Shown here: one piece after another, positions 1-64,000 of the stretch
Layout of the letters: every line of letters starts with the position of its first letter
How positions within the stretch are numbered: position 1 is the first letter of the stretch
DNA from: Candidatus Iainarchaeum sp.
Lineage (GTDB): Archaea; Iainarchaeota; Iainarchaeia; Iainarchaeales; JAZDEL01
Direction of reading: 5' to 3'
Length of the DNA: 64,000 nucleotides
Assembly (NCBI GenBank): GCA_043808785.1
Contig: JAZDEL010000009.1
Coordinates: forward strand, 1,680 to 65,679
Translations under genes and position numbers: made by a program
Notes under the pieces: generated by a model
Told to the model about the DNA's origin: nothing
What the model saw: the letters and a program-made list of their open reading frames with translations, nothing else
The model's database searches: none

Positions 1-1820
1 TGCGACTGGAGTTTTTTCACATAACCGGCCTTGTCCCCCGGAAGCACCTCCGCGAAAACGTTTTTTATGCCGAGCTGTTTCGCAATCGCATTTGCGGCGC
101 GTTCATTGTCGCCAGTAATCATCCAAACATCCATTCCGCGCGCGGCGAGCTTTGAAACCGCTTCCCTGCTTGTTGCGCGGATTGTGTCCGCAACCGCAAC
201 CCCTCCCAAAACCTTCCCCGCGGAAAGGAGAAGCATTACGGTTTTCCCCTCCTCCTGAAGTTTTGAGATTTCCGCGTCCAAGCCCGCGGCAAATTTGGTT
301 CCGGTTTTTGCGTGGTTCACGCTCCCGAGGAAGTATTCCTTCCCCGCGATTTTTCCTTTTATGCCCCTGCCGGGAACGGCGGCAAACCCGGCAACTTTTT
401 CGGGTTTTATTTTTTTGTTTTCCGCGCCTGAAATTATCGCCGCGGCAAGCGGGTGCTCGGAACCCTTCTCGAGGGAGGCGGAAATTGCGAGAACCTTGCG
501 TTCATCCGCTGCCGAACCCTGCGCTGCAAAGGTGTCGGTGAGTTTTGGCTTACCCTCCGTGAGCGTGCCTGTCTTGTCGAACACAATGGCATTAACCCTG
601 TGGCTTGTTTCAAGCGCCTCCGCGCCTTTTATCAGAATTCCCTTCTCCGCGCCCCTGCCTGTGCCGACCATAATTGCAGTGGGCGTTGCCAAGCCAAGCG
701 CGCAGGGGCAGGCAATAACAAGAACCGAGACCGCGGCAACTAACGCAAAGGGCAGCCCTTCCGCAAAAACAAAAAACCACGCGCAAAATGTTAGCAGTGC
801 AATAACAACAATCGCGGGCACGAATATGGCACTCACCTTATCCGCGAACCTCTGTATTTCCGCTTTTGACCCCTGCGCGTCCTCCACAAGTTTTATTATC
901 TGCGCAAGAACCGTGCCCGCACCGACCTTCGTTGCCCTGAATTTAAGCAGGCCGTGCCCGTTAATGGTGCCCGCGAAAACCTTGCTCCCTTTGCCCTTTT
1001 CCACGGGTATGCTTTCCCCTGTAAGCATGCTTTCATTTACCGAACTGCCCCCGAAAACAACAATCCCGTCCGTGGGAATTCCGGCACCGGGTTTGACGAT
1101 TACAATATCCCCTTCCTTAATTTCAGCAGCAGGAATTTCAATTTCCCTGCCCCCCCTTTCAACAATAGCGGTTTTAGGCGAAAGGTCCATTAACTTCCTT
1201 ATCGCCTCGCTTGTCCTGCCCTTTGCAACCGCCTCCAAATATTTGCCGACAAGCACGAGGGTTATGAGCAGTGCAGCGGTTTCGAAATACTGCTCCATAA
1301 CAATGCCGAGGAGCGCGGCAATGCTGTAAAAATACGCGGCGCTTGTTCCGAGCGCGATAAGCGTGTCCATCGAGGCGCTTTTGTTCCTCAGCGCTGCAAT
1401 TGCGCCGCGGTAGAACCTTGCCCCCGCAATGAACTGAACGGGAGTTGCGAGCGCAAACAGAATCCAGATGCGGTAAGGCAAATCCATGAGGAACATGCCG
1501 ATTATGAAAACTGGAACGGAAAGGAAAATGCCCAGCAAAAGGTCGCCTTTGAGTTCCTTTATCTCCTGCGCGCGCAGTTTCTTCTCGCGCTCCAAATCCA
1601 TGCCTGCCTCCGCCTTGTAGCCCGCGGCCTTTATAGTGCCTATTATGTGCTCAATGCTTGTCTCTTTCTCATCAAACTCGATGCGCGCCTTTCCCGCCGC
1701 GAAGTTAACGTTCGCGGATTTCACGCCCTTCATGTCAGCAAGGCGCCTTGTAATCAGCGCGGAGCACGAGGCGCAGTGCATGCCCTCCACAATAATGGTT
1801 TCGATTTTCACAGTAATCAC
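1..1820 (-). CDS. copA: Copper/heavy-metal translocating P-type ATPase, N-terminal ~600 aa; the C-terminus lies beyond the window start
   Basis: Reverse-strand translation gives an N-terminal HMA domain (V/M-KIETIIVEGMHCASCSALI), several TM helices and the phosphorylation motif FDKTGTLT (rc of ~540-590). Downstream it reads ...GDNERAANAIAKQLGI...PGDKAGYV. A GTG start at 1811/1820 is preceded by a GGGGG run. It is absent from the ORF track because the stop lies outside the window. Confidence 0.8.
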   Translation of the reverse strand, partial: MITVKIETIIVEGMHCASCSALITRRLADMKGVKSANVNFAAGKARIEFDEKETSIEHIIGTIKAAGYKAEAGMDLEREKKLRAQEIKELKGDLLLGIFLSVPVFIIGMFLMDLPYRIWILFALATPVQFIAGARFYRGAIAALRNKSASMDTLIALGTSAAYFYSIAALLGIVMEQYFETAALLITLVLVGKYLEAVAKGRTSEAIRKLMDLSPKTAIVERGGREIEIPAAEIKEGDIVIVKPGAGIPTDGIVVFGGSSVNESMLTGESIPVEKGKGSKVFAGTINGHGLLKFRATKVGAGTVLAQIIKLVEDAQGSKAEIQRFADKVSAIFVPAIVVIALLTFCAWFFVFAEGLPFALVAAVSVLVIACPCALGLATPTAIMVGTGRGAEKGILIKGAEALETSHRVNAIVFDKTGTLTEGKPKLTDTFAAQGSAADERKVLAISASLEKGSEHPLAAAIISGAENKKIKPEKVAGFAAVPGRGIKGKIAGKEYFLGSVNHAKTGTKFAAGLDAEISKLQEEGKTVMLLLSAGKVLGGVAVADTIRATSREAVSKLAARGMDVWMITGDNERAANAIAKQLGIKNVFAEVLPGDKAGYVKKLQS

Positions 1821-1890
1821 CTGCCCCCTTCTTTATTTCTTCTTTTGCATTTAGGAGGGGTGCGGGCGGAAACCCGCCCGCGAAAAAACG

Positions 1891-2934
1891 CTAGCCTCCG
1901 CAGCCGCAGGAAGCGCCGCAGCCTCCCGAGGAGCCCCCGCAACTTCCGCCTGCGGAGCCGCCGGAAGCGGCTGGCGGCGAACCATTATTCGCCGTCCCGC
2001 CGATTCCCGAAAGGCCTGCAGTTGCCGTTGCGGAACCGCCAGAACTCGGCCCGCTTACCACGGTTGCCGCGTATGTCTTGAACACTTCGAGCGCGAGTAT
2101 CTCGCTCTTTGAAGTCTGCTTAGGGTCGAACGCAACGTCGAAGTAATTCGGCGATTCGAACTTAACCCCCGCAACTCCTGGAATTGTTTTCAGGTCACCT
2201 GTGATTAAGGAGGCGTGCCCCGAGCAGGGTATGTTTACCTGCAGTTTCATTATCGAGTATTGTGCATTTTCCCCCGCGGTTTCCGCGGCAACGTTTCCCG
2301 AACCCGCAAGCGCAACCGCCCCTGTGGGGGTTGCGAACACGCCGGTGTCAAGGTTTGCCAGCATCGGGAACGCGAAAACGAACAGCAGGAGATTGACGCC
2401 CATTGTCGAGCCATACATTGTCGCGAGATAGCCTTTCTTCCTGCTCACGCCGTTCCAGGAAAGCATGCCCTGCTTCCTTAGGTAAAGCGCGGATGAAACA
2501 GTTGCGAAAACGAGGGACAGGGCAATAAGCGCATAGAAGAACCATGCGTTCATCAGCAGCGGCCTGAACAATTGAACCGCAACAGTCACGCCCAGCACCG
2601 AGGCGGCGATGAAACCTATGCACCCGATATGCGGGGTTAACCCGTAAATCAACCCCTCCTTAAGCGAGGTTTGTGCGGTTGTTTTTGCCTCCGTTTTCGC
2701 TTCATGGGCCTGTGAGGGAGCAATCCCTCCCTCGACCCTGTAGCCCATCTTTGTTATTTCATTCTCTATGTCGCCTCTAGTTGCCTTGCCCGCGTCGAAA
2801 AGCACCTTGACATTCTCGTCCGCATAGCTTGCCTTAACTTCGGCAACGCCGTGCATCCTCGAAACCCTGTCCTTTATCAGTTCCGCGCAGCTGTTGCAGT
2901 GCATCCCTTTTACCTTAAGTTCCGCGTTTTCCAT
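1891..2934 (-). CDS. Membrane protein with an N-terminal HMA domain (GMHCNSC), a polytopic TM core, a second HMA-like domain (IPCSGHASL) and a Cys-rich C-terminal tail (CGGSSGGCGASCGCGG); putative metal-handling partner of CopA
   Basis: 347-aa ORF. It has the ferredoxin-like MxCxxC metal-binding motif, at least 5 hydrophobic helices and a Cys/Gly/Ser tail. It lies immediately upstream of copA on the same strand. Confidence 0.6.
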   Translation of the reverse strand: MENAELKVKGMHCNSCAELIKDRVSRMHGVAEVKASYADENVKVLFDAGKATRGDIENEITKMGYRVEGGIAPSQAHEAKTEAKTTAQTSLKEGLIYGLTPHIGCIGFIAASVLGVTVAVQLFRPLLMNAWFFYALIALSLVFATVSSALYLRKQGMLSWNGVSRKKGYLATMYGSTMGVNLLLFVFAFPMLANLDTGVFATPTGAVALAGSGNVAAETAGENAQYSIMKLQVNIPCSGHASLITGDLKTIPGVAGVKFESPNYFDVAFDPKQTSKSEILALEVFKTYAATVVSGPSSGGSATATAGLSGIGGTANNGSPPAASGGSAGGSCGGSSGGCGASCGCGG

Positions 2935-3192
2935 TTATACCACCGCCCTTTGTTTCCCCGATTCCGCAATTTTCCACTTGAACCACTCTCCCGCGGCGCA
3001 GGCGCCGTAAAGGTTCCGCGGTTTTCCCGCGCATAACCTGTACCTTATGCGCCTGATACCATACATATGGTTTGCTGAAACCGTGGGAAAACGGGGAAAA
3101 TTCGTGCAGTTTGCCGAAACCACTGAAAAATCAGGAAAAACGCCGTTAATGCGGGCTCGGCTTAAAATAACTTGTGTCCAGCGTTATTTCAG

Positions 3193-3705
3193 ATGGAACT
3201 CAAAATAGACCTTTCAAACAGGCGCGCGATTGCGGGAATAGTTGTCCTGCTCTGCGTTATGGCGCTTGTGCTTTACCTCCCGCCATTGCTGAACGAAACA
3301 AATCCCGGCGTGTGTTATGTGGGGGGCGTTTGCCAGCACGAGAAGCGCATAGAGGTGCTGAACCAGCTCGTGCCGTTCTTCATCCTCGGCGGCGTGGCGA
3401 TAGGCGCGCTTGTGTTCTTTTTCATGACCTCCAAGCTCGAGGACAAGGGGAAGGAACTGAAAAAGGTCACTTCCGCGCTTGTGCAGTTCCTCGGAAAGGA
3501 CGAGAAGGCAGTGGTGCAAAAAATTCTTGAAAATGGCGGAAAGGTTTACCAGTCCGAGGTTTCGCGCATCGAAACCGTGGGCAAGCTGAAAAGCCACCGC
3601 ATACTCCAGCGCCTTGCGGACCGCGGGGTAATTGAAATAGAAAAGCACGGGAAGACGAACATAATAAAGCTCGCGCCCGCGGTGCGCGAGGTTCTTGTGA
3701 AATAG
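3193..3705 (+). CDS. Membrane-anchored winged-helix (TrmB/MarR-like) DNA-binding protein; possible regulator of the adjacent metal cassette
   Basis: ATG at 3193 (MELKIDLS...). Two predicted TM helices in the N-terminal half. A C-terminal wHTH-like segment (EVSRIETVGKLKSHRILQRLADRGVIEIEKHGKTNIIKL). Confidence 0.5.
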   Translation: MELKIDLSNRRAIAGIVVLLCVMALVLYLPPLLNETNPGVCYVGGVCQHEKRIEVLNQLVPFFILGGVAIGALVFFFMTSKLEDKGKELKKVTSALVQFLGKDEKAVVQKILENGGKVYQSEVSRIETVGKLKSHRILQRLADRGVIEIEKHGKTNIIKLAPAVREVLVK

Positions 3706-3812
3706 GCGCGCGGATTCGTGCGGAATAGGCGCATACGGTAGCGTGCGAAGCGCATGCGAAATTGCCGCGCAGGCGGCGTGTGCGGGTTTCCCGCGATAAG
3801 CACACTTGCACC

Positions 3813-4817
3813 TTATTTTCCGTAAATCTTTTTAATCGCTTCCCCGAGGTATTCGGGCTGCGCTATGAAAACGTCCCTCTTCATGTAGCCGTGCCTCGTG
3901 AGGACGAGGCCCGTGTTTATGAGCCCCCTGTATATTTTTTTGCCGTATCCCAGTCCGCCCGCGAGCTTCTGCGCTTTCGCCCCGTGCGCCCCTTCGGAGC
4001 CTATGCGCAGGAGGATTTCCGCAAGGTCCGATGTTGCGCCCTCCCCGAACCTGCCGAGCCCGGCATCGAGCGCCATCCTGAAAACCCTGAGCGTGTAGCT
4101 GCCCTCTATTGCAAACCCGCGCACCTGCTTCTCCGTGATTCGCTTTTTCTCCAGAAGGCCGTTCAGGAAGTCGGCAGCCCCGGGCGGGTTCTCCGCCCTT
4201 ATTTTGTCCATCGCCTGCTTAAGGGGGGACACTTCCTCCTTTTTTGCGGGCGCTTCTTTGGTTTCGGCATCCCGCCTGTTGCCGGTTTCCTTTTTCCCCT
4301 TCTTTTTCGGCTTTGCTGTGCGCCCCATCCTTGTTTCCGCGGGAAACCCGCGCAGTGACGCCTTCATGACTCTTGTGTCCCGCCGCCGCAGTTTTTTCAG
4401 GTAAATTTTTTCATAGAGCCTCCATTCGGGGTTGCCCGCAACGTCGAAACGCACGTAGCGGGATGAAAATGTTTCCTTGATTAGGCGCTTGGAAACAGGC
4501 AGGTGCCTCATGCGCAGGTAATTTTCAAAGTGCTTGGGGAGTTCCGATTTCGCAATCGCCGCGAGCCTTGACGAGATTTTTGCGAACATCCCGCGCCCGG
4601 CAGCGGAATAGTTCCTGCTTTTCGCGCGGAAGTGCGCCTCCACAGCGGCATCGCCCATCGGCTTGCCTCCGCTGCTGCTCTGCAGGTTTGCCCCGCGCAC
4701 CGCACTCCCGATAAATCTTTTCTTCGCCTCGAGGCGCCCGCGCATAACCCTTGCGAAATCGTTCGGAAACTTCGCCCTTCTCCCGAGGGGCTTCTTTGCC
4801 GCAATTGGCGCCGCCAT
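3813..4817 (-). CDS. Hypothetical basic protein with a central Lys/Glu-rich linker
   Basis: Long minus-strand ORF. The internal ATG at 4817 (MAAPIAAKK...) has a TTTTTATT TATA-like element about 25 nt upstream, so a leaderless start is likely. No recognisable domain. Plus-strand ORFs overlapping this span look antisense. Confidence 0.45.
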   Translation of the reverse strand: MAAPIAAKKPLGRRAKFPNDFARVMRGRLEAKKRFIGSAVRGANLQSSSGGKPMGDAAVEAHFRAKSRNYSAAGRGMFAKISSRLAAIAKSELPKHFENYLRMRHLPVSKRLIKETFSSRYVRFDVAGNPEWRLYEKIYLKKLRRRDTRVMKASLRGFPAETRMGRTAKPKKKGKKETGNRRDAETKEAPAKKEEVSPLKQAMDKIRAENPPGAADFLNGLLEKKRITEKQVRGFAIEGSYTLRVFRMALDAGLGRFGEGATSDLAEILLRIGSEGAHGAKAQKLAGGLGYGKKIYRGLINTGLVLTRHGYMKRDVFIAQPEYLGEAIKKIYGK

Positions 4818-5120
4818 AGCATGAATACGCCGCGGCTGAATAAAAACATATGCCGAAAATGCGGCGTTCCGCCCCGCCTGGCGGTGCCGGCTTATCTGCG
4901 CGGTTTGCGCAAGAAAACCGAAAACCTGCGGCAGGTTTGCCGCGCGTGCGGAAACCGAAAACAAAAACGCACGCTACCGGGTTTGCCCGGTGCGAACCCC
5001 AAAAACCCGCGCGGGTTTTTGTTTTTTGGGTGCGCGCGAATTTGCATTTTGCCCGCGGGCAGCCTGCGGGAACCAAGCCCGAAAACCGCGCTTGCTTTTT
5101 GTTTGCGCGCGGTTGCGCCT

Positions 5121-5378
5121 TTATTCCCCGCCGAGGTTCCTCGACCTTATGCGCTCGTTCTCTATGTGCCTTATGCGCGACTGAAGCGCGGCAATCTTGC
5201 TTTTCTTGCCGTCAATCTCCTCGTCGAGCGATTCCGCCTCGCCCTCGGTGAACATGTTGCGCTTCCTCTTGAGCGCCATGCGCTTCTCGAGCGCAACCTT
5301 ATCCCTTTCTATGCGGTCTATTGCCGCCTTTATTTCCATTATTTCCGCTTTGTAATCGTCCCTATCCATAATATTCAC
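5121..5378 (-). CDS. Small charged coiled-coil protein (85 aa)
   Basis: Heptad-rich and highly charged (IMEIKAAIDRIERDKVALEKRMALKRKR...). Lies between the hypothetical gene and rnpB. Function unknown. Confidence 0.4.
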   Translation of the reverse strand: MNIMDRDDYKAEIMEIKAAIDRIERDKVALEKRMALKRKRNMFTEGEAESLDEEIDGKKSKIAALQSRIRHIENERIRSRNLGGE

Positions 5379-5525
5379 CCCGTATTATGGGTAAATCAAA
5401 CATTTTAATAATTCTGCAATTCCCGCGCAGGGCGGCGGGAACGCATAAAAACCCTTATAAACCGCCAAATTTGCGGGGTTCGGCGCACCGCCGGGCATTG
5501 CCGAAGGCGCCGGAAAAGCGCCGGC

Positions 5526-5540
5526 AAACCCTTATAAACC
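5526..5540 (+). promoter_or_regulatory. BRE/TATA-like promoter element AAACCCTTATAAACC about 25 nt upstream of the rnpB 5' end; a second identical copy sits at 5447-5462
   Basis: TTATAAA is centred about 26 nt before the predicted P1 5' strand at 5561. An exact 15-nt direct repeat lies 79 nt upstream. Confidence 0.5.
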
Positions 5541-5560
5541 CCCTTAACAGCAATATATAC

Positions 5561-5803
5561 GCAGGGAAGCGGGCAGGCAGCCAACGGTTCTCCGAAAGGA
5601 TTCGAACTGAGGAAAGTCCGCCCATCCATTCCAAAATGACGCGCCCGAGAGGGCGTCCCACGGAACAGAAACGATACCCTTCATTGGGCTGAAACGCGCT
5701 GTGGGTGGTGGTGTCAAAACCACCGGGATGCAAGGCTTCACGCCGCTTAGGCGAATGCTGCCGAAATTACAGAAGGCGGCTTATTGCCCGCAGCCCTGCA
5801 CCT
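5561..5803 (+). ncRNA. rnpB: RNase P RNA, compact (~243 nt)
   Basis: P4 5' strand GAGGAAAGUCCGCCC at ~5607. P4 3' strand/CR-V ACAGAAGGCGGCUUAU at ~5768, with a compensatory CCGCC/GGCGG change relative to the bacterial CCGGG/CCCGG. A 15-bp P1 pairs 5561-5575 with 5785-5799. A TATA element lies upstream. Confidence 0.75.
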
Positions 5804-5805
5804 CA

Positions 5806-5900
5806 ACTTTTAGGAGCGTGAGGCTTCGCCTTGCGCTCAGCCTCACTTCCCAAAAGTTGGCAAAACTTCTGGTATGTGGGCTGCCTTCGGCAGCCCGATA
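5806..5900 (+). ncRNA. Stable-RNA trailer module, copy 1 (directly 3' of rnpB)
   Basis: ACUUUUAGGAGCGUGAGGCU...AGCCUCACUUCCCAAAAG, then a GC hairpin GGGCUGCC-UUCG-GCAGCCC. Homologous to the elements after three tRNAs (see findings). Confidence 0.5.
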
Positions 5901-5979
5901 ATTCGTGCTGCGTTTCGCCACCTTTTTATATATCCTGCGATATTGGTTATTGTGCACGCTTTGTGTTGAGGTGGCTTGA

Positions 5980-6393
5980 ATGGCGGGTTCTGAAAGCATA
6001 GAAATCAGAGACGAATCTAACCACCCTAGTATTGCCGGCAATGAGGGCATACTCGTTGCATGGAAGGGCAGGGGGTATCTGGGCTGCATTAGGTGGAAAG
6101 AAAAGGCAAACTGGAAAGGGGACAAGACCTGGTGGCTTGTGCTGAACGGGGGAAAGGAAGTTTCAACGCAATTGCTAAGGGCGGTTCACGAGCATGCGAA
6201 AGAAAAGGGCATCAAATATATGGCATTTGAATTACCCTGCCCCGAACTGAGGGGGTTCCTCAGGGGGGCGGGAATGAAGGGCGGATCCAAAGAAAGGGTG
6301 CTTTACAAGAAATTCTCGGTTGCGTCTGTGCGTTTTGAGCCCCCCGTGCGGAAAAGTTTATTTAGCGCATTCAAATTCAAAAAGCCAAAGTAA
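5980..6393 (+). CDS. Small GNAT-like acetyltransferase-fold protein (putative)
   Basis: 137 aa. SD-like GAGGTGG before the ATG. The segment LLRAVHEHAKEKGIKYMAFELP resembles the GNAT core. Weak assignment. Confidence 0.4.
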   Translation: MAGSESIEIRDESNHPSIAGNEGILVAWKGRGYLGCIRWKEKANWKGDKTWWLVLNGGKEVSTQLLRAVHEHAKEKGIKYMAFELPCPELRGFLRGAGMKGGSKERVLYKKFSVASVRFEPPVRKSLFSAFKFKKPK

Positions 6394-6432
6394 GGTAACC
6401 ATTATATATCATTTATTGAAATATTAATAGTT

Positions 6433-9024
6433 ATGCAAGCCCTTACGGACAAGCAGGTAAAGGCGAAGTTCAGGCCGAAATTCGTGAAAGAATACAAGAA
6501 GTTTTACCCCGTGCAGGCTCTGCACTCACTGGGCTTCGAGAGGCGCGAGTGCATGAAATGCCAGCGCGAATTCTGGAGCACGGATGCGGAAAGGCAGGCC
6601 TGCGGCGAGCCCGCGTGCGAGGGCGGATTTGGTTTTATCGGGAAGACGCCCGCGAAAAAGAAACTGAATTACATAGAGGCGTGGGAGGAGTTCGCGCGCG
6701 AGTTCAAAAAAATGGGCTACCTTGCAGTGCCGCGCAAGCCAGTGGTTGCGCGCTGGCGCAACGACGTGTACTGGACGGGCGCCTCGGTGTACGGGTTCCA
6801 GCCGTACGTTGTGAGCGGCGAAATAGAGCCGCCGAGCAACGCGGTTATAATTCCACAACTCAGTTTGCGTTTCAATGATGTGGATAACGTTGGCATAACA
6901 GGCTCGCACTACTCATGCTTCGACATGCTCGGCCAGCTGCGCTTCGAAAAGAAGGGGGATTACGCGCCCGGCGATTATTTGAAAGATTACCTCTCATGGC
7001 TCGAGAAAGGGATGGGAATCCCGCGCAACGCGCTCGTTCTGCACGAGGATTCCTGGGCGGGAGGGGGAACATTCGGCCCGAGCATGGAATTCTTCAGCGC
7101 AGGGCTTGAACTCGGCAACCAGGTTTACATGCAGTATTCCGCTAACGCGGACGGCGGTTACAGGGAACTCGACATAAAAGTTTTGGATATGGGGCAGGGG
7201 CATGAGAGAATACCGTGGTTCACGCACGGCAAGAGTACAAGCTACGAAACCACTTTTCCGGACGTCGTGCACTATCTGCGGAAAGTTTCAGACCTGCGCG
7301 CCGACGAGGAACTGTTGCAAAAATTCCTGCCCTATTCCGCGTACCTGAATGTTGACGAGGTTGAAAATATAGCGCGTACATGGGGCTTTGTTGCGGGGAA
7401 AATAGGCATTTCTGTTGAGGAACTGCGCGCGCGGCTTATGCCCATGCGCGACCTTTACGCGATTGCGGAGCATTCAAGGGCGGTTCTTGCCGCGCTGAAC
7501 GACGGCGCGATGTTCAGCAACACGGGGGGAGGGTATAACATACGCACGCTTGCAAGGCGCATGTTCTCCCTTGCTGAGGAGCGGCGCTGGGATGTGGATT
7601 ATTCAAAACTCCTCGAACTGCACGCGCACTTCCTGCGCAACCTTTACCCGGAACTCGAGGAAAACCTGAAGGATGTGAATGAAATGCTCGCCTATGAACT
7701 GCAGAAGCACGGGCAGACGAGGTTCAAATCCAAGCAGGTTATCGAGGGGCTGATTGCGAGGAAGGAAAAAATCACGCCCGCGAAACTCGCGGAACTGTAC
7801 GATTCGCAGGGAATAACGCCCGAACTCCTGCAGGGCTATGCAAAGGGCACGGAACTCGAGGTAAGCGTGCCCGACAATTTCTTCGCGCTTGTTGCGGAAA
7901 GGCACGCGGAAAAAAAGGAAGGTGCCGGCGAAAGTGATTCGGAGGACAAAAACAAAAAAACAAAAAAACCCGAAATCGCGGGCAAGGTTTTGGAGGGTTT
8001 GCCGGAAACCAAAAGGATGTATTACGAGGATGCCTCGCTCCTCGAATTCGATGCTAATGTCCTTTACGCGCAGGGAAATGTTGTTGTTCTGGACCGCTCG
8101 GCATTTTACCCAACTTCGGGGGGGCAGGAGCACGACACGGGGGAAATAATGGGGGAGCGCGTGATTGATGTTGTTGCGCAGGGGGAGATGGTTTTGCACA
8201 TCCTGCAGAACGGCAAAACCAAAATAAAAACGAAACAGCGGGTTAAGTGCGTGGTTGATGCCGCGCGCAGGAGGCAGTTAACACAGCACCACGACGGCAC
8301 GCATGTGCTGAATTATGCCTGCCGCGAGGTTTTGGGCGCGCACTGCTGGCAGCACGGCTCTTATGTTGGCTTGGATAAGGCGAGGTTCGATGTCACGCAT
8401 TACAGGCCGATAGATGATGCCGAGGCAAAAAAAATCGAGGAGGTGTGCAGCCGCATAATAAAGGAGCGCCTGCCGATAAAGCACGAGTTCCTTGCGCGCA
8501 ATTTAGCGGAGGAAAAATACGGCATGCGCATTTACCAGGGAGGATACGTTCCGGGAAAGGTGCTGCGCATCCTCAGCATTGCGGATTTGGATATCGAGGC
8601 ATGCGGCGGCACGCACGCAAAGAACACCGCCGAAATCGGGCAGTTCCGCATTCTCAACACCGCAAAAATCCAGGACGGGGTTATACGCATAACTTTCGTT
8701 TGCGGGAAAGCCGCGGAGAAGAGCGGGAGCGAGGCCGAAGGATTGCTTGCGGAAACCGCCGCAATTTTGGGCATCGAGCCTGCCGCTGTTCCCTCCGCAT
8801 GCGAAAACCTTTTCGCGGCATGGAAAAGGGCGAGGAAACTTGTGAAGGGCAAAAACACGGGAGCGCTTAGGGCGCTCGCGCTTCCGACGCCCGAAAAAAG
8901 GCATGGTTTGGGCACGGCAGAACTGCTGCAGGCAGCCGCGCTCGCTTTCAGCACGCAGCCCGAGCACGTGCCGAAAACCGCAAAAAGGTTTTTGGGCGAC
9001 CTGCGAAAGTGGAAGGCGGGGTGA
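6433..9024 (+). CDS. alaS: Alanyl-tRNA synthetase, archaeal type
   Basis: 863 aa. The N-terminus MQALTDKQVKAKFRPKFVKEYKKFYP...ECMKCQREFWS is typical of archaeal AlaRS. The C-terminal editing/HxxxH region (HDGTHVLNYACREVLG...CGGTHAKNT) is present. A TATA-like ATTATATAT lies 30 nt upstream. Confidence 0.95.
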   Translation: MQALTDKQVKAKFRPKFVKEYKKFYPVQALHSLGFERRECMKCQREFWSTDAERQACGEPACEGGFGFIGKTPAKKKLNYIEAWEEFAREFKKMGYLAVPRKPVVARWRNDVYWTGASVYGFQPYVVSGEIEPPSNAVIIPQLSLRFNDVDNVGITGSHYSCFDMLGQLRFEKKGDYAPGDYLKDYLSWLEKGMGIPRNALVLHEDSWAGGGTFGPSMEFFSAGLELGNQVYMQYSANADGGYRELDIKVLDMGQGHERIPWFTHGKSTSYETTFPDVVHYLRKVSDLRADEELLQKFLPYSAYLNVDEVENIARTWGFVAGKIGISVEELRARLMPMRDLYAIAEHSRAVLAALNDGAMFSNTGGGYNIRTLARRMFSLAEERRWDVDYSKLLELHAHFLRNLYPELEENLKDVNEMLAYELQKHGQTRFKSKQVIEGLIARKEKITPAKLAELYDSQGITPELLQGYAKGTELEVSVPDNFFALVAERHAEKKEGAGESDSEDKNKKTKKPEIAGKVLEGLPETKRMYYEDASLLEFDANVLYAQGNVVVLDRSAFYPTSGGQEHDTGEIMGERVIDVVAQGEMVLHILQNGKTKIKTKQRVKCVVDAARRRQLTQHHDGTHVLNYACREVLGAHCWQHGSYVGLDKARFDVTHYRPIDDAEAKKIEEVCSRIIKERLPIKHEFLARNLAEEKYGMRIYQGGYVPGKVLRILSIADLDIEACGGTHAKNTAEIGQFRILNTAKIQDGVIRITFVCGKAAEKSGSEAEGLLAETAAILGIEPAAVPSACENLFAAWKRARKLVKGKNTGALRALALPTPEKRHGLGTAELLQAAALAFSTQPEHVPKTAKRFLGDLRKWKAG

Positions 9025-9692
9025 GCGCGTGGGAGTGCGCCGCGGAAACCGCGGAAAACCCGGAAACGTTGCGGGGTGTTGATTTGGGCATCTTCGGCGG
9101 AAAGCCCATACTCACAAAGAAGCGCGAGAAGGCGCTGGACGATTTCCGCGCGAACGCGGTTGCCGCGCTCGGGGAACTGAGGCGCGGGACAAAGGACGCG
9201 AATGTCCGCGAACTTTACGACAGCATGATTTACAACATCGGAAGCACGCCCGTTGTATTCCACCCCCTGCGCAACCTGCGGGAAATGATTTACCGCGTGG
9301 GGAACATGGTTTTCGGCTCCGTTACGAAGGGCGAGAGCGTGGAGAGGATTGCGGTTGTGCAGAAGGGCGGCAGCAGCTATATTGTAAGGCGGCATTACAT
9401 AAACATGCCCGCGGAGCACATGTTTAGCGGAGACCGCCTGACAATCGACGGCATCTTCACGCTTGCGCACGAATATGCGCACTTCGGCAAGCCGCTGATT
9501 GCGGAGTTTGCCGCATCCCTGCGCATAACGCCCGATGTTGCCGAGGAACTGCTTGCCGACACGCTCTCGGCAAAACTCGCGGCAAGGATGGGTTTCCCGA
9601 AAAGCGAGGTTCTTGCGCACTTCGAGGGCAGGGATGTTGTTTATGGCCCATTCCCCTTCAGGAAATACCTCGCGCGCGCAATAGGTTTTTAA
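9021..9692 (+). CDS. Hypothetical HExxH (zinc-metallopeptidase-like) protein, translationally coupled to alaS
   Basis: The ORF overlaps the alaS stop (GTGA). It contains AHEYAHF (HExxH). No other recognisable domain. Confidence 0.45.
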   Translation: MSAWECAAETAENPETLRGVDLGIFGGKPILTKKREKALDDFRANAVAALGELRRGTKDANVRELYDSMIYNIGSTPVVFHPLRNLREMIYRVGNMVFGSVTKGESVERIAVVQKGGSSYIVRRHYINMPAEHMFSGDRLTIDGIFTLAHEYAHFGKPLIAEFAASLRITPDVAEELLADTLSAKLAARMGFPKSEVLAHFEGRDVVYGPFPFRKYLARAIGF

Positions 9693-9721
9693 GGAATGTA
9701 CACCATAAATCCTTTTTTAAG

Positions 9722-10873
9722 ATGCCGCATTTTAACGTGCAGAAAGCAAGGCTGGTTCTCGGGGACGGTTCCTCTTTTTCGGGCATTTCGTTCGGTGCAA
9801 ATGCTTCTTCCGCGGGCGAGGTTGTATTCAACACGGGCATGTGCGGATATGAGGATTCGCTTTCAGACCCCTCATATTCGGGGCAGATACTGGTTTTCAC
9901 ATACCCCTTGATAGGTAACTACGGGGTAAGGGCGGAGGCACAGGGAAAGTTTGAAATGCGCCTTGCGGGAAAGGGGAACGGCGGCTTCCCGCCATACAAG
10001 CTCGACAGGAAATTCTTCATAAATAATTTCGAGTCCGAGCGCGTGCAGGCTGCGGGGGTTATAGTGGCGTCATATTCTGGCGCCTTTTCGCACCACTCCG
10101 CTGAAAAATCCCTCGGCGCGTGGCTTGAACAGCACGGCGTTCCCGCGATAACCGGCATAGACACGCGCGCGCTGACAAAAAGATTGCGCGAGTGCGGAAC
10201 GATGCCGGGAAAAATTGAAATAGAGGGCGTAAGTGATGTGCGGATATGTGACCCGAATAAAACCAACCTTGTCGCGGGGGTCGGCATAAAGGAGCCAGTG
10301 GTTTACGAGAGCGGGAAGCGCAGCCCCGCGCATGTTGTTGTCGCGGACTGCGGCGTTAAGAACAACATCCTGCGCATGCTGCTTGCCAGAAATCTCAAAG
10401 TTACGCGCGTGCCGTGGAATTACGATTTCAATTCAATCGAATGCGATGCAATCGTGCTCTCGAACGGTCCGGGCGACCCAAAGATGCTTAATGAAACAAT
10501 CTCTCACGTGCGCGCCGCGCTTGCAAAGGAAACCCCGATTTTCGGAATCTGCCTCGGCAACCAGCTGCTTGCGCTTGCAGCGGGCGCGGACACATATAAA
10601 CTCAAATACGGCCACAGGTCGCAGAACCAGCCCGTACTTTTGCGGGGCACAAAGAAATGCTTCATAACCTCCCAGAACCACGGTTACGCGGTTAATGAAA
10701 AAACCCTGCCCGCGGGCTGGGAATCATGGTTCACAAATCTGAATGACGGAACGAACGAGGGCATAAGGCACGCCAAAAAGCCCTTCATGTCGGTTCAGTT
10801 CCATCCCGAAGCAACTCCCGGGCCTGTGGATACGGCGTTCCTTTTCGGCGAATTTTTGGGGGCTTTGAAATGA
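9722..10873 (+). CDS. carA: Carbamoyl-phosphate synthase small (glutaminase) subunit
   Basis: 383 aa. Class-I glutamine amidotransferase catalytic Cys motif GICLGNQLL. Conserved FHPE near the C-terminus. Confidence 0.95.
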   Translation: MPHFNVQKARLVLGDGSSFSGISFGANASSAGEVVFNTGMCGYEDSLSDPSYSGQILVFTYPLIGNYGVRAEAQGKFEMRLAGKGNGGFPPYKLDRKFFINNFESERVQAAGVIVASYSGAFSHHSAEKSLGAWLEQHGVPAITGIDTRALTKRLRECGTMPGKIEIEGVSDVRICDPNKTNLVAGVGIKEPVVYESGKRSPAHVVVADCGVKNNILRMLLARNLKVTRVPWNYDFNSIECDAIVLSNGPGDPKMLNETISHVRAALAKETPIFGICLGNQLLALAAGADTYKLKYGHRSQNQPVLLRGTKKCFITSQNHGYAVNEKTLPAGWESWFTNLNDGTNEGIRHAKKPFMSVQFHPEATPGPVDTAFLFGEFLGALK

Positions 10874-12102
10874 GTTTCGCACAGGAAATGTACCCTCTCC
10901 CGAAACTATTTAAGCGCGGGCTGAACTTAATATTCATGGTGCCGCATTTGGATGCCGTAAAATCCGTTCATTTCTGGGATTTGCCCGAAACAACGAGGTT
11001 CGTTTTGGACCGAAATTTTTGTGCCGAACTTTTTGATAAGGCGGCCGGGGGAAGCCTCCGCTCGCTGGCTTCAAAATTGGGCGTTTCTTACCCGCGCGCC
11101 TGCCATCTGAGGCGGCCTTTGTATTCAATCCCTAAAGGCGTCCTGATGTGCCTGATAATTTTGAGTGCCATTGAAAAGGCGGATGTCGAAAATAAAATTA
11201 TTGAAATAAAAACCCGCTCAGGAGGCGGTTCCAAAGTTAAATTTCCCATTAACGGCAACAGGGCAATAGCCTCGCTTGTAGGGCACGTTTTCGGTGATGG
11301 GTGCATTTATTCGAAAAAACGGCAGTTCGAATACGGCAATACCAAACCCGAACTTCTGGAATCCGTAATGAAATTGGTCGGCGATGTTTTGTGTGCGGAG
11401 CCAATAAGGATTGCCGAAACAAGGCTTGTTTATTCGGCAATTGTGGGGGATATTTTGCTGTTGTTTGGCGCACCGAAAGCGCCTAAACTGAATTCAGATT
11501 CTCCCGTGCCGGAATGGATTATGGCCGGCCCGAATGAATTCAAGGCGGCATTTCTCGGGGCTTTGTTTGACGATGACGGTTCAGTTATGTATTCGGAAAA
11601 ATATGCCGCAAAAGGCATTAACCTGTACCAAACAAGGCACGAAAAAAATCTGGATTGCTTGATGCGCCTGATGAGCCAGGTAAAAACTATGCTGTCTGAT
11701 TTCGGCATACTTGCGGGCAAGCCTTCCGTAAGCAGGAGTTATTCCAAGCCGGATGGCGCCCATATTGTCGCATATCTGAACGTTACCGACATTGAAAGCA
11801 TGCGGAAATTTAATGAATCGATAGGGTTTGCCCACATTGAAAAAAAAGTGAAATTGGAAAAGATTCTCTCCAGAAAAATAATTTACAGCAAAACCCGCGA
11901 AGCCGTGCTGTCGAAAGAAATCCTCGGATTTTTGGCGGTGCGCGGGGCATCAACCGCAAAAGTTTCGGAGGCCCTGTCACTCGATAAATCCAAGGCTTTA
12001 AAGAAACTTCTCAGGCTTGAATCAAGAGGGCTTGTCAGGAGGGCGGGAAGGGCCGCCCCGAACAGGTCTTTTATCTGGCAAACGAGGGAGGTGACATGCT
12101 GA
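10870..12102 (+). CDS. Free-standing double-motif LAGLIDADG homing-endonuclease-like protein with a C-terminal wHTH-like tail
   Basis: Two LAGLIDADG motifs (LVGHVFGDGCIY and LGALFDDDGSV) about 100 aa apart. The ATG overlaps the carA stop (ATGA). The C-terminus ...LRLESRGLVRRAG is wHTH-like. Confidence 0.8.
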   Translation: MSFAQEMYPLPKLFKRGLNLIFMVPHLDAVKSVHFWDLPETTRFVLDRNFCAELFDKAAGGSLRSLASKLGVSYPRACHLRRPLYSIPKGVLMCLIILSAIEKADVENKIIEIKTRSGGGSKVKFPINGNRAIASLVGHVFGDGCIYSKKRQFEYGNTKPELLESVMKLVGDVLCAEPIRIAETRLVYSAIVGDILLLFGAPKAPKLNSDSPVPEWIMAGPNEFKAAFLGALFDDDGSVMYSEKYAAKGINLYQTRHEKNLDCLMRLMSQVKTMLSDFGILAGKPSVSRSYSKPDGAHIVAYLNVTDIESMRKFNESIGFAHIEKKVKLEKILSRKIIYSKTREAVLSKEILGFLAVRGASTAKVSEALSLDKSKALKKLLRLESRGLVRRAGRAAPNRSFIWQTREVTC

Positions 12103-12103
12103 T

Positions 12104-15100
12104 TTGAAAACAAAAAACCACCCAAAGCCGAAGAAGGTTCTCGTGCTGGGTTCGGGCGGGCTGCAGATAGGGCAGGCAGGCGAAAGCAACTTGTGGTTTC
12201 ATTGAAACTATAATTGCCGCCAATTCGACTACTCAGGCAGCCAGGCGATAAAGGCGCTGCGCGAGGAGGGCATAAGCACCGTGCTCATCAACCCCAACAT
12301 CGCCACAGTGCAGACAGGGAAGGGGTTCGCAGATAAGGTTTATTTCCTCCCCCTTACGCCCGAATTTGTCGAAAGGGTGATTGCTCGGGAGAAGCCTGGC
12401 GGCATACTACTCTCCTTCGGCGGGCAAACCGCATTGAACTGCGGCCTCGAACTCGAACGCAGGGGCGTTCTGCGCAGGCACGGGGTAAGGGTATTAGGCA
12501 CGCCTGTGAAGGCAATTGCACTCACGGAGGACAGGGAAAAATTCAACAGCGAACTCGGGAGGATAGGGGTTAAGGTGCCGAGCAGCAGCGCTGTAACCAC
12601 TGTGCCCTCGGCCCTTAGCGCGGCGGAAAAATTGGGCTACCCCGTGATTGTTCGCGCCGCATTCGCATTGGGGGGCAGGGGTTCGGGTTTTGCGAAAAAC
12701 AGGGAGGAATTAAGGGGCATCGCGGGGCGCGCGTTCACGCACTCGAAGCAGATTCTTGTGGAGGAATGCCTGAAGGGCTGGAAGGAAATCGAATACGAGG
12801 TTGTGAGGGATGTGCACGGCAACTGCATAACAGTTTGCAACATGGAGAACTTCGACCCTTTGGGAATACATACGGGGGAGAGCATTGTTGTTGCTCCCTC
12901 GCAGACGCTGAACAACAGCGAATACCACATGCTGCGTGAAATCTCGATACGCACGATAAGGCATTTCGGAATAATCGGGGAATGCAACATACAGTTCGCT
13001 TTGGACCCGAAAAGCGAGGAATACAGGGTTATCGAGGTTAACGCGCGCCTCTCGCGCTCGAGCGCGCTCGCTTCAAAAGCCACTGGTTATCCGCTCGCGT
13101 TCGTTGCCGCAAAACTCGCGCTCGGCTATTCCCTTGCCGAACTTGAAAACAAGGTCACAAGGACAACGAAGGCATGCTTCGAGCCCGCGCTGGATTATAT
13201 TGTCGTGAAAATTCCCCGCTGGGATTTGCAGAAGTTCAGGCGCGTTTCAAGGCGCATAGGCACCGAGATGAAGAGCATGGGGGAAGTGATGGCGATAGGC
13301 AGGACTTTCGAGGAGGCGATGCAAAAAGCCATAAGGATGCTTAACACAGGCATGAACGGCCTTGTGTGCAACAGCGTGCATTTCCTGAAACTGCGCAGGA
13401 GCATTGCCCACCCCACTGATAAGAGGATTTTCGCGGTTATAGAGTCTCTTGAGAAGGGTTACGGCATCGACAGGATACACGCGCTGAGCGGCATTGACAG
13501 ATGGTTCCTCCAGCGCCTTGAGAATGTGGTTGCGCTGAAGAAGGAAATGGTTAAGGGAAACTGGACAGCGCAGGCAATTCCCGCCGAAGTGCTGCTGCGC
13601 TGCAAACAGCAGGGGTTTTCGGATAAGCAGATTGCAATTTTGCTCCGTGGCGGCGGGGATGCGGGGGCGGGCGCAGACGGCGCGAAAATGCGCGGCTCGC
13701 CGGGCGGGGCGCAGGAGGCCGCGGTGCGCGCGAGAAGGCACGCCCTCGGCCTGCATCCTTTCGCAAGGCAGATAGACACGCTTGCAGCGGAATTCCCGGC
13801 GCGCACGAATTACCTTTACCTCACTTACAACGCAACCGAGGATGATGTAAAATTCCCGCGCGGGAAGAAGGCGCTTGTGCTCGGCAGCGGCGCATACAGC
13901 ATAGGCTCCAGCGTCGAGTTCGACTGGTGCTGTGTCGGCGCTGTTAACGCGCTCAAGCGCGCAGGGTTCGGCACGATAATGCTCAACTGCAACCCTGAAA
14001 CCGTCTCAACGGATTATGATGTGTGCGACAGGCTCTATTTCGAGGAAATCAGCCTTGAGGCAGTTCTTGAAATTTACGGAAAGGAAAAGCCGCGGGGGGT
14101 TGTTGTTTCAGCAGGCGGGCAGATACCTAACGGCCTTGTGCCGAAGCTCGCGCCCGCGGGAGTAAAAATTTTCGGAACGCCCGCGGAAAGCATAGACCGC
14201 GCGGAGGATAGGCATAAGTTTTCCGCCCTTCTCGATTCCCTTGGGATTGCCCAGCCGGAATGGCGCCAACTCACAACGGAAAAGCAGGCGCTTGAATTTG
14301 CAGCGCGCGTTAACTATCCGGTGCTTGTAAGGCCGAGTTACGTGCTCAGCGGTTCCGCAATGCGCGTTGCTTTCTCCCCCGCGGAACTCTCCTCATACCT
14401 GCGGGAAGCCACTTCGGTTTCTGCCGAGTACCCTGTTGTGATAAGCAAGTTCATCCTCGGCGCAAGGGAGGTTGAAATTGATGCTGTTGCCTCGAAGGGG
14501 GAAATGGCGGTTTGGGCGATAACCGAGCACGTGGAGAACGCGGGCGTTCACTCAGGGGATGCCACTATGGTTCTCCCTCCCCAGCGCACAAACCTCGAAA
14601 CCGTGCGCAGGATAAAGCATATTGCGAGGCGGCTTGCCTCCTCGCTCCGCATTTCAGGGCCTTTCAATATGCAGTTCCTTGCAAAGGACAACAATGTGCT
14701 CGTGATAGAGATGAACCTGCGCGCCTCGCGCTCGTTCCCGTTTGTTTCGAAGGTTTCCGGCACGGACTTTATCGATGCCGCGGTTTCGGCAATGCTCGGC
14801 GCGAAAGCGAAGCACGCAAATTCCTCCTCACTCGGGCCTGGCAAGGCGCCGCACACCAACTCATCCTCACTCGAGCTCGACCATGTGGGCGTGAAAGTTC
14901 CGCAGTTCTCCTTCTCAAGGCTGCACGGCGCAGACCCTAAACTCGGGGTTGAAATGGCTTCCACGGGAGAAGTTGCGTGCATAGGCCCTGATTTGGAGGA
15001 TGCGTTCCTCAAGGCAATGCTTTCAGCGGGCTACTCGATGCCCAAAAAGAACATGCTTGTCAGCATTTCAGGGGACAGGAACAGGGAAAAACTGCTTGAC

Positions 15101-15451
15101 GCGGTGAAGGCAGCGGCAGTTGCAATGCGCCTTAACATATTCGCGACGGAAAATACCGCGCGCTTCCTGCGCGCGAACGGCGTGAAATGCAGGCGCCTGT
15201 TCAAGGCTCACGAAAACAAGAAGCCGAATGTGCTCGGCTACCTGCACAGCGGCAGGCTTGATTTCGCGATATGCGTCCCCGACCCGCAGGTTGCCGCGGA
15301 AATGGGCGGCGCATACCTCCTCAGGCGCGCTGCCGTCGATTATTCAGTCCCCCTTATAACTGATGCCGAGGTCGCAAGGCAGTTCCTGAAGGCGATTTCC
15401 GCAAAGAAGCCCGAGGAGCTTGACATAAGGCCGTGGCAGGAGTATTTCTGA
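12104..15451 (+). CDS. carB: Carbamoyl-phosphate synthase large subunit, interrupted by a 39-nt insertion (12185-12223) carrying an in-frame TGA
   Basis: TTG 12104 follows GGGAGGTGA. The N-terminal exon KTKNHPKPKKVLVLGSGGLQIGQAGE ends at 12184. After the insertion the frame resumes at 12224 with FDYSGSQAIKALREEG... and continues as 12281..15451 in the ORF track. The two ATP-grasp halves and an MGS-like C-terminus are present. Confidence 0.85.
12185..12223 (+). other. 39-nt insertion in carB with an in-frame UGA; folds as helix / 3-nt bulge / 4-bp helix / hairpin, so a candidate BHB-type mRNA mini-intron
   Basis: Removing AGCAACUUGUGGUUUCAUUGAAACUAUAAUUGCCGCCAA restores the universal GQAxEFDYSG motif. 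Exonic GGCG pairs with CGCC at the insertion's 3' end. An AAA bulge spans the 5' junction. GCAA/UUGC forms a 4-bp helix, followed by a 10-bp stem with a 3-nt loop. Confidence 0.5.
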
Positions 15452-15492
15452 GGGTTTAATGCACAATACGTTGGAATAAAAACCTTTTTCCA

Positions 15493-18273
15493 GTGAAATT
15501 TAGTGTCGTGGTTTCCATGGGCACGGACTACAACAAAATCGCGCAGAAATGGCAGAAGCGCTGGGCAGGCGCAAGGCTTTTCGCCGCAAAGGACGGCAAG
15601 GGCAAGAAATATTACATCCTTGAAATGTTCCCATACCCCTCGGGAAAACTGCACATAGGGCATGTCAGGAATTATTCAATCGGCGATTCTTATGCACGCT
15701 ACAAGCGCATGCAGGGCTTCAATGTGATTTACCCCATGGGCTACGACGCCCTGGGCCTGCCTGCGGAGAACGCGGCAATAAAGGGCGGCGTGAATCCCGA
15801 AGAGTGGACATGGGCAAGGATAAGGGAGATGCGCTCCCAGCAGGAGCAGCTGGGCTTCTCCTATGATTGGGCGAGGGCATTCGCAACCTGCGAACCCGCC
15901 TATTACAAATGGAACCAGTGGATTTTCCTGCAGTTCCTGAAAAAGGGGCTTGCATACCGCAAAGGCGCGAAAGTGAACTGGTGCGCGAAGTGCGGAACCG
16001 TGCTCGCGAACGAACAAGTCGAGGAGGGGAAATGCTGGCGCTGCAAGGGCACGGTGGATGAACGCGAACTTGAGCAGTGGTTCCTGAAAATTACGGCATA
16101 CGCGGATGAACTGCTCCGTGATTTGGAAAAACTGGAGCACTGGCCGCAGCGCGTAAGGACAATGCAGAAGAACTGGATAGGGAAGAGCAAGGGAACGGAG
16201 GTTTTCTTTGCGATTGCAGGCACAAACAAAAAAATTTCCACTTTCACAACCCGCCCCGATACATTGTTCGGCATGACGTTTGCCGCAATCGCTCCCGAGC
16301 ACCCGCTTGTTGAGGAACTTGTGAAGGGAACCCCGCGGGAGGGCGACGTTAAACTTTTCGTGCGTGAAGTGAAACAGCAGAGCATTGCCGACCGCACTGA
16401 TGAATCAAAGGAAAAGCAGGGCGTTTTCACAGGGCGCCTGCTTGTTAACCCCGTTAACGGCGCGGAAGTGCCGCTCTTTGTCGCGAACTTTGCCGTTATG
16501 GAGTATGGCACAGGCATCGTGATGTGCGTACCCGCGCACGACCAGCGCGATTTCGAATTCGCGAAGAAATACGATTTGCCGATAAAGGTTGTGATAACAC
16601 CGGAGGGCAAGGAACTGAGCGCTGGCGGGCAGGGTGCAGGGGAACCGAATGCGGACGGAATGGAGCGCGCTTACGTTGATGAAGGCGTGCTTGTGAACTC
16701 GGCGCAGTTTAATGGCGCAGGCAATATTGATGCTATTGAAAAAATCTCCGACTGGCTGGTTAAGGGCGGCAAGGCGAAGTGCGCGACATATTACAAACTG
16801 CGCGACTGGCTGATTTCGAGGCAGCGCTACTGGGGCACGCCGATACCGGTGATTTACTGCCCAAAATGCGGAATGGTTCCCGTGCCTGAAAAGGAACTGC
16901 CCGTGCTCCTGCCGAAGGGGGCGAAGTTTACGGGCGAAGGGAACCCGCTCGAGGGCGTTGGAAGTTTCGTTAACGCGAAATGCCCCAAGTGCAAGGGAAA
17001 GGCGCGCAGGGAAACGGATACGATGGACACCTTCTTCGATTCAAGCTGGTATTTCCTCAGGTATTGCTCGCCGAAGGAAACCAAACTGCCGTTCTCGAAA
17101 AAGGCTGCCTCATACTGGATGCCTGTCGACCAGTACATCGGCGGAATCGAGCATGCGATAATGCACCTGCTTTACGCGCGGTTTTTCACAAAGGCGCTGC
17201 GCGACCTGAAACTGCTGAACTTCGGCGAACCCTTTGCGCGTTTGCTTACCCAAGGCATGGTTTTGAAAGGCGGCAAAGTGATGAGCAAATCCCTCGGGAA
17301 TGTTGTTGACCCCGGCACAATTATGGGCAGGTTCGGGCCGGACACGATGCGCTTGTTCATCCTTTCTGTTGCCTCGCCCGAAAAGGAACTCGAGTGGAGC
17401 GACAAGGGCGCGGAATTGACGCACAAATTCCTGGACAAATTCTTTGCGCTGGTTCAGGATAATAAGAAAGCGGCAGCGAAGCCCGCCAAGATTGGCGCCA
17501 AGCCCCTATCCTCCCGCGACAGGCTGATGCTCAGCAAAATCAACCGCACAATCCTGCGCGTTACGGAAGCGATAGAGGAATTCAGGCTGAACTTTGCGAT
17601 TAATGCTGTTGTTGAATTGGTGAATGCGCTGCACAAGTATGCCGAGGAAGGGGGGGCAAAGCAATCGCCGCAAACCAGTGCAGTCCTTGGCACTGGCATT
17701 CGCACTTCCGTGCTTCTCCTCTCCCCCTTCGCCCCGCATACCTGCGAGGAACTCTGGGAAATTGCGGGGGGAAAAGGCTTTGCCTCCACAGCGCCCTGGC
17801 CAAAGTGCGACAAAAAAATGATTGATGAGAAAGCGGAGCAGGCAGCGGATTTTGTGGATGCCGTTGTCGCGGACATCGAGGCAATCAAGGGCATAGCGAA
17901 CATCCCCGTGCCTAAAAAGATTGTGCTCTACACCTGCCCCGCGTGGAAGTGGAAGGCGATGGAGCAGGTTGTGAAAGTCTGCGTGCCGAAGCCCGATGTC
18001 GGCGCTGCAATGAAGGCAGTGATGGGCGATGCGGAACTGCGCAAGTACGGAAAGGAGGCGCAGGTCTGCGTTAACGCGTTCGTGAAGCGCGCGCCTGAGT
18101 ACAGGGGCGTGAAGAAGATTGACGAACTCGCCGCCCTTAGGGAAGCTGCGGAAGCACTGAAGCAGAGGTTCGGCTGCGAGGTTCTCATCGAGCGCGCGGA
18201 CGTGTGCTCATGCGACCCAGCGGGAAAGGCGAAGAACGCGCTCCCTTTGAAGCCCGCGATTTATGTCGAGTGA
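15493..18273 (+). CDS. leuS: Leucyl-tRNA synthetase, archaeal type
   Basis: 926 aa with HIGH ([10 protein letters not shown]) and KMSKS (VMSKSLGN) motifs and a CP1 editing domain. The true start may be the ATG at 15517. Confidence 0.95.
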
Positions 18274-18339
18274 AGTTGCGGGCGTCCTTGTGTTGCTGAA
18301 CAGATATTCTTTTATATTCGGGCACACCTAATTATAGTC

Positions 18340-18486
18340 ATGTACGCAAAGACCCGCACTATTGGGAAGCCTTATTCCAAAGGGCAGATTAGGGAAATAA
18401 AGAGGCTTTTTGCCATTCTTAAGAAGGCAAGGCATTCGGATAGCGTTAACGCCTACACCAGGAATCTTATTGCCGGCCTTAAAGCT
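18340..18486 (+). CDS. Small hypothetical protein (48 aa)
   Basis: ATG at 18340 with TTTTATATTC about 30 nt upstream (leaderless-type). Basic peptide MYAKTRTIGKPYSKGQIREIKRLFAILKKARH... Below the ORF-track size cutoff. Confidence 0.25.
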
Positions 18487-18965
18487 TAGCCAATTCTTCT
18501 ATTTTGATGAATTTCGGCGTTTCAAGGTCTTTTTGCCTGTTGACTTCTTTATATGCCTGCAAGGCTTTCCTTGATTTCATTGTTCTCTCGTCTTCCGAGA
18601 CAATAATATCGAGCCTGTGGATTGTTGCAATAGCCACTATTATAAAGTCGGGCATCATTTTTCTTTTTGCGGTTCCGCCCCTGTACGCCCGCCAGTATTC
18701 TTCCGCAAGCGTTTCCGCAAGGCTTTCGACGGGATAGCTGTGGTTTTTTGTGATTCTGTCGTATATTGAAATCAGCGTCTGCCTGTAGTTATGCCCTTCG
18801 ACTGCGATTGTTTTCGGTATTTCCCTCAGTTCGTCCCTTATCGTTTTTGCATCCGTAAATAACAAGACGGCTCGATTCGATTAACTTCAATATCTGTTGC
18901 AGGTCTTTCCTGTACAAAATCTCGTAAGTGTTCGTGTCGAGCATCGCCCTCAATGGTTGGTTCAT
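18479..18965 (-). pseudogene. PIN-domain (VapC-like) gene disrupted by a frameshift near 18868
   Basis: ATG 18965 gives MNQPLRAMLDTNTYEILYRKDLQQILKLIESSRLV (PIN strand 1), which terminates after about 55 codons. The rest of the PIN fold (..FTDAKTIRDE...MPDFIIVAIATIHRLDIIVSEDE...) continues in a different frame, as ORF 18479..18865. The region is AT-richer than its surroundings. Confidence 0.45.
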
Positions 18966-19000
18966 GATATTATAGGGCCAAGAAAAGAATAAAAGCCCGC

Positions 19001-19768
19001 CTATTTTTCGCCAGCCGAATTTGCTGCAAGTTCCGTTTTTCCTTGCTCCATCTCGAGCATTTTTTTGAATATCCTGACCACATCCGCATATTTTGCCTTG
19101 CTGGGGAGTGCTGAGGCGACCACATTCGGATTTTCTGCAACAATTCTTCGTATAGTCGCCCTTTTTGTTTTGGATTTTGGCGCTGCATCGAATATTGCGA
19201 AAGCCAGCATGCGCCCGATAATATGCCTTGCAGCATCCTTATTCGGAATGGGTGCGACACCCTTCTCTTTTGAGAATTTCTCAATAACTTCGAGAACTGG
19301 CTTGTCGTTTTGAATATTTAAATACTCGTAGTATCTGTTGTGAAGTCTTGCTTCCTTCAATAATAGCGCCTCTATAGCATAGCTGTCTGCGACTGTCGCG
19401 GAAGCAATATCGTCAATATTGCTGAGGCGAAGATGTCGTTTGTAATCACGCGGCCCATATTGCATTTTTAGGATTTCCCCCCTTTTTTTTGAATATGCGG
19501 CATGCCCCGTCTCATGTGCAATCACATATTCGGGCATATTTTTCTTTAACAAGTAAATGGTTCGTTTTGTCTTCTTGTTGGGGTTGCGACTATTTATTAT
19601 CTCCATGTTTCCAATAGAATTTGACGGCAAATCCTTTATAACTTTTCCAAGGCTTTCCTTGGTTGTGACGTGCACTTTCACGCCAAGCGGCCCTGTGCCG
19701 AGTTCATTCTGGATTTGCTTTTTCATTCTCTTGTAATAGCGTCTCAGCGGTTTTGGGAAATGAGCCAT
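19001..19768 (-). CDS. Hypothetical HExxH metallopeptidase-like protein
   Basis: 255 aa. Motif VIAHETGHAAY. No other recognisable domain. Part of the low-GC islet between leuS and argS. Confidence 0.5.
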   Translation of the reverse strand: MAHFPKPLRRYYKRMKKQIQNELGTGPLGVKVHVTTKESLGKVIKDLPSNSIGNMEIINSRNPNKKTKRTIYLLKKNMPEYVIAHETGHAAYSKKRGEILKMQYGPRDYKRHLRLSNIDDIASATVADSYAIEALLLKEARLHNRYYEYLNIQNDKPVLEVIEKFSKEKGVAPIPNKDAARHIIGRMLAFAIFDAAPKSKTKRATIRRIVAENPNVVASALPSKAKYADVVRIFKKMLEMEQGKTELAANSAGEK

Positions 19769-19770
19769 CC

Positions 19771-21558
19771 CTACATCTCCTCAAGCGCCTCAATCCCAAG
19801 CAGCGTCAGCCCGTTTTCAAGCACGATTGTGCCCGCCTTAACAAGCCCAAGCCTTGCGGCGCGCAGTTCGGGCCTTTCCGCGTTAAGCACCGGCACTTTC
19901 TGGTAAAATGAGTTGAACGCGGCGGCAACCTTAAGCATGTGCTGCGCCATTATGTGCGGCGCGCAGTGCTCGGCGCTTTGCCCGACTGCCTGCCCGAAAC
20001 CCGCAAGCGCGCTGACGAGGTTTTTTTCCTGTTCCTCTGTGAGTAAGCCATAATCCGTTTTCCTTGCGGAAAATTTGGATTTTTTGCCCGCTGCGGTGCC
20101 TTTCCCTTCACCCTTCGCCTTCCTCAGTATGCTGCGCGCGCGCGCATACGCATACTGCACATAAGGCCCGGTCTCGCCCTCAAGTTCCGTGGCGCGCTCC
20201 CAGTTGAATATTATGACTTTCTGGTTCTCCCTGCTAACCATTGCAAACTTTATTGAGGAAAGCGCAATCGCTTTTGCGGTTTTCTCGGACTTTGCTTTCG
20301 CCCAATCCTTGTGCCTTTTCCCCACTTCCCCCATGCACTTGCCCATGACCTTGTTCAGCAGTTCGCTGTATGTTATCACATTCCCTTCCCTCGAGCCCAT
20401 CTTGCCGCCCTCGAGCATTACAAGCTCGTATGAGATATGCCTTGTTTTTTTTGCCTGCGGCAAACCAATAAGTTCAAAGGTTTTTATCAGCTGCCTGAAA
20501 TAGAAATTCTGCTCCGCCCCCACAACATGGTATGAGCGGCCGAATTTGTATTCTTTCGTTTTCAATCGTATAAGCCCCAAATCCTTCGCTGAGTAAAGCG
20601 GCATCCCGTCCTGCTTCAGCAGGACAAAGACGCCGAGCCCCTCTTTCTTCAGGTCGATTATTACCGCACCTTCGCTCTCCTCCGCAATCCCCTTTTTCAG
20701 CAGTTCGCGCGCAGCGGAAATGCCGGGCTTCTCCACCTCGCTCTCGAAATAGAGGCGGTTGAATTTCACGCCGAAATCCTTGTATATGCGGTCGAACTCA
20801 TCAAGGCTCCATTTGCGGGTTTTTTTCCAGAGCGCGAGGAGTTTTTTGTTCTTGCCATCATGCAGTTCCTTTACAAGGTCGCGCATTTTCTGCTCAAGTT
20901 CCTCGTTCCCTTTTACCTTCTTGCTCGCCTCGGCATAAACCTTCCCTAACCATTCCCCTTTGTTCACGCCCCTGCCTTTCGGTTCCTTCCCATTGTGCAG
21001 TTCCAAAAACCCCCAAAGGGTTTTGGAAACATGCGGTCCCACATCGCCCTCATAATTCACGCGCAGGACCTTGTAGCCCGAAAACTCCAGCAGCCTGCAC
21101 AGCGCCTCCCCGAATGAAATGTTCCTTACATGCCCGATATGGAAAGCCTTGTGCGTGTTGGACTCACAAAATTCAACCATTACTGTTTCATTCTTCCCCG
21201 AACCGCTGCCGTATTTTTTCCCCTCCGCAAGCACCTGTTCAACAGTGCTCTCGGCAAGCCCTGCCCTGCTCACGAAGAAGTTTATGTAACCCCCGACAAC
21301 GCTGACAGTGTCGAGCTCGGCCATTGCCTCCGTGCTTTTGTTCACGCCCTCGGCAAGCTCCTGCGCGATTTTCTTCGGGTCCTTTTTCAGCGCTCCCGCA
21401 AGCTTGAAGCAGGGGAAGGCATAATCCCCCAACTCGCGGGATGGCGGCACCTCTATCAGCGCCTCTATGTGCGCATCTGAAAAGCCCTTTGCGCCCATAG
21501 AGAGGAGCGCGGAATGCACGGCCTTTGCAACCTTTGCCTTGAAATCCCCCGCAGGCAT
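19771..21558 (-). CDS. argS: Arginyl-tRNA synthetase
   Basis: 595 aa. N-terminal add-1 domain, class I HIGH (KAFHIGHVRN) and a C-terminal DALR anticodon-binding region. Confidence 0.95.
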   Translation of the reverse strand: MPAGDFKAKVAKAVHSALLSMGAKGFSDAHIEALIEVPPSRELGDYAFPCFKLAGALKKDPKKIAQELAEGVNKSTEAMAELDTVSVVGGYINFFVSRAGLAESTVEQVLAEGKKYGSGSGKNETVMVEFCESNTHKAFHIGHVRNISFGEALCRLLEFSGYKVLRVNYEGDVGPHVSKTLWGFLELHNGKEPKGRGVNKGEWLGKVYAEASKKVKGNEELEQKMRDLVKELHDGKNKKLLALWKKTRKWSLDEFDRIYKDFGVKFNRLYFESEVEKPGISAARELLKKGIAEESEGAVIIDLKKEGLGVFVLLKQDGMPLYSAKDLGLIRLKTKEYKFGRSYHVVGAEQNFYFRQLIKTFELIGLPQAKKTRHISYELVMLEGGKMGSREGNVITYSELLNKVMGKCMGEVGKRHKDWAKAKSEKTAKAIALSSIKFAMVSRENQKVIIFNWERATELEGETGPYVQYAYARARSILRKAKGEGKGTAAGKKSKFSARKTDYGLLTEEQEKNLVSALAGFGQAVGQSAEHCAPHIMAQHMLKVAAAFNSFYQKVPVLNAERPELRAARLGLVKAGTIVLENGLTLLGIEALEEM

Positions 21559-21574
21559 ATCCTAAATTAAAACA

Positions 21575-21605
21575 CGCAACTGCTTAAAGTTCTTTTCTTT
21601 TGGCG
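21575..21605 (-). repeat. 31-nt exact direct repeat (copy 1) covering the last 7 codons plus 9 nt of 3' UTR of methyltransferase paralog B
   Basis: CGCAACTGCTTAAAGTTCTTTTCTTTTGGCG is identical to 22257-22287. Confidence 0.85.
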
Positions 21606-22240
21606 GTTAGGATTACATATTTGGTTCCGCCTGCAACATCCGTTTCGGCCTTAACTTCAAACCCCCTCTCGCGGAGAAGCCGTATTATCTCCTTGAAATC
21701 CACCCGCTGGGTGTATGACATTTTCAGCCTTTTTTCATCCAGTTTGCTCCCTGCCATCTCCGTGCGGAATTTGTCAAATGGAATTTTAAGCCTGTCGATA
21801 ATCAGCAGCGCATTAGTCCTGCCCGCGATATCAGCTACCGTCTGTAGCCTCTCCTCAGGCCATATGTGCGCTAGGACTTCATTTGCAACAATAATGTCCG
21901 CCTTAATGCGGCGAAGTAATGGCAAATTCCTGATGTTGCCGGAAATAATCTTTGAACCTTTGGCATGGCCGCCTTTTTTTATCCTTGCTGCAAGCGCTGG
22001 GCTGCCCTCCACATAAATTTTTTCTTTGAAGGGGTGATACTGCAGCACAGGAATAAGTGCCGGCCCTATCTCTATGGCGGTGCTCCTTTCCGGGTTTGGA
22101 ACGAGGCTTTTTATTTTTTCGCTTATTTTTGGGAGATTTTCCCATGCCGAGGTCAGGTATGTGCGGAATGGCTGCTCCCCCTTTCTGTAATAATATGTGC
22201 TGAAAAACTTCCAGCCCTTTTTCGGGGTTCTTCCCATCAT
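21584..22240 (-). CDS. Class I SAM-dependent methyltransferase-like protein, paralog B
   Basis: 218 aa. Motif I-like AIEIGPALIPVL and motif II-like ADIIVANEVLAHIWP. Ends ...KYVILTAKRKEL. Paralogous to 23158..23919. Confidence 0.5.
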   Translation of the reverse strand: MMGRTPKKGWKFFSTYYYRKGEQPFRTYLTSAWENLPKISEKIKSLVPNPERSTAIEIGPALIPVLQYHPFKEKIYVEGSPALAARIKKGGHAKGSKIISGNIRNLPLLRRIKADIIVANEVLAHIWPEERLQTVADIAGRTNALLIIDRLKIPFDKFRTEMAGSKLDEKRLKMSYTQRVDFKEIIRLLRERGFEVKAETDVAGGTKYVILTAKRKEL

Positions 22241-22256
22241 ACCTTAACTGAGGCGC

Positions 22257-22287
22257 GCAACTGCTTAAAGTTCTTTTCTTTTGGCGT
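22257..22287 (-). repeat. 31-nt exact direct repeat (copy 2): an orphan 3'-end fragment of a methyltransferase paralog, 17 nt upstream of paralog B's start
   Basis: Identical 31-mer. The flanking sequence diverges, with a 1-nt deletion relative to the coding copy (..GGCGTTAGG vs ..GGCGGTTAGG). Confidence 0.85.
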
Positions 22288-22417
22288 TAGGGAAATGCCC
22301 GCCTTTCTTTTCGCGCACGCTGTTTTTGTCCTCATAGTTATGTATATTCATTAATAACATACCATTAAATACTTTTTCAGCGTTTATGTAACCATGCAAA
22401 CGCAGGCAAAAACCACT

Positions 22418-22678
22418 ATGAGCTTTTCCGCGGAACCCGAGTTTGTGCGGACCGTGGAGAAAATAGCCCTCTCCACAGGGCTCTACAACTCGAAGAGCGA
22501 GTTCCTTAGGGACGCGGCAAGGCAGAGGCTCGTGCAGCTGATGGGGCTCGAGGAATCGCGTAAGAGGATAAGGGGGTTCACGCAGGAACTTAGGGCAAAG
22601 GCCGGGCCTTACAGGCCGCTCACGCGGAAACAGAGGGACGCGCTTGCCATGCGCTATTTTGAGAAAATTCGCAGATGA
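22418..22678 (+). CDS. Ribbon-helix-helix (CopG-like) small DNA-binding protein
   Basis: MSFSAEPEFVRTVEKIALSTGLYNSKSEFLRDAARQRL shows an RHH beta-alpha-alpha pattern. Its 3' end is convergent with the PIN gene and overlaps it. Confidence 0.5.
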   Translation: MSFSAEPEFVRTVEKIALSTGLYNSKSEFLRDAARQRLVQLMGLEESRKRIRGFTQELRAKAGPYRPLTRKQRDALAMRYFEKIRR

Positions 22679-23105
22679 ATTCCTCGGGCGTGAGGCAGCG
22701 GATGAATTTTTCCGCAGCGGAAAAATCCCCCTTATTCCAGCTCACGAGAACATCGCATTTTGAATCGAGGGCAAGCGCAAGGTGGAGCGAATCGGCAAAG
22801 TGCATGCCTGTTTTCTTCTGGAGTTTGTCCGCCTCTTTTGATTTGTTCCCCTCGCCCGCCGTTTCAGTTTTCGCGTTATATTTCTTGAGTAGGCCGATTA
22901 CGTCCGCTTTTCCCAGCGAGATTATTTTTTCTATTTCCCCGAAGAACAAATCGGAGAGAACCAGCGTATGGTCGCCTTCGTCACATAAGGACAGGAATGC
23001 CTCGCTGTCCTGCGCGAGCATCCTGAAGCCGCGCCCGAGTTCCTGCCTTGCGAGGGAAATGAGGACGTTTGAATCTAAATAAATCCTGAGCCGCCGCTTT
23101 TGCAT
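22620..23105 (-). CDS. PIN-domain nuclease (VapC-like)
   Basis: 161 aa. N-terminal IYLDSNVLISL, and conserved acidic residues ...FADSLHLALAL...DVLVSWNKGDF. Confidence 0.7.
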   Translation of the reverse strand: MQKRRLRIYLDSNVLISLARQELGRGFRMLAQDSEAFLSLCDEGDHTLVLSDLFFGEIEKIISLGKADVIGLLKKYNAKTETAGEGNKSKEADKLQKKTGMHFADSLHLALALDSKCDVLVSWNKGDFSAAEKFIRCLTPEEFICEFSQNSAWQARPSVSA

Positions 23106-23157
23106 GGAAAATTAAGGGCAGGAACATAATAAAAATGTTCGTCAATTGACGAATTGA

Positions 23158-23919
23158 TTAAAGTTCCTTTCTTTTTGCCGTAAGGATAACATACCTTTGG
23201 CTCCCTTCCTTATCCTCTTCTGCCCAGACTTCCCAACCGTCATTCTTGAGGTAGTCCCTTATCTCCCTGAAATCCACAAGCCGCGCATATGCAAGCCTGG
23301 CATCCGCCAATGGCATGTTTATTTTAAATTTATGCAGTTCCAGTTCCGCTTCCGGAACCCTCTTCCCCTTAAGCAGTTCCAAAGCGGCTCTTCCTTCCTC
23401 CGCGAGTTTTTCGCGGAATCTGCGGAATGAAATTGCGGGTCTGTCGATAATCAGCAGGGCATCCGCTCTCTCGGCAATCTCCTTTAATGCAGGAAGCCTC
23501 TCGCGCGGCCAGAGGTGGGCAAATACCTCATTCACGGCAATTATGCCGGCTCTCTGCCTTTTGGTTATTGGCAGATTCCTGATGTCGCCCGCAATAACCC
23601 CTGCGCTTTGGCGCACATCCCCGTATTTTTTTAACTGCGCAGCAATGGCAGGGCTGCCGTCCACGTAAACAGTCCGCTTAAAAGGAATTCCCGATAAAAC
23701 AGGCGCATCACCCGGGCCTATTTCCACCCCAATCCTATTTTCAGGATGCGGAACGAGGGCCCTTATTTTTCCGGAAATATTCAATATCCTTGTTTTATTC
23801 GCCCCGTCAATCCCCGGCCTGAGGTATGTTACGTATGGCTGGCTTACTTCATAAGGGCGCGTACTGAAAAATTTGGCTGCTTTTTTCGGATCCAGCCTCC
23901 AGACCTTGATTTTGCCCAT
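23158..23919 (-). CDS. Class I SAM-dependent methyltransferase-like protein, paralog A
   Basis: 253 aa. VEIGPGDAPVL, AGIIAVNEVFAHLWP, and ends ...RYVILTAKRKEL. Collinear with paralog B. Confidence 0.5.
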   Translation of the reverse strand: MGKIKVWRLDPKKAAKFFSTRPYEVSQPYVTYLRPGIDGANKTRILNISGKIRALVPHPENRIGVEIGPGDAPVLSGIPFKRTVYVDGSPAIAAQLKKYGDVRQSAGVIAGDIRNLPITKRQRAGIIAVNEVFAHLWPRERLPALKEIAERADALLIIDRPAISFRRFREKLAEEGRAALELLKGKRVPEAELELHKFKINMPLADARLAYARLVDFREIRDYLKNDGWEVWAEEDKEGSQRYVILTAKRKEL

Positions 23920-24144
23920 GCTAAACCTTCATGCCAGGTGTTTTAAGGTATTGTGAGCACCCCTGATTCATTTGGTTGCAGAGCGCGGGGCTACTGCCCG
24001 CATGTATTTTGAAAGCGCCTCATCCTCGCTCAGGTATTTCACGCCGTTGCGTTTCATTTCATCTTTTTCTTTTTTGAGCCGCTTAGATACCAGTGCCATC
24101 TCTGCTTCTTTTTTTGTCTGCTTCATGCTCGCGCCCTCATTTAC

Positions 24145-25044
24145 TTACACCTTAACCCCCAACAGCTTCAGCATCACAGCCTTCTGCACGTGCATCCTGT
24201 TCTCGGCCTCATCGAAGACAATGCTTGCCTTGCTGTCAAGCACCTCATCAGCAACCTCGCATCCGCGGTGCGCGGGCAGGCAGTGCATGAACAATGCATC
24301 CTTCTTCGCGTGTGCCATCAAATTTGCATCAACCATGTAACCCTTAAAATCCCGCAGGCGCTTCTCCTTCTCCCCCTCCTGCCCCATGCTGACCCAGGTG
24401 TCGGTGTAAACAACATCCGCGCCCTTAACCGCGTCTTCGGGTTTGTTGTAGAGCTGCAGCGCACCGAATTTCTTTCCCACATCAACCGCGCTTTTGTGGG
24501 GTTCGTAACCCTTCGGGGTTGCAACAGCAACCTTCATACCCATTTTCGAGCCGCCGATTATGAGCGAGTTGCAAACATTGTTCCCGTCCCCCACAAATGC
24601 CAGTTTCAAACCCTCCAGTTTTCCTTTTTTTTCCTTTATTGTCATCAAATCCGCCAAAATTTGGCACGGGTGATAAAGGTCGCAAAGCGCATTTATGACG
24701 GGAACCCTGCTGGCTTCCGCCATTGCCTTGATATCCGCATGCTTATACACGCGCGCCATGATAATATCGCAGTACCTGTCCAGGCACCTTATTTCATCCT
24801 GAATTGCGCCCAATGTGAAGTTGCTCGCCCTCCAGTCCAGAAAAATCGCGTGCCCGCCCAATTGCGTCATTCCCGCCTCGAAACTAACCCTTGTACGTGT
24901 GCTGGTTTTCTGGAACAGCATGCACAGGCTCTTGTTTTTGAGCGCGTCCGCATAATCCCCCTGCGAACCCTTTACTTTTATTGCGTTGTCTATAACCTCG
25001 CCTATAAGTTCGGGTTTCCAGTCCAAAAGAGTTACAAGATGCAT
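24145..25044 (-). CDS. argF: Ornithine carbamoyltransferase
   Basis: STRTRVSFE carbamoyl-phosphate-binding motif and the HCLPAHRG ornithine-binding motif. ATG 25044 is preceded by GGAGGT. Same pathway as carAB. Confidence 0.9.
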   Translation of the reverse strand: MHLVTLLDWKPELIGEVIDNAIKVKGSQGDYADALKNKSLCMLFQKTSTRTRVSFEAGMTQLGGHAIFLDWRASNFTLGAIQDEIRCLDRYCDIIMARVYKHADIKAMAEASRVPVINALCDLYHPCQILADLMTIKEKKGKLEGLKLAFVGDGNNVCNSLIIGGSKMGMKVAVATPKGYEPHKSAVDVGKKFGALQLYNKPEDAVKGADVVYTDTWVSMGQEGEKEKRLRDFKGYMVDANLMAHAKKDALFMHCLPAHRGCEVADEVLDSKASIVFDEAENRMHVQKAVMLKLLGVKV

Positions 25045-25130
25045 CCTCAAACCTCCTCGAGCCCACACTAAACAGCAACCAAAATTATTTAATAATGGTT
25101 CATGCCGGTTTTGGTTCGGCAATAAAAAGC

Positions 25131-25892
25131 CTAACCCCTAGGCCGGGGCTTTGGCTGGTTATTCCGCCTTTCTCTTGTTGCGGGCCTTTTTCCCGCCTTC
25201 TTGCGCCGCCATGCCCTGAAACTTTTCACAATAAGGTCAAAATCAGCAGGGCGCAAGGAGTGCTTTTCGGCAAATTTTATTCTGCTCTTTATTCCGCGCG
25301 CCTTTAGCGCTTCTTTCAAATTATCCGCGGCAGCATCTATGCAGCCCGGCTCGTATTCCCTATTGCGAGCATTAAAATTTCCCAGATACTCGCCCATGCC
25401 CTCAATTTCAACCCCCTTTTCATCAAATTCAAACTTTGAAATAAGCCTTCCCAATTCCGACCGGTAATGCTGCTTTTCCCTTACGGTTACTTCATAGTCC
25501 CCGACAACAGCATTTCCGCCCGAATGGCGGAAGTCCCCGTAAACCTTGGGCAGTTCCAGAAATCTGCTGCCAAGCGTTTTCCCTGCAAATTCCCTGAACC
25601 TGCCATACGTATCCTTCAGGCCGCTCGGAATGGAAGAAAGAGGCTCAACCCCGACCATAACCGCCATTGCATCCGGGTTATTTTTTATTGCCGCTATCTC
25701 TTTTCCCCAGCCGCCGAGCATATTTCTTACAAATGAGCGAGTTACCTGCGGGAATTGCGAAAGCCTTTGTGGCGGTTCGTGCCAAGGAAGCCCCTGATAT
25801 ATCATGAGAAACAGGCTGTGAAACGGGTGCACTATCAAAAGCACCCTGTTTATTTTGCCCGGCTTTACATGTTCATTCATTTTGTTAGCCAT
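25131..25892 (-). CDS. Hypothetical protein with a basic C-terminal tail
   Basis: 253-aa ORF with no recognisable motifs. Ends ...RRKKAGKRPATRERRNNQPKPRPRG. Confidence 0.4.
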   Translation of the reverse strand: MANKMNEHVKPGKINRVLLIVHPFHSLFLMIYQGLPWHEPPQRLSQFPQVTRSFVRNMLGGWGKEIAAIKNNPDAMAVMVGVEPLSSIPSGLKDTYGRFREFAGKTLGSRFLELPKVYGDFRHSGGNAVVGDYEVTVREKQHYRSELGRLISKFEFDEKGVEIEGMGEYLGNFNARNREYEPGCIDAAADNLKEALKARGIKSRIKFAEKHSLRPADFDLIVKSFRAWRRKKAGKRPATRERRNNQPKPRPRG

Positions 25893-26058
25893 CCGAAAAA
25901 TAAGGCATCAGGCACTTAATAAACCTTCCCGCCCATAGTTCGGCGGCAGGGCACGAACCTGCGGGATATCTGGGCAGCCCTATTGAACCATAAGGCAATT
26001 AAGCGCGGCGTCAACAGCCGGCGCAGGTTCGCGCCTGTTTTTTTTCACAGTTCTCGCC

Positions 26059-26478
26059 CTATTTTTTATATCCTGATTTTCTTCTGCGGTCCCTGCGGTC
26101 CAAATATACGTCAACGGTATCTGTTACTCTCCCCGGGGGTATCCCGCTTTTACGGTCCAAAGACGTCAGGCCAACCTTCGTAAGGTTCCATTGTTTGCCC
26201 ACGGGCTTTAAAGTTTTTTTAGATACCGCATTCACAAGGCCGCGCTCCGTTGCGAAAATTTTCTTGTGGACTTTTGTATCAGTCCCTCCTTTTACGGAAT
26301 AATGCGTTCTTGACGGACTGCTTGACTGACTAACAACCTTATGCGCTTCAAATAAACCGGCGTGCTTGTTTGCGGCATCAGTCAATGATGCATTCTTAAG
26401 CGTATAGAGCGGCTTTGTATTCCTCCTGTTCTTCGCAGGCTTCTGCCAACTGCGCCAGTTTTTAATCGGTCTTGCCAT
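26059..26478 (-). CDS. Hypothetical basic protein
   Basis: 139-aa ORF rich in K/R/T. Coding status uncertain. Confidence 0.25.
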   Translation of the reverse strand: MARPIKNWRSWQKPAKNRRNTKPLYTLKNASLTDAANKHAGLFEAHKVVSQSSSPSRTHYSVKGGTDTKVHKKIFATERGLVNAVSKKTLKPVGKQWNLTKVGLTSLDRKSGIPPGRVTDTVDVYLDRRDRRRKSGYKK

Positions 26479-26858
26479 TCAAAAAACACCTCCATTTGGG
26501 AACCTGACTTTCCCGGATATATGAACGCCCTCGGCGTATATAAATTTGTCCCCGACAGGGGCTCTGTAGAAATCCTTTATAAAACCCAAAAATCGGGTTC
26601 GCAAAACCCGGCAAACCGCCCTATTTTGCCTTTCGGCAAAATGGGCTTAATAATAGTTTAAGATATTTAACGATAATTAACGATTTATTTTTATTCCGCA
26701 ATCGCACTTACCGATACAAACCAAGCCGCTTTTGCGGTTTTGTTTTTTTGTTTTCTCAGACAGGATGCGAGCGCATTTTCCCGCGCAAACACAAGCGAAG
26801 TTATTTATAATAGTTCGGCGTTCAATTATGTTGTCTTTCACTTCCTTCGTGGTTGCAA

Positions 26859-28418
26859 ATGTGCGGAATTCTCGGAATATACGGGCATGGCGACGTAATC
26901 AGCGAATTATATGACGGCCTGCTCGGGATACAGCACCGCGGGCAGGATGCCGCGGGCGTAATCACTTATAACGGGGAAGGGAGGCTGCACCTCAAGAAGG
27001 GCTGCGGCCTTGTAAGGGATGTTGTAAAGCCCAAGCACTTCATGCGCATGCGCGGGCATTTGGGAATAGGGCACGTGCGCTACCCCACTGTCGGAGGGGG
27101 CTGCGCGGAAGATGCGCAGCCTTTTTATGTCACGCACCCTTTCGGGATTGCGATGGCGCACAACGGAAACCTCACTAATTTTGCGGCGCTGAAAAAGGAC
27201 CTGCTTGAAAAGAACCAGCGCTACCTCACATCGAACTGCGATGCCGAGGCAATCCTTAATGTTTTTGCGGATGCACTCGCAAGGCAGAAGGTAAAGGCGC
27301 CCTCCTTCGAGAACATTTGCCGCGCTGTGCAGGATGTTTTCAAGCGCTGCAGGGGCGCTTACTCGGTTGTTGCGGTTATTGCAGGGCACGGCATTGTTGT
27401 TTTCAGGGACCCTTACGGAGTAAAGCCGATTTTATTCGGACAGAAAATTGTTGAGGGTAAGCAATGCTACGCCTTTGCTTCGGAAAGCGTTGCGCTCGAC
27501 ATCCTTGGCTATGGCAACAACACACGCGACCTTATGCCCGGGGAGGTTGTTTTCATTGATGCAAAGCGCAAGGTTTACTCAAAGCGCCTCCTGGCCAAGA
27601 AGCAGGCGCTCTGCATTTTCGAGTTCATCTATTTCGCGCGCCCCGACTCGATGATCGACAAGATTTCGGTTTACAAAACCCGCCTGCGTTTGGGGGAGGA
27701 GCTTGCGCGCGAGTGGGAAAGGACGGGCGTGGAGGCTGATTCGGTCATCCCCGTTCCCGACACAGCGCGCACCTCCGCAAGTTCCTTTGCGCGCGTGCTC
27801 GACCTTAAATACCGCGAAGGGCTTGTTAAGAACCGCTATGTGGGGCGCACTTTCATAATGGCGGGGCAGCGCGAGAGGCAGAACTCCATAAGGCAGAAAC
27901 TTAATCCGATAAAACTCGAGTTCAGGCGCAGGCGCGTATTGCTGATTGACGATTCAATAGTGCGCGGAAACACATCAAGGCAGATAATTCAGCTCGCAAG
28001 AGATGCGGGTGCAAGGAAGGTTTATTACGGCTCCTCCGCGGCGCCGCTCAAATTCCCGTGCGTTTACGGCATAGACATGAGCACAAAGCGCGAGTTTGTC
28101 GCAAAGGGCAAGACAATGAAGGAAATATCCCAGAGCATAGGCGCTGACCGCGTGCTGTACCAGACGGTTGACGGGATGGTCAGGGCTGCAAGCGCGGGCA
28201 ACCCGAAAGTTGGGTTCTGCACGGCGTGCTTCACAGGCAGATACCCTACAGGGGATGTAACCCCGCAGATACTGAAGGCTATAGAGCGGGAGAGGCTTTT
28301 CAAGGGCAAGGGGCAGAAAGGCAGGGGTGAAAAGGGCAAGGGCGGAAAAGGCCAAAATGCATTGCAGGCAGGGCAGGGATGCGGCCAGCCCGACTGCGAG
28401 GTTTCGGCAATCGACTGA
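26859..28418 (+). CDS. purF: Amidophosphoribosyltransferase with a low-complexity Gly/Lys C-terminal extension
   Basis: N-terminal nucleophile MCGILGIYGH, PRPP-binding VLLIDDSIVRGNT, and the Cys cluster of the 4Fe-4S type. The C-terminus ...GKGQKGRGEKGKGGKGQ...SAID reads into an intergenic repeat. TATA TTTATAAT lies 45 nt upstream. Confidence 0.9.
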   Translation: MCGILGIYGHGDVISELYDGLLGIQHRGQDAAGVITYNGEGRLHLKKGCGLVRDVVKPKHFMRMRGHLGIGHVRYPTVGGGCAEDAQPFYVTHPFGIAMAHNGNLTNFAALKKDLLEKNQRYLTSNCDAEAILNVFADALARQKVKAPSFENICRAVQDVFKRCRGAYSVVAVIAGHGIVVFRDPYGVKPILFGQKIVEGKQCYAFASESVALDILGYGNNTRDLMPGEVVFIDAKRKVYSKRLLAKKQALCIFEFIYFARPDSMIDKISVYKTRLRLGEELAREWERTGVEADSVIPVPDTARTSASSFARVLDLKYREGLVKNRYVGRTFIMAGQRERQNSIRQKLNPIKLEFRRRRVLLIDDSIVRGNTSRQIIQLARDAGARKVYYGSSAAPLKFPCVYGIDMSTKREFVAKGKTMKEISQSIGADRVLYQTVDGMVRAASAGNPKVGFCTACFTGRYPTGDVTPQILKAIERERLFKGKGQKGRGEKGKGGKGQNALQAGQGCGQPDCEVSAID

Positions 28419-28510
28419 TTCTGCTGCAGGCAAGCCCTTGCAGGCATGCAGGGCTTCGGCAACAGGCTGATTCCGTTACCCGCGGCAAACTACGGCAATC
28501 GACTGATTCT
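28405..28510 (+). repeat. Three direct repeats in the purF-tdh intergenic region
   Basis: CGGCAATCGACTGATTCT (28405-28422 and 28493-28510) and CGGCAACAGGCTGATTCC (28457-28474). Candidate operator sites. Confidence 0.5.
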
Positions 28511-28603
28511 TTTTCGTCAATTACACAATATTTAAAAAGGGCACCTACCAATATATTCTTGGTCTCTGTTCTCAGTTTGGAGGGTGGTTTTCTGGCAGGA
28601 ACA

Positions 28604-29647
28604 ATGAAGGCTATAGTTAAGGCTAAGCCCGGCAAGGGCGCGGAGATAAGGAAAGTGCCCATTCCCGTTCCAAAGGGCGGCGAGGTGCTGATAAAGGTTC
28701 TCGCAACCTCTATCTGCGGCACGGATGTGCACATTTACAACTGGGAGGGCGCATTCAAGGACCGCGTCAAGGCGCCGCAGATAATGGGGCACGAGTTTAT
28801 AGGGGAAATCGCCGAACTCGGCAAGGGCGTTACAAGCGTAAAGGTCGGCGACAGGGTTACTGCGGAAACTCACATCGTGTGCAACAAGTGCGACCAGTGC
28901 AAGACCGGCAATGCGCACGTATGCAAGGAAACCTCGATAATCGGCGTGGACAGGGACGGCTCGTTCGCGGAATATATCGCAATCCCCGAGGAGAACGCAT
29001 GGTTAACCAGCAAGGACATTCCCCTGCACGTTGCATCCGTGCAGGAGCCTTTGGGGAACGCCGTGCACGCAGCAATGGAGTTCGATGCAGCGGGAAAGAA
29101 TTGCGCTGTTTTCGGCTGCGGGCCGATAGGGCTTTTTTCAATCGCAATACTGAAAAAGAACGGCGCTGCAAAGGTAATCGCGCTTGACCTTAAGGACGAG
29201 CGCATAGAACTCGCGAAAAAGATGGGCGCGGATGCCGCAATAAAGGTCAACGGCAGGAGCGTTAAGGACGAGATAAGGGAGCACACGAACGGCACAGGCA
29301 TAAACCTCGCGCTCGAGATGTCGGGCAGCCCGCAGGCTGCGCACGACATTCTCGACACGCTTGTTATGGGCGGGGAAATGGTCTGGTTCGGCCTGCCTAA
29401 CGAGGAAATATGCATAGACATTTCCAACAAGGTGGTTTTCCGCGGGGTGAAGATGCACGGAGTGATAGGCAGGAAGATGTACGACACATGGTTCAAATCC
29501 AGGCGCCTGCTGAACTCGGGCCTTGACGTAAGCCCCGTGATAACTCACAAACTGCCCTTCGAGGAATGGGAAAAGGGCATGGAGCTGATGGGCAGCGGCA
29601 AGAGCGGGAAAATCGTGCTTTACCCGGACACGAAATACATGAAATGA
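28604..29647 (+). CDS. tdh: L-threonine 3-dehydrogenase (zinc ADH family)
   Basis: MKAIVKAKPGKG...ICGTDVHIYNWEG...GHEFIGEI (catalytic Zn), CNKCDQCKTGNAHVC (structural Zn), GCGPIGL (NAD). GGAGGGTGG is an SD 12 nt before the ATG. Confidence 0.9.
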   Translation: MKAIVKAKPGKGAEIRKVPIPVPKGGEVLIKVLATSICGTDVHIYNWEGAFKDRVKAPQIMGHEFIGEIAELGKGVTSVKVGDRVTAETHIVCNKCDQCKTGNAHVCKETSIIGVDRDGSFAEYIAIPEENAWLTSKDIPLHVASVQEPLGNAVHAAMEFDAAGKNCAVFGCGPIGLFSIAILKKNGAAKVIALDLKDERIELAKKMGADAAIKVNGRSVKDEIREHTNGTGINLALEMSGSPQAAHDILDTLVMGGEMVWFGLPNEEICIDISNKVVFRGVKMHGVIGRKMYDTWFKSRRLLNSGLDVSPVITHKLPFEEWEKGMELMGSGKSGKIVLYPDTKYMK

Positions 29648-29788
29648 AAATTATGGCGGGCAGTGCCCGGCACGAAATACATGAAATAATGTGCGATAGG
29701 AAACACAGATAGGGTTAAAACAAAAACCAGCGCCAACCCGCAGGTTTTTGTTTTTTTTGGTTTTCAATAGTTCTGAGGAGGTGCTCAA

Positions 29789-30973
29789 ATGCCTAACCCG
29801 ACAGATTTCATGAAAAATGTGGTGGATGACCTGAAAAGCAAGGACCTTTACTGGAACATCCGCGTGCTGCAGTCCGCAAGCACGCCGCGCGCGAAGGTCG
29901 ACGGAAGGGACGTGATAATGTTCTGCTCCAACAATTACCTCGGCCTGAGCGACCACCCGAAGCTTAAGGAAGCGGCGATAAACGCGGTAAAGAAATACGG
30001 CGCTGGTTCGGGGAGCGTAAGGGCTATTGCGGGCACAATGGATTTGCATGTGGAGCTTGAAAAGAAAATCGCAAAATTCAAGCACACCGAGGCAGCGCTC
30101 TACTACCAGTCGGGGTTCACGGTTAACTCCGGCCTCATACCCGCGCTGCTGGAGCAGGGCGATTTGGTCATAAGCGACGAACTCAACCACGGGAGCATAA
30201 TCGACGGTGTAAGGCTGACCAAGGCCGAGAGGGCGATTTACAAGCACAAGGACATGGAGGGGCTTGAGAAAATCCTCAAGGATGCGCAGGAGAAGAAATA
30301 CGGCAAAATCCTCGTTATTACGGACGGCGTTTTTTCAATGGACGGGGACATCGCGCCTTTGGACAAGATTGTGAATCTCTGCAAGCAGTACAATGCGCTG
30401 AGTTACGTGGATGACGCGCACGGCGACGGCGTTTTGGGGGACCACGGCCGCGGCATATCGCACCACTTCGGCGTTACGGGAAAGGTTGATTTCGATATGG
30501 CGACATTTTCAAAGGCGTTCGGCGTTGTAGGGGGCTGCGTTGCCGGCACTAAAGAGATGTGCGAATTTGCGTTCAACAAAAGCAGGACATGGCTCCTGAC
30601 AGGCTCGCACCCGCCCGCAACGGTTGCCTCGTGCATTGCAGCAATGGACCTGCTCGAGAACGACGACACGCTTGTGAAAAAGCTCTGGAGCAACACCAAA
30701 TACTTCAAGGCGGAACTGAAAAAGCTGGGGTTCGACACGGGGCAGAGCGAAACTCCCATCACGCCCGTGATGCTCGGCAAGAGCGAAACCGCAAAAAAAT
30801 TCAGCATGGAACTCTTCGAAAACGGCGTGTTCGCCTTGCCCATCGTGTTCCCGATGGTTGCGCAGGGCAAGGCACGCATAAGGACAATGGTTACGGCAGC
30901 GCACGGGAAGAAGGATTTGGACGATGCGCTCGCGGCGTTCGAGAAGGTCGGGAAAAAGCTGGCAGTGATCTGA
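29789..30973 (+). CDS. kbl: 2-amino-3-ketobutyrate CoA ligase (glycine C-acetyltransferase), PLP-dependent
   Basis: 394 aa. Class II aminotransferase fold with the PLP-lysine region ...ATFSKAFGVVGG. Directly follows tdh. Confidence 0.9.
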   Translation: MPNPTDFMKNVVDDLKSKDLYWNIRVLQSASTPRAKVDGRDVIMFCSNNYLGLSDHPKLKEAAINAVKKYGAGSGSVRAIAGTMDLHVELEKKIAKFKHTEAALYYQSGFTVNSGLIPALLEQGDLVISDELNHGSIIDGVRLTKAERAIYKHKDMEGLEKILKDAQEKKYGKILVITDGVFSMDGDIAPLDKIVNLCKQYNALSYVDDAHGDGVLGDHGRGISHHFGVTGKVDFDMATFSKAFGVVGGCVAGTKEMCEFAFNKSRTWLLTGSHPPATVASCIAAMDLLENDDTLVKKLWSNTKYFKAELKKLGFDTGQSETPITPVMLGKSETAKKFSMELFENGVFALPIVFPMVAQGKARIRTMVTAAHGKKDLDDALAAFEKVGKKLAVI

Positions 30974-31012
30974 GCCGCTCCGCAGGCGGAACAGAATGCT
31001 TTATAAACTATA

Positions 31013-31249
31013 GTGACCTATATATCTACTATGGTCACTACTATACAAATAAGCAGCGGCCTGAGGCAGGCGTTGCTTATGAGAAAGATGAACGATGCCG
31101 AGAGTTACGAGAACGTTATCTGGGACCTTCTTGAGGACTCCATGGAGCTGTCGGACGAAACCAAAAAGGAAATTGCGGAATCGCGCCGGGAGATAAAAGA
31201 AGGGAAATTCAAGCCTCTTGCCCAGGTGAAAAAAGGGCTGGGCTTTTGA
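31013..31249 (+). CDS. Antitoxin partner of RelE (RelB/RHH-like)
   Basis: Small acidic protein ...TIQISSGLRQALLMRKMNDAESYENVIWDLLEDSMELSDETKKEI... Its stop abuts the relE start. The start may be 31031. Confidence 0.5.
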   Translation: MTYISTMVTTIQISSGLRQALLMRKMNDAESYENVIWDLLEDSMELSDETKKEIAESRREIKEGKFKPLAQVKKGLGF

Positions 31250-31504
31250 ATGTACGAAGTCGTTTTCTCCGAAAAAGCCGAGCGGCAGCTGAAAAAGCTC
31301 GACAAAAAAACGCAGGAACGCGTCATTTCCGTTATTGAGAGGGTCAGAATAAGGCCCGAGGCGCACCTCCAGAAACTTATGGGGGAGCACGCGTACAAAA
31401 TACGGGTCGGGGATTATAGGGTTATTGTGGACCTGGATAACCGCAAAAAGATGCTTTTTATCCACAAGGTTGGTCACAGGAAAAACATTTACAACAAACT
31501 TTAA
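31250..31504 (+). CDS. relE: RelE/ParE-family mRNA-interferase toxin
   Basis: 84 aa MYEVVFSEKAERQLKKLDKKTQERVISVIERV...HAYKIRVGDYRVIVDLDNRKKMLFIHKVGHRKNIY, the canonical RelE/StbE pattern. Confidence 0.7.
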   Translation: MYEVVFSEKAERQLKKLDKKTQERVISVIERVRIRPEAHLQKLMGEHAYKIRVGDYRVIVDLDNRKKMLFIHKVGHRKNIYNKL

Positions 31505-31707
31505 CCCTTCCCGTAAATCATTGCCAAACCCGCGCCGAAAAGCACGAACGTGATTATAATCGCCCACGCCTTCCCGCTGACGAAAATGTAATCCCAGTCG
31601 ATTATATCCGTCACGGAAAGCAGGAACACCACTGCGGCAACCACAAGCAGCACGCCCGTGGTTGTGCGCATATTGTCCTTTTCCTTGTGCTCGCCCATGC
31701 CAACCAT
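31501..31707 (-). CDS. Small two-TM membrane protein
   Basis: 68 aa with two hydrophobic helices. Confidence 0.35.
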   Translation of the reverse strand: MVGMGEHKEKDNMRTTTGVLLVVAAVVFLLSVTDIIDWDYIFVSGKAWAIIITFVLFGAGLAMIYGKG

Positions 31708-31834
31708 TATGCCCCGAACCGCATAAAAGAGTTACCACTGGGCGGTTGGGACAGCTTGCCCCCCTTCCGCAGCCCCCCGCGCCGGTTTGCAGCAGGGGCG
31801 GCAAACCTTTAAATAACCCTGCAGCGTTATTTGT

Positions 31835-32416
31835 TTGTTGGTTTTTATGCCCTCCGCGAAAAAACCCAAAAAACTTTCCGCGCGCGCGAAGGCGCATTAC
31901 CTCAAAATTTCCTTCGGGATTTCAAAGGACCGTACGCCCGAGGTTTACGATTTCTTCTTCAGGCATCTCCCCCCCGTGCTGCATGCAATGCGCGCGGGAA
32001 TTGTTGAAATAGAACTGGAGCGCCTCGAGCCGCTGGACAGGACGCACACAAACCTTGCCGTGAGTAGGGAAGAACTGCTGCGCATCTTCGGCAGGTTCGT
32101 TAAATGCCACCACCTTGAGAGAGAGCCGTCCCTCGCATTCGAAAAGGCGCGCACCTCGGTAATGGCGCACGTGCACACGGAAAGGCTGGGCTGCCTCCTG
32201 CAGGATTACAACATCCTCTTTGACATGTTCTTTACGGACATAACCGTGAAAACGAAAAAGCCCGCGCTCACAATCGACATGATGGACGGCTTCTCGAATT
32301 CCGTCCTGGTTTTCGGGGAAGGAGCCGCGGTGAAAAAGTTCCGCTCCCTGCTCTCGAAAAGGATGAAGCGCCCGAAGTTCAAGGATGTTTCCCGCAAATC
32401 CGCGGGGAAAAAATAA
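31835..32416 (+). CDS. Hypothetical protein
   Basis: 193-aa ORF ending about 70 nt before tRNA-Arg. The overlapping minus ORF is judged antisense. No domain recognised. Confidence 0.3.
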   Translation: MLVFMPSAKKPKKLSARAKAHYLKISFGISKDRTPEVYDFFFRHLPPVLHAMRAGIVEIELERLEPLDRTHTNLAVSREELLRIFGRFVKCHHLEREPSLAFEKARTSVMAHVHTERLGCLLQDYNILFDMFFTDITVKTKKPALTIDMMDGFSNSVLVFGEGAAVKKFRSLLSKRMKRPKFKDVSRKSAGKK

Positions 32417-32443
32417 GGCCCCTTTCGGATAACGGAAGGGCAA

Positions 32444-32458
32444 CGGAACCATTTTATT
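32444..32458 (+). promoter_or_regulatory. BRE/TATA-like element CGGAACCATTTTATT about 35 nt upstream of tRNA-Arg
   Basis: Matches the GGAACCAAATATTTAT motif repeated at 49143, 49697 and 49745. Confidence 0.45.
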
Positions 32459-32488
32459 CCTGTTTGACGTGAGTTCTGTATGCGCACG

Positions 32489-32577
32489 GGACCCGTAGCC
32501 TAGCCTGGACAGGGCATCTGGCTTCTACCTCCCCGGAAGTTACCAGAAGGTCGAGGGTTCAAATCCCTCCGGGTCCA
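32489..32577 (+). tRNA. tRNA-Arg(TCT) with a 14-nt intron after position 37
   Basis: Acceptor GGACCCG/CGGGUCC. D arm GCCU..GGGC. Anticodon stem UCUGG / CCAGA interrupted by CCUCCCCGGAAGUU. T arm GAGGG-UUCAAAU-CCCUC. Discriminator A. No encoded CCA. Confidence 0.75.
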
Positions 32578-32580
32578 CTA

Positions 32581-32725
32581 CAGCCTTTTCGGAGCGTGGG
32601 GCTTCGCTATTTTGCCTGCGGGCAAAATGCGCGCATTCGGCTCAAGCCGAATAGCGTCAGCCCCACTTCCAAAAGCCTGGGGAAAACTGAAAGCACGTGG
32701 GCTGCCTTCGGCAGCCCGGTAATGC
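32581..32725 (+). ncRNA. Stable-RNA trailer module, copy 2 (directly 3' of tRNA-Arg)
   Basis: CAGCCUUUUCGGAGCGUGGGGCU..[two internal hairpins]..AGCCCCACUUCCAAAAG, then GGGCUGCC-UUCG-GCAGCCC, then GGUAAUGC. Its end overlaps ATG 32722. Confidence 0.5.
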
Positions 32726-33510
32726 ATATGTCCGACTTCAAAAAAGTTGGCGAAAAAATGCCCGAAATAATTCCCGAAAAGCCGCGCGCGGAAATTCCCG
32801 CGAGGGGAAGCGCAGCGGAGCTTCCCGCGGAGGAAAAGCGCGCGGAAATTCCCGCGGATGAACGCCGCGGGCGCGGGAAAGCGCCCGAAGAAATTTCCCG
32901 CGGCGAAAGCCCCGAGGAAACCGCCGCGGAGAAAAACGCAGGGGAACAAACTTTCCTTCTCGAGGCGCGCAGGCAGTTCATCCACTTCCTCTTCGGGAAC
33001 CTTTTCCTCGTGCTTATACTCCTTGCGGGGACCGAAACCGCTTTCGGCGTCCTCCTTGCGTGCCTCGCCGCGGGTGCAATAGTTTCCATCCTGATAAAGG
33101 CGGATGTGAGGGTGCCGTTTTTTTACGATATCATCCAGACCGTCGAAAGGGAGCATGAGAAGGAACTCCCCGGGCAGGGCGCGATACTGTTTTTTATTTC
33201 CGCGATAATCACAATCGCCATATTTCAGGATAAATTGATAGTCCTCGGCGCGCTCTCCGCGCTGATTTATGGGGACAGCATTTCAACAATTTTCGGCATG
33301 CGGTTCGGGAAAACAAGGATTGCGGGGAATAGGACGCTTGAGGGTTCGGCTGCAGGTTTTGTTGCGATGCTGCCCGTCCTGCTTGTACTCTTCCCCGTGC
33401 ACGTTGCGCTCATCACGGCGCTCGCCGCGATGCTCGCGGAATTACCGCCGGTGAACGACAATTTCACGATTCCGATTGCCGCGGCGATAGCGCTTTCTAT
33501 TTTGCTTTAA
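32722..33510 (+). CDS. CdsA/dolichol-kinase-family membrane cytidylyltransferase or kinase
   Basis: Polytopic membrane protein with the family signature ...GDSISTIFGMRFGKTRIAGNRTLEGSAAGF... Confidence 0.55.
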   Translation: MHMSDFKKVGEKMPEIIPEKPRAEIPARGSAAELPAEEKRAEIPADERRGRGKAPEEISRGESPEETAAEKNAGEQTFLLEARRQFIHFLFGNLFLVLILLAGTETAFGVLLACLAAGAIVSILIKADVRVPFFYDIIQTVEREHEKELPGQGAILFFISAIITIAIFQDKLIVLGALSALIYGDSISTIFGMRFGKTRIAGNRTLEGSAAGFVAMLPVLLVLFPVHVALITALAAMLAELPPVNDNFTIPIAAAIALSILL

Positions 33511-33868
33511 CCGCGCGGGTTTGCGCAAAAGACTTATAATGGTTTTGCCCCTGGGTTTTTTCGGATGATATTCTGCCTACACGCGAAAGAAGCATTGCAA
33601 AAACAATAACCTTCAGGATAATCGCGACAATCGCAACCGTCGTGCTTGTGCTTGTTTTCACCGGCGACCTCGCCATTGCGGGAGCCATAGGCGCCCTGGA
33701 CTTTGTTTCAAAGCTCGCAATCTATTACCTCCACGAGCGCGCGTGGGCGAAAATAAAGTGGGGCAGGCGCGCTGCCCGAGATCACTGAATTTTTTCATTA
33801 CGGCCTGTTTTCCCTCGGCTTAAGCATTTCGGCTTCGCCGCTCTTCGCGCCCTTCGGGATGTTTGATA

Positions 33869-35095
33869 TCATTCTGCAACATCGCCGCCTTCAAGCATCC
33901 ATTTCCAGGCCGGCTTGACGGCAATACTCTTGCCCCTCTCTTTTATCGCATCTTCCTGGCCGTGTGTGACTATCACGCCCTTTTTTAAATTAAACTTTTC
34001 AAGGGCTTCCAAAAGCCCTGAAATTTCCCTTTCCTTGTTGTCATCGTTTATGGACCAGCATACCTGAACCGCATCGGTAATTTTTCCCTTTTTCCCGATA
34101 ACGAAGTCGCACTCGTGCTCTTTCCTAAAATAAAAAATTTCCCCGTGTTTTCTCCTAAGGTGCAGGAAGACCTGGTTTTCGAGCATCCTCCCGCTGTCTT
34201 TTGAGAACGATATTGAATTCGCCGCCGACAGCCCGTTGTCTATGGAATAGGCTTTTTTCGGGCTTGCCTGCTGTTCTTTGTAAGAGTAGCTGAATTTCGG
34301 GATAGTGAATATCAGGTAGGAATCCTCAAAGAATGAAATATAGTCAATAATGCTCTGTACCGAGGCCACTGAAAATGTTTTTTTCAGGGAATTGTATGAA
34401 AACTCCTTCCCGACGTTGCTGACCAGGTATATCGCCAGTTTTTTCAGCAAGTCGGAATTTCTTATGCCGAACCTGACAGCCACGTCCCGCATAATAACGT
34501 CCCTCAAAAGTTCCTGCAGCGCATATCCCTCTCTCTTTTCAAGGTATTCCGGGAAGCCGCCCGCAGTTAAGTATTTTGCAAAGGAATCCGCAGACGGCCT
34601 GTGCTTATGGTACCGCAGGAATTCCCTGTAGGAAAAGGGGAATAATTCGTGGCTTAAGTGCCTGCCGGTTAAAAGCGTTCCGAGTTCCCTGCTCAGGAGC
34701 GATGCATTGGAGCCAGTCAATACGACCTTTTCTTTTTTGTCTACGAGCCAGCGCACAAATTTTTCCCATTTCGGAACCGTTTGAATCTCGTCGAAAAAAT
34801 AAGTTCCCCCCGTCCCGTAACGCTCTTTGAAAATTTCGTCCGCTTTCGTGAAGTCGGACAGCTCGAAGCCGTTCAGCCTGATGTCCTCCAGATTAATGTA
34901 ATAAAAATTTCTCTCCCTCTTTAAGAGCTGTTTTAAAAGCGTGCTTTTTCCGCAGCGCCTTATCCCCGAAATGACTACCGCGAAGGAAGTGGTCGGCTTT
35001 ACAAAAGCAAGGTCTTCCCTGGGGACGGTTTTCCCGCCCTTGTCGTGTTCTTCCCTCTGTGTGGCAATCACGGCCTCCAATTTGTCTTTAAGCAT
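33869..35095 (-). CDS. AAA+ ATPase of the AAA_14/DUF4143 family
   Basis: Walker A GIRRCGKSTLL, Walker B YFFDEIQ, and a C-terminal DUF4143-like region. Confidence 0.7.
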   Translation of the reverse strand: MLKDKLEAVIATQREEHDKGGKTVPREDLAFVKPTTSFAVVISGIRRCGKSTLLKQLLKRERNFYYINLEDIRLNGFELSDFTKADEIFKERYGTGGTYFFDEIQTVPKWEKFVRWLVDKKEKVVLTGSNASLLSRELGTLLTGRHLSHELFPFSYREFLRYHKHRPSADSFAKYLTAGGFPEYLEKREGYALQELLRDVIMRDVAVRFGIRNSDLLKKLAIYLVSNVGKEFSYNSLKKTFSVASVQSIIDYISFFEDSYLIFTIPKFSYSYKEQQASPKKAYSIDNGLSAANSISFSKDSGRMLENQVFLHLRRKHGEIFYFRKEHECDFVIGKKGKITDAVQVCWSINDDNKEREISGLLEALEKFNLKKGVIVTHGQEDAIKERGKSIAVKPAWKWMLEGGDVAE

Positions 35096-35188
35096 GAGAT
35101 AATGGTGCCCAAAAACAAATATAAACCTTTCTATTAGAAATAGAAACTAACTTCTATTGCTAATAGACACTAAACTAAAAAAATCTTT

Positions 35189-35271
35189 TGCGGGGTGGAG
35201 GATTCGAACCCCCGTAAGCACTAAGCTACGGGCCCTCAACCCGCTCCCGTTAGCCACTTGGGTAACCCCGC
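35189..35271 (-). tRNA. tRNA-Leu(GAG)
   Basis: The reverse complement folds with acceptor GCGGGGU/ACCCCGC, anticodon loop UUGAGGG, a 14-nt variable arm and T arm GGGGG-UUCGAAU-CCUCC. Followed by an oligo-T run (CAAAAGATTTTTTT) that looks like a terminator. Confidence 0.85.
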
Positions 35272-35496
35272 GCCGGACAGATCCGGCGGCGATCTGTCCC
35301 GTCTTCGCTTATGCTCGACGGGACTAGCCTGCACGCCAAACTATCCTGGACAATTTTCTGTTGCAAAGCCCTTTTTATGCTTTCCGCATGCCGCGCATTC
35401 GGGAAAGCAGCAGCCTGCATGGTTTATATAGTTGGTTTTCCGTTTCTTTTTGTGGCGAAAAATAAAACCCTTGTTACTGGGCGCGGGCCTGTTGAT

Positions 35497-36630
35497 ATGG
35501 GAAGGCGCCGGTTTCTGGGCAAAAGTGCGAAGGCTGTATTGGGTGTTGCGGGCATTGCAGGCGCTGCTCTTGCGGCTGCAAAGGCACAGAAATTGGGCAA
35601 ATGGTTTTTCTGGTTCACGCATCGAAGGAGCCGGGTGGCAATGGAGGAGACACTGCGCAAGAATTTCGAAAAGTGGAAGGGAAATGCCTCATTCACAGTC
35701 CTTGCCACGCGGCATGCCTCTTTTTCAAAGGGCAATCGTTGCGTACAGATTGCCGATGAGGCCGAAAAGGCAGGCAGGCCTTTCCACATGCTCATTCTGG
35801 AGAGTGCAGACATGATTGAGGGCAAGCGCGAGGCAAAGGAGGCAAAGATTAACTCGCGCATTAGCGAGCTTAGGCGCCGCTATGCGAAAGATATTGCCGA
35901 CGGGAGATTTTCCTCTGTCAAATCGGGGCTTAAAGATATTTTCAAGCCGCACATGCATTCCAGAACCCTCGAATTTCACGTTGGCGTTCTGCTTGCCGCG
36001 GTTAAGCACGGCTTGGTTGTGAAATTTGCAGAGGAGTATTCCCCCGGGTATTTGAAGCGTTTGGACGACCTGTACGGCAAAACGAAGCGCGTTACTGCTC
36101 CGGATATTACTGACCCTGGATACGCCCCGACTTCGGCAATCAGGATGAAAATTGCAGAAGGTGCCGCCATTTACCGCAGGTATATTGTGGCAAGGGACAA
36201 TGCCATGCTGGAAACAACCCCTAAGGCGGTTGCGGAAGTAAGGCGCGACAACCCCGGCATGAGGGAGCGCAAAGTTCGCGCGTTGGTCGTGGTTGGAACA
36301 AGACATTATGGCGTGGCGGGGCGGCTCAGCGGGAAGGGGAGCATACTTGTATCGGACCCCGAATACCTCTATGCTGCAGTTGTTGACATTTCACTCTCGC
36401 AGGGCCATGCCTTCGATTCGAACCTTGCAGTTTCAAGGGCAACCTTGGCATCCTTTGTGCATAATGCGCACAGAGCCTATCTGGAATCGGACCCTGCACG
36501 GGCAGAGAGGCTCTTCCAAAGGCTTTCCCGCCTGTCTCTTCAGGAGGCCGATTCCATACTTTCCAAATTGGAAAATCGTACATTCGTGGATAGGGCAGAG
36601 CGTGCCGAAGCTCTTCTTCTTGGGAAGTGA
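35497..36630 (+). CDS. Tat-secreted hypothetical protein
   Basis: ATG 35497 gives MGRRRFLGKSAKAVLGVAGIAGAALAAAKA, a twin-arginine signal. A 360-aa mature domain of unknown function. Confidence 0.55.
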   Translation: MGRRRFLGKSAKAVLGVAGIAGAALAAAKAQKLGKWFFWFTHRRSRVAMEETLRKNFEKWKGNASFTVLATRHASFSKGNRCVQIADEAEKAGRPFHMLILESADMIEGKREAKEAKINSRISELRRRYAKDIADGRFSSVKSGLKDIFKPHMHSRTLEFHVGVLLAAVKHGLVVKFAEEYSPGYLKRLDDLYGKTKRVTAPDITDPGYAPTSAIRMKIAEGAAIYRRYIVARDNAMLETTPKAVAEVRRDNPGMRERKVRALVVVGTRHYGVAGRLSGKGSILVSDPEYLYAAVVDISLSQGHAFDSNLAVSRATLASFVHNAHRAYLESDPARAERLFQRLSRLSLQEADSILSKLENRTFVDRAERAEALLLGK

Positions 36631-36652
36631 TGCGCCCCATTCCGGCGCAAAA

Positions 36653-37072
36653 TTACTTGCATAAGGCTTTTTTTATCTTTTCCGAATAGCGCGCGCTTTC
36701 CCCTTCCGCATACTTCCCCTGCGGCCAGAGGTGCAGCCCGTCGTTCTCATACCTCGGGATAATATGGAAATGTATGTGCGGAACCACTTGTCCCGCACCC
36801 TTGCCATTGTTGACGTGCAGGTTGAAGCCATTTGCCCCCAAACCCTTAACCGCCGCGGCGCCGATTTTTTTAACCGCGGACATCATTGCGCAAATGTCCT
36901 TTTCAGGGGCGTCAAGCAGGTTCTCGGAATGGTTCCTTGCAACAACCAAAGTGTGCCCTTTTGTTGTGGGTGCAATGTCAAGGAACGCCACAACCTCGGC
37001 GTCACTGTAAACAAAATCCGCGGGAATTTTCCCGCTTATTATTTTGCAGAAGATGCAGTTTTCATTATTCAT
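36653..37072 (-). CDS. HIT-family (histidine triad) nucleotide hydrolase
   Basis: N-terminal CIFCKII and the triad HIHFHIIPR. Start ATG 37072 (or GTG 37081) follows the SD AGGTGA. Confidence 0.85.
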   Translation of the reverse strand: MNNENCIFCKIISGKIPADFVYSDAEVVAFLDIAPTTKGHTLVVARNHSENLLDAPEKDICAMMSAVKKIGAAAVKGLGANGFNLHVNNGKGAGQVVPHIHFHIIPRYENDGLHLWPQGKYAEGESARYSEKIKKALCK

Positions 37073-37186
37073 TGCATTCACCTGCCCGCAGCAGCGGGCT
37101 GTTCTTTTTGCAGGCTAACGTTTTTCGCAAACCTTTTGGAAGTGGGTTTGAGCCCAAGCGAAAACCCACGCTCCGAAAAGGTTTAA
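37070..37186 (-). ncRNA. Stable-RNA trailer module, copy 3 (directly 3' of tRNA-Ser-GGA, minus strand)
   Basis: rc: ACCUUUUCGGAGCGUGGGUUU..AAACCCACUUCCAAAAG, then GCCCGC-UGCU-GCGGGC, then AGGUGAAUGC, ending in the HIT start codon. Confidence 0.5.
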
Positions 37187-37269
37187 CGCGGGGAACGAGA
37201 TTCGAACTCGTGCATCCAGAGGATAACAGCTTTCCAGGCTGCCGCGTTAGACCGCTCCGCCATCCCCGC
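37187..37269 (-). tRNA. tRNA-Ser(GGA)
   Basis: rc: acceptor GCGGGGA/UCCCCGC, anticodon stem GCAGC/GCUGU with loop CUGGAAA, long variable arm, T arm ACGAG-UUCGAAU-CUCGU, discriminator G. Confidence 0.85.
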
Positions 37270-37277
37270 ATTTGCTT

Positions 37278-37928
37278 TCATTTAAGTTTCTTCAGCGCCT
37301 CCACCGCGGTTTTCATATTCTTTGCGTGAATAACATAAGAGCCCGCGCAGAGCATGTCCGCGCCCGCATCAACGGCAAGTTTTCCCGTCTGCATGTTTAT
37401 TCCGCCGTCCGCTGCAAGCACGCATTTATGCCCGCCCTTATCGATTGCCCTGCGCAGGGCGCGCACCTTCTCAAGGTTCTTTCCGATGAAGCCCTGCCCC
37501 CCGATTCCCGCCTCCACTGCCATAACCAAAACCAAATCCGCGGTTTTCAGGTATGGCATAGCCCTTTCCGCGGGAATTTTGTTGTTAACCGCGATGCCCG
37601 CCCGTAACCCGAGCGATTTTATTTTTTTTATTGTTTTTTCGGGCGCGGGAGAGGTTTCTAAATGGAATGTTATCGCATTTGCGCCCGCCTTTGCATAATC
37701 ATCAAGAACCCTGTCGGGTTCCTTAACCATCAAATGCGCGTCGATGTAAATTTTTGTTTTTTCCCTGATTTCGCGCAACTCCTTCACGCCGAACTTTTTC
37801 GCGGGAACATATTTGCCGTCCATCACATCGAGGTGCAACTCATCCGCGCCCGCCCTTTCGATTTCCTTAAGCGCCTGCGGAAGTTTTGCCTCCTCAGCGG
37901 AAAGCACGGAAACCCCTAACCTTGCCAT
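37278..37928 (-). CDS. rpe: Ribulose-phosphate 3-epimerase
   Basis: MARLGVSVLSAE...ELHLDVMDGKYVP...ADGG... with the conserved catalytic Asp/His pattern of Rpe. Confidence 0.85.
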   Translation of the reverse strand: MARLGVSVLSAEEAKLPQALKEIERAGADELHLDVMDGKYVPAKKFGVKELREIREKTKIYIDAHLMVKEPDRVLDDYAKAGANAITFHLETSPAPEKTIKKIKSLGLRAGIAVNNKIPAERAMPYLKTADLVLVMAVEAGIGGQGFIGKNLEKVRALRRAIDKGGHKCVLAADGGINMQTGKLAVDAGADMLCAGSYVIHAKNMKTAVEALKKLK

Positions 37929-38061
37929 AAAAACCCCTGAACGGTTGCCCAAGTAAAATAGGCATGGCGTGGTTTTTAAGGGTTTTGTTCATGCCCTGCC
38001 TTGCCAGGCCTCAATATCGTTAACTATATATTAACCTGAATGATTATACTAACGGCTCTTC

Positions 38062-41000
38062 ATGAATGGCAAACACGGTTTTGGGCGTTCCACTGCAGGA
38101 AGTGCAGTTTTCGCACTTTTTTCCTTAGCACTGTTGCTGGCTTTTGCAGGGAATGTTTTTTCCGCGAATTATGTGCTGGATGTGAACCAGACAGGGGATA
38201 ATTTTGAGGTCGGGACTAAGGATTTCAATTTGTTTTTTGAGCAGTATTATGGCGGGGGGATTACAAAGGCAGTTGATTTGAACAGGGACGGCGCGGGTAA
38301 GGCCGACTTTGTCACCTCAGCCGTTGGATCGTGGTCAGTTACCTATTACTCATTGGACCCTTGGGTGGGAATAAGGGATGGCCTGGGCGGCAGGTTAACG
38401 GATGACGACAACGGCGCGCAATTGTGGAAGGCGGAGGGCCTGGACAGCAGGGTGCAGATGAAAGTAACCGGCGCGCTTATTGACTGGGACTTCTCCCCGC
38501 CGGGGCCAAAGTATGACCTAAACTTTGCAAAGACAAACACGATATATCCTGTTCCCGGTGGCATTAAGATAGCGGTGCACCTTGAGCTGACCGATACAAA
38601 TAGTGTGGCAACAACTTATGGCCGTTTTAGCAACTGTGCAGGTAATCCTTCCACATGGATTGCATACACGGATAATAATTTAAGCGACCCTGCAGGGTCT
38701 GAATGGTGGCGCGCGCGCCAGCGCACAACTTTGGGTGCCACTTCCGACGCAAATACCGTAGTCGTCATTGGTTATGCCAAACGTGCAGCGGACTCGAAGT
38801 TCTACAACAAAAAATTTGACCCTGATTCGGCGGGAAACTGGTCCGCCGGTGGCTGGTATTCTTGGACCGATAGTGCCTTAACCGAGCAATTCGATGCAGG
38901 CGAAACCGACTATATCAACTATGTGATTTACATCGCAAGCACAACTGAATTAGGGCGCGTTCAGGCAAGCCCGCAGGAAATCCCCGACGAAAACATGATA
39001 GACTACATCATGCTCGATTACCGCAACCCCGATAATTTGTTCATGAACAAAGGCACAACCCAAGGGTTCGATTTCAACACAGGCGCCTACTTAATCACAA
39101 CAGACAGCAACCGCGTTGATTTCAATATGTGCACGAACGGAGTGATGAACGACCAGAACACCTGGGACACGAACAGGTATTACCCCGCGTTCCAGATTAG
39201 CGACTACAACGCATCAACAGTGCCCGTCATGAAAGTAAACGGCGCAGCGAAAACAATGGGCGTTGATTATGTTTCCGATGTGAACACAACTGGGAAGTAT
39301 GCGGTTGTTGTTTGGTTAGGCGCGCTAACGGGAAATGACGAGAACGCGCAGTTCACAATTGCAACGGACTTAACAGCGCCGACTGTTTCGATTTCATCCC
39401 CCTCGGGCGGCTCAAGCACTGCCGCAAACTCGATGAACATCGTGTACTCAGGCTCCGACGCAAACAGCGCAATAAAGAAATATTACGTGCAGATGGATTC
39501 GCTTGGGTGGGTTGACAACGGCATGAACATAACCAGAAAGTTCTTTGGCCTTGCCCCTGGTTCGCATACCGCTTATGTAATTGCCGTCGACACCGCGGAC
39601 AACAACTCCGCCCAGGCGAGCGTAACCTTTACCCTTACTGCACCCGAGCAAATAAAAAAATACCTCGACGTGAACGCAACAGGCCAGAACTTCGAGGCAG
39701 GAACGCCGGACTTCAACATTTTCTTCCTGCAGAATATCGGGGGCAGCATAAATAAAATTACCGACCTGAACCTTGACAGCGCCACAAAAACCAACTTCGT
39801 AAACAGCACAAGCACTACTTATTTCGAATATTGGTCGATTACCCGTGTCAATGGGAGCAGCAGGACCAGCGATGCGGACACCTCCGCAAGGCTGCGGAAA
39901 AACGAGGATCTTGCAGCAAGGGCAAAAATAACCTCCGAAGGCGCAATTACCGACGGCAGTGCTGTCGGCGGATATGACCTGAACTTCACAAAAACTTATT
40001 CCATCTACCCGAACAAGAAAGTGTATGTGCACACCCTCCTGACAGACACGAACACGGGACCTACGGATTATAGTTCATTCAGGCATGTAACCCGCGCAAA
40101 ATCAGGGGGAACATTTTCGGGCATTGACAATAACGACTCCTCTCCTCTGACAGGTGACAACCACTGGCACGACGTGGGGCGCATAGACATGAACTCTGAT
40201 TTTGACGGAAACACAATTGTCGGCACAGGTTATGATGCCAACAGCGGCATTACGTTTTACACCCATAAATGGAACCCCGACTATACTTACACAACCGCCA
40301 CAGGCTCCAACCCCGGCCAGGGCGGTTATGCCTGCAACGGCCTCAGTCCCGACTTCATTTCCGGGGAAACAGATTTCATAAATTACCTCCTTGTAATTGC
40401 CAACACCAAGGAAACCGGCCACCCTGAGGACGGCAACAACCTCTTCGACGCGTATTTCCTCGATTACCGCACGCCTGACAGGCTGTTCATGATTACGGGA
40501 ACATCGCAGAACTTCGATTCGAATGTAGGTGCGTACAAATTAACCGCAAGCAGCAACACGGTGGATTTCAACATCTCCACGCGCGTCGGGGCAACCGATG
40601 TTAACCGTTACAAGCCAGCTTTCGAGATTGCAAACTACACTGCCTCCAACAAGCCATTGCTGAAACATAACGGCGTGCTCAAGAATGAGGGCACTGATTA
40701 CATCGCGGATGTGAACACTCTTGGCGATTACGCCGTTGTTGTATGGATGGGCGACATCCTCACAACGGATGTGAATGCGGAATTCACCATCTCCTCAAGC
40801 TTCAGCGGCCCTACGGCAACAATCTCCTCTCCCGCAGCGGGCTCGAGCACAGCGGCAAACTCGATGAACATAGTTTACTCCGCCTCGGACGCGAACGCGG
40901 GAATAAAGAAATATTACGTGCAGATGGACTCGCAGGGCTGGATTGACAACAACCTGAGCATCACACGCAAATTCTTCGGTTTGGCGCCTGGTTCGCACAC

Positions 41001-43314
41001 GGCTTATTTGATTGCGGTTAATGATGCGGATTTGAACTCAAGCACGGCGAGCGTGACGTTTACATTAACCGCACCAGCGGCAACAAAGCGCTATCTGGAT
41101 GTGAACGCGACAGGGCAGAATTTTGAGGTGGGGACTGCTGATTTTAACATTTTCTTCCAGCAGAGCCGCGGGGGCGGCCTAAATAGCATAATCGACCTGA
41201 ACAGGGACGGGGTGATTAAAACAAACCTTTCGCGCAATCCCCTATCTTTTATATTCGACGATTGGTTGGAGCAGGTGAATGGCAACCAGACCCGCACAAT
41301 GTATGACGACAACGGCGCGCAATTGTGGAAAGCCGAGGATTTGAACAGCAGGGTTAAAATAAATGCGAAAGGGGCATTGATGAACTGGTCAGGCTCCCCA
41401 GCAGGGCCAAAATGGGATTTGAACTTCTCAAAGACAAACACAATCTACCCCATTCCCGGCGGATTAAGGGTTGCGGTCCACCTTGAACTTACTGACACGA
41501 ATTCATCGGCAACGGCAACTACCACCTTCCACCATTCAATGTCAGGGGTTGCACAAACTTACTTTGTTTCATATACCGACAATAACGTAACCAGCACCGC
41601 AGGTTCTGAATGGTGGCACGCGCTACAGCGCATAGATTCCAATTCGGACTTTGATGCGAACACTGTGTTTGTTACGGGTTATGCCAAGCGCGCGGCAGAT
41701 TCCGGTTTTTACAACAAGAAATGGGACCCCTCTATCGGGGGCGCCTGGGACTATTTGATTAACTATAGCAGCACTTGGTATATGTACACCTCAGTCCAGT
41801 TCCAGCCGAATGAAACAGATTATGTCAATTACCTGATATATTTGGCAAGCACAAAGGAACTCGGCGCCGTGAATGGTTATCTTTCGCCAGATGAAAACTT
41901 CATCGATTACCGCATGCTCGATTACCGCAACCCCGATAATTTATTCATGAAAACAGGAACTTTCCAGGAATTCGATTTCAACACGGGCGCCTACCTTGTA
42001 ACTGCGGCAGGCAACAAGGTGGACTTCAACATCTGCACAAACGGAATAATGAACGACCAGAACCTCTGGGACACGAACAGATACTCGCCCGCCTTCGAAA
42101 TCGCGAACTACACCGCATCAACAAAACCCCTCCTCAAATACAACGAAGCAGTGAAAACAGAGGGCGTGGATTATGTTTCAGATGTGAACAATGCTGGGGA
42201 CTACGCAGTCGTAGTCTGGCTCGGCTCGCTCACAGGCAACGATGAAAACGCCCAGCTAACAATAGACGACAACTTCTTCACCCCGAACCTGGAAATAACC
42301 TCCCCGCCAAATCACTCGACCTCGGAAAACCAGTATGTCACAATCGCATACTCGATTGTGGACACAAACAACGCAATTGAGAGGTATTTCGTGAAGGCGG
42401 ACGATGGCGCCTGGGTGGATAATGCGCTGAACACCTCATACACATTCTCGGGCCTCTCAAACGGCATGCACACGCTTTACTCTGTTGCGCACGATATTTC
42501 GGATAACAACTCCAACACCGCATACGTCTGGGTCAATGTTTCTCCCCCCGGCACAGCTTCGGTGGTGTCCGGCACGCCTGCGGGGGGGCCTGAACAGCCT
42601 GCGGTGCCGGCGGATGCTGGGCAGGCACCAGCAGCGGAAGTGCCGAAAGTGAAGGAGCCCGCAAAAGAACCCTCCGCAGAAAAGAAGCCAGTGGCGAAGA
42701 AAGAAGCGGTTCAGGAGCCTCCCGCAGGAACATTGCTGCAGGCATCCATGTACGCCTTCCAGCCAAGTGCGGGGGAGATAAGCAAAACACTTTCCGCGCT
42801 GGGCAGGGGCGAGGATGAAATAAAGAACGCGGAAAAAGCCAACGCAGCGCTCGGCATAACGCGCATTGTAAGTGTTGTGAGCAACGGCAAAGGCGCGGAG
42901 GAATTTTCAACTGAGTTCACGGTAAGCGCAAAGAATAATTCATGGAGTACTGTGAGAAATGTGAAAGTAATTGAAAATGTGCCAAAGGCGGCAGCGGCAA
43001 CGGCTGAAAAGATACGCAGCAGCACAGGCTTCACCGTGCTTGAAAACGACCCGATAATTGAATTTGCTTTGGGTGATATCGCACCCGGGGAGGAAAAAGT
43101 GGCGGAATACTCCGTCGCAGGGCAGCTTGACAAGGAAGTCTTCTCCTCAATGGGCGCGCCGATTGCAACAGGCGCTGTTGAGGAAAACCTGCTGGATAAT
43201 ATCCTGCCCGCAATGGAGGCATACCCTGCGATGTTCGGCGCCTCAATAATCGTAATTATTGCGCTGATGGCTGTTTTATTTTATATCCTGAGGAAGCGCA
43301 GGGCCAAGGGTTAG
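38062..43314 (+). CDS. Giant secreted/surface protein (1750 aa) with three tandem ~480-aa repeats, a Pro/Ala/Lys linker and a C-terminal TM anchor
   Basis: Signal anchor (FALFSLALLLAFAG). Each repeat starts (Y)LDVNxTGxNFExGTxDFNxFF and ends with an Ig-like module SSPxxGSSTAANSMNIVYSxSDANxxIKKYYVQMDSxGW.DN.....RKFFGLAPGSHTAY. The C-terminus ...ASIIVIIALMAVLFYILRKRRAKG is TM plus a basic tail. Confidence 0.8.
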   Translation: MNGKHGFGRSTAGSAVFALFSLALLLAFAGNVFSANYVLDVNQTGDNFEVGTKDFNLFFEQYYGGGITKAVDLNRDGAGKADFVTSAVGSWSVTYYSLDPWVGIRDGLGGRLTDDDNGAQLWKAEGLDSRVQMKVTGALIDWDFSPPGPKYDLNFAKTNTIYPVPGGIKIAVHLELTDTNSVATTYGRFSNCAGNPSTWIAYTDNNLSDPAGSEWWRARQRTTLGATSDANTVVVIGYAKRAADSKFYNKKFDPDSAGNWSAGGWYSWTDSALTEQFDAGETDYINYVIYIASTTELGRVQASPQEIPDENMIDYIMLDYRNPDNLFMNKGTTQGFDFNTGAYLITTDSNRVDFNMCTNGVMNDQNTWDTNRYYPAFQISDYNASTVPVMKVNGAAKTMGVDYVSDVNTTGKYAVVVWLGALTGNDENAQFTIATDLTAPTVSISSPSGGSSTAANSMNIVYSGSDANSAIKKYYVQMDSLGWVDNGMNITRKFFGLAPGSHTAYVIAVDTADNNSAQASVTFTLTAPEQIKKYLDVNATGQNFEAGTPDFNIFFLQNIGGSINKITDLNLDSATKTNFVNSTSTTYFEYWSITRVNGSSRTSDADTSARLRKNEDLAARAKITSEGAITDGSAVGGYDLNFTKTYSIYPNKKVYVHTLLTDTNTGPTDYSSFRHVTRAKSGGTFSGIDNNDSSPLTGDNHWHDVGRIDMNSDFDGNTIVGTGYDANSGITFYTHKWNPDYTYTTATGSNPGQGGYACNGLSPDFISGETDFINYLLVIANTKETGHPEDGNNLFDAYFLDYRTPDRLFMITGTSQNFDSNVGAYKLTASSNTVDFNISTRVGATDVNRYKPAFEIANYTASNKPLLKHNGVLKNEGTDYIADVNTLGDYAVVVWMGDILTTDVNAEFTISSSFSGPTATISSPAAGSSTAANSMNIVYSASDANAGIKKYYVQMDSQGWIDNNLSITRKFFGLAPGSHTAYLIAVNDADLNSSTASVTFTLTAPAATKRYLDVNATGQNFEVGTADFNIFFQQSRGGGLNSIIDLNRDGVIKTNLSRNPLSFIFDDWLEQVNGNQTRTMYDDNGAQLWKAEDLNSRVKINAKGALMNWSGSPAGPKWDLNFSKTNTIYPIPGGLRVAVHLELTDTNSSATATTTFHHSMSGVAQTYFVSYTDNNVTSTAGSEWWHALQRIDSNSDFDANTVFVTGYAKRAADSGFYNKKWDPSIGGAWDYLINYSSTWYMYTSVQFQPNETDYVNYLIYLASTKELGAVNGYLSPDENFIDYRMLDYRNPDNLFMKTGTFQEFDFNTGAYLVTAAGNKVDFNICTNGIMNDQNLWDTNRYSPAFEIANYTASTKPLLKYNEAVKTEGVDYVSDVNNAGDYAVVVWLGSLTGNDENAQLTIDDNFFTPNLEITSPPNHSTSENQYVTIAYSIVDTNNAIERYFVKADDGAWVDNALNTSYTFSGLSNGMHTLYSVAHDISDNNSNTAYVWVNVSPPGTASVVSGTPAGGPEQPAVPADAGQAPAAEVPKVKEPAKEPSAEKKPVAKKEAVQEPPAGTLLQASMYAFQPSAGEISKTLSALGRGEDEIKNAEKANAALGITRIVSVVSNGKGAEEFSTEFTVSAKNNSWSTVRNVKVIENVPKAAAATAEKIRSSTGFTVLENDPIIEFALGDIAPGEEKVAEYSVAGQLDKEVFSSMGAPIATGAVEENLLDNILPAMEAYPAMFGASIIVIIALMAVLFYILRKRRAKG
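38164..42545 (+). repeat. Three tandem ~1.45-kb intragenic repeats (about 38164-39649, 39650-41080, 41081-42545)
   Basis: Collinear protein repeats. The C-terminal ~90 codons of units 1 and 2 are near-identical at the nucleotide level (around 39390-39650 vs 40800-41080). Confidence 0.75.
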
Positions 43315-43442
43315 GGTGCCTGCACAACCCTGCGGATGCTCGCCATCGCAATCATTAAATATTGCTTCGCTGTTATCCTTTGCGCAAAAGGTGCAAAGTT
43401 CATGGCCGGCGTAAGAAGTTTGCTGCAAAGCGGGGCGAGTGC

Positions 43443-44390
43443 ATGGCAAACATAAGGGAACTTCTTGCGGGCGTGATAGTGCTACTCGCGATAATCGCGA
43501 TACTCCTGTTTTTCACAAGGGCATCCCAGCCGACGGAAACTGCGGCAGTGGCAAACTCCCTCGCTTTCGAGAATTCGCGCCTGAAGTTTGAAAACGACCA
43601 GCTGCAGAGCAGAATCGGCGGCATGGCGGACAAGGTGAAAAACGTGGAGATGGATTATGCCGAACTGCAGCAAAAGCGCGATGAGGATGCTAAAAGGTGC
43701 GCGGCTTCGGTCCAGCCGCCCTATGTGCTGTGGAAGGGCAGGAAGGCCACAGCGGTTTTCAGGGACATAAACAGCGAGCTGCAGCAGTGGGTGTGGGATG
43801 CGAACGTGCTGGAGAACGCGATGCAGGCAGGCTGGTATAAGAGGGAGGTCCTGCCCGAAATGATAATCCCATTCTTAAGCAATCAGGATTCTACATATGC
43901 CAAAAAACTGAAAAGCGAGGCACTGGGCTTCATAGGGATTAAGATGAAGGACGGCAGGATTGAGAGGGTTGCGGATGTAAGGCCTTTTGTCACGCCCGAG
44001 GCGTTTAAGGATATGGTGGGGACAATTGCGGGAGGCGAAAAGAGCGACGAGCAGGTGATAATGGAAATCTGGAACCTGAACAGGCAGCTCTCGACATATT
44101 CAGCGGAACTTACGGAAACGCCGCGCTATCCCGCGGAAACCCTCTCCCTCGGGGGAGGGGACTGCGAGGACACTGTGATACTTGTTGCAAGCCTGCTCAG
44201 GGCGGTGCCGCGGGAGTGGAAAGTGCAGGTTGTTTACATGGACTTCGATAATCCAGCGGAGCCGAAGGAGGTAAACCACATGGCGGTTTATGTTAACACG
44301 GGCACTTACTCGACTATAATTGAAACCACGAATAAGGAAAAACTCAACCCTTTCGGCGCGGACGTGAACGGATGGTATTTTGACGTTTAG
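43443..44390 (+). CDS. Membrane-anchored transglutaminase-like cysteine protease-fold protein
   Basis: N-terminal TM (LLAGVIVLLAIIAILLFF). Extracytoplasmic domain with a transglutaminase-like core GGGDCEDTVILVASLLRA and a downstream His (EVNHMAVY). Confidence 0.55.
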   Translation: MANIRELLAGVIVLLAIIAILLFFTRASQPTETAAVANSLAFENSRLKFENDQLQSRIGGMADKVKNVEMDYAELQQKRDEDAKRCAASVQPPYVLWKGRKATAVFRDINSELQQWVWDANVLENAMQAGWYKREVLPEMIIPFLSNQDSTYAKKLKSEALGFIGIKMKDGRIERVADVRPFVTPEAFKDMVGTIAGGEKSDEQVIMEIWNLNRQLSTYSAELTETPRYPAETLSLGGGDCEDTVILVASLLRAVPREWKVQVVYMDFDNPAEPKEVNHMAVYVNTGTYSTIIETTNKEKLNPFGADVNGWYFDV

Positions 44391-44449
44391 CCAATCATTC
44401 AATATTATATCCGCCTAAACGAAAACTATTGGGTGGCGATAACGCCGGC

Positions 44450-44506
44450 AAGGAAAAAACCGGCCCGTTCGGCGGGGATGTTAACGGATGGCATTTTGGC
44501 GTTTAG
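44450..44506 (+). repeat. Diverged (~85%) duplicate of the last 57 nt (including the stop) of the transglutaminase-like gene, 60 nt downstream of the original (44334-44390)
   Basis: AAGGAAAAACTCAACCCTTTCGGCGCGGACGTGAACGGATGGTATTTTGACGTTTAG vs AAGGAAAAAACCGGCCCGTTCGGCGGGGATGTTAACGGATGGCATTTTGGCGTTTAG. Confidence 0.7.
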
Positions 44507-44577
44507 TGTGGCGCACCGGAAATGCACCCCCGAAAGGTTTAAATATCCGAATTATAATATATTATAATGGTGATGGC

Positions 44578-44784
44578 GTGCAGCTTTTTGAGAGCAAGGT
44601 AAGGAAGGTCGGCACATCCTTGGGCGTGCTTATTCCCGCAGAGAGCGCAGTTAACGGCAGGCTGAAGGAGGGCTCCAGCGTGAAGGTTGCGATAATAAGG
44701 AAAGACCTAAGGCTGATTGACAGGATGTTCGGCTCGTTTAAGGGTGGCGCATTCCACAGGGAGCACGCTGACAGGGCGTTCTGA
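44578..44784 (+). CDS. vapB: VapB antitoxin, AbrB/MazE (swapped-hairpin) type
   Basis: GTG start gives (M)QLFESKVRKVGTSLGVLIPAES.... Its stop overlaps the vapC ATG (TGATG). Confidence 0.6.
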   Translation: MQLFESKVRKVGTSLGVLIPAESAVNGRLKEGSSVKVAIIRKDLRLIDRMFGSFKGGAFHREHADRAF

Positions 44785-45155
44785 TGCTCCTTGACACTTA
44801 CGCATGGGTGGAATACTTTAACGGCACAGCCAAGGGCGAGACTGTGAGGGCCCTGCTTAGGGAAAAACAGTGCTTCACCTCGGCGATTTCCCTTGCGGAG
44901 TTGAGCGAGTGGTGCGCCAGAAAGGGGCGCGAAAGCGGTGAAATTCTCGGCGCGGTCAAGAAAACCTCCATCATTATCGGCCTTGACAACGATTTGCTCG
45001 AGGCTGCCGGAAGGATAAGCCACGGCATGAAGTGCACGGTAAAGGGTTTTGGGATGCTTGATGCCATTATCCTCGCAACCTCAAGGGCGTATTCCCTACC
45101 CGTTGTTACGGGCGACAGGCATTTTGCAGGGGAAGAAGGCGCGGTTATGCTGTGA
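44784..45155 (+). CDS. vapC: VapC PIN-domain toxin
   Basis: MLLDTYAWVEYF... ...MLDAIILATSRAYSLPVVTGDRHF, the canonical PIN acidic residues. Confidence 0.75.
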   Translation: MLLDTYAWVEYFNGTAKGETVRALLREKQCFTSAISLAELSEWCARKGRESGEILGAVKKTSIIIGLDNDLLEAAGRISHGMKCTVKGFGMLDAIILATSRAYSLPVVTGDRHFAGEEGAVML

Positions 45156-45177
45156 CTGCACGCGGCACCGGAACCAT

Positions 45178-45573
45178 TTATTCCGGCAGTTCGCCCAGCA
45201 GTTTCATCGCCTTTTTTGCCTTTCCCGCGGGCACGAATAAATGGTCGTGGTAATATGCGGAAACCGCGTTGACGCTTATTCCGTTTTTCGCAAGTTTTTT
45301 CGTTATCGCCGCAAGGAAGCCCACCGCTGCAAGGTCGGAGTGCACCGTGAGGGTAATCATCGCCCATGCCCCGCAGTAAGGCAGCCCCGCAATGTCCGCG
45401 GCCTCTTTTTCAATTATAACCGTAACCCCTTCCTTTTCCCTGAATGCCATGACCGCGGGAATTTTTAATTCCCCGAACCGCGATTCGGGAACTGTGCAGA
45501 AAACATACTCCCCCTTAACCGGTTCGGGCTTCATCGAACGCAGCAGTTCGCCGAGATTTTTGGTTCCTGGCAT
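45178..45573 (-). CDS. ACT-domain (ACT_7-like) small-molecule-binding protein
   Basis: 131 aa with an ACT-like betaalphabetabetaalphabeta pattern ...ITLTVHSDLAAVGFLAAITKKLAKNGISVNAVSAYYHDHLFVP. Confidence 0.5.
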   Translation of the reverse strand: MPGTKNLGELLRSMKPEPVKGEYVFCTVPESRFGELKIPAVMAFREKEGVTVIIEKEAADIAGLPYCGAWAMITLTVHSDLAAVGFLAAITKKLAKNGISVNAVSAYYHDHLFVPAGKAKKAMKLLGELPE

Positions 45574-45588
45574 TTTAATTCCCCAGTA

Positions 45589-46143
45589 TCACAATATCGG
45601 CTCCAGCTTCTCAAGCAGCAGACCGAATTTATCGTAACCCGCCTTCGAATTGAAGTGCCCGGCATCCTTCAGGCGGATTAGTTCAACCCCAAGCTCCTTT
45701 GCGATTTTTTCCCCGTTGGCTATGCAGATAAGCGGGTCGTCCTCGGAATGGAAAACGAAAAAATGCCCCGAACTGTTCCTGATTTTTTCCCAATCGAAAG
45801 GCGCCTCGACGAACGGCCTGTCCGCCTCGTAATATTTTATCGGCTTAACCCCCGCGGAAGCCGCGACAAACACCGCGACTTTTACTTTTGTTTTTGTTTT
45901 CTCCAGCACCCTCAGGAGGAACGCTCCGCCGCAGCTGTGCCCTATCAGGATCGTGTCCCTGTTAAGGAACTTTTCATAATTTTTGAAAACCCCAAACCAT
46001 GCGCGCGGGTTCTGGTTTTTCGGCGTAGGGAACTGCGGTATGATTACATCATATCCGTGTTTTTCCAGCTGCTCTTTCAGCCACGGGAACCAGTTTTCCT
46101 TCGGGTGCCCTTCAGTGCCGTGGATAATTATCGCATTCTTCAT
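45589..46143 (-). CDS. Alpha/beta serine hydrolase (YdeN/RBBP9-like)
   Basis: IIIHGTEGHP, nucleophile elbow GHSCGG, and HSEDDP near the C-terminus. Confidence 0.65.
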   Translation of the reverse strand: MKNAIIIHGTEGHPKENWFPWLKEQLEKHGYDVIIPQFPTPKNQNPRAWFGVFKNYEKFLNRDTILIGHSCGGAFLLRVLEKTKTKVKVAVFVAASAGVKPIKYYEADRPFVEAPFDWEKIRNSSGHFFVFHSEDDPLICIANGEKIAKELGVELIRLKDAGHFNSKAGYDKFGLLLEKLEPIL

Positions 46144-46293
46144 AACCCTGCCCCTTTGCGGCGCATTTTTGCCGGGGTTCATTAACGCCGTTATGCGCAA
46201 ACCGCTTAATTATTGTTTCGCTGAAACCGCACAGCCCGCAAAACCGCCCCAAATATATTAATTTCCGAACCCATATGCCCTTGGGGTTTTGGC

Positions 46294-47382
46294 ATGGGTT
46301 CGATAGGCCTGAGGGAGATAAGGGATTATGTGGAGCAGATGACTCCCATTTTAATCCGCCCCACGGCAACATCCATAACAATCAGCCTTTCGAAAAGGTT
46401 CTTTATTTTCCAGATAGCCAGGCAGCTCATCAGGGTTATCGAGGACGAGCCATACCTCAATTTCATAAGCTTCCTGAAGAATTACAAGGTCCTCAGGAGT
46501 TTCCTCACGGGAAGCATTTCCGACATATACAGGGACAGGAACAAATCATATTTCAGGAACTTTTTCACGGACAAAAGCCTTTATGAACTCGTGAAATCCG
46601 ACCTGGAATGGATTTATGAAAGGAACCGGGACATCAGGCTCACGGTAATGAAAAACGGGCTTGTAATTTACGACAATTACAAAAAAAATAAATTCAACAT
46701 ACTCCTGTTAACCGTGCATTCGGGGGCATGGATGCCGAAAGGCATAGGGGCGAAACAGATTCTGACAAAGGCTGAAAGGGCGCTTGAGGAGGACACCGAG
46801 GTGCAAAAAGTTTACGGGGACCTGTTCCTCGCGAAAGGCGGCATATGGATCGACTGCAAATTTTCAAGGTTCGCCTGCGACCTGAACAGGGCGCCGGGGA
46901 ACGCGATTTATTCCAAGAATTCGGAAAAATGGGCCGGCGACATATGGAAACAGGAACTTTCCGCGGCGCAGAGAAAGGGGCTGATGCAGGTCTATGACGA
47001 GTTCTATTTCATTCTCGGAAAAATCGTGGACGCATATAAATTCAATATAATTTTTGACGCCCACTCCATGAAGGATGCGCCCGACAGGGCGGAAATAAGC
47101 TTCGGCACGAAATACATACCGAAGTTCTATCTCCCCGTGATAAAAAGCATGCGGAAGAAAATGCAAAAGCTCGGCTACCGGAATGTGCAGCTTAACGCCC
47201 CGTACTACGGCGGGCACATACTTGAATGGCTCAGCGGAAAGTTCCCCGACCTTTTTATTTTTTCGATGGAGGTAAACAAAAAATTATACCTGGATGGCGG
47301 CAGGAAAAAGGTCGATGAAAAAAGAATGGCCGAACTTTCGGGCAATATAACGAATATTTTCGATATCGAAGAGGAAACATAG
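46294..47382 (+). CDS. N-formylglutamate amidohydrolase (FGase)-fold protein
   Basis: LLTVHSG...CDLNRAPGN...IIFDAHSM pattern of the FGase/zinc-amidase family. Markedly lower GC than the flanks. Confidence 0.55.
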   Translation: MGSIGLREIRDYVEQMTPILIRPTATSITISLSKRFFIFQIARQLIRVIEDEPYLNFISFLKNYKVLRSFLTGSISDIYRDRNKSYFRNFFTDKSLYELVKSDLEWIYERNRDIRLTVMKNGLVIYDNYKKNKFNILLLTVHSGAWMPKGIGAKQILTKAERALEEDTEVQKVYGDLFLAKGGIWIDCKFSRFACDLNRAPGNAIYSKNSEKWAGDIWKQELSAAQRKGLMQVYDEFYFILGKIVDAYKFNIIFDAHSMKDAPDRAEISFGTKYIPKFYLPVIKSMRKKMQKLGYRNVQLNAPYYGGHILEWLSGKFPDLFIFSMEVNKKLYLDGGRKKVDEKRMAELSGNITNIFDIEEET

Positions 47383-47439
47383 CTTTTTATATGGCGGGCA
47401 ACTTTTTATATGACGAATAATTTTTTATATGGCAGGGGC
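47383..47439 (+). repeat. Three tandem 19-nt TATA-containing repeats immediately upstream of the GCS2-like gene
   Basis: CTTTTTATATGGCGGGCAA / CTTTTTATATGACGAATAA / TTTTTTATATGGCAGGGGC. Confidence 0.7.
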
Positions 47440-47450
47440 TGTACTTTTTG

Positions 47451-48800
47451 ATGCAATCTTCCAATCCGGCGGGCGGGAAGCCGAAAAAGAAAGTGACCTT
47501 CGGGGTCGAGTTCGAACTGTTCACGCTTGACAAGTCCGGCAGGATGGCAAACACCGCAGGCACGCTCATAGATTCCGTGAGGAAAAAACACCCCCAAATC
47601 GACATTGTAAAGGAATGCGGAAAAAATATGGTTGAAATGCGGAGCGAGCCCGACGCGGACATCCCGAACGCGATGCTGGAAACTCTTGAAGATTTTGAAT
47701 GCCTTCTCCACACCGCGGAAACGGAAAATATTATCCTCTATCCGTACGGCACATACCCCGGGGAATTCAGCCCGCTGATGAACGAGGATAAATCCTATGC
47801 GATAAAGGAGAAAATTTTGGGGAAAAAAAGGTTTTCCATTGCGGGGAGGTGCGTGGGCATGCACTGCCATTATTCCCTGCCCCGCGGCGTATTTGATTTT
47901 TCAAACAAATTCCTCGACATTTTTGCCACGTCGAAAAACAAGGACGTCCTCGGCAACATGTACAACCTTTTTATCGCAATGGACCCCGCGCTGACAACCT
48001 TTACGCAATCCTCCCCCTTTTACCAGGGAAAATATATCGGCAAGGATTCAAGGGTAATAGTGTACAGGGGCGGAAAGCCGTTTAACTATCCCGAAGGGCT
48101 TTACGCCAACCACCCCGAATTCGGGGCGCTTCAGCCCTACAAGCTTGCGTACATCGATTTTAACGAACTGATACAAAAGCAATTTTACCTCTGGAACTAT
48201 ATAATCGACAGCGTGGATGTGAAGCTTCTGGCATTCGCAAAATACGGCTCGATTCTTGACACAGCATGGAATCCGGTGAGAATAAATGCGCACGGCACAA
48301 TGGAACAGCGGGGCATGGACATGAACAGGCCGGGGATTACCGCGGCAATTGCCGCCCTTGTAAAGGCGATATGCGTGGCTGTGCATACGAATTTTTTGGG
48401 TGTTGAACCGTCAAGGGACGCAATAAGCAGGCCTTTTAAATTCGAGAAAAACACGATTTTCATACCGCCGCATTCCCACGTAAGGAATAAGCTTCAGTAT
48501 AATGCCGCCTATAAAGGGCTGGAGGATAAGGACGTGCATAATTACTGCAAAAGCCTTATGGAGCTGGGCAAAAAATTCATGAATAAAAGCGACATCGTGC
48601 TCCTGAAGCCATTGGAGATAATGCTTGAGTCGAGAAAAACGGTTTCGGATGAAATCCTCGATATGGCGAAAAAGCAGGGAATTGACATTGCCGCAAAACT
48701 GTCGAATGAAGATGCGGCACAGCTTGCCCTGCTGCTTTCGAATGAACTGTTCAAGGATGTGTTGCTCACGAAGCAGAGCCTGAGCAAGGCCGAAGGCTGA
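47451..48800 (+). CDS. GCS2-family carboxylate-amine ligase (YbdK / glutamate-cysteine-ligase-like)
   Basis: KVTFGVEFELF N-terminal signature and ...GMHCHYSLP... Length and pattern fit PF04107-type amidoligases. Confidence 0.75.
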   Translation: MQSSNPAGGKPKKKVTFGVEFELFTLDKSGRMANTAGTLIDSVRKKHPQIDIVKECGKNMVEMRSEPDADIPNAMLETLEDFECLLHTAETENIILYPYGTYPGEFSPLMNEDKSYAIKEKILGKKRFSIAGRCVGMHCHYSLPRGVFDFSNKFLDIFATSKNKDVLGNMYNLFIAMDPALTTFTQSSPFYQGKYIGKDSRVIVYRGGKPFNYPEGLYANHPEFGALQPYKLAYIDFNELIQKQFYLWNYIIDSVDVKLLAFAKYGSILDTAWNPVRINAHGTMEQRGMDMNRPGITAAIAALVKAICVAVHTNFLGVEPSRDAISRPFKFEKNTIFIPPHSHVRNKLQYNAAYKGLEDKDVHNYCKSLMELGKKFMNKSDIVLLKPLEIMLESRKTVSDEILDMAKKQGIDIAAKLSNEDAAQLALLLSNELFKDVLLTKQSLSKAEG

Positions 48801-48914
48801 ACTTTTCGCCAGCCTTTTGCAGGCAGCGTGATTTCCGCGAAGCGGAAATCCTTCTTTTCGCAGGCTAAATTTTTCCCCGGGATTTCGGCCATTGGCCGAA
48901 ATTTTTCGGGCACG

Positions 48915-49031
48915 CTAATTGGGCTCCGCCCAATTGCGCCCGTTTTGGCGAAAGCCAAAACAGGGCAGCCCGAAATGCTTTTGGAAGTGAATTCAAAACC
49001 CTTGGTTTTGAAATACGCCCCGAAAAGGCTG
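48915..49031 (-). ncRNA. Stable-RNA trailer module, copy 4 (directly 3' of tRNA-Ser-TGA, minus strand)
   Basis: rc: GCAGCCUUUUCGGGGCGUAUUUCAAAACC..GGUUUUGAAUUCACUUCCAAAAG, then GGGCUGCC.. hairpins. Confidence 0.5.
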
Positions 49032-49114
49032 CGCGGGGGACGAGATTCGAACTCGCGCGTCCAGAGGACTCCCGGTCTCAAGCCGGGTGCGTTTGACCGC
49101 TCCGCCACCCCCGC
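49032..49114 (-). tRNA. tRNA-Ser(TGA)
   Basis: rc: acceptor GCGGGGG/CCCCCGC, anticodon stem CCCGG/CCGGG with loop CUUGAGA, long variable arm, T arm GCGAG-UUCGAAU-CUCGU. Confidence 0.85.
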
Positions 49115-49142
49115 ATGAGGGCGTGAAACCCTATTTACACAC

Positions 49143-49162
49143 TGAACCAAATATTTATTAAT
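49143..49162. promoter_or_regulatory. Palindromic BRE/TATA-like motif GAACCAAATATTTATTAATG, positioned to act as a promoter for the minus-strand tRNA-Ser (about 35 nt upstream of its 5' end) and/or plus-strand small ORFs
   Basis: Shares the core GGAACCAAATATTTAT with 49697-49717 and 49745-49770. TAAATATTTA is self-complementary. Confidence 0.45.
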
Positions 49163-49237
49163 GCCCGCTCTGCCCCTAAAGTAAATTCCCTGAACGCAAC
49201 CAAAAAGTTAAAAAAGAACGGGGGCGTTAATTATAAT

Positions 49238-49396
49238 ATGGCTCAAAAAGGTTTTCTTTCGTTCAGAGTGGCAGGTGCAATAATCGGTTCCGCGGGTTTT
49301 ATTTTGGCGGCATATCAGGGCATGGGAACCGTTCCGACTGCACTGATAGGTATCGGCGTTGTCCTAATCACGGCAGGTTTTGAATATGGGGGTTGA
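49238..49396 (+). CDS. Small membrane protein (52 aa)
   Basis: ATG after TTATAAT. Two hydrophobic helices (...VAGAIIGSAGFILAAY...ALIGIGVVLITAGF). Below the ORF-track cutoff. Confidence 0.3.
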   Translation: MAQKGFLSFRVAGAIIGSAGFILAAYQGMGTVPTALIGIGVVLITAGFEYGG

Positions 49397-49400
49397 GAAT

Positions 49401-49541
49401 ATGGGGGCTGAAATTCTCGGGCTTCTTATGATTGCTGCTTCAATGGTTTTCGCTTTTTACAGAAAGCGGAATGAACTTGGGCTGGCGCTGCTGATTATTC
49501 TCTTTATAGTGGCTTATATGCTGGGCTACTTTGGAAAGTAG
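49401..49541 (+). CDS. Small membrane protein (46 aa)
   Basis: MGAEILGLLMIAASMVFAFYRKRNELGLALLIILFIVAYMLGYFGK. Starts 4 nt after the previous small ORF. Confidence 0.3.
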   Translation: MGAEILGLLMIAASMVFAFYRKRNELGLALLIILFIVAYMLGYFGK

Positions 49542-49696
49542 CGGGATTAATTTTTCCATGCCATTTTTCGCCCCCAAAGCCCGCACTTTTCAGGACTTTA
49601 GGGGCAAAGCCCATCGGCGCCTGCGGGTTCCGTAACTGCCGCGGCACAGGGCAAATAAGGCGGTTTCGGTTCAAAGCCCGCAGGGGGTGCCTGATT

Positions 49697-49770
49697 GCGG
49701 CGGAACCAAATATTTATCGCCCGGCAGGGGTTTATTGCCTCCGCGCGGCGGAACCAAATATTTATTAATG
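49697..49770 (+). promoter_or_regulatory. Two 21-nt direct repeats GCGGCGGAACCAAATATTTAT (49697-49717, 49745-49765), BRE/TATA-like, upstream of the first giant surface-protein gene
   Basis: Exact repeats 48 nt apart. The second is about 25-30 nt from the 49790 ORF start region. Confidence 0.45.
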
Positions 49771-49789
49771 AAGTATTGTCATTATTACA

Positions 49790-52700
49790 GTGCCTGCGCA
49801 TTGGCGCCGGCAGTATGGGGGTTATTTTTTGGGAATCGCGGAAAACCTGCAGTCCATGGCGCAGGAATGGATGCAGGGCATGCGTGAAATTTACTCGAGC
49901 CTTGAGGGCAAGTACTACGACTTCCTCGACAAGGTAGACGAGAAAATCCCGATTTACAGGATAATCGACCCGATTGACAAGGTTGTGCCTTCATTCGCGC
50001 TGCTGCTTCTGCTTATTTTCCTTGCAATTGTTTTGCTGCTTGCCTCGGCTGTGTTCCTTGCCATCATGCAGCCCTCCGCGCTGTTCAGGGTTCAGGATGG
50101 AAAAGGGAACCCGCTTTCGGGAATAGAGGCTGTGGTTGAAAATTCCGCGGGTGCGGGCACCTTCACCACCGATGCGTTCGGCGAGTTCAGGGTTGCGATG
50201 GGCGAGGGGGAGGCGGATGTAAGCATTGACACCGAGGGATACAAGCCGTACTCCGCAACAATTCAGGTTTCCCTCGCCGAGCCGAACATAATAACCCTGC
50301 GCAGCGGCACGGTGCTGCTTGAGGGGGAGAAAACAATAACAGTCAAAATCAGGGATTCCGCGGGGCAGGCAATAAAATCGCTCGTGAACCTGCGCTTTTC
50401 GTGCAGTTACGGCACCGCACCGAGGGGCAGGACAACAAGCACGGGTTCGGCATCAATAGATGTAGAGCTTTCATGCGGAACCCTCACAACCGAGGCCTCT
50501 GCATACGGCTATGAAAACGGGCGCTCGAGCGATAATGTGCAGGCAACCGACACGGTAATTATAGCCATGAACGGCACAAGCACCTCCACAGGCAGCCTGC
50601 GTGCGGAGGTTTTCGACGCGGACAGCGGTGAAAGGCTTCCGGGAGTGACGCTGAAATTATACAAGGAGAGCGAATACGGCACAAGCGCAACCCTCATGGA
50701 AACCGCGGAAACGGATTCATCGGGAGTGAATGTTTTTGAGGGGCTTTACGCAGGCACGTATTACGTAGGCGCGCAGGACATGTCGGAAGAATACATTTCC
50801 GCGGACAGCGGAAGCGTGACAGTTATAAGCGGCAGGCAGGCGGATGTGCAGATAGGGATGCGCAAAAGGGCCGAGCAGGACAGCGAGGCGGAAAAGCTGC
50901 TCCTGCAGTTTGTCGGCGCCGATTCATCTGAACCAGTGGAGGGCGTGCTCGTATCGCTCTTTAACGGCGATGTTTTCGAAACCGCGGAGGAAACCGATTT
51001 CGAGGGGATTGTGGAGTTCAGGAACCTCGATAATGCGGACGAATATTCGATAGTAGCGGAGCACGCGGATTACCTTACGAAGGCGCTGATGAACCTCGAG
51101 CTTGTGCCGAAAACCAGCAACGACCCGATGGTAATAGAGCTCACGCCGGCAACCGAAAGCAATGCAGGCACAGCGAACGTTTCCGTAAAGGATTACCTCG
51201 GCAACCCGCAGTATTCCGCAACCGTGTACCTTTACGACGCGCAGTTTGAATTTTACGTAGGTTCGGGAACAGCGGACAGCGCGGGGAATGCGGAATTCAC
51301 AAACCTGCCCGCGGGAACATACTATGCCTATGCGGAAAAGGGCGCGCTTGAGGGCGTATCGGACGATGAGAGGCTTGATTCCGGCGGAACCATAGCCCTT
51401 TACGTAACCCTCGGCAATGCGATGGGCGGCATAAGGGCGATTGTAACCGATAAGGGCGGCGCGCCCATAGAAGGGGCGGCTGTTGAATTCTTCGATGAGG
51501 CAAGCGGCGGGAAGCTCGGGGATGCGCAGACAGGCGCGGACGGCCTAACGGAGGCGCTTACACTCCCGATAGAAACAAAGCCGTACCTGCGCATAGAAAA
51601 GGAAGGTTACCTGCCGTACACGACAATCGCCTACACACTCAAGGTCGATGAAACAATAGATGCATTGGTTGTGCTCGAAAAGGGCGCCGCGGATTTCAGG
51701 GACGGGGCTCTTGAGATTTCGCTCATGGACGTGCTTGATGAAACAATGCAGCAGGCGGATGTGATTTCGCCCGGCAGCACTTATTATTTCATGTTCAATC
51801 TCCGCGTTTCCGATAATTTCGAAAACGCTGACGCGCTTGTAAGGGCGGGCCTGCAGGAGCAGGTGAATGAGGAGGATTCGGTTATTGTGATAACGGGCGT
51901 GGAGCGCTCGAATGCATCCGCAACACTCTCCGCATGCTACAATGCGGCGGACAATTATGCGGACTGCGAAATAACCGAGGGGGAAGCAAAGCAGGCAAGG
52001 CTCTCTTATGGCACGCTCGAGCGCGGAACGTATGAATTCATGGCAAAGGCGCACATACGCGATGTGCCCGAGGAGGGGCGCGCGGGCACGGTAATTGAGC
52101 TGAGATACGGGGCAAAGGGCACGTACGGCGGCAGGGAAATTTACATGCCGAACAGCAGGGACCTTTATTACGCATCCTACAAATTCGGGCCCATAAGCAG
52201 GGGCAAGGGCAAACTCATATATGAACTCACGCTCGAGGACCCGACAGGGGAGTATTACCCCGAGCCTGTTGAGGCGGGAAAGAAAACCCTTACCCTGCCT
52301 TTGGGTGAAAATTTCATATTGCATTACAAAATAACCAACACAACTGCGGAAGATTTCAGGAACGTGAAAATCTCCGCAGTGAACACCGACACAGCGCTTG
52401 AACTCGGCTACGCGGAGCGCGATTTGGGTTTCCTCGGGCGCGGCACCTCCTTAAGCGATACGCTCGGGTTCAAAACAGCAAAGGATTCCGCAGCTGCGGT
52501 GCTGAAGCTGAGCCTTAACCTTAACCGCAATGATGCAAGTGCCTCTGCAAAATTCAAGGTCCTGCCCGCGGGAAAGATGAATGTTTCGCTCAGCCCGGGC
52601 AAACTTGTGCCGAACCTATCAACAACAGTAACTGTTTTCGTTTCCGATGCATCCGGGGGAGCGCCGATTAAGGGCGCATACATAAGCGTCAAGCGCATAG

Positions 52701-53551
52701 AGGGTAGCACTGAAACGCCGCTGCCTTCGCTGACTGCTGAGAACGGCGGAATGGCTGATGATGCGGGCAAATATTCCATATGGTTCCCCGCGTACGATTA
52801 TGATGAGCAGAACCCCGCAAAGTTCAGGGTAATTGCGCGGAAGAGGGGCTATGTTGATGCAAGTGCGGAAATAGCGCTTGAACCTCTGCCTCCCCCCGAG
52901 AAAGGGTTTGAAACAGGGCTTTCCTGCGTTGAAATAACCCCGCAAAGCGGCAAATGCACAAGGGGCGGAAAAGGGGAATTCACAATAATGAACAGGAACT
53001 GCAAGGCTGTTGTGGAGATTGCGCTTGGAAAGGCGGCTGCAGGCGATATTTCCGCGGAACCGGCGCTTGAAGAGGCTTTCGAGCTTGCGGACGCGCAGAG
53101 CAAAAAAGTAACTGTAACAAGCAACGAATACCTGGGCATACACCCCGTGTTCGTTTACGCGAATTTCAAGGGCAGCGCTGAACAGGCATGGGTTGCGACC
53201 TTTGAACTCATTGTCACGCAGATGGGCACATGCCTTGAAATTGCGGATAATAAATTCACATACGACCTCCTGCAGGGCGACAATAAGGGAACTGCCAAGA
53301 ATATGTGCTATTCAGGCTACTATGACGCCCGTGCGGAGGGCGCAAGCGAGGGGGAAACTGCGGGCTATTACCCGAATGTTGAAACCCCGGATGAAAAGGG
53401 GCTTGTGTTCAGGGTAAGCGAACCGCGCGATTGCACGGGCAGCGGAGGCGCTATAAAGGGATGCAGCCTATTCGATTACATGATGATTAACCGCGGAATG
53501 AAGGGCGAACAGTACGTGCTTATGAATGTCGAGGATTACAGGACAGGATGA
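49790..53551 (+). CDS. Large secreted/surface protein (1253 aa) with an N-terminal signal anchor and multiple carboxypeptidase-regulatory-like/Cna-B-type beta-sandwich repeats
   Basis: Hydrophobic anchor VPSFALLLLLIFLAIVLLLASAVFLAI. Repeated ~80-aa modules (...GTFTTDAFGEFRV..., ...SSGVNVFEGLYAGTYYV..., ...GNAEFTNLPAGTYYAYA..., ...DGLTEALTLPIETKPYLRIEKEGYLP...). Confidence 0.7.
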   Translation: MPAHWRRQYGGYFLGIAENLQSMAQEWMQGMREIYSSLEGKYYDFLDKVDEKIPIYRIIDPIDKVVPSFALLLLLIFLAIVLLLASAVFLAIMQPSALFRVQDGKGNPLSGIEAVVENSAGAGTFTTDAFGEFRVAMGEGEADVSIDTEGYKPYSATIQVSLAEPNIITLRSGTVLLEGEKTITVKIRDSAGQAIKSLVNLRFSCSYGTAPRGRTTSTGSASIDVELSCGTLTTEASAYGYENGRSSDNVQATDTVIIAMNGTSTSTGSLRAEVFDADSGERLPGVTLKLYKESEYGTSATLMETAETDSSGVNVFEGLYAGTYYVGAQDMSEEYISADSGSVTVISGRQADVQIGMRKRAEQDSEAEKLLLQFVGADSSEPVEGVLVSLFNGDVFETAEETDFEGIVEFRNLDNADEYSIVAEHADYLTKALMNLELVPKTSNDPMVIELTPATESNAGTANVSVKDYLGNPQYSATVYLYDAQFEFYVGSGTADSAGNAEFTNLPAGTYYAYAEKGALEGVSDDERLDSGGTIALYVTLGNAMGGIRAIVTDKGGAPIEGAAVEFFDEASGGKLGDAQTGADGLTEALTLPIETKPYLRIEKEGYLPYTTIAYTLKVDETIDALVVLEKGAADFRDGALEISLMDVLDETMQQADVISPGSTYYFMFNLRVSDNFENADALVRAGLQEQVNEEDSVIVITGVERSNASATLSACYNAADNYADCEITEGEAKQARLSYGTLERGTYEFMAKAHIRDVPEEGRAGTVIELRYGAKGTYGGREIYMPNSRDLYYASYKFGPISRGKGKLIYELTLEDPTGEYYPEPVEAGKKTLTLPLGENFILHYKITNTTAEDFRNVKISAVNTDTALELGYAERDLGFLGRGTSLSDTLGFKTAKDSAAAVLKLSLNLNRNDASASAKFKVLPAGKMNVSLSPGKLVPNLSTTVTVFVSDASGGAPIKGAYISVKRIEGSTETPLPSLTAENGGMADDAGKYSIWFPAYDYDEQNPAKFRVIARKRGYVDASAEIALEPLPPPEKGFETGLSCVEITPQSGKCTRGGKGEFTIMNRNCKAVVEIALGKAAAGDISAEPALEEAFELADAQSKKVTVTSNEYLGIHPVFVYANFKGSAEQAWVATFELIVTQMGTCLEIADNKFTYDLLQGDNKGTAKNMCYSGYYDARAEGASEGETAGYYPNVETPDEKGLVFRVSEPRDCTGSGGAIKGCSLFDYMMINRGMKGEQYVLMNVEDYRTG

Positions 53552-53563
53552 TTATGGTGGCGG

Positions 53564-55402
53564 ATGCAGATGGCTATCTGGAGGCTGGCAGTTATGAGGG
53601 CTAACCTTGCGGCAATTGCGCTCATTCTTGCGCTTATCCTGCCCTGTGCATATTCGGCCTCATCACCCCCGGATATTTTCATAAAGGGCGCACTGCAGGT
53701 GCAGGCGGAAAAGGATGTGCTTAATGCGGGGGAAGCGTTGAAACTCAAAATCACGGTTTCGAACCTCGGCGATTGCCCTATTGCGGACGGCGCGGTTGTT
53801 GTTGAAATTGTTAGGGGTGCGGGAATGCCTTACCCTTCGCAGTCCTCGGATGCGGGCACGGTGTTTTATGAGGAAGTGCTTGGCGGAATAACCCTTGCCG
53901 CGGGTCAGAAAAAGGAAATTTCATTCGGGTATGTTCTGCCTTCTGACATTTCCGCGGGTGATTATGCCGCGCAGTTATATTTCCGCACCGCAAGGGCGCC
54001 GATTGCGGGGATTGCGCACCTGTTCGCATCGCCGCTTACGGTTCCGTTCAAGGTTGCGAACCAGGCGGCATCTGCAGAATTCCCGATGCTGAACATTGTT
54101 CGCACAAAAACCGAGTTTAATGGTTACACAGGCCCTGTGGGCGCGCCGGCGGAAGCGGGCTCGAAAATAATTGGCAGGGTTTACGTGCAGAACCTTTCGA
54201 GAATAGAGGTTAGCGGTGCGGAGGTTTTCGTGGCACTGTGCGAGTGGGACGATACTGCCTGCGATAAATATATTTCGGAAAGCACGCAGGCACTGCAGGC
54301 CCTGAAAGCCGGCGCAACCGCAAGCGCGGATGCCGAACTCAGCGCCCCTACTCAGCCTTCCGCCTATGCGATACGCATCGAGGTGCGCGATGCGCAGGGA
54401 AGGGTGCTGTCCCTTTACAGGAACCGCGTTATTGTGCAGGGCGGCACTGCCAAGATACGCAAGATGCTCCTGAACAAGGCTGCTTTTGCACAGGGCGATG
54501 CGATTGAGGTTAATTTCCTCCTCGGCCCGAGCCCGGACCATTACGCAAACCCCGTGTTTGAGAATTTTTCGCTGGATGTGGAATTGAAGGGCACTGGAGG
54601 GGGAGGCGTTTCCCTAACAGGCAGCGAGAACTACGCAAAAATCTCATCCGAAACAGGTTATTATGAAAAGCGGTTTACGTTCACCGCCCCCGAAGCGCTG
54701 GCGCAATTCACGCTCTGCGGAAAGGTTGTGAAGGAAGGCAAGGAGTACGACAGGTACTGCTATGAGGTCAATTCAGCCGGTTTCGCTGTGGAGAAGAAAA
54801 TCGAATCCAAACTTTCCGCGGAATGGAAATACGAAAAAACATCGGGCTTACTCACGCTGAAACTCTGCAGGCTTTCCGCGGGGAAGGAAATTGACATGAA
54901 CTCGCATTATTTCCTGCAGGACAGCGCAAGCGGCGAAATTGTGAAGCAGCGCTTCTTCTCATCGCGCGGATGTTACTCGGACGTGCTTCCGGTTCCGCAG
55001 GCGAAGTATCTGCTTGTGCTTGACGATTACATCTCGAAAACGCAGAAGAGTTTTGCCATGGATTTGTTCAGGGCGCCGGAGGAGAAGCCTGTGGGGGCTG
55101 AAAAAACCTGCGCCCAGTTGGGCGGCTCTGTCTGCCCGCAGGGCGAAGGCTGCACCGCAACGTTTGCGCGCGCATCCGACAGCGCAAGGTGCTGCACCGC
55201 AAAGTGCGCCCCGAAAGGAAGCGTGCCGCCCCCGCAGTCAGGCGGTGATTTATTCTCATTCTTCCTTATACTTATCGGCGTTGTGCTCCTTGCAATAGCA
55301 TTCCTCATACTCAGGAAAGGGCGCAAAAAGGAAACGCCTTTCCCCGCGGACAGCAGGAAGCGCTGGGAGTACGCGCAGCCAGGGGGTGCGGAGCTTGGGT
55401 AA
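53564..55402 (+). CDS. Secreted surface protein (612 aa) with a signal peptide, a Cys-rich module and a C-terminal TM anchor plus basic tail
   Basis: Signal MRANLAAIALILALILPCAYSA. C-terminus ...CAQLGGSVCPQGEGCTATFARASDSARCCTAKCAPKG...LFSFFLILIGVVLLAIAFLILRKGRKKE. Confidence 0.6.
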   Translation: MQMAIWRLAVMRANLAAIALILALILPCAYSASSPPDIFIKGALQVQAEKDVLNAGEALKLKITVSNLGDCPIADGAVVVEIVRGAGMPYPSQSSDAGTVFYEEVLGGITLAAGQKKEISFGYVLPSDISAGDYAAQLYFRTARAPIAGIAHLFASPLTVPFKVANQAASAEFPMLNIVRTKTEFNGYTGPVGAPAEAGSKIIGRVYVQNLSRIEVSGAEVFVALCEWDDTACDKYISESTQALQALKAGATASADAELSAPTQPSAYAIRIEVRDAQGRVLSLYRNRVIVQGGTAKIRKMLLNKAAFAQGDAIEVNFLLGPSPDHYANPVFENFSLDVELKGTGGGGVSLTGSENYAKISSETGYYEKRFTFTAPEALAQFTLCGKVVKEGKEYDRYCYEVNSAGFAVEKKIESKLSAEWKYEKTSGLLTLKLCRLSAGKEIDMNSHYFLQDSASGEIVKQRFFSSRGCYSDVLPVPQAKYLLVLDDYISKTQKSFAMDLFRAPEEKPVGAEKTCAQLGGSVCPQGEGCTATFARASDSARCCTAKCAPKGSVPPPQSGGDLFSFFLILIGVVLLAIAFLILRKGRKKETPFPADSRKRWEYAQPGGAELG

Positions 55403-58400
55403 GAGGCTGATATTTGCGTTCCTTGCGTTGGCTGCGTTCTCCGCAATTGCCGCTCACGCTGCAGCGGCGGGAACTGATGAAGCCCCGGGCCTTGGTCTGG
55501 ACTGCAATAAGGCCAAGGAAGTCTGGGACGAGATGCGCACCCATCCTTCAGGGAGCATTTATGAGGAACTGCAGGGCTGGATGTCTTATATTTATTGGGA
55601 GAACCAGAGCGCAAAAGCAGGCTCCCCGCTGAGGTGGTGGCTGTTCGGGGGGCAATGCAATTTATTCTGCAATGGCTGCAAATGCATTGAGCGGCCTTTC
55701 TACATGCATTATTACCTCGACGAATGCCCCGACGGCAAAGCGCTGGGCTATCCCGAAGATTATCCGCTATACCCCCCGGACTCCTCGCCATATCCCCCGG
55801 GTTCATCATCCGGGTATCGTATGCCGCACTGCCAGTGGGTCGGGGACGGCGACAGCATCAGCATGGACGGCAAAATTTATTTCATAGATGCGCAGGGCGC
55901 CGAAAAAGAAGCGCAGCCTCTTGAGGGCGAGGGGCCTGCGGATTACTCGGTTTCGCGCATGGGAACCCTGCTCATAAAGGACATAGGAACTTTCAACACA
56001 AGCTGTGTTGATGGGGTGGCAATGCAGGGCGTAACCCCGCCGATGAGGGTTTATGCGAGATACAGGAACTTTGAAAAAGGCCAGTGGGGCGCCTGGCAGG
56101 GCCCTTCGAATAACTACTCCACCGACAGCGACCAGATTTCATGCCACGGCGGGAAATTCCTGAAAACTACGGGGGGAAATTCTTTCGAGGCTTACAGTTT
56201 CGGCAACACGGGATATTATGACGTGAGCGTGCAGTATGCGGTTTACAGCAACGGCGCAAAGTGGCAAGAGTGGAAGAGGCTCACTATTGTTGTGCCGAGC
56301 ATAAGGGCGAAAATAACCGCCCCAAAGGCAGCGCACCTCGGCTTCTTCAAGGAAGAGGGCAAAGAGGGCAAAAAAAGCAAGGATTTCGTCTGGGAAATAG
56401 AGAACACAGGGGAAAGCCCCTTCATGATAAAGGAAGTAACCGCAACAGGCTGCGGAAAGGATGCAGCAGGGAAGGACACAGGCCTTGAATGCAAATTCCC
56501 CGCGTTCGCAAGCGGCACCCTTGTGGAGCCGGGGGCATCATACATGCTTCAGGAGAACGTTTCCGCATCCCGCCCGGCTGCCTCGCCGCAAAAAAAGGAG
56601 TTCGGGATTGATGTGAAGTTTGCGGATGAATTCGGCCTTGACGCGGAGAACATGGGCGAAGTAATCCCCGTGGGGCAGGACTTGATTTTCACTGCAGTCG
56701 GCTATTCGTTCACCCCTTATGAAAAGGGCGGAATAATCGAGAACCTTGCTGCAGGCGAGTATTACCTGCAGGTCTGCACCGATTCGGACAGGGTTGCGGG
56801 GGTTATCGAGCCGATGATAAGCCTTGTTGTCGAATACGATGCGGGGGACGAAAAAAACCCGGACATGCGGGTTGCCAACGCAACCTTCCACGCGAGCGAC
56901 CACTGCAGCGGAGGCAAGTTCTTCTATTATTCGGGCAATGACGGCACAAACACCGCAAAAATCGTGCTGAAAAAGGACCAAAACCTGCACTGGACCCTGC
57001 GCGGCAAGGTCGGCATAGAATCCGCAGGCCCCGGCGCTTACAAGAGCGACTGGGCGAGGATAGGGAAAAAAATAAACAAGGACACGAATTATGTCGAGGG
57101 CTTTGAAGATGTGCTTGACGCGAACATAGGGGCGCAGAAAACCCTTTCAAAAACTTCGGGCCCGCACTCAGGAAAAGTTTCAATAGACGACGGCATAATC
57201 AAGCTCGGCAGCTTCAAGGAACAGGTAAAGATAGGCCCGCCGGCAAACGGCGGCATGGCGCCTATTTCCTACGGGCTCACGGGTGTTGTTATAGGCGGCA
57301 AGCCCTTTACCGGAATTTCATCAAGCTACACAAGCACAATAAGCGACCCTAAAAGGGGCGATATGAATACTTCGCTCTGGATAGATGAGGCAAGCGCGGA
57401 TGTTTTCGCAAGCACGCAATATTACAAGGTCAAGGAGGACGCGAAGCAAAATGCGGAACTCGCCCTCCTATGGCTCGACAGGGAGCAGTTTGTAATAAGG
57501 GTCGGGAGCGGGCAGGCGGGGGTGTGCCATGATGCCGCGGGCACGGCGGGCTTCAGCGGCTCCGCCGCCGTGCCAAGGGTGAACTACAACTGGAGCTGGG
57601 ATTCCATAGGTGCGAACGGGTGCGACGCGGGCAACGACAATTACATATACTGCGACGCAACGCAGTTCGGAATAGAGCTTGTGCAGAGGCTCAATGCGAT
57701 AAAGGAGCTGACGAAGGGCGGGGGCACGGAGCTTGATGCGGAGTCTCTCGAGGAACTGAAGGGGCTTATGCACTTCCAGGTTTACCTCATGCGCGACGCA
57801 TTCACGGATGATTTCAGGAAGGACTTTGACAATTACATGAATTCCTCGGTTTTCGCCGACACGCCGAGTTATTACACGCAGGGCTGGTCGAAATATTTCA
57901 CGGACAAGGGGCGCCTTGTTTTCGATGTGGCGGATGCCGCGGACACTACGCTGCGCACCCCCGGCCTGTACAATGTCGACATATCCCTCGAATTCCCGAA
58001 ACTGCAGGATTATGTCTTCTTCCTTGGAGAGGAGCCGAACGCGGAAATAAAAGTGCTCTTCACAAAGCTGCCATTCGCGGGCGGGGCTGAAAGCGCCGCG
58101 AGCGTCCTCTACTACCTCCCCTTCGATGCAGGGCTAGGCCTTAACCCAAGCACGGGAAAGTTCGAGCGCGAAGGATATGGGGTCGGGTTCGGCGGTGATA
58201 CCGTGCCCCTGAGCCTTTCAACCGCGGGAGGGGGCGCGCTCGTAGAAACAATCCCCGCGGACAAGACAAAGGGGCCGCTTGTTAACCTTGCTGTGGCGGA
58301 GATATCGGACTTCGATTACCTGCAGAAGCAGAAGAGCGGCAGCGTGCTCGGCATAGAGCGCGTGAAAGAAGGGGAATACAAAATGGAATACAGCCCCAGT

Positions 58401-59009
58401 TATGCAACCCCCGTGATTATGGAGGCCTGGGCGGATGCGGGAACCGCTGGGGCGTTCTACAGGATAGAGGAGGGCAATGAAATCCTCGGCAAGGATGGCG
58501 GTTACTTGTCCTACTGGAGGGCGATTGCCGAGAACATAAGCGACGGCAAGGAGTGCGCGGATTATGCGGGTGAGGAACTGCCGTACGCAAAGGCGGATTA
58601 CCCCGCATCTTCGGGCGATGCATGCAAGCTTTCGGTGCAGGATGCGGGGGGAACATTCGGCCTTGCATGGGAGACAGGACTTGCAGGGAAAATTTACCTT
58701 GAATCCGTTTTCTACACCCCGCTGAACAGTTCCATGGCGCTTGCAAACGCCTGCTCCTCGACAGGCAGGTTCTATTCGAAACTGAACCGCGCGGACCCGG
58801 GTTCCGCAAGCAGGGCGCTCAGCCTTAAGGGCTACGGCCAGGACTACGGCTCGGTGCAGGGCATGCTGCAGGGAATAAAAGCGGGGGAGCTCTGCGCAAC
58901 CTCCGGCGGGGAGCACTTCGACGTCTGGTGGAACGCGGGAAAATTGAGCGAGGAAATGCGCAATGCGATGTCCGACAAGAGCCCGGTTGCCGACCCCTGC
59001 CCGCACTAA
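55386..59009 (+). CDS. Large secreted Cys-rich protein (1207 aa)
   Basis: Signal MRSLGKRLIFAFLALAAFSAIAAHAAAA. Many paired Cys residues. No catalytic motif recognised. Confidence 0.65.
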   Translation: MRSLGKRLIFAFLALAAFSAIAAHAAAAGTDEAPGLGLDCNKAKEVWDEMRTHPSGSIYEELQGWMSYIYWENQSAKAGSPLRWWLFGGQCNLFCNGCKCIERPFYMHYYLDECPDGKALGYPEDYPLYPPDSSPYPPGSSSGYRMPHCQWVGDGDSISMDGKIYFIDAQGAEKEAQPLEGEGPADYSVSRMGTLLIKDIGTFNTSCVDGVAMQGVTPPMRVYARYRNFEKGQWGAWQGPSNNYSTDSDQISCHGGKFLKTTGGNSFEAYSFGNTGYYDVSVQYAVYSNGAKWQEWKRLTIVVPSIRAKITAPKAAHLGFFKEEGKEGKKSKDFVWEIENTGESPFMIKEVTATGCGKDAAGKDTGLECKFPAFASGTLVEPGASYMLQENVSASRPAASPQKKEFGIDVKFADEFGLDAENMGEVIPVGQDLIFTAVGYSFTPYEKGGIIENLAAGEYYLQVCTDSDRVAGVIEPMISLVVEYDAGDEKNPDMRVANATFHASDHCSGGKFFYYSGNDGTNTAKIVLKKDQNLHWTLRGKVGIESAGPGAYKSDWARIGKKINKDTNYVEGFEDVLDANIGAQKTLSKTSGPHSGKVSIDDGIIKLGSFKEQVKIGPPANGGMAPISYGLTGVVIGGKPFTGISSSYTSTISDPKRGDMNTSLWIDEASADVFASTQYYKVKEDAKQNAELALLWLDREQFVIRVGSGQAGVCHDAAGTAGFSGSAAVPRVNYNWSWDSIGANGCDAGNDNYIYCDATQFGIELVQRLNAIKELTKGGGTELDAESLEELKGLMHFQVYLMRDAFTDDFRKDFDNYMNSSVFADTPSYYTQGWSKYFTDKGRLVFDVADAADTTLRTPGLYNVDISLEFPKLQDYVFFLGEEPNAEIKVLFTKLPFAGGAESAASVLYYLPFDAGLGLNPSTGKFEREGYGVGFGGDTVPLSLSTAGGGALVETIPADKTKGPLVNLAVAEISDFDYLQKQKSGSVLGIERVKEGEYKMEYSPSYATPVIMEAWADAGTAGAFYRIEEGNEILGKDGGYLSYWRAIAENISDGKECADYAGEELPYAKADYPASSGDACKLSVQDAGGTFGLAWETGLAGKIYLESVFYTPLNSSMALANACSSTGRFYSKLNRADPGSASRALSLKGYGQDYGSVQGMLQGIKAGELCATSGGEHFDVWWNAGKLSEEMRNAMSDKSPVADPCPH

Positions 59010-59282
59010 ATGAAAGGTCGGTTAAAGAATAGGCATAATTGAAATCGGCATCAAGGGGCTGCGGAAAAAATCGCGAAAGAGGCAAACCAGGGATCTGCTC
59101 GGCCTTTGAAAAAAAGCCGGCGAAAAGAATTCGCAATGCAGTGTGGCTTGCCTCCTCAACTCCCAATACTTTACGCATTGTGCCTGGATGTTTTTAAATA
59201 CCTTTTCACACGGGCAAAAAGAGTTTTTGTGTTTTCGGGTGTCCGCAACATTTAAATACATCCGCGGCGATATGTTGGAAGT

Positions 59283-59681
59283 ATGGGCATCCTTGAACAG
59301 CCGGCTTTTGCATGCGCGGGCAATGCCGCAAATTATGCGGGCACAATGACGCTGGCGACCATATGGCTTTTGCAGCTTCTCTTTGCGGCGATTTATTTCT
59401 CCACGATAAAAACAAAAATCTCGCGCAGGCTGCTGACCTCCATAACCGTTGCGAACATAATACTCATGCCGGGCATTGTTGTCCTGCCCTCGCTGTTCTC
59501 GTACGCGCTTCCGGCATCCGTGATGCTTGCGTTGGTGCCGGTTGCCGTAATCGCGGAATCCCTGCTCATTTTCCTGCCGAACAGGGATGTAATTACGCTT
59601 GAAAAATCGTTCATGTTCAGCGTAACCATAAGCTTCATCTCGTTCGTTCCGTTCGTATTCGCGATGAACTTCCTGTGCTGA
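59283..59681 (+). CDS. Polytopic small membrane protein
   Basis: 132 aa with 4 hydrophobic helices. Two TTTAAATAC TATA-like boxes upstream (59193, 59248). Confidence 0.4.
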   Translation: MGILEQPAFACAGNAANYAGTMTLATIWLLQLLFAAIYFSTIKTKISRRLLTSITVANIILMPGIVVLPSLFSYALPASVMLALVPVAVIAESLLIFLPNRDVITLEKSFMFSVTISFISFVPFVFAMNFLC

Positions 59682-59762
59682 GAACCCTCCCCGCAGATCC
59701 TGCAGTAACCTTTTTATACCAGTTCGAACCTCATTTAGGCATCAGCGCGTTGCTACTATGAA

Positions 59763-60461
59763 GTGGTGCTCTTGGAAGAACTGATTGAACTCGCAAAAAA
59801 ACTCGGCCTGAACGAGTACGAATCAAAGGCATATGTGGCGCTTTCAAAACTCGGCTCCGCCCCTGTCTCGCAGGTTAGCAGGCACGGTGCAATTCCGAGG
59901 GCACGCGTTTATGACGTGCTTGCAAGCCTTGACAGCAAGGGTTTTGCGGTGAAAAAGCCCACAAAGCCCGTGGAGTATGCCGCACTTCCCCCCTCCGCAG
60001 CGCTTAAGAACCTGCACGAAAGGAAGAGGCAGGAATTGGACAGCAGCCTTAAGGAACTTGAAAAGGTCTGCATTATGCTCGAGCGCAAGGCATCCTCGGG
60101 CGTAAAGCCTGGCGTGAATGAAGGAGGTGCCTGGAGCCTGCAGGGCGGCAGGCGCAATATTTACGAAAAAATACTGCAGGAACTCGCAAATGCCGAGCAG
60201 GCGGTCCTATTCTGTACGACCCCCAAGGGCATTAAGAGAAAAAACGGCGCCTTTGGGCATAAATTGGAAGCGCTTTCAAAGAAGGGCGTGAAGGTAAGCT
60301 TTGCAAAGCACCCCAATGCAAGGTTTGTGGTGTTCGACAAGAGCAGTGCAGTGCTTTTCCTTGACCCTGACAGGGGCAGCGGTGATGAGGAACGCGCGCT
60401 GCTTATAAAAAGCCCCTATATTGCGGGTTATTTGTGCTCGACCCTGAAAAAGCAGGGTTAA
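59763..60461 (+). CDS. TrmB-family transcriptional regulator
   Basis: N-terminal wHTH LGLNEYESKAYVALSKLGSAPVSQVSRHGAIPRARVYDVLASLDSKGFAV, plus a C-terminal sensor-like domain. Confidence 0.75.
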   Translation: MVLLEELIELAKKLGLNEYESKAYVALSKLGSAPVSQVSRHGAIPRARVYDVLASLDSKGFAVKKPTKPVEYAALPPSAALKNLHERKRQELDSSLKELEKVCIMLERKASSGVKPGVNEGGAWSLQGGRRNIYEKILQELANAEQAVLFCTTPKGIKRKNGAFGHKLEALSKKGVKVSFAKHPNARFVVFDKSSAVLFLDPDRGSGDEERALLIKSPYIAGYLCSTLKKQG

Positions 60462-60574
60462 CCCGCTTTGGCATTTTGGGGGGCGAGTGTAAAAACATTC
60501 CTGCAGGGCGCGGGTTTTCCCGCCCTCTGCAGCAAAAAGAAACTGTTTGCAATGGCGCTTATTGCCGGGAATGG

Positions 60575-63500
60575 TTATTTCCTTCCCTTCCTGCGCTTTG
60601 CACTTCTGCCCGATGCCTTTCTCGCCCTCTTTGCCGGCTTCTCTATTTCCTCAAGCACCGAGAACATCGGCACAGGCGCCTCTTCCTTGGGTTTCCTTAT
60701 TGCGCTGACCGCTGCGAAAACAACGAGCGCCACAACTATGAGCAGCAGCACAAGTATTACTATGTTCTGCATGCTCACAAGGCTTACAAGGCCGGTGCCT
60801 ATTGCTACAGGCTCGGCCTCGGTTTCATTTCCCGCGCCTTCCGCAGACTTTCCGAGTTCCACTGTTATGTCCCTTATGAAAGTGCCCTCGTTGGTTTTGA
60901 AAACCACGGGCACTATCGCCCTTGCAGCGCTGAAATCTTCGGGCAGGTCGAGGTACATGGTAACCTTTGTGGACGAATTCGCCTCTATAGTTGTGCTTTC
61001 CACATTGAATACCGCGCTGTAGGACATCGCCTCCGCGGAAGTTATCATCAGGGTTTTTGTCGAGTTGTTGTTCAGTTCGAAACTTACAACAGCGTCAACA
61101 GCGCCCTCCTTCTTCATCTCGTCAAGCCTGACGCCGCTGACCTTTATGTCGACAACTTCCTCCTTCACTTCCCTGCCCTTTATGTTGAGCTTTATTTCCG
61201 CAGTGGACACAAACCCGCGGTCCGTCTTTGCAGTTATTTCTATAGTGCCCTCCTCAGGGGTTATGTCAGCGGGCGGGCTTATTATGAAGTAAACATCAGT
61301 CCTCTCGCCCTTTCCCAGCTTTACCTTGGCCCGGTCTGGGTAAGCCCAGCCCTTGTTAAAGCTCAGGGTTACTTCCTGCGCAACCACGCCGCGGTTCTCC
61401 AGCGAGAGAACCTGCTTTGTACCCTCGCATTCCGCTACATCGAGCCTGTACTTCATTATTATCAGGTCCACACCGAAGCAGCTCGCTTCGCTGAGGTAGT
61501 TTATGGGTTTCTTCTCCGTAGCCTTGGAGTGCGCGGATTCGGCAGTTGCCTGCATCTCCGCTTCCGAAGCGTCATTTGGCACATTCACGGTTATGGGCAC
61601 AAGTGCCGAGCCCATTCCGTCTATGCTTACCTTTCCCTCGGCCTTAACCCACTTCGGCAGGATGCTCAGCGAGAGTTCCTGCTTTTTGGTCCCGAGGTTA
61701 TTTATCGCTATGGAGTTTGTTGATGCAACGCCCCTGCATACGTTAAGTTCGGGCGGCAGGAGCAGTATGTTGTAGCAGTCCTCCACGCCGAGCGTGTACC
61801 CCTTTGAGAGCATCGCTTTGTCCGCGCTGACCTTTACAGTGAACGCCTTCTGCACAGGCGTTGCCAGCTCTATATTGAGCTTCTTCGCGAGCCCGCTGAA
61901 AACCGCAGACAGGCTGTCCGCGCTTTTCACATCATAATATTCCCCGCCCGTGGTTTCCACAATCTGCTTGAGCTGTGCCATGCCTTCCTGGTCTATGTCG
62001 AAGCCTATCGCATAAACAACTATTCCCTTCCCCTTGAGCCTTTTTGCCGCGTCGGCAACATTGCCCTTGCATGTTTCCTTGCCGTCGCTCACAAGTATGA
62101 CGTATTTGCTTGCGGCTCCCGCTTTGAAGTCCGATGCAGCGCCGTCAAGCGCGTTAGCCAAGGGTGTCTTTCCCCTGGGGCTCATGCCCTCTATTTTGTC
62201 GGTAATCTTCGCTATGTCGAGCTTTGAAACAGGAACAAGCAGCTGCGAAGCCTCGCATGCAGCGCCCTGCCCGAAAACCCTGAGGCCGAGCTGGACTTCG
62301 GTTATGCTGTTTGCGAACGAAACTATCGCGTTCTTTGCCGCGTCCATCTTGTTGTGCGAGTTTATGCTCTCGACCATGCTGCCGCTCGAGTCCATAAGTA
62401 TCTCGATGGCAATGTCGTTCCTCGACACCTTTGCCCCTTCCTCATAGCCCGAGGTTCCGAGGCTTGCGGTGAATGCCGCCTTTTCGCCCGCCTTCAGCGA
62501 AAATTCCTGCCCGCTGAGCGAAGCGTTTATGCCCTCTACGCTTACCCTTGCATCAACATCCTTTGTGCCCGTGTTCCTGAGCTCAAAGCTGTACTTTGCC
62601 CCTTCCTCAGCGCACGCGTTTTCCGCGCCGCCTGTTTTCTCGAGCGTTATGCCGTAGCAGTCGCTGAGCGTGAATTTGAATGTCTCCGTTGCCGTGTAAT
62701 CGAACTTGCCGGATTTGGCGATTATGCTTATCTCATAATCCCCTGCCCTTTCCGAGGTTTCCCTGAAATCAAGCCTTGCCTTTTTGCTCTGCCCGGCGCC
62801 GAGCGCAAACTCCTTTTCGCTGAGGCCGACCCATGAGGGTGCGCTCATCCCGAGCTTCACTATATCGTCCATCTTTCCGCTGTTTGTAATCTCGATCTCC
62901 GCGCTTGTGGCTTCCTCGAGGCATGCCTCGTGGCTGCCTGCAGCGCCTATGCCTATCTCGAACTCCTGCCCCTGCCCGAGCACGTACTGCGCGCTGTCCG
63001 CGGAGAAGAAATTCGGGTTCTGCAGGTATGCAACCGCATCAAAACTGTAAGTGCCGAGTTTTGCGTCGCACGGCGCCTGCACCCTAAGGTTCGTGTGTTC
63101 GGGCGTTCCCTTTGCGACCATGAAATCGGTTTTGCCGAGCGTGAACCATCCGCTGTCAAGGCCGTTCAGCCCGAGCCTTACGCTCTCCCTCAGCTGGTTG
63201 GGTATGAGCGAGCGGTTTGTAAGCTTAACATCGTATTCCTTCGCCTCGCACTGCGTGGCGTTCTGCTTTGTAGGGGTTATATCCACATCCACAAAGTGCC
63301 CCTGCTTGATGTTTATGTTGCAGGTTACCCTTGCCGAGATGTCGTTCTTTACCACAATATCCGTCTTGTAACTGCCCGGTTCCGCGTAGCAGTCCGCGAT
63401 GGTGTAAACGCGCAGTTCCCTGCACTCGTTCTTCGCAAGCGTTACAGTCGAGGGGATTATGTTTACCCACTGGGCTATCGGGCCCTCGGCGTATGTCTTG

Positions 63501-63670
63501 TAAGTGTGCGTCACGCCCGAATCGTTGCAGAGCTTGAGGTTATTCACGGAAAGTTCGCACTGCACGCTCGTGCTCGAGCATTCGCCCTCAAGCGATGCAG
63601 CCCTCGCTATTCCGCCGAAAACCAGCAGTATAAACCCCAGGATTACAAGCCTTTTGTCCATGTTTTCCAC
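60575..63670 (-). CDS. Large surface protein (1031 aa) with a signal peptide, a von Willebrand factor A domain and a C-terminal TM anchor plus Lys/Arg tail
   Basis: Signal MENMDKRLVILGFILLVFGGIARAAS. vWA domain with a MIDAS motif (ILMDSSGSM...VILVSDGKET...AIGFD). C-terminus ...ILVLLLIVVALVVFAAVSAIRKPKEE...KRRKGRK. SD GAGGTGG before the ATG. Confidence 0.8.
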   Translation of the reverse strand: MENMDKRLVILGFILLVFGGIARAASLEGECSSTSVQCELSVNNLKLCNDSGVTHTYKTYAEGPIAQWVNIIPSTVTLAKNECRELRVYTIADCYAEPGSYKTDIVVKNDISARVTCNINIKQGHFVDVDITPTKQNATQCEAKEYDVKLTNRSLIPNQLRESVRLGLNGLDSGWFTLGKTDFMVAKGTPEHTNLRVQAPCDAKLGTYSFDAVAYLQNPNFFSADSAQYVLGQGQEFEIGIGAAGSHEACLEEATSAEIEITNSGKMDDIVKLGMSAPSWVGLSEKEFALGAGQSKKARLDFRETSERAGDYEISIIAKSGKFDYTATETFKFTLSDCYGITLEKTGGAENACAEEGAKYSFELRNTGTKDVDARVSVEGINASLSGQEFSLKAGEKAAFTASLGTSGYEEGAKVSRNDIAIEILMDSSGSMVESINSHNKMDAAKNAIVSFANSITEVQLGLRVFGQGAACEASQLLVPVSKLDIAKITDKIEGMSPRGKTPLANALDGAASDFKAGAASKYVILVSDGKETCKGNVADAAKRLKGKGIVVYAIGFDIDQEGMAQLKQIVETTGGEYYDVKSADSLSAVFSGLAKKLNIELATPVQKAFTVKVSADKAMLSKGYTLGVEDCYNILLLPPELNVCRGVASTNSIAINNLGTKKQELSLSILPKWVKAEGKVSIDGMGSALVPITVNVPNDASEAEMQATAESAHSKATEKKPINYLSEASCFGVDLIIMKYRLDVAECEGTKQVLSLENRGVVAQEVTLSFNKGWAYPDRAKVKLGKGERTDVYFIISPPADITPEEGTIEITAKTDRGFVSTAEIKLNIKGREVKEEVVDIKVSGVRLDEMKKEGAVDAVVSFELNNNSTKTLMITSAEAMSYSAVFNVESTTIEANSSTKVTMYLDLPEDFSAARAIVPVVFKTNEGTFIRDITVELGKSAEGAGNETEAEPVAIGTGLVSLVSMQNIVILVLLLIVVALVVFAAVSAIRKPKEEAPVPMFSVLEEIEKPAKRARKASGRSAKRRKGRK

Positions 63671-63747
63671 CTCAAGCTTTGTTTTTTCAGTTTCGCCCTT
63701 TGTTTTTCTGTTTGTTCGCCCTTTGTTTTTTTCAGTTTTTTGGAACC

Positions 63748-64000
63748 TTACCTCGCCCTGACCATAATCCTTCTAGGCAGGCCATACCCTGTTTTTTTGT
63801 TACTTCCAAGTAGTAAAACTAGATAAATTATGGTCAGTAACATTAATATAGCTAACCCTGCGCCCAAAACTGCGGGGTTTGCGAGGTTCAGGAAACCCGT
63901 AATTCCCGCGGGGAGCCATCCGTTTCCGCCGCCCTGGCCTGTTGAATTTCCCCCGGTGCTTCCGCTGCCCGCACCCTGGCTTCCGCCAGCGCCGCCCCGG
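63748..64000 (-). CDS. C-terminal end of another surface protein (N-terminus beyond the window end): Gly/Ser-rich linker, TM anchor and basic tail
   Basis: Reverse-strand translation ...GGAGGSQGAGSGSTGGNSTGQGGGNGWLPAGITGFLNLANPAVLGAGLAILMLLTIIYLVLLLGSNKKTGYGLPRRIMVRAR*. Same C-terminal architecture as its neighbours. Confidence 0.5.
   Translation of the reverse strand, partial: RGGAGGSQGAGSGSTGGNSTGQGGGNGWLPAGITGFLNLANPAVLGAGLAILMLLTIIYLVLLLGSNKKTGYGLPRRIMVRAR

Follow-up and report, generated by a model that had tools for sequence, protein, structure and literature searches.

Very little is known about how stable RNAs are produced and ended in DPANN archaea, organisms that are hard to study. 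The window analyzed here, a 64-kb stretch of DNA from a Candidatus Diapherotrites MAG (an uncultivated DPANN archaeon), raises this question at several loci at once: it holds five stable-RNA genes (tRNA and RNase P RNA), and directly 3' of four of them lies a structured module. What is this module, and what might it do at the ends of these genes? The genes followed by a copy are these:

5565 to 5798, plus strand: RNase P RNA gene, upstream of copy 1 (Rfam RF00373 at 5565-5795, 107.7 bits)
32489 to 32577, plus strand: tRNA-Arg(UCU) gene with an intron of 14-15 nt, upstream of copy 2 (Rfam tRNA, 60.3 bits)
37187 to 37269, minus strand: tRNA-Ser(GGA) gene, upstream of copy 3
49032 to 49114, minus strand: tRNA-Ser(UGA) gene, upstream of copy 4

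The P1 helix of the RNase P RNA was taken on to 5798 through a CAGGG/CCCUG pairing read from the sequence, and the anticodon of tRNA-Arg, which ARAGORN left unnamed, was assigned from the anticodon loop by eye. The modules' neighbors are housekeeping genes (AlaRS, carAB, HIT, rpe).

A covariance model (R1), built from copies 2-4 only, with copy 1 left out, was run across the whole window, position by position. Exactly four copies reach significance: copy 1 with 45 bits (E = 4e-12), and copies 2, 3 and 4 with 75.6, 79 and 73.2 bits, respectively. Antisense shadows of the copies aside, the best further match in the 64 kb reaches 13 bits (E = 0.09). The box CTTTTMGGRGCGT occurs in the window at zero mismatches only at 5807(+), 32585(+), 37180(-) and 49027(-), and its partner box CACTTCCMAAAAG is present at the matching places. 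Scan and box matches thus agree on the four loci named in the original prediction, and a covariance-model scan of the kind that it called for, here of the window, recovers the omitted copy and nothing further of significance. Each copy lies on the strand of the preceding stable RNA, 1-7 nt past its 3' end; the hairpin does directly follow the RNA, as had been claimed, although the distance is not the 3-5 nt first given. That all four matches should by chance follow a stable RNA directly and on its own strand has a roughly estimated probability of ~1e-6. The parts of the four copies are as follows:

5804 to 5859, plus strand: copy 1, hairpin 1 (long form, A.C variant; z = -5.9)
5860 to 5896, plus strand: copy 1, A-rich spacer (GGCAAAACUUCU...) and hairpin 2 (5878-5896)
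32581 to 32679, plus strand: copy 2, hairpin 1 (long form; z = -6.0)
32680 to 32730, plus strand: copy 2, A-rich spacer, hairpin 2 (32699-32717) and GGUAAUGCAUAUG
37128 to 37185, minus strand: copy 3, hairpin 1 (long form; from the fold and R1)
37070 to 37127, minus strand: copy 3, purine-rich tail (GCGAAAAACGUUAGCCUGCAAAAAGAACA) and hairpin 2 (37084-37099)
48977 to 49029, minus strand: copy 4, hairpin 1 (long form with a divergent inner stem; from the fold and R1)
48801 to 48976, minus strand: copy 4, extension, ending at the stop codon of a convergent ORF (47448-48800, plus strand)

Hairpin 1 folds as an outer helix, a 1-nt bulge, a 4-bp GGAG/UUCC helix, a second 1-nt bulge and a variable inner stem, with folding-energy z-scores between -3.6 and -6.0 among the copies. 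Copy 3 reads UAAACCUUUU-C-GGAG-C-GUGGGUUU...AAACCCAC-UUCC-AAAAGGUUUG. The common order of parts that had been predicted is seen in the folds, except that copy 1 (CUUUUAGGAG...UUCCCAAAAG) has an A.C 1x1 loop where the other copies bulge a C; its hairpin 1 is CAACUUUU-A-GGAG-C-GUGAGGCU...AGCCUCAC-UUCC-C-AAAAGUUG, with a U4 tract at 5808-5811. The GC-rich hairpin of copies 1 and 2, first described as closed by UUCG, is in fact an 8-bp stem closed by a UUC triloop (GGGCUGCC-UUC-GGCAGCCC in copy 1), and the spacer and hairpin 2 of copy 1 are 82% identical to the equivalent part of copy 2 (family D9). The hairpin-1 loop of copy 2 holds a nested two-hairpin cassette of ~65 nt (~32602-32665).

The modules end in different surroundings. 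The GGU(G)AAUGC end that had been noted consists of a Shine-Dalgarno sequence and the stretch just before a start codon. In copy 2, GGUAAUGCAUAUG probably supplies the Shine-Dalgarno sequence and the start for a CTP_transf_1-like gene, which has in-frame ATGs at 32722 and 32728. Copy 3 ends with a Shine-Dalgarno GGUGA at 37078-37082(-) and the HIT start codon at 37070-37072(-); this start, at ATG 37072, is backed by NCBI protein P0121, identical over all 139 aa. Between tRNA and start codon we read no promoter-like TATA box in copies 2 and 3 or in the relative L004, and the gene after copy 1 has a TATA-like box of its own at ~5921-5935. Copy 4 does not stop at 48915, as first delimited (48915-49031), but runs on to ~48801 with an extra two-hairpin cassette (48907-48971). 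Beyond the cassette lie another T...A palindrome (48881-48903), a tail of the copy 3 type (48850-48877), an equivalent of hairpin 2 (48830-48851) and GCGAAAAG repeats.

The pairing, rather than the exact sequence, has been retained. Across six copies, 6 of 20 pairs have changed on both sides and 90.6% of cells are paired; not one of 500 shuffles attains that percentage or the covariation score observed. All six copies keep one G.U pair of the 4-bp helix unchanged. Hairpin 2 of copy 3 likewise differs in sequence from its L004 ortholog and keeps its pairing. The compensatory stem changes first read by eye are thereby upheld. The accompanying claim of selection on an RNA structure as opposed to recent duplication was too strong: copy 1 and the L004 tRNA-Leu copy, at non-orthologous loci, are identical at 59 of 65 positions (91%), copies 1 and 2 at 58 of 68, and a 65-nt sub-cassette recurs in the copy 2 loop and downstream of the copy 4 hairpin (48/62 matching). 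Given these identities and the shared sub-cassette, copying or recombination between loci is part of the module's history. As the neighboring proteins of L004 are only 62-65% identical to those of the window, so close a match (91%) at non-orthologous loci agrees equally well with mobility and with constraint. The bulge subtype also seems to go with the genome, a bulged C being found in three of four window copies and the A.C loop in both L004 copies.

The family recurs in relatives, where every copy again lies directly 3' of, and co-oriented with, a stable RNA; neither the 64-kb window nor ~160 kb of relatives' DNA holds a significant copy elsewhere. The predicted tie between a homologous structured family and stable-RNA 3' ends is thus supported beyond the four co-oriented window copies. 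L004 carries a module with compensatory stem changes at the orthologous tRNA-Ser(GGA)/HIT locus, where the tail part of copy 3 is identical at 63 of 76 positions, and another after tRNA-Leu(GAG), whose window counterpart has none on its 3' side. An ortholog of copy 3 is also present in L008, and across this site the copy has been kept with compensatory changes where rpe is 65-79% identical to that of the window. Other relatives have only a short form, the outer CCUUUUC...GAAAAGG helix, with or without the purine-rich tail: L016 after RNase P RNA, tRNA-Ala and 23S, and L011 after 23S. A short form also follows tRNA-Arg in L004. In L009, a close relative whose tRNA begins 9 nt past the rpe stop codon, the orthologous Ser(GGA) site has been cut down to AAACCUUUUCUUGGGAAGAAAAGGUUU, the outer helix only, with the HIT gene still next. 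The GGAGCG core is therefore dispensable. Two Logan contigs break off at these elements, that of L008 within the element and that of L009 in a second short form adjoining a truncated HIT ORF. At yet other loci there is only a T-run. The plan common to all is a stable RNA, a U4 tract starting within 12 nt, the complement of that tract (forming the hairpin) and A-rich sequence; the best reading of the long form is a clade-specific elaboration of this plan, with a conserved GGAGCG/CUUCC core, that was copied between loci.

It is the U-tracts that suggest a function. Of 20 tRNA and RNase P genes from eight genomes or lineages, 19 have a run of at least four T that begins no more than 12 nt past the 3' end; of 43 protein ORF ends in the window, 5 do (p = 1.2e-10). 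The U4 tract of the module occupies this position: in each of the four window copies it starts 6-10 nt past the stable RNA, as expected of an archaeal U-tract, and at +3 to +8 in the L004, L008 and L009 copies that follow tRNAs. Of the three roles first proposed, namely processing or termination of the trailer, a trailer-derived small RNA, and insulation, termination/insulation fits these counts best. The T-run occurs both with and without a hairpin. It stands alone after the window tRNA-Leu (T7), after the RNase P genes of L003, L011 and L014, and after L017 tRNAs; since a plain T-run suffices at so many loci, the hairpin is not required for termination as such. The modules are also polar. 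In each of 12 long and short modules the first T-run leads, and A4+ runs outnumber T4+ runs on the sense strand (45 vs 19 in all; sign test, p = 0.0005), so that the A-rich part presents 2-8 U4 tracts on the opposite strand. The extension of copy 4 has eight such runs, that is, eight U4 tracts for a converging transcript, and three U4 tracts lie within 60 nt past the stop codon of the converging ORF. Convergent genes flank copy 4 and the L004 Leu and Arg modules; copies 2 and 3 have no closely converging gene. A strong terminator on the antisense strand would thus have no evident client at copies 1-3, the copy 1 neighbor having its own promoter and nothing converging on the other two.

The antisense strand has properties of its own. 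It folds as well as the sense strand or better, by 0.4-6.2 kcal/mol, and displays a tandem G.A motif that it has in common with hairpins in tRNA leaders. One such leader is in the window:

35272 to 35345, minus strand: 5' leader of tRNA-Leu(GAG), with a tandem-G.A hairpin (35293-35327) and a CAGAUC-N7-GAUCUG hairpin

This leader (fold z = -4.3; 39.7 bits with R3, a model made from leaders only) belongs to the gene that, as originally noted, lacks a 3' module and ends in T7, yet its tandem-G.A hairpin has relatives in hairpin 1 of copies 1 and 3 when these are read antisense. The best non-training matches of R3 all fall within trailer modules. The tandem-G.A hairpin is read in sense orientation upstream of tRNA genes and antisense downstream. 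A terminator or insulator accounts for neither the motif shared with leaders nor the stability of the antisense fold.

The absence of a described RNA family, as originally asserted, is borne out by Rfam 15, which at gathering thresholds returns only tRNA and RNase P matches in the whole window. When the elements are scored in E-value mode, mir-1502 (29.8 bits; threshold 66) and mir-553 (16 bits; threshold 82) come out best, and both are generic hairpin resemblances. The boxes of C/D sRNAs, RUGAUGA and CUGA, and those of H/ACA sRNAs occur in none of the four copies, and no Rfam snoRNA comes near threshold. K-turns or K-loops, the sites of L7Ae, do not match either: the sense strand is without GA/GA, and the antisense strand and leaders read stem-GA-GC-loop-GC-GA-stem, with tandem G.A and no 3-nt bulge. 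Archaeal bulge-helix-bulge motifs, the EndA-cut processing stems of rRNA and tRNA, have two 3-nt bulges on opposite strands of a 4-bp helix. The module shares the 4-bp helix bounded by bulges and the place beside a stable RNA, but its two 1-nt bulges are both on the 5' strand (or, in the copy 1 type, replaced in part by the A.C 1x1 loop), and its helix forms from the trailer alone instead of by leader-trailer pairing.

Known terminators and palindromes offer further likenesses. In Methanopyrus kandleri, a CGTTA(N)9TAACG palindrome follows roughly half the tRNA genes at a distance of ~10 bp; it was not found in other genomes, and its authors proposed a 3'-maturation signal (PMC5217627). Like the module, it is lineage-specific and keeps a set, short distance from the 3' ends of many, not all, tRNA genes of an archaeon, but only the kind of feature is common, since it spans ~19 bp, against 55-230 nt for the module, and has another sequence, with no U-tract, bulged core, second hairpin or link to RNase P or rRNA reported. 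Bacterial intrinsic and bidirectional terminators are likewise GC-containing palindromes flanked by A/T runs at gene ends, some of them between convergent genes. The polarity of the module is the reverse, its U-tract preceding the hairpin and pairing into it; what follows hairpin 1 is A-rich, and what follows hairpin 2 is a Shine-Dalgarno sequence and start codon or mixed sequence, so a bacterial-type intrinsic terminator was rejected. Palindromes of the usual A...T polarity do occur in the window, at 29717-29754 and 4945-5038. There is likeness also to the U-tract terminators of aCPSF1/FttA, with a U4 directly past the gene and multiple U4 tracts on the opposite strand. The graded, leaky termination of archaeal terminators with a single U4 would permit read-through to downstream genes. 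Described archaeal terminators need no hairpin, whereas the module's U-tract is the 5' arm of a conserved one with a sequence-specific core.

The likeliest role of the module is to set the 3' limit of the stable-RNA transcript and to screen the gene from transcription nearby. Our leading, if still tentative, reading makes it a U-tract terminator/insulator, polar and two-sided, for the ends of stable-RNA transcription units in Diapherotrites. The U4 tract is a termination signal for archaeal RNA polymerase and aCPSF1/FttA, and the module opens with one 3-12 nt past the mature 3' end. Because the DNA after the tract is the tract's own complement, RNA that reads through would fold into hairpin 1; beyond it come the A-rich stretches, with their opposite-strand U4 tracts, and the second, GC-rich hairpin. 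In Methanococcus maripaludis, median termination efficacy is 43% with one U4 tract and 52-56% with at least two, and aCPSF1 binds efficiently only with two (PMC8716108); internal operon terminators have also been described in archaea (PMC10450193). In the sense direction, then, the single proximal U4 would make a leaky terminator, allowing tRNA-Arg and tRNA-Ser(GGA) each to share a transcript with the gene beginning where the module ends; such tRNA-mRNA co-transcription is plausible, judging from gene layout, at copies 2 and 3 and in L004 and L009. In the antisense direction, the 2-8 U4 tracts would halt transcription heading for the stable-RNA gene. In a read-through transcript the hairpin might prevent the trailer from pairing with the tRNA and, after tRNase Z cleavage, could leave the downstream mRNA with a structured 5' end. 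Within the window genome's clade the hairpin gained the GGAG/UUCC helix between two single-base bulges, possibly a protein-binding site, and the module has been copied or recombined among stable-RNA loci. That guessed protein site is the sole role that a terminator/insulator gives to the bulged, conserved core. What the sequences themselves show is the anatomy, position and orientation of the module, its covariation, its phyletic pattern and the polarity of its U-tracts; termination, insulation, co-transcription and any binding of a protein are inferred from these.

Could the module instead be selfish, a palindromic repeat of the REP/BIME or MITE kind spread by transposition or gene conversion into stable-RNA flanks that tolerate insertions or are targeted by them, with any effect on termination incidental? 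Bacterial REP/BIME and Correia repeats are small, imperfect palindromic mosaics at gene ends, co-transcribed and copied between loci, with reported effects on termination and mRNA stability; these families occur in both orientations in many intergenic regions and are linked to RAYT or other transposases. The module is similarly a mosaic at gene ends, with shared cassettes, a variable interior and conserved ends in imperfect inverted repeat, as in a MITE (CCTTTTCGGAGCGTG pairs imperfectly with CACTTCCAAAAGG). The 59/65 identity of non-orthologous copies, the 65-nt cassette nested in copy 2 and downstream of copy 4, the presence or absence of a copy at the Leu, Ser(UGA), Arg and RNase P loci of relatives, the apparent homogenization of subtypes per genome, the related leader hairpins in opposite orientation, and the broken L008 contig and truncated L009 HIT ORF all agree with mobility. 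Nevertheless, direct repeats of the target-site kind flank none of six complete copies, no transposase, integrase or IS200/IS605 (RAYT-type) transposase is found among the 41 Pfam-scanned ORFs of the window, significant copies in the DNA searched are confined to stable-RNA flanks in a fixed orientation (7/7 long-form copies), and the Ser(GGA)/HIT copy has been conserved with compensatory changes. We consider a selfish origin of this kind rather unlikely, if the most serious of the rivals. In a more novel reading, undescribed structure-specific palindromes of Diapherotrites would home to both flanks of stable-RNA genes, their tandem-G.A hairpins facing inward, and a dedicated protein would recognize and spread them as folded nucleic acid; such a stable-RNA-targeted archaeal counterpart of REP/RAYT or attC systems, doubling as the lineage's terminator/insulator, seems to us improbable.

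Three rivals remain. As a processing or stabilizing element of tRNA-mRNA co-transcripts, the hairpin would guide or limit tRNase Z and cap the mRNA 5' end against 5'-3' exonucleases, with the bulged GGAG/UUCC core binding a processing protein. At copies 2 and 3 and L004-Ser the module does pass directly into a Shine-Dalgarno sequence and start codon, and nothing promoter-like comes between; the hairpin begins 1-3 nt past the tRNA discriminator base, the G.U pair is invariant, and hairpin 2 upstream of the Shine-Dalgarno sequence is conserved in structure, not sequence. We doubt this role strongly, however, as there is no downstream mRNA to protect at copy 1 (own promoter) or at copy 4 and L004-Leu (convergent genes), the HIT gene follows in L009 without the core, and the A.C loop of the copy 1 type is a G.U on the other strand, which cancels the sense-strand wobble evidence. 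Folded single-stranded or double-stranded DNA recognized by a structure-specific protein (a recombinase, an HUH enzyme, or a chromatin or replication factor), with inward-facing hairpins marking both flanks of the gene, would suit the conserved bulged bases in an otherwise paired hairpin with a variable center, the orientation of the tandem-G.A hairpins, and an antisense fold at least as stable as the sense fold. AAC...GTT outer ends in three of six copies also recall attC sites, but they are missing from copies 2 and 4 and misfit RRRY; neither a recombinase nor an integrase was found in the window, and the neighbors are housekeeping genes, not cassettes, so that we rejected an integron attC and hold a DNA site very unlikely. 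Least probable of all is a small RNA freed from the trailer by tRNase Z and acting in trans: a stable hairpin with conserved blocks does stand directly after tRNAs, yet those blocks are mostly paired, leaving no evident free seed, the core is lost in L009, and many loci of relatives lack the module.

The module is a concrete cis-element that delimits tRNA and RNase P RNA genes, and in its short form rRNA genes, on their 3' side, and it appears to part stable RNAs from mRNAs on the same transcript. The series from T-run through short palindrome to long, bulged form could show how a plain U-tract terminator becomes structured and possibly protein-bound. The covariance model may also aid annotation, by flagging the ends of stable-RNA genes and explaining breaks in MAG assemblies. 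If the mobile or protein-recognized reading is true, the module would represent a new kind of archaeal repeat system.

The module that follows stable-RNA genes in this genome is a real, conserved and undescribed family of elements. As originally predicted, four copies lie in the window, each 3' of a stable RNA and co-oriented with it: the 13-nt box CTTTTMGGRGCGT occurs with zero mismatches at these four sites only, and a partner box, CACTTCCMAAAAG, lies at matching distances from it in all four. The organism is an uncultivated DPANN archaeon: the AlaRS, HIT and rpe (ribulose-phosphate 3-epimerase) of the window are identical to proteins on a 182,652-bp contig of a "Candidatus Diapherotrites archaeon" MAG, and the comparisons below use relatives of it. 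Besides the archaeal RNase P RNA, the window holds four tRNA genes. The features are as follows:

5565-5795, + strand: archaeal RNase P RNA (Rfam RF00373)
5804-5896, + strand: module copy 1, after the RNase P RNA
32581-32730, + strand: module copy 2, after tRNA-Arg(UCU)
37070-37185, - strand: module copy 3, after tRNA-Ser(GGA)
48801-49029, - strand: module copy 4, after tRNA-Ser(UGA)

A covariance model of the trailer (R1), trained on copies 2-4 and scored at every window position on both strands, gives the untrained copy 1 a score of 45 bits (E = 4e-12). Elsewhere in the window, once the antisense matches that shadow the four copies are set aside, R1 reaches no more than 13 bits, indicating no further copy there. 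By a rough estimate, the chance of such placement is ~1e-6. The tRNA-Leu(GAG) gene, as had been noted, has no 3' copy and carries T7 at its end; no remnant of the trailer module was found for it beyond an inserted AAA_14/DUF4143 gene. The convergent tRNA-Arg and tRNA-Leu genes are 2.6 kb apart in the window (32578-35188) and about 140 nt apart, likewise convergent, in L004, a contig of a relative. The window interval contains a CTP_transf_1-like gene, a small membrane-protein-like ORF and the lower-GC AAA_14/DUF4143 ATPase gene, and its insertion may explain the loss of the trailer module at tRNA-Leu. Upstream of the RNase P RNA, a box, AAACCCTTATAAACC, occurs twice (5436-5452 and 5527-5543, +), ~90 nt apart; the proximal box is 22 nt 5' of the Rfam-defined start at 5565, approximately where BRE/TATA promoter elements are expected.

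Hairpin 1 of the module is built on an outer helix of the form (N)CCUUUU/AAAAGG(N), lengthened by two to four copy-specific complementary pairs (CAAC/GUUG, AAACC/GGUUU, CAG.CC/G.CCUG). Above it are one bulged C (replaced in copy 1 by an A.C 1x1 loop), a 4-bp core helix, GGAG/UUCC, that includes a G.U pair, a second bulged C, and an inner stem whose sequence varies among the copies. The helices stacked above the first bulge total 10 to ~15 bp, and the folding energies of hairpin 1 lie 3.6-6 SD under those of shuffled controls. An A-rich spacer and a GC-rich hairpin (hairpin 2) follow; in the 3' half of the module, copies 1 and 2 are 82-85% identical. The UUCG loop ascribed to hairpin 2 proved on recounting to be a UUC triloop on which the stem closes, and the cUUCGg tetraloop was dropped as evidence for the sense strand. 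Copies 2 and 3 do run into the start codon of the gene that follows, where the end of the module is also the Shine-Dalgarno sequence; the HIT start at 37072 (copy 3) agrees with the database protein. Copy 4 is longer than first described, extending up to the stop codon of a convergent ORF at 48800, and also has a copy-3-type tail. A cassette of ~65 nt with two palindromes (YUUUUGSC...GSCAAAAY and GCGCAWUYGG...CCRAWUAGCG) is located in the loop of copy 2 (32602-32665, +) and 3' of hairpin 1 in copy 4 (48907-48971, -), with 48 of 62 positions identical; this double occurrence suggests that sub-modules are inserted or shuffled.

The compensatory changes proposed for the inner stem are clear. We fitted to the model six long-form copies, i.e., those having the GGAG/UUCC core (four window copies and two of one relative). 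In this small sample, 6 of 20 pairs are altered on both sides, one such “double change” (columns 5-99) reflecting a 1-nt shift of the copy-1-type sequences; 90.6% of cells are paired, and one pair takes four pair types. None of 500 column shuffles came up to the alignment in covariation score or in percentage paired, two of 500 matched the count of both-side changes, and structures slid by 1-3 columns scored far lower. The antisense strand folds better than the sense strand by 0.4-6.2 kcal/mol in all six long forms. The invariant G.U points to the sense strand in copies 2-4, whereas the sense-strand A.C loop of copy-1-type copies corresponds to a G.U pair in the complementary strand; either strand may be the one that acts. 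Pairing between leader and trailer, sought by eye in the four copies, amounts to a 7-bp match in copy 4 only, and a leader-trailer processing stem was thus rejected as a general feature.

The suggestion that no described family accounts for the module stands, as Rfam 15 yields no match, whether gathering thresholds or E-values are applied. Anatomy excludes C/D and H/ACA box RNAs, as the original prediction had held, and also a bulge-helix-bulge, a K-turn and a tRNA-minihelix mimic. The module is not a bacterial-type intrinsic terminator, and an integron attC-like site was rejected on context and end motifs. The pattern CTTTTMGGRGCGT-N12-42-CACTTCCMAAA, which is too strict for the L004 variants (GCGC, ATGAG), matched once each in genome and metagenome contigs, both times in the same Verrucomicrobiales coding sequence; that match lacks an inner stem, is not at a tRNA end and was rejected as a copy. 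A looser pattern found no match in viral contigs. The nearest precedent, a feature of the same kind, is a lineage-specific palindrome of unknown function in M. kandleri, where about one in two tRNA genes has it ~10 bp downstream (PMC5217627). It has no sequence relation to the Diapherotrites module, which is far more elaborate. REP/BIME-like repeats also have some features in common with the module.

Because the order rpe-tRNA-Ser(GGA)-HIT is conserved, orthologous copies can be compared. L004 (GCA_043820655.1, the same sequence being present in three other assemblies) is 62% identical to the window in HIT and 65% in rpe. In its module after tRNA-Ser(GGA), the inner stem (GCGAGC/GCUCGC) is shorter and differs, the tail, GCAAAAAGAACAGC, is conserved, and hairpin 2 is new in sequence and unchanged in form. 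Contig L008 (rpe 79%) carries a long form at this locus and breaks within the module. Contig L009 (rpe 77%) keeps only the outer helix, AAACCUUUUCUUGGGAAGAAAAGGUUU, followed by GCGAAAAGAAC and the HIT gene; the GGAGCG core is therefore dispensable. A second short-form element in L009 (2190-2244, TAGCCTTTTCTTAAAAAGAAAAGGTTAGCGAAA) interrupts the HIT frame after ENCI at the contig end, and is either a real gene insertion or an artefact of assembly at a repeat. HIT homologs are ~55-61% identical to both reference proteins alike, and no further clade members were singled out.

Other loci differ more. The L004 tRNA-Leu(GAG) is followed by a long form that is identical at 59 of 65 positions to window copy 1, a non-orthologous element after RNase P RNA, with a compensatory G-C to A-U change included. 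The L004 tRNA-Arg has a simple palindrome only, and its tRNA-Ser(UGA) has no trailer module. The latter gene adjoins a tyrosine-recombinase (Phage_integrase) gene (L004 669-1766, -), in place of which the otherwise near-identical L005 (compared over 1-1415) has a CarboxypepD_reg gene; the difference is a strain-level insertion beside the one tRNA there without the module. In L003 (AlaRS 69% identical), T-runs alone follow the RNase P RNA. The RNase P RNA is still upstream of AlaRS in distant Diapherotrites (AlaRS 52-53% identical), and the long form is absent from those examined. In one of them, L016, the RNase P RNA, tRNA-Ala and 23S rRNA are each followed by a short form and a GCCAAAAAGAAAGAAC-like tail. 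Contig L011 has a short form after 23S, and L017 has T7-T8 runs only. In L011 (20193-20304, -), which is from a distant Diapherotrites genome, tRNA-Arg(UCU) is 36 nt 5' of the arginyl-tRNA synthetase gene with only a Shine-Dalgarno sequence between, so that the tRNA and its cognate synthetase are apparently co-transcribed; L016 has a similar layout, with an intron-containing tRNA before ArgRS.

Copies thus move or recombine between loci. The claim of selection on an RNA structure as opposed to recent duplication was too strong: the near-identity of non-orthologous copies and the shared cassette reveal inter-locus movement. These two observations, the locus-by-locus gain and loss, the subtypes common to copies of one genome, and the contigs that break within the module all show such movement, and would suit a selfish repeat. 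We regard that reading, which is compatible with a role as terminator or insulator, as rather improbable. A plain transposable element fits poorly: target-site duplications are absent, none of the 41 window ORFs scanned encodes a transposase, every copy found adjoins a stable RNA in a fixed orientation, and the Ser(GGA) copy has been retained with compensatory change.

The module family is best seen as belonging with the terminator/trailer structures of archaeal stable-RNA genes. A run of at least four T's starts at most 12 nt past the mature 3' end in 19 of 20 tRNA/RNase P genes (window and relatives) versus 5 of 43 window protein ORF ends, a control set of crude ORF calls (p = 1.2e-10). At 12 of the 20 stable RNAs, versus 5 of the 43 ORF ends, the T-run forms the ascending arm of a hairpin by pairing with a downstream A-run (p = 1.3e-4). 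On the sense strand of all 12 long and short modules, T4+ runs (19, always first) are fewer than A4+ runs (45; sign test p = 0.0005). At two window sites, 4945-5038 and 29717-29754 (the latter between two protein-coding ORFs), palindromes have the reverse polarity, with an A-run leading and a T-run closing, which is the style of bacterial terminators on either strand; in this they contrast with the palindromes that follow stable RNAs, in which the T-run leads.

The U4 tract serves as the unit of archaeal termination in M. maripaludis, where efficacy grows as tracts are added, one tract alone is leaky, and good binding by aCPSF1 requires two (PMC8716108). Leaky internal terminators fix expression ratios inside operons (PMC10450193). 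From these rules and the anatomy of the module, we infer a polar, two-sided terminator/insulator. The single proximal U4 on the sense strand would end most stable-RNA transcripts while allowing some read-through, which would be required where the following gene lacks its own promoter (copies 2 and 3, L004, L009). The several U4 tracts of the opposite strand would halt transcription heading towards the stable-RNA gene, most clearly at copy 4 and at the convergent tRNA-Leu/tRNA-Arg pair of L004. Further, the palindromic layout would let read-through RNA fold on itself, sparing tRNA folding from the trailer, and tRNase Z cleavage would leave a structured 5' end.

This model leaves unexplained the bare T-runs, without a hairpin, at many loci. 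Also outside its account are the bulged core and a link to hairpins in tRNA leaders. The antisense apex of hairpin 1 (copies 1, 3 and L004 tRNA-Leu) reads stem-GA-GC-loop-GC-GA-stem, and the same tandem-G.A hairpin recurs in tRNA 5' leaders (window tRNA-Leu, three L004 tRNAs) and, in contig L010, downstream of rpe. It is part of a conserved two-hairpin leader module:

window 35272-35345, - strand: leader two-hairpin module
L004 1901-1934, + strand: leader two-hairpin module
L004 2796-2829, + strand: leader two-hairpin module
L004 3494-3529, + strand: leader two-hairpin module
L010 1442-1474, + strand: leader two-hairpin module

The first hairpin consists of a stem, tandem G.A-A.G, 2 bp of GC and a loop of 4-5 nt (GAGC-N4-GCGA), with covarying stems; the second, CAGAUC-N7-GAUCUG, also covaries (CACAUC/GAUGUG). 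With a model trained on the leader hairpins alone (R3), the best non-training matches all fall within tRNA leaders or trailer modules, mostly antisense, including copy 1 (17.9 bits, E = 0.015) and copy 3 (14.3 bits, E = 0.18). These E-values are modest, yet the placement of the matches is not random.

The window has other notable features. An intergenic repeat of ~52 nt (…TTAAAGTTCTTTTCTTTTGGCG…) occurs at 21561-21612, 22242-22293 and 23135-23186 (62-83% identical), at the ends of three successive minus-strand ORFs, one a PIN-domain gene; it could be a promoter or regulatory region that they share. A 410-aa LAGLIDADG_3 ORF (10870-12102, +) separates carA (9722-10873) from carB (12281-15451), the genes for carbamoyl-phosphate synthase, and could encode a homing endonuclease or represent an N-terminal, intein-bearing part of carB. 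A 1750-aa surface-protein-like ORF with a Big_7 domain (38062-43314, +) has internal DNA repeats of 65-300 nt, 65-78% identical, spaced ~1.43-1.49 kb and 2.9 kb apart.

The trailer module matters to the RNA biology of DPANN archaea and to the annotation of their genomes. Its interest would be greater still if it is recognised by a protein or is mobile.

Follow-up and report, generated by a model that had tools for sequence, protein, structure and literature searches.

Background

LAGLIDADG homing endonucleases introduce site-specific double-strand cuts at long targets (14-40 bp) and are recognized by two motifs, each with an acidic residue directly before its terminal glycine. In the double-motif monomers, two alpha-beta-beta-alpha-beta-beta-alpha domains form a pseudo-dimeric DNA-binding saddle. 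The archaeal endonucleases I-DmoI, I-PorI and I-ApeI belong to this superfamily and are encoded in rRNA introns of the bulge-helix-bulge (BHB) type. Inteins, the other familiar residence of such enzymes, are defined by a Hint domain, a Cys, Ser or Thr at position 1 and a C-terminal His-Asn followed by Cys, Ser or Thr, and lie in frame inside a host protein. A LAGLIDADG scaffold joined to a helix-turn-helix (HTH) is also found in the bacterial transcription factor WhiA, a conserved housekeeping regulator without the catalytic acidic residues.

Free-standing homing endonuclease genes (HEGs) may also be paired with an ORF-less intron, an arrangement termed collaborative homing (Zeng, Bonocora and Shub 2009, reviewed in PMC3984707; also PMC2790892); to date it is known from group I introns of phages. 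Of archaeal mRNAs, only cbf5 pre-mRNA, with its BHB intron in Crenarchaeota (Watanabe 2002; Yokobori 2009, PMC2738675), and one Haloferax transcript are documented as targets of the splicing endonuclease (PMC2738675, PMC7714728). In the archaeal literature we found no description of an association between a nuclease gene and a protein-gene intron.

The window analyzed here, a stretch of 64,000 nt from Candidatus Iainarchaeum sp., holds a locus that resembles the phage system in that a free-standing HEG adjoins a conserved host gene, an ORF-less intron lies near the HEG in a highly conserved coding stretch, and occupied and empty alleles coexist. It departs from the phage pair in its intron (a presumably protein-spliced archaeal BHB intron of 17-42 nt, as opposed to a self-splicing group I ribozyme), in its enzyme (LAGLIDADG with HTH and winged HTH, as opposed to GIY-YIG or HNH) and in its host, a cellular archaeon. 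Gene and intron, 82 nt apart and strictly co-occurring, form a candidate collaborative-homing pair. The locus shares with I-DmoI, I-PorI and I-ApeI the double-motif monomer superfamily, an archaeal host and an EndA-dependent BHB intron type, but here the ORF lies outside the intron, upstream of it, the host gene is protein-coding, with an intron much too short to accommodate an ORF. Unlike the cbf5 intron, the introns considered here occur in carB, psmA and a minD-like gene, in DPANN phyla and Nitrosopumilaceae; several of them are clustered within the first ~30 codons, and no homing endonuclease gene physically linked to cbf5 has been reported. The best structural matches of the protein are intein endonucleases with the same two-LAGLIDADG-domain fold (PI-SceI, TliVMA/PhoVMA; Foldseek E=1e-8 to 1e-5), yet it is a separate ORF in which Pfam finds no Hint, splicing or other intein domain, with no Cys, Ser or Thr at +1 and no terminal His-Asn. 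The combination of a LAGLIDADG scaffold with a C-terminal helix-turn-helix is structurally similar to WhiA (8dy9_I, E=4.7e-6; 3hyj, E=1.4e-4); compared with WhiA as it is generally known, the acidic residues are kept, the winged helix can be dispensed with and the gene is patchily distributed.

Results

A homing endonuclease gene between carA and carB

As the initial annotation had proposed, a 410-aa ORF with both LAGLIDADG motifs lies between carA and carB (Table 1). The sequence bears out its tight packing: the carA stop and the endonuclease ATG overlap as ATGA (10870-10873), and 1 nt separates the endonuclease stop (TGA, 12100-12102) from the carB-frame TTG at 12104. The protein, running from M-S-F... 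to ...E-V-T-C-stop, is flanked by two complete genes. Its description as free-standing, devoid of intein features and outside any RNA gene holds as well. An intein is excluded because the ORF stands by itself, between a start and a stop codon that belong to it, and an intron-encoded ORF is excluded by the order of the elements, common to all related loci, in which the ORF ends 82 nt before the intron and exon 1 lies between them.

Table 1. Features of the carA-carB region; positions refer to the window
Feature	Position	Strand	Evidence
carA (carbamoyl-phosphate synthase small subunit)	9722..10873	+	ORF list; Pfam CPSase_sm_chain E=2.6e-46, GATase E=1.1e-54
Free-standing double-motif LAGLIDADG homing-endonuclease gene	10870..12102	+	410 aa, stop included; Pfam, NCBIfam, homologues, AF2, Foldseek
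N-terminal leader, aa 1-27	10870..10950	+	pLDDT <50; homology begins at ~aa 31
N-terminal helical HTH domain, aa ~31-110	10960..11199	+	AF2 helices 48-59, 63-70, 74-81, 89-99
LAGLIDADG motif 1 LVGHVFGDGCIY, aa 136-147	11275..11310	+	Asp143 = 11296-11298 (predicted catalytic)
LAGLIDADG motif 2 LGALFDDDGSV, aa 229-239	11554..11586	+	Asp236 = 11575-11577 (acidic residue before Gly237)
C-terminal MarR/TrmB-like winged helix-turn-helix, aa ~341-405	11890..12084	+	AF2 H341-357, H362-368, H373-385, E389-396, E400-405
Shine-Dalgarno-like GGGAGGTGA for carB	12086..12094	+	Sequence; inside last endonuclease codons; putative function
carB exon 1, TTG start, ending ...KPKKVLVLGSGGLQIGQAGE	12104..12184	+	Translation; matches CarB N-terminus of all relatives
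carB bulge-helix-bulge mini-intron, 39 nt	12185..12223	+	Sequence, MFE fold, same site and shape in relatives, covariation; predicted splicing
carB exon 2, FDYSGSQAIKAL... to stop	12224..15451	+	ORF; Pfam CPSase_L_D2 E=8.9e-109

Sequence comparisons confirm the ORF as a genuine LAGLIDADG homing-endonuclease gene, neither fortuitous nor isolated. Pfam PF14528 (LAGLIDADG_3) matches aa 223-319 with 43.2 bits (cut-off 22.5; E=4.8e-11) and is detected in 22 of 23 family members, alongside HTH and winged-helix matches; NCBIfam models of intein-containing proteins match the ORF through their endonuclease portion. A homologue search returned 33 homologues, and among 1.84 billion cluster representatives 664 match with E<=1e-3, of which 164 reach E<=1e-10. 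The acidic residues expected of an endonuclease are present: in an alignment of 23 homologues D143/G144 and F233/D235/G237/S238 are invariant and nearly every sequence has D or E at position 236, each acidic residue directly preceding Gly in the motif tails GHVFGD143G and FDDD236G. Structure prediction agrees, in that the AF2 model (pLDDT 89.2, pTM 0.81) shows two helix-plus-strand domains and is predicted to form the two-domain saddle. The Foldseek matches are headed by LAGLIDADG endonucleases (7qsu, E=1.4e-8), with the TliVMA and PI-SceI endonuclease domains at E=1e-8 to 1e-6, and also include the bI3 maturase (E=1.3e-4).

The C-terminus, thought from the outset to be winged-helix-like, is modelled as a MarR-type winged helix, with ZitR among its Foldseek matches and weak Pfam matches to TrmB/IclR/MarR_2; a sequence search of the PDB gave only weak winged-helix matches, HosA aligning at the C-terminus. 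Roughly one half of the relatives linked to carB lack this domain (L002, L014, L015, L017-L019, L021, L022, L024, L056). Part of the N-terminal extension described in the initial annotation, aa ~31-110, is a conserved HTH domain, presumed to be an accessory DNA-binding module (HTH_3/HTH_26 matches in 3-4 family members; a weak DUF2089-HTH match at aa 59-75 of the window protein), whereas residues 1-27 are predicted to be disordered, are not conserved and lie outside the enzyme fold. This leader starts where carB starts in a relative without the endonuclease (L207), and it probably represents what is left of the site at which carB translation originally began.

An intact mini-intron in carB

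The insert that interrupts carB contains an in-frame TGA and preserves the frame. Its BHB core (12179-12224) consists of a helix, GGCG (12179-82) with CGCC (12218-21), and two bulges, 5' AAA (12183-85) and 3' AAT (12222-24), and the intron hairpin opens with GCAA (12186-89) paired to TTGC (12214-17). The same geometry, a 4-bp central helix flanked by 3-nt bulges on opposite strands together with an intron hairpin, is shared by 22 loci with the endonuclease gene, this one included, and seven without. In an alignment anchored on the exon junctions and not fitted to structure, the BHB positions pair in 96.9% of cells, as against 64.6% in shuffles (0/500 shuffles) and 32-51% in slid-register controls; all eight pairs show double, compensatory changes (as in the central helix, GGCG:CGCC versus GCCG:CGGC), with a covariation score of 0.866 versus 0.21. 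Applying the known rule that BHB cleavage falls between bulge nucleotides 2 and 3 (PMC2738675) restores the ..GQAGE-FDYSG.. frame in every locus, including those with inserts of 17, 20, 22 and 23 nt, and the carB frame is restored even in L022, with its intron displaced by 1 nt. Taken alone, the window intron is thermodynamically marginal (z=-1.6; 13 of 200 shuffles fold as well), and hence the case for it is made by the comparison between loci. On this comparative evidence the insert is an intact, covarying BHB intron that is predicted to be spliced. A tRNA in the window carries an anticodon-loop intron, so that splicing machinery is needed in this genome.

Two other accounts of the disrupted reading frame were set aside. 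Recoding of TGA under an alternative genetic code was rejected, as relatives have inserts with lengths not divisible by three and with TAA and TAG stops. A +1 frameshift in the carB of Nitrosopumilaceae was dropped, strain K4 having a TTG start where intron-bearing contigs have CTG.

Linkage of endonuclease and intron in DPANN archaea

Close relatives of the endonuclease (at least 33% identity) occupy 22 distinct loci in Woesearchaeota, Nanoarchaeota, Micrarchaeota and Diapherotrites, all of them directly 5' of carB; the adjacency holds even where other genes part the endonuclease from carA, and no close relative lies far from carB. The endonuclease belongs to a conserved DPANN-wide family. 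Its ORF is intact in 21 of the 22 loci, and carB is damaged in L001 and L010. Strings resembling GGAGGTG stand at the position equivalent to GGGAGGTGA in most related loci. All 22 carB genes beside a close homologue carry an insert of 17-42 nt at the GE|FD codon junction. This co-occurrence agrees with the shared history that the initial annotation had suggested for the endonuclease and the carB insertion, but the insertion is not the degenerated element that was then envisaged.

The same intron site is occupied in contigs where no endonuclease gene was found in the fetched sequence, namely five from Nitrosopumilaceae and two others; the intron is therefore independent of the endonuclease, which makes a maturase role for the latter unlikely. 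A scan of metagenomes with the DNA pattern GGCGARN{15,45}TTYGAYTWYTCNGG, which gives no frequencies, produced at least 120 matches, and among those listed 113 were chance and seven real carB introns; the listed matches included no DPANN allele with the intron and without the endonuclease.

Selection, mobility and history

The endonuclease core evolves with a dN/dS of 0.07-0.15 (five close pairs), as compared with 0.53-0.96 for the leader in relatives. The endonuclease is under purifying selection and is selectively maintained. Empty sites, that is, carAB without the endonuclease, were found in L207 and L208 through a search with the CarB N-terminal protein, whose results were mostly short, incomplete proteins of many phyla and did not separate intron-bearing from intron-free genes. 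The L207 locus, which comes from a Diapherotrites MAG, nests within the occupied clade in both the CarA and the CarB trees, and its carA and carB overlap at GTGA.

Four cases, L056 (25/29 nt, z=10.4), L014 (z=4.8), L023 (KKILVLGSGSLK) and the P0024 protein, preserve remnants of an old carB 5' end on the upstream side of the endonuclease. At the protein level, alignments of the leader with the carB N-terminus are not significant (z<=2.2), and only short DNA or peptide remnants are therefore supported, in these four cases. The remnants break off after LG, GSG, GSGA or GSGSLK, at points that precede the GE|FD intron by 20-35 nt; the intron may therefore lie at the margin of the recognition site or beyond it. 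The L023 copy is itself degenerate, its second LAGLIDADG domain having been deleted in frame. The empty sites, the upstream carB remnants, this degenerate copy and a dN/dS of about 0.1 together suggest a resident, mobile HEG, with the intron probably masking the target of this HEG.

Divergence of the endonuclease correlates strongly with that of CarB (Spearman 0.82; 0.87 for CarA versus CarB); the gene has therefore mostly been inherited with the operon over long times, which fits domestication as well as residence. At four-fold sites, compared with saturation controls, the endonuclease is less diverged than its flanks in two pairs (0.38 versus 0.61 in L005-L013; 0.43 versus 0.58 in L002-L014) and equal to or above them in other pairs. 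By Nei-Gojobori pS and sliding nucleotide identity the cassette appears younger than its flanks in L002, L014 and L015, four-fold sites being mixed across pairs.

Discussion

A free-standing selfish gene or a host protein

We regard it as moderately probable that the ORF encodes a monomeric two-domain LAGLIDADG endonuclease with HTH and winged-helix extensions, and that its gene is a free-standing selfish element seated before carB, with an intron-masked target and spreading by collaborative homing. The endonuclease would be translated from the original carB start position, overlapping the carA stop, and its 3' end would supply the ribosome-binding site and the start of a rebuilt carB 5' end. 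Its putative target would be the conserved, uninterrupted DNA for the CarB N-terminus (..LGSGALKIGQAGE|FDYSG..), which in the resident genome is split by the 39-nt mini-intron; the resident allele would thus be immune, and CarB would still be made if the tRNA-splicing endonuclease and ligase excise the intron from the mRNA. An allele with neither intron nor endonuclease would be cut when encountered, and repair off the occupied allele would copy the endonuclease gene along with exon 1 and the intron.

The initial annotation had left the choice between a domesticated or selfish endonuclease and a maturase, and the evidence now favors the selfish endonuclease. Domestication would make the protein a host-useful, WhiA-like DNA-binding regulator of carAB, for instance in pyrimidine or arginine control. 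Long retention with the operon (rho 0.82), strong purifying selection, the HTH and winged-helix domains, the presence of WhiA among the Foldseek matches and a translationally coupled position inside the operon could all be read in this way. Nonetheless, we consider a regulator rather unlikely: both predicted catalytic residues are conserved across the family, the winged helix is dispensable in about half of the carB-linked members, and the gene is patchily distributed and absent from relatives with normal carAB (L207, L208). Its homologues 5' of the unrelated psmA, alaS, topA and minD-like genes fit target-specific selfish genes, and target-duplication remnants and a decayed copy likewise tell against domestication.

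The invariable pairing of gene and intron at 22 carB loci would also be expected if the protein were a maturase-like splicing cofactor, or an RNA-binding protein that folds the carB mini-intron or presents it to the splicing endonuclease, and LAGLIDADG maturases do exist, bI3 being one of the structural matches. Such a role is nevertheless very improbable, given that known BHB introns are cut by EndA alone (PMC2738675, PMC7714728), that the intron persists without the gene in the seven fetched contigs, that the alaS, topA and L025 minD-like members have no adjacent intron, and that the predicted catalytic Asp residues are conserved. Least credible of all is an inactive, decaying relic of an intron- or intein-encoded endonuclease, held in place by vertical descent of a neutral insertion. 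The gene does co-diverge with its flanks, and the L023 copy and the damaged carB of L001 and L010 speak of decay, but a neutral insertion would not show so low a dN/dS or keep catalytic and structural residues invariant at 33-50% identity, the ORF is intact nearly throughout, and it has neither a Hint domain nor a flanking intron structure.

Relatives at other host genes

More distant homologues, of 25-31% identity, lie at the 5' ends of psmA (8 loci), alaS (4), topA (4) and a minD-like gene (2). BHB introns accompany them in psmA (one, two or more introns in seven of the eight loci) and in the P-loop of the minD-like gene (one intron, in one of two loci), and here too the cut rule restores the conserved peptides; no adjacent intron is visible at the alaS, topA or L025 minD-like members. 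What is new, then, is the occurrence of covarying BHB mini-introns in the most conserved 5' codons of carB, psmA and a minD-like ATPase gene, their presence in DPANN lineages (for carB, also in Nitrosopumilaceae) and the physical coupling of the DPANN introns to one free-standing LAGLIDADG gene family. We tentatively suggest that these observations may reflect an unrecognized DPANN system, in which free-standing LAGLIDADG HEGs colonize the 5' ends of the conserved housekeeping genes carB, psmA, minD-like, alaS and topA. Tiny BHB introns, also seen in Nitrosopumilaceae, would be removed by the tRNA-splicing machinery and would build up within the conserved target codons, where they would serve as landing pads or confer immunity.

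Were this so, archaeal protein-gene introns would be far commoner than the one or two known cases, and an arms race between endonuclease and target would provide a selective reason for their origin and clustering. The mechanism, if correct, would give phage collaborative homing its first counterpart in archaea and in cellular organisms. Selection for target disruption would then be a testable way in which protein-gene introns could originate, and the family would be a source of new long-target nucleases with modular HTH and winged-helix extensions. The mechanism would also explain why annotation pipelines truncate these essential genes or call them pseudogenes: the NCBI records for L001, L002 and L005, the three examined, each leave the ~3-kb carB stretch without an annotated carB gene.

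The endonuclease gene and its position in front of carB

Between carA and carB the initial annotation had placed a free-standing LAGLIDADG protein (HE), starting on the carA stop codon and ending one base short of carB. The ORF list contains this frame with both features (see table), and the identities of carA and carB are backed by Pfam. Profile searches bear out the family assignment, since Pfam LAGLIDADG_3 matches aa 223-319 (E=4.8e-11, 43.2 bits; cut-off 22.5), and the NCBIfam hits, to models of RtcB and GyrA that contain inteins, cover the endonuclease part of these models. Both motifs retain their acidic residues: an alignment of 23 homologues shows no variation at D143/G144 in motif 1 (GHVFGDG) or at F233/D235/G237/S238 in motif 2 (FDDDGS), so that the expected metal-binding catalytic residues are kept down to 24% identity. 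Modeled with AlphaFold2 on the same alignment (pLDDT 89.2, pTM 0.81), the protein shows disordered residues 1-27 and a helical HTH domain at residues ~31-110, for which some family members have HTH_3/HTH_26 matches. Foldseek searches against the PDB returned intein-associated LAGLIDADG endonucleases (7qsu, 1.4e-8; PI-SceI entries, ~1e-6), WhiA and the bI3 maturase. They also matched MarR/ZitR winged helices, in agreement with the winged helix-turn-helix (wHTH) proposed for the C-terminus, a domain that in some members matches HTH_24, AsnC, MarR or TrmB. As had been noted, there are no intein splice junctions: the Hint domain is absent and HE carries no intein junction residue. A search for the family matched 664 cluster representatives (E<=1e-3), 164 of them also at E<=1e-10; almost all have the length of a free-standing protein (300-450 aa). 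A protein identical to HE (P0001) is recorded from a Candidatus Diapherotrites MAG (182,652-bp contig) as "LAGLIDADG family homing endonuclease".

The DNA around homologues was looked up or fetched, and carA, HE and carB were placed on it by tblastn. HE lies directly upstream of carB in every locus whose copy is at least 33% identical to that of the window, amounting to 22 distinct loci labeled Woesearchaeota, Nanoarchaeota, Micrarchaeota, "ainarchaeum" or archaeon. In most cases carA is directly upstream of HE, but three other genes intervene in one locus and a small ORF in others, which indicates that HE is linked to the 5' end of carB and not to carA. In these loci the HE stop either runs into the carB start or adjoins it, and a putative GGAGGTG-like ribosome-binding site lies inside the last HE codons. 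The three NCBI records examined (Woesearchaeota loci L001 and L002, and L005) have no carB gene annotated over the ~3-kb carB stretch, which would be consistent with carB having been called a pseudogene because it is interrupted. In two loci (L018, L021) the HE frame lacks its own stop, continues in frame through carB exon 1 and ends at a stop inside the insert; splicing would there produce one joint HE-CarB frame, unless translation of carB starts internally.

Coordinates of features in the window and in loci of relatives (locus handles beginning with L)
Feature	Locus	Position	Remarks
alaS	window	6433-9024 (+)	863 aa
carA	window	9722-10873	ATGA overlap with HE
HE	window	10870-12102 (+)	410 aa; TGA at 12100-12102
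carB exon 1	window	12104-12184	opens with TTG; ..KPKKVLVLGSGGLQIGQAGE
carB insert	window	12185-12223	39 nt; SNLWFH*NYNCRQ
carB exon 2	window	from 12224	same frame; FDYSGSQAIKAL..
tRNA gene	window	32489-32578 (+)	~16-nt anticodon-loop insertion
Second carB intron	L005	~7340-7375	31 nt, in exon 1
Second carB intron	L013	~6170-6205	31 nt, in exon 1
HE without second LAGLIDADG domain	L023	4749-5660	303 aa stop-to-stop
HE frame running into carB	L018	~5909-6002
HE frame running into carB	L021	~5924-6020
Hydrophobic ORF	L001	5558-5875	~100 aa
Hydrophobic ORF	L002	5699-6004	~100 aa
HE leader	L002	~6000-6300	~90 codons
Intron in minD/parA-like gene	L032	~5930-5960	30 nt

The carB insert as a bulge-helix-bulge intron

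An insert is present at the same codon junction of carB, GE|FD(Y/F)SG, in 22/22 occupied loci (those with HE), with a 1-nt shift in one of them (L022). The inserts range from 17 to 42 nt, many are not multiples of three, and most contain stop codons. RNAfold gives the same shape at every occupied locus. A central helix of 4 bp joins the last exon-1 bases (GGCG or GCCG) to the final bases of the insert (CGCC, CGCT, CGTC or CGGC). Each bulge has 3 nt, the first with two exon bases and one intron base, the second with two intron bases and the base that opens exon 2, and an intron hairpin lies between them. This predicted shape is that of the archaeal bulge-helix-bulge (BHB) motif, and splicing is predicted. 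If the cut of the archaeal splicing endonuclease EndA is placed between the second and third bulge residues (PMC2738675), an exact in-frame carB junction results in every locus; the predicted junction of the window reads ...CAGGCAGGCGAA|TTCGACTACTCAGGC...

The fold of the window intron alone is only marginally better than that of shuffled sequences (z=-1.6), and hence it is the comparative evidence that carries the intron claim. Among 20 distinct insert sequences, aligned by their exon junctions only, 96.9% of cells are in standard pairs (64.6% in shuffles, 0/500 of which reached the observed value), compensatory double changes occur in 8/8 pairs (4.8 in shuffles), and the covariation score is 0.866 (0.21 in shuffles). 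When partners were slid by 1-3 columns, only 32-51% of cells remained paired. One compensated change in the central helix couples a switch from a Gly codon (GGC) to an Ala codon (GCC) with a change of the intron 3' end from CGCC to CGGC. Two loci (L005, L013) have a second BHB intron in the Leu codon after GSGA, 24 nt to the 5' side of the GE|FD one; here the cut rule, applied partly by hand, gives GSGALKIG. The window also holds a tRNA gene with an anticodon-loop insertion (Rfam tRNA, 60.3 bits; no type from ARAGORN), and with an intron-bearing tRNA this genome would need the BHB splicing enzymes.

Empty sites, old carB remnants and signs of decay

A DNA-pattern scan of metagenomes returned mostly chance matches, but the listed ones include at least seven loci in which carB directly follows carA and has a BHB intron at the GE|FD site; HE was not present in the fetched contigs of seven such intron-bearing loci. 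Their introns are 21-26 nt long, and five belong to Nitrosopumilaceae (L147, L182, L189, L202, L204; the others are L119 and L134). Five of the contigs resemble one another, and CarA from one of these, L147, shares 84-87% identity with Nitrosopumilus and Nitrosarchaeum proteins. In the complete genome of Nitrosopumilus sp. K4 (CP067007.1) carB is uninterrupted, and the intron is therefore polymorphic within the Nitrosopumilaceae. The K4 gene starts with TTG; the intron-bearing Nitrosopumilaceae contigs have CTG there. Neither HE nor intron is found in a Diapherotrites MAG (L207) and another archaeon (L208). In L207 the GTG start of carB overlaps the carA stop, the position taken by the HE ATG in the window, and the locus falls inside the occupied clade in neighbor-joining trees of CarA and of the CarB N-terminus, drawn without bootstrap support.

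Remnants of an older carB 5' end are found upstream of the HE frame in three loci (L056, L014, L023) and one homologous protein (P0024). The remnant of L056, TGCGCAAGGTGCTTGTCATCGGCAGCGGT, is identical at 25/29 positions to the exon 1 of its own locus (z=10.4) and codes for ..RKVLVIGSG in frame with HE; that of L014 reads KPKKVLVLG (z=4.8), that of L023, just upstream of the HE copy, MTKNKLKKILVLGSGSLKK*, and the N-terminus of P0024 MSIPKKVLLLGSGA.. In all of them homology breaks off near the GSGA-LK codons, within a span of ~15 nt. These sequences are most simply read as the result of an in-frame insertion of a cassette into carB at that point. Its parts would be a leader, HE itself and a fresh carB start with the first codons, and the old carB start would stay upstream and drive HE translation. 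The disordered 27-residue N-terminus of the window protein, which begins on the carA stop, fits such an in-frame insertion.

Some loci show signs of decay. L023 has wholly lost the second LAGLIDADG domain by in-frame deletion. In a Woesearchaeota locus (L001/L010, JACPMT010000040.1) HE is intact, and carB has an in-frame TAG shortly after the intron (..IQTS*GMADK..) and a frame break near codon 484-556, representing either a decaying gene or an assembly error.

Family members at other host genes

Homologues at 25-31% identity to HE are not beside carB, and lie directly 5' of other conserved genes: psmA (proteasome alpha) in 8 loci, alaS and topA in 4 loci each, and a gene for a minD/parA-like ATPase in 2 loci. 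BHB introns occur near the 5' end of psmA in 7/8 of these loci (L027, L028, L030, L031, L036, L037, L038; none in L033); they are 31-37 nt long, lie within the first ~30 codons and occupy at least three distinct sites. A program excising BHB candidates by the same cut rule restores the peptide in these seven loci with one or two introns each, two assignments being doubtful (the second intron of L037 and the first of L038); a further site in L028, MPEY|MGY, was found by hand. In one of the two ATPase genes (L032, but not L025) an intron divides the P-loop codons (GKGGVG|KTT); the HE homologue directly precedes this gene. No BHB intron is visible in the first ~50 codons of the alaS and topA genes at their loci. 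The window's own alaS, a host gene of distant family members in other DPANN, is intact and has no HE in front. Distant members occur also in CPR bacteria (Berkelbacteria, Saccharibacteria, Minisyncoccia; L070, L077, L079, L081), and others reside in ORFs of 1000-1750 aa (L058, L067, L071, L073, L076, L085); those inside very large ORFs are probably intein-borne.

Selection, history and function

In five close pairs the HE core has a dN/dS of 0.07-0.15, and the leader one of 0.53-0.96. Pairwise identity of HE tracks that of CarB (Spearman 0.82; CarA vs CarB, 0.87), implying that HE has mostly traveled with the operon. Nucleotide identity among L002, L014 and L015 is 0.84-0.94 from the cassette through exon 1 and the intron to ~150 nt into exon 2, and ~0.75 in the flanks. 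At four-fold sites HE has diverged less than the flanks in two pairs only (L005-L013, 0.38 vs 0.61; L002-L014, 0.43 vs 0.58), and as much as or more than the flanks in the others. A recent horizontal spread is possible but unproven.

Long co-inheritance with the operon, together with the DNA-binding domains, also speaks for the main rival explanation, that HE is a domesticated regulator. A regulator, however, sits poorly with the conserved catalytic residues and a dispensable wHTH, with the existence of empty sites and of old carB remnants, and with homologues in front of unrelated genes. From the comparison of sequences and loci, the window gene is best explained as a resident, putatively still functional free-standing homing endonuclease gene, and its family as one that specializes in conserved 5' coding regions of housekeeping genes.

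The mini-introns cluster within a few dozen nt of HE, exactly in codons that are invariable at the protein level, which suggests that they break the recognition sequence of the enzyme and leave the protein intact. The same logic has been described for phage group I introns as collaborative homing (PMC3984707), in which an ORF-less intron masks the target of a free-standing endonuclease. Introns could thereby give the occupied allele self-immunity, and in HE-free lineages, such as the Nitrosopumilaceae, they could be resistance alleles or leftovers. Confidence in this mechanism is moderate; cleavage, target and splicing are all inferred. The break points of the remnants are found 20-35 nt to the 5' side of the GE|FD intron, which may therefore be at the periphery of the target site; with its additional HTH and wHTH domains the enzyme could have a footprint reaching this distance.

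In full-text searches of the literature, no paper was found to describe a BHB intron in carB, psmA or a minD-like gene, or to report for DPANN a LAGLIDADG gene coupled to a protein-gene intron; papers of 2020 and 2025 cite cbf5 only, to which the former adds one Haloferax mRNA. LAGLIDADG enzymes, BHB introns and free-standing endonuclease genes are each known singly, and the novelty lies in their combination, the host genes and the lineages.

The leader upstream of HE

Between carA and the HE leader, two Woesearchaeota loci (L001, L002) carry a small, very hydrophobic ORF with no Pfam match. In L002, L014 and L015 the leader, which runs from the ORF start to where conserved HE begins, shows no protein constraint (dN/dS 0.57-0.84), and is closer in nucleotides (pS, pN ~0.2-0.3) than the flanking genes; it could represent an element conserved at the RNA or DNA level, or recent common ancestry. 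A translated motif, T-G-H/Q-x5-Y-L, recurs at the leader start in many loci.

Follow-up and report, generated by a model that had tools for sequence, protein, structure and literature searches.

A probable endonuclease-type mini-intron in carB at a codon boundary common to Nitrososphaerota and DPANN archaea

The carB gene in a 64-kb stretch of Candidatus Iainarchaeum DNA (the window, i.e., the whole stretch analyzed here) is interrupted close to its start by 39 nucleotides, which on comparative sequence evidence are very probably an archaeal endonuclease-type mini-intron of the carB pre-mRNA. The insert belongs to an intron family that occupies one exact codon boundary in Nitrososphaerota and several DPANN lineages. 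Its anatomy is conserved, its removal follows the logic of the reading frame, and it covaries with the exon that it adjoins.

Results

A 39-nucleotide insert splits the carB reading frame

Translation of the window showed that the carB frame, which opens with a TTG codon at 12104, is broken at 12185–12223 by the sequence AGCAACTTGTGGTTTCATTGAAACTATAATTGCCGCCAA. Read from TTG 12104, the frame is LKTKNHPKPKKVLVLGSGGLQIGQAGE SNLWFH*NYNCRQ FDYSGSQAIKALREEG..., with the in-frame TGA at 12203–12205. Exon 1 (12104–12184, + strand) comprises 27 codons from the TTG start to GQAGE according to translation and alignment. It shares one frame with the long ORF 12281–15451, and excision of the 39 nucleotides joins the two parts as ...GQAGE|FDYSG.... 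Exon 2 (12224–15451, + strand) is intact, with 1075 codons, a stop and all CarB Pfam domains, which bears out the original prediction of a carB intact over more than 1000 codons. The spliced protein would have 1102 residues and contain the junction peptide ...IGEAGEFDYSGSQ...; its N-terminus aligned over the junction without gaps with human CPS1 and E. coli CarB, both of solved structure. Translation and alignment hence confirm that the insert carries an in-frame UGA and that its removal restores GQAGEFDYSG. With the exons joined, i.e., at a site without intron, the DNA would read …ATAGGGCAGGCAGGCGAATTCGACTACTCAGGC… in the context GGCGAA|TTCGAC. The junction is ambiguous by up to 2 nt, as had been pointed out: because of a genuine AA repeat (AA/AA), the mini-intron at 12185–12223 (+ strand) may equally be placed at 12183–12221 or 12184–12222.

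The genes around carB are arranged differently from the proposed arginine operon with carA and argF. The gene for the small chain of carbamoyl-phosphate synthase, carA (9722–10873, + strand; translation with Pfam domains CPSase_sm_chain and GATase), does lie upstream. The expected argF is not part of the cluster; an OTCase gene was found at 24145–25122 on the strand opposite to carB. Nor are carA and carB direct neighbors, since a LAGLIDADG gene overlooked earlier (10870–12102) lies in between, giving the order carA, LAGLIDADG gene, carB and then LeuRS. The carA stop overlaps the start of the LAGLIDADG ORF (ATGA), and this ORF stops 1 nt short of the carB start. Embedded in its 3' end we read a Shine-Dalgarno-like GGAGGTGA for carB (12087–12094, + strand), 9 nt before TTG 12104.

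The junction forms a relaxed bulge-helix motif

Structure prediction reproduced the fold described in the original prediction, i.e., GGCG/CGCC, an AAA bulge, GCAA/UUGC and a 10-bp stem with a 3-nt loop, and placed a 1-nt C bulge between GCAA/UUGC and the long stem. In the terms used for bulge-helix-bulge (BHB) introns, GGCG/CGCC is the ruler between the cut sites, and GCAA/UUGC together with the long stem is the intron-side helix h'. All elements lie on the + strand. The central helix H has 4 bp, formed by exonic GGCG (12179–12182) and intronic CGCC (12218–12221), and is defined by both fold and covariation. The 5' three-nucleotide bulge AA|A occupies 12183–12185, with a putative cut after 12184. 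The predicted helix h' (12186–12217) starts with four pairs GCAA/UUGC (12186–12189 and 12214–12217), followed by the C bulge at 12190, the 10-bp stem (12191–12200 and 12204–12213) and the loop AUU (12201–12203). The 3' site AA|U is found at 12222–12224, with a putative cut after 12223. The window carB thus has a 4-bp helix that separates the two cut sites and a 5' bulge closed by h', and 2|1 cuts at the two bulges would give the in-frame junction GAA|UUC. The exon-side helix h of the canonical hBHBh' motif is absent, as only a single A-U pair is possible beside AA|U, and this was found family-wide. Because the 3' site is without exon-side helix, we assign the motif to the relaxed HBh'/BHL form.

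For the single window sequence the folding energy was not significant (z = −1.57), and 17 of 200 shuffled sequences folded equally well; the significance of the structure hence derives from cross-genome comparison and not from single-sequence energy. When the window was scanned generically for further frame-joining inserts that are HBh'-like, one strand gave 557 matches, which made the scan far too permissive to be of use. The window also contains a tRNA-Arg(UCU) gene with a canonical BHB intron, in which the 2|1 cuts fall at the same positions as in carB. We conclude from this tRNA intron that the organism uses a BHB splicing system.

From these features we infer how the carB intron is excised and which enzymes are involved. 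In the transcript, exonic GGCG would pair with CGCC near the intron 3' end, and the tRNA-splicing endonuclease (EndA) would use the resulting 4-bp helix as its ruler. EndA would cut the 5' site within AA|A, where the hairpin of 4 and 10 bp closes the bulge toward the intron, and the 3' site within AA|U, which has no closing helix toward the exon. Given the relaxed HBh' (bulge-helix-loop) form, this would require an EndA of broad specificity. An RtcB-type ligase would then join GAA to UUC, giving ...GQAGEFDYSG... and a full-length CarB. In a weak search no EndA or RtcB gene was found within the 64-kb window; for EndA, an approximate M. jannaschii query gave no significant match, the best weak match being ORF 9009–9692, which has no Pfam match.

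One insertion site in carB of more than 130 archaeal genomes

Comparing carB in related genomes, as the original prediction had proposed, uncovered inserts at the same site. By pattern scan and context look-ups we found at least 134 carB junctions, at least 97 of them distinct, that are split at the identical codon boundary; the site is common to more than 130 archaeal genomes, cultured ammonia oxidizers among them. The genome pattern required a gap of 12–42 nt at the carB boundary between the fixed elements GCAGGCGAR and AA...TTYGAYTAYTCNGG, and it matched more than 119 genome stretches, which is a lower bound. Since GCAGGCGAR was fixed, H is preset to GGCG in this pattern-derived subset, which is enriched for one sequence type. 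The matches listed are nearly all from Nitrososphaerota, complete and cultured genomes included, and otherwise from Woese-, Iain- and Aenigmatarchaeota. Twelve further split carB loci from DPANN archaea were reached via the LAGLIDADG gene. Cultured carriers include Nitrosotalea devanaterra (LN890280.1, ~751,772–751,814), Nitrosotenuis chungbukensis MY2 (NZ_CP130341.1, ~1,541,427–1,541,470) and Nitrosocosmicus agrestis. Three carB clades that are only 44–56% identical have the intron site in common, and in one of them the members resemble intron-less CarB of bacteria as closely as they resemble one another. The nearest CarB homologue with an intact N-terminus is bacterial.

The window comes from a metagenome-assembled genome, and exact look-up matched neither the truncated CarB nor the neighboring ORF, so that an error of assembly or sequencing might be suspected. 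However, the Iainarchaeum MAG L064, the nearest relative and the product of an independent assembly, is likewise interrupted here by 39 nt, of which 33 are identical, and more than 100 other assemblies, among them closed genomes from cultures, carry inserts at the same boundary. We therefore assign next to no probability to an artifact.

The 97 distinct junctions among the matches listed have inserts of 16–39 nt without preference for multiples of three (length modulo three 0, 1 or 2 in 35, 22 and 40 cases). In the pattern set, each of the 53 multiple-of-three inserts among the matches listed contains a stop codon. With the insert removed, 64 of 75 testable carB loci among the matches listed gave an ORF of at least 1042 codons; the other 11 have further breaks in carB, and some of these, e.g., L002, may be true pseudogenes. 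Introns of this kind are not confined to one site: locus L112 carries an independent second carB intron at another site, where the same cut rule restores the frame, and some DPANN carB genes have two or three.

These data bear on whether carB in the window is a pseudogene that arose through a recent small insertion. DPANN archaea often lose biosynthetic genes, the in-frame stop lies within an essential motif, and L002 is further damaged by an in-frame TAG and a deletion or frameshift. Nevertheless, the remaining carB codons of the window are intact, most loci are full length once the insert is removed, and the insert structurally covaries. Moreover, the split junctions include those of free-living autotrophic ammonia oxidizers, which need CarB. 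A pseudogene is hence extremely improbable. The original prediction had regarded both the artifact and the recent inactivating insertion as less attractive; we exclude them because of the independent assemblies and the conservation.

Helix register and covariation

We analyzed the geometry of the 97 distinct junctions among the matches listed. At the register that restores the frame, 96 of them form at least three of the four H pairs, whereas shuffled inserts did so in 18.9 of 97 junctions on average and never in more than 29. Of the 97, 81 have AAA and 13 have AGA as 5' bulge, and 89 have AAU at the 3' site. Differences in exon codon choice are matched by covarying changes in H (GGCG/CGCN, GCCG/CGGC and GCUG/CAGU), and at locus L135 both cut sites have moved by 1 nt, with H being CUGA/UCAG. 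In a formal covariation count, 94.6% of cells were paired vs 77.9% after shuffling (0/500), seven of nine pairs varied on both sides, and slid registers were 21–58% paired. The first four pairs of h' form in 94–99% of 82 distinct inserts among the matches listed; they occur as several Watson–Crick types, with compensatory changes in five of five pairs counted. The 2|1 cut rule restores the frame for carB inserts of 16–39 nt. The mini-intron with a relaxed bulge-helix motif put forward originally is thus supported by the number of split junctions, the helix register, the covariation and the tRNA-Arg intron.

Alternatively, the insert might be kept in the mRNA and passed by the ribosome, either by hopping over it, the bypassing known from phage T4 gene 60, or by combined readthrough and frameshifting. 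Such recoding would suit the stable hairpin that the gap contains and the stop or frameshift that soon follows the last exon codon, and a skip at the RNA level or at the ribosome yields the identical protein. Yet hopping needs matching take-off and landing codons, whereas these are GAA and CAA in the window and GAA/UAA, GAA/AAA or GAG/UAA elsewhere; the identity of both codons typical for gene 60 was absent in the window and at the other loci. Gap length varies from 16 to 39 nt. Furthermore, the covarying 4-bp helix between exon and insert 3' end, with its 3-nt bulges, is the ruler of a splicing endonuclease and not a feature of bypassing, and the tRNA intron in the window has matching geometry. 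We consider recoding very unlikely and retain the mini-intron.

A LAGLIDADG gene precedes carB

The gene between carA and carB (+ strand) encodes a free-standing, homing-endonuclease-like LAGLIDADG protein of 410 residues, as identified by Pfam (LAGLIDADG_3), a 100% match to the NCBI entry "LAGLIDADG family homing endonuclease" from Ca. Diapherotrites, and an AF2 model (pLDDT 89). An N-terminal HTH-like region is followed by two motifs (LVGHVFGDG and LGALFDDDG) and a C-terminal MarR-like winged helix. Motifs, Pfam and the predicted model agree on the double motif and double-domain αββαββα fold of a LAGLIDADG enzyme, and all 22 homologues share the motif aspartates D143 and D235. Foldseek matched the model to TliVMA, PI-SceI and I-Tsp061I (2dch among the best), i.e., to intein-type and archaeal intron-encoded enzymes, and also to WhiA and the bI3 maturase. 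The ORF is neither an intein, as intein blocks and a flanking extein are missing, nor part of a larger intron, as carB exon 1 separates it from the intron.

At each of the 14 loci with DNA that have a relative of at least 35% identity, this relative immediately precedes a split carB, and the distance from gene to intron is 81 nt in the window and about 80–100 nt across loci. In L064, which has the intron but no LAGLIDADG gene, carA abuts carB, and the same GGAGGTGA inside the carA 3' end precedes carB. The similar C-termini of L064 CarA (KEVSN*) and the LAGLIDADG protein (REVTC*) were considered as a mark of endonuclease insertion and rejected, because these residues encode the carB ribosome-binding site GGAGGTGA.

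Tentatively, and at rather less than even probability, we propose that the LAGLIDADG gene is, or was, the mobility partner of the carB intron. Its product would cleave carB that lacks the intron, in or close to the conserved insertion site, and repair from the donor would transfer the endonuclease gene and exon 1 along with the intron; as the intron splits the target, the host's own carB would be protected. More doubtful still is the wider proposal that a protein-spliced BHB-type mini-intron and a neighboring LAGLIDADG endonuclease constitute a two-part mobile element with the universally conserved GQAGE|FDYSG coding sequence as target. If true, "collaborative homing" would for the first time extend beyond self-splicing introns, endonuclease-type introns would have a DNA-level route into protein-coding genes, and one intron site across the divergent carB of Nitrososphaerota and DPANN would be explained. 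Among the loci examined, no archaeal carB allele without intron and without endonuclease was recovered.

Only slightly short of an even chance, by our estimate, the intron is real and the LAGLIDADG protein is not its mobility partner, being instead a domesticated WhiA-like regulator of carB, an RNA maturase, or a selfish endonuclease with an unrelated target. The HTH domains at both ends give an architecture that resembles the domesticated regulator WhiA, and the fold matches to WhiA and bI3 maturase point the same way. The LAGLIDADG protein co-diverges with CarB (Spearman 0.73) and is retained across lineages at 31–89% identity, which points to a maintained function rather than a transient parasite; the co-divergence fits long-term co-inheritance or domestication equally well as homing. 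Also, L064 and ~110 thaumarchaeal loci among the matches listed keep the intron without such a gene. On the other hand, both catalytic aspartates are invariant, unlike in WhiA, the gene varies in presence among close relatives, and its base composition deviates (GC3 0.53 vs 0.63–0.72 in neighboring genes). Distant relatives (26–36% identity, L137–L149) have no evident link to other split genes and occur in unrelated contexts, as mobile genes do. Finally, the gene always lies ~80–100 nt from an endonuclease-less intron in extremely conserved DNA, which is the arrangement of collaborative or trans homing (PMC2790892).

Discussion

In the openly accessible literature searched, we came across no previous description of an intron in carB. 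There, cbf5 of Crenarchaeota is the only archaeal coding-region intron of this type (PMC7714728, 2020). A 2025 paper still cites the cbf5 work alone for coding-region introns. The carB introns would constitute a second such family, located in a core metabolic gene and spread through globally abundant ammonia-oxidizing archaea and several lineages of DPANN; the splicing of mRNA by the tRNA endonuclease would then be more than a one-gene curiosity. As several carriers grow in culture, splicing can be tested directly. In hundreds of genomes the carB N-terminus is probably annotated as truncated, or carB as a pseudogene. Such misannotation affects metabolic reconstructions, especially calls of arginine or pyrimidine auxotrophy in DPANN. 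Moreover, a rule for relaxed substrates can be read from the 97 natural variants: a 4-bp helix, a single bulge that is closed, and cleavage at 2|1. The mobility of such introns may become accessible through the neighboring LAGLIDADG gene.

Splicing of the cbf5 pre-mRNA intron has been demonstrated experimentally in Crenarchaeota (Watanabe 2002; Yoshinari 2006; Yokobori 2009, PMC2738675). The cbf5 and carB introns are both short ORF introns with a bulge-helix-bulge-type motif and patchy phylogenetic distribution, and in both cases gene callers misread the intron as frameshift or truncation. The cbf5 intron is cut by the tRNA-splicing endonuclease and ligated; the same would apply to carB, judged from its sequence. 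In contrast to cbf5, the carB intron sits in another host gene at a glycine-rich ATP-site motif, and its carriers are Nitrososphaerota and DPANN archaea instead of Crenarchaeota; no cbf5 intron is listed for Cenarchaeum or Nitrosopumilus (Yokobori 2009, PMC2738675). Also unlike cbf5, every member of the carB family seen has the relaxed HBh'/BHL motif, and carB genes of some DPANN carry more than one such intron.

Non-canonical HBh'/BHL tRNA introns are cut by EndA of broad specificity, either (αβ)2 with a Crenarchaea-specific loop or ε2; Thaumarchaeota, the main carriers of the carB intron, have (αβ)2 EndA, and EndA architectures in DPANN are diverse (PMC5829648, PMC12397907). These tRNA introns and carB share the 4-bp central helix, one 3-nt bulge closed by the intron-side helix, the other cut site in an unclosed loop, and symmetric cut positions. 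The carB substrate, however, is an mRNA without a tRNA body.

Collaborative or trans homing is known for cyanophage F-CphI/psbA and T4 mobE/nrdB (PMC2790892, PMC6083498). As in carB, an intron without endonuclease resides in a highly conserved gene, with a free-standing endonuclease gene within recombination distance. In the cases known, HNH or EndoVII-type enzymes accompany self-splicing group I introns of phages, whereas the carB case would combine a protein-spliced archaeal intron with a LAGLIDADG enzyme. I-DmoI and I-Tsp061I, which reside inside archaeal rRNA introns, share with the window protein the monomeric double-motif LAGLIDADG fold and the association with BHB-type introns. They are encoded within their introns, whereas the window gene lies outside, upstream of exon 1; its product has additional HTH and winged-helix domains, and the host gene is protein-coding instead of rRNA.

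Removal of a 39-nt insert restores the carB frame

The carB frame of the window starts with TTG at 12104, preceded by GGAGGTGA at 12087–12094. Its translation runs from ...VLVLGSGGLQIGQAGE through SNLWFH*NYNCRQ into FDYSGSQAIKALREEG..., i.e., the gene is split, as originally predicted, by a 39-nt insertion (12185–12223) with an in-frame UGA (TGA at 12203–12205). The insert is found once within the window and has a GC content of 38% compared with 57% for carB. Its removal restores CarB, again as predicted: the product has 1102 amino acids and its N-terminus aligns without gaps over the junction with human CPS1 and E. coli CarB.

The window is archaeal, because it carries an archaeal RNase P RNA (5565–5795; Rfam RF00373, 107.7 bits) and because the LAGLIDADG ORF beside carB matches a protein at NCBI, from a 'Candidatus Diapherotrites archaeon' MAG, with 100% identity. 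Upstream of carB lie alaS, carA (9722–10873) and the LAGLIDADG gene, downstream leuS and, further on and on the opposite strand, argS. The argF gene had been assigned to the same operon. Probably this was the aspartate/ornithine carbamoyltransferase gene at 24145–25122 (minus strand), which lies about 9 kb downstream on the other strand and hence outside the operon of carB. ORFs of the 227–255 aa size range without Pfam match (E ≤ 0.01) are located directly upstream of carA (9009–9692) and, on the minus strand, at 19001–19768 and 25131–25892.

The same codon boundary is split in other archaea

In L001 and L002, DPANN contigs reached via the LAGLIDADG ORF, inserts of 35 nt and 17 nt, respectively, interrupt carB at exactly this codon boundary. 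These lengths are not multiples of three, the frame is hence restored by removal only. A pattern scan (GCAGGCGAR-N(10-40)-AATTYGAYTAYTCNGG, one genome per species) matched at least 119 genome stretches. The matches listed were nearly all from Nitrososphaerota, with others from Woesearchaeota, Iainarchaeum and Aenigmatarchaeota; carriers among them were Nitrosotenuis chungbukensis MY2 (complete genome), Nitrosotalea devanaterra, N. bavarica and Nitrosocosmicus agrestis. At the 122 sites among the matches listed, window included, inserts were 16–39 nt long with modes of 20 and 21; 69 were not a multiple of three, and all multiple-of-three inserts (53/53) contained an in-frame stop. After removal, ORFs of at least 1042 codons were obtained in 64 of the 75 listed loci with the gene end inside the locus. 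Metagenome loci found via the LAGLIDADG gene added junctions outside the pattern, with inserts ending in UA, AU or AC and with different exon codons. Comparing carB in related genomes, as had been suggested with the original prediction, gave at least 134 junctions at this boundary when defined by the protein motif alone, of which 97 were distinct.

Individual loci showed further irregularities. The carB of L002/L032 (Woesearchaeota JACPMT010000040.1) has an in-frame TAG at 7384 besides its 17-nt intron and a deletion or frameshift at about 8664–8680, in the linker ahead of the second half; the related L122 has GAG in place of TAG. Most likely, L002/L032 carB is either a genuine pseudogene or poorly assembled. 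In L018 (N. chungbukensis MY2, NZ_CP130341.1), the frame breaks about 364 codons into exon 2 (…AIGRTF*), in an otherwise conserved region, and the correct residues resume after a switch of frame. Possible causes are an error in sequencing, a frameshift and an additional intron. Early exon 2 stops were also seen in the thaumarchaeal loci L006, L042, L047, L048, L050 and L094. Moreover, in 31 thaumarchaeal loci (e.g., L003, L016, L020, L057), no in-frame ATG, GTG or TTG occurs after the upstream stop and before exon 1 ends. Their in-frame exon 1 peptide (…PKDESLKKILVLGSG…) is conserved despite the missing start, and an out-of-frame mini-ORF overlapping this region, ATG-NNN-NNN-stop, is conserved as well. 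Translation may begin at a non-canonical codon (CTG/ATA/ATC), or there may be another explanation.

Predicted splice-site geometry and helix covariation

The fold given in the original prediction was identical to the minimum-energy fold, its single-sequence energy being statistically not unusual (z = −1.57). Between the cut sites, a central 4-bp helix pairs exon GGCG (12179–12182) with intron CGCC (12218–12221). The 5′ bulge AA|A is closed by the intron-side helix GCAA/UUGC and a 10-bp stem; at the 3′ site, AA|U follows CGCC and the exon-side helix is absent. Predicted cuts after the second base of both 3-nt bulges would take out exactly 39 nt and join GAA to UUC. The window contains its own control for this cut geometry: tRNA-Arg(UCU) (32489–32578), wrongly labeled by ARAGORN as tRNA-??? 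with a 4-base anticodon, has a canonical 14-nt BHB intron at position 37/38 (32528–32541), with helix CUUC/GAAG, bulges UA|C and UU|A, and the same cut positions.

All split carB genes examined lacked the exon-side helix that is part of a canonical hBHBh′ motif; their motif is therefore of the HBh′/bulge-helix-loop (BHL) form. Such relaxed substrates are cut by broad-specificity endonucleases only, i.e., EndA of the (αβ)2 type with the Crenarchaea-specific loop or of the ε2 type; EndA is of the (αβ)2 type in Thaumarchaeota and diverse in DPANN, where many have an additional loop linked to disrupted tRNA genes (PMC5829648, PMC12397907). A weak search with an approximate query sequence found no EndA-like gene within the 64-kb window.

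At the exact frame-restoring register, 96 of the 97 distinct junctions formed at least three of the four central-helix pairs, compared with 18.9 on average and at most 29 for shuffled inserts. The helix tracks exon codon choice, with GGCG paired to CGC(C,U,A) or CGUC, GCCG to CGGC (L132, L134) and GCUG to CAGU (L136); in L135, where both splice sites are displaced downstream by 1 nt, the helix reads CUGA/UCAG. In a loop-trimmed alignment of 74 distinct junctions, 94.6% of cells were paired versus 77.9% in shuffles (0/500 reached the observed value) and 21–58% in slid registers, and 7 of 9 pairs had two-sided changes.

The junction, frame and helix comparisons exclude both an assembly artefact and a recent inactivating insertion, which had been regarded as less attractive from the outset. 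Ribosomal bypassing of the insert is unlikely, given the mismatch between take-off and landing codons and the fact that the conserved feature is the endonuclease's ruler. Comparative junctions, frame logic and the covarying helix support the original reading, and the insert is very probably an endonuclease-type mRNA mini-intron with predicted excision.

By eye, thaumarchaeal exon flanks (e.g., L016, L020) are near-invariant at synonymous sites, even in AT-rich genomes, with AUCGGAGAA upstream and UACUCCGG downstream. They could pair as a distal CGGAG/CUCCG helix enclosing the splice sites. The invariance could stem from structural constraint, endonuclease target constraint or conversion tracts.

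Further inserts and evolutionary setting of split carB

The carB 5′ region of L112 (Aenigmatarchaeota JASEGC010000006.1) apparently contains three mini-introns: 16 nt at the main site, about 18 nt inside GSGA|(I)KIGE, and 23 nt at NPNIAT|IQ. The last has perfect HBh′ geometry (UGCG AC|A UAGUUUUUAAAAACUA CGCA AA|A), the carB helix and cut rule is thus valid at another site. L124 (1379–1409) and L126, both DPANN loci with a LAGLIDADG gene, have a second insertion of about 31 nt in exon 1, between GSGA(L) and KIGEAGE and about 20 nt upstream of the main intron. Its boundaries are ambiguous and no clean BHB-type geometry could be fitted.

At least three clades can be distinguished among the split carB genes. 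The window's DPANN CarB clade shows 60–83% identity internally and 60–69% to intron-less bacterial CarB, the thaumarchaeal clade 50–56% to other clades, and L136 CarB about 45% to all others. The best homologue with an intact N-terminus, P0002, is bacterial. CarB of this DPANN clade (window 12224–15451, compared with P0002/L150) resembles bacterial CarB as closely as its own members resemble one another, and thaumarchaeal CarB far less (about 50%). These identities suggest that the DPANN clade acquired a bacterial-type carB and may have gained the archaeal intron later. One intron position across such divergent genes suggests either that the intron spread laterally into a site of very high DNA conservation or that it is of great age.

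We found no report of a carB intron in the searchable literature (subscription journals were outside the search). According to a 2020 paper, no archaeal mRNA other than that of cbf5 had been reported to carry an additional BHB intron (PMC7714728), and in a 2025 paper the cbf5 work is still the sole citation for such introns; no cbf5 intron is given for Cenarchaeum or Nitrosopumilus in Yokobori 2009 (PMC2738675). The genomic comparison supports carB as a second, widely distributed host gene for putative endonuclease-type mRNA introns.

A LAGLIDADG gene adjacent to split carB

The ORF between carA and carB (10870–12102) encodes a 410-aa protein with a LAGLIDADG_3 domain. Its two canonical motifs are LVGHVFGDG and LGALFDDDG, with aspartates invariant in 22 homologues. 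The confident AlphaFold model (pLDDT 89) matches LAGLIDADG enzymes associated with inteins and I-Tsp061I, an enzyme encoded in an archaeal intron, as well as WhiA and the bI3 maturase; at its C-terminus the protein has a MarR-like winged-helix domain. A role in homing has a serious competitor, in which the protein was domesticated and serves as regulator or maturase.

Relatives with at least 35% identity lie directly upstream of carB split at the main site in 14/14 loci with DNA, and endonuclease identity correlates with CarB identity between lineages (Spearman 0.73). Distant LAGLIDADG and HTH relatives (26–36% identity; metagenome contigs L137–L149) are free-standing in varied archaeal contexts, with neighbors such as RNase P protein, proteasome and CysRS genes and no carB nearby. 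GC3 of the gene is 0.53, well below the 0.63–0.72 of its neighbors. In L064 (Iainarchaeum), the closest genome, with CarB 78–81% identical, carA abuts carB and the LAGLIDADG gene is absent, and 33/39 positions of the 39-nt intron are identical. Among the matches listed, the gene was found in 0 of about 110 thaumarchaeal loci.

We tentatively propose the LAGLIDADG enzyme as a possible, though not the favored, homing partner of the carB intron: it would target intron-less carB, and the intron would protect the host allele. The proposal draws on the intron position shared by divergent carB genes and on the layout: the endonuclease-less carB intron lies 81 nt from a free-standing homing-endonuclease gene, an arrangement known from collaborative or trans homing, as described for phage group I introns (PMC2790892).
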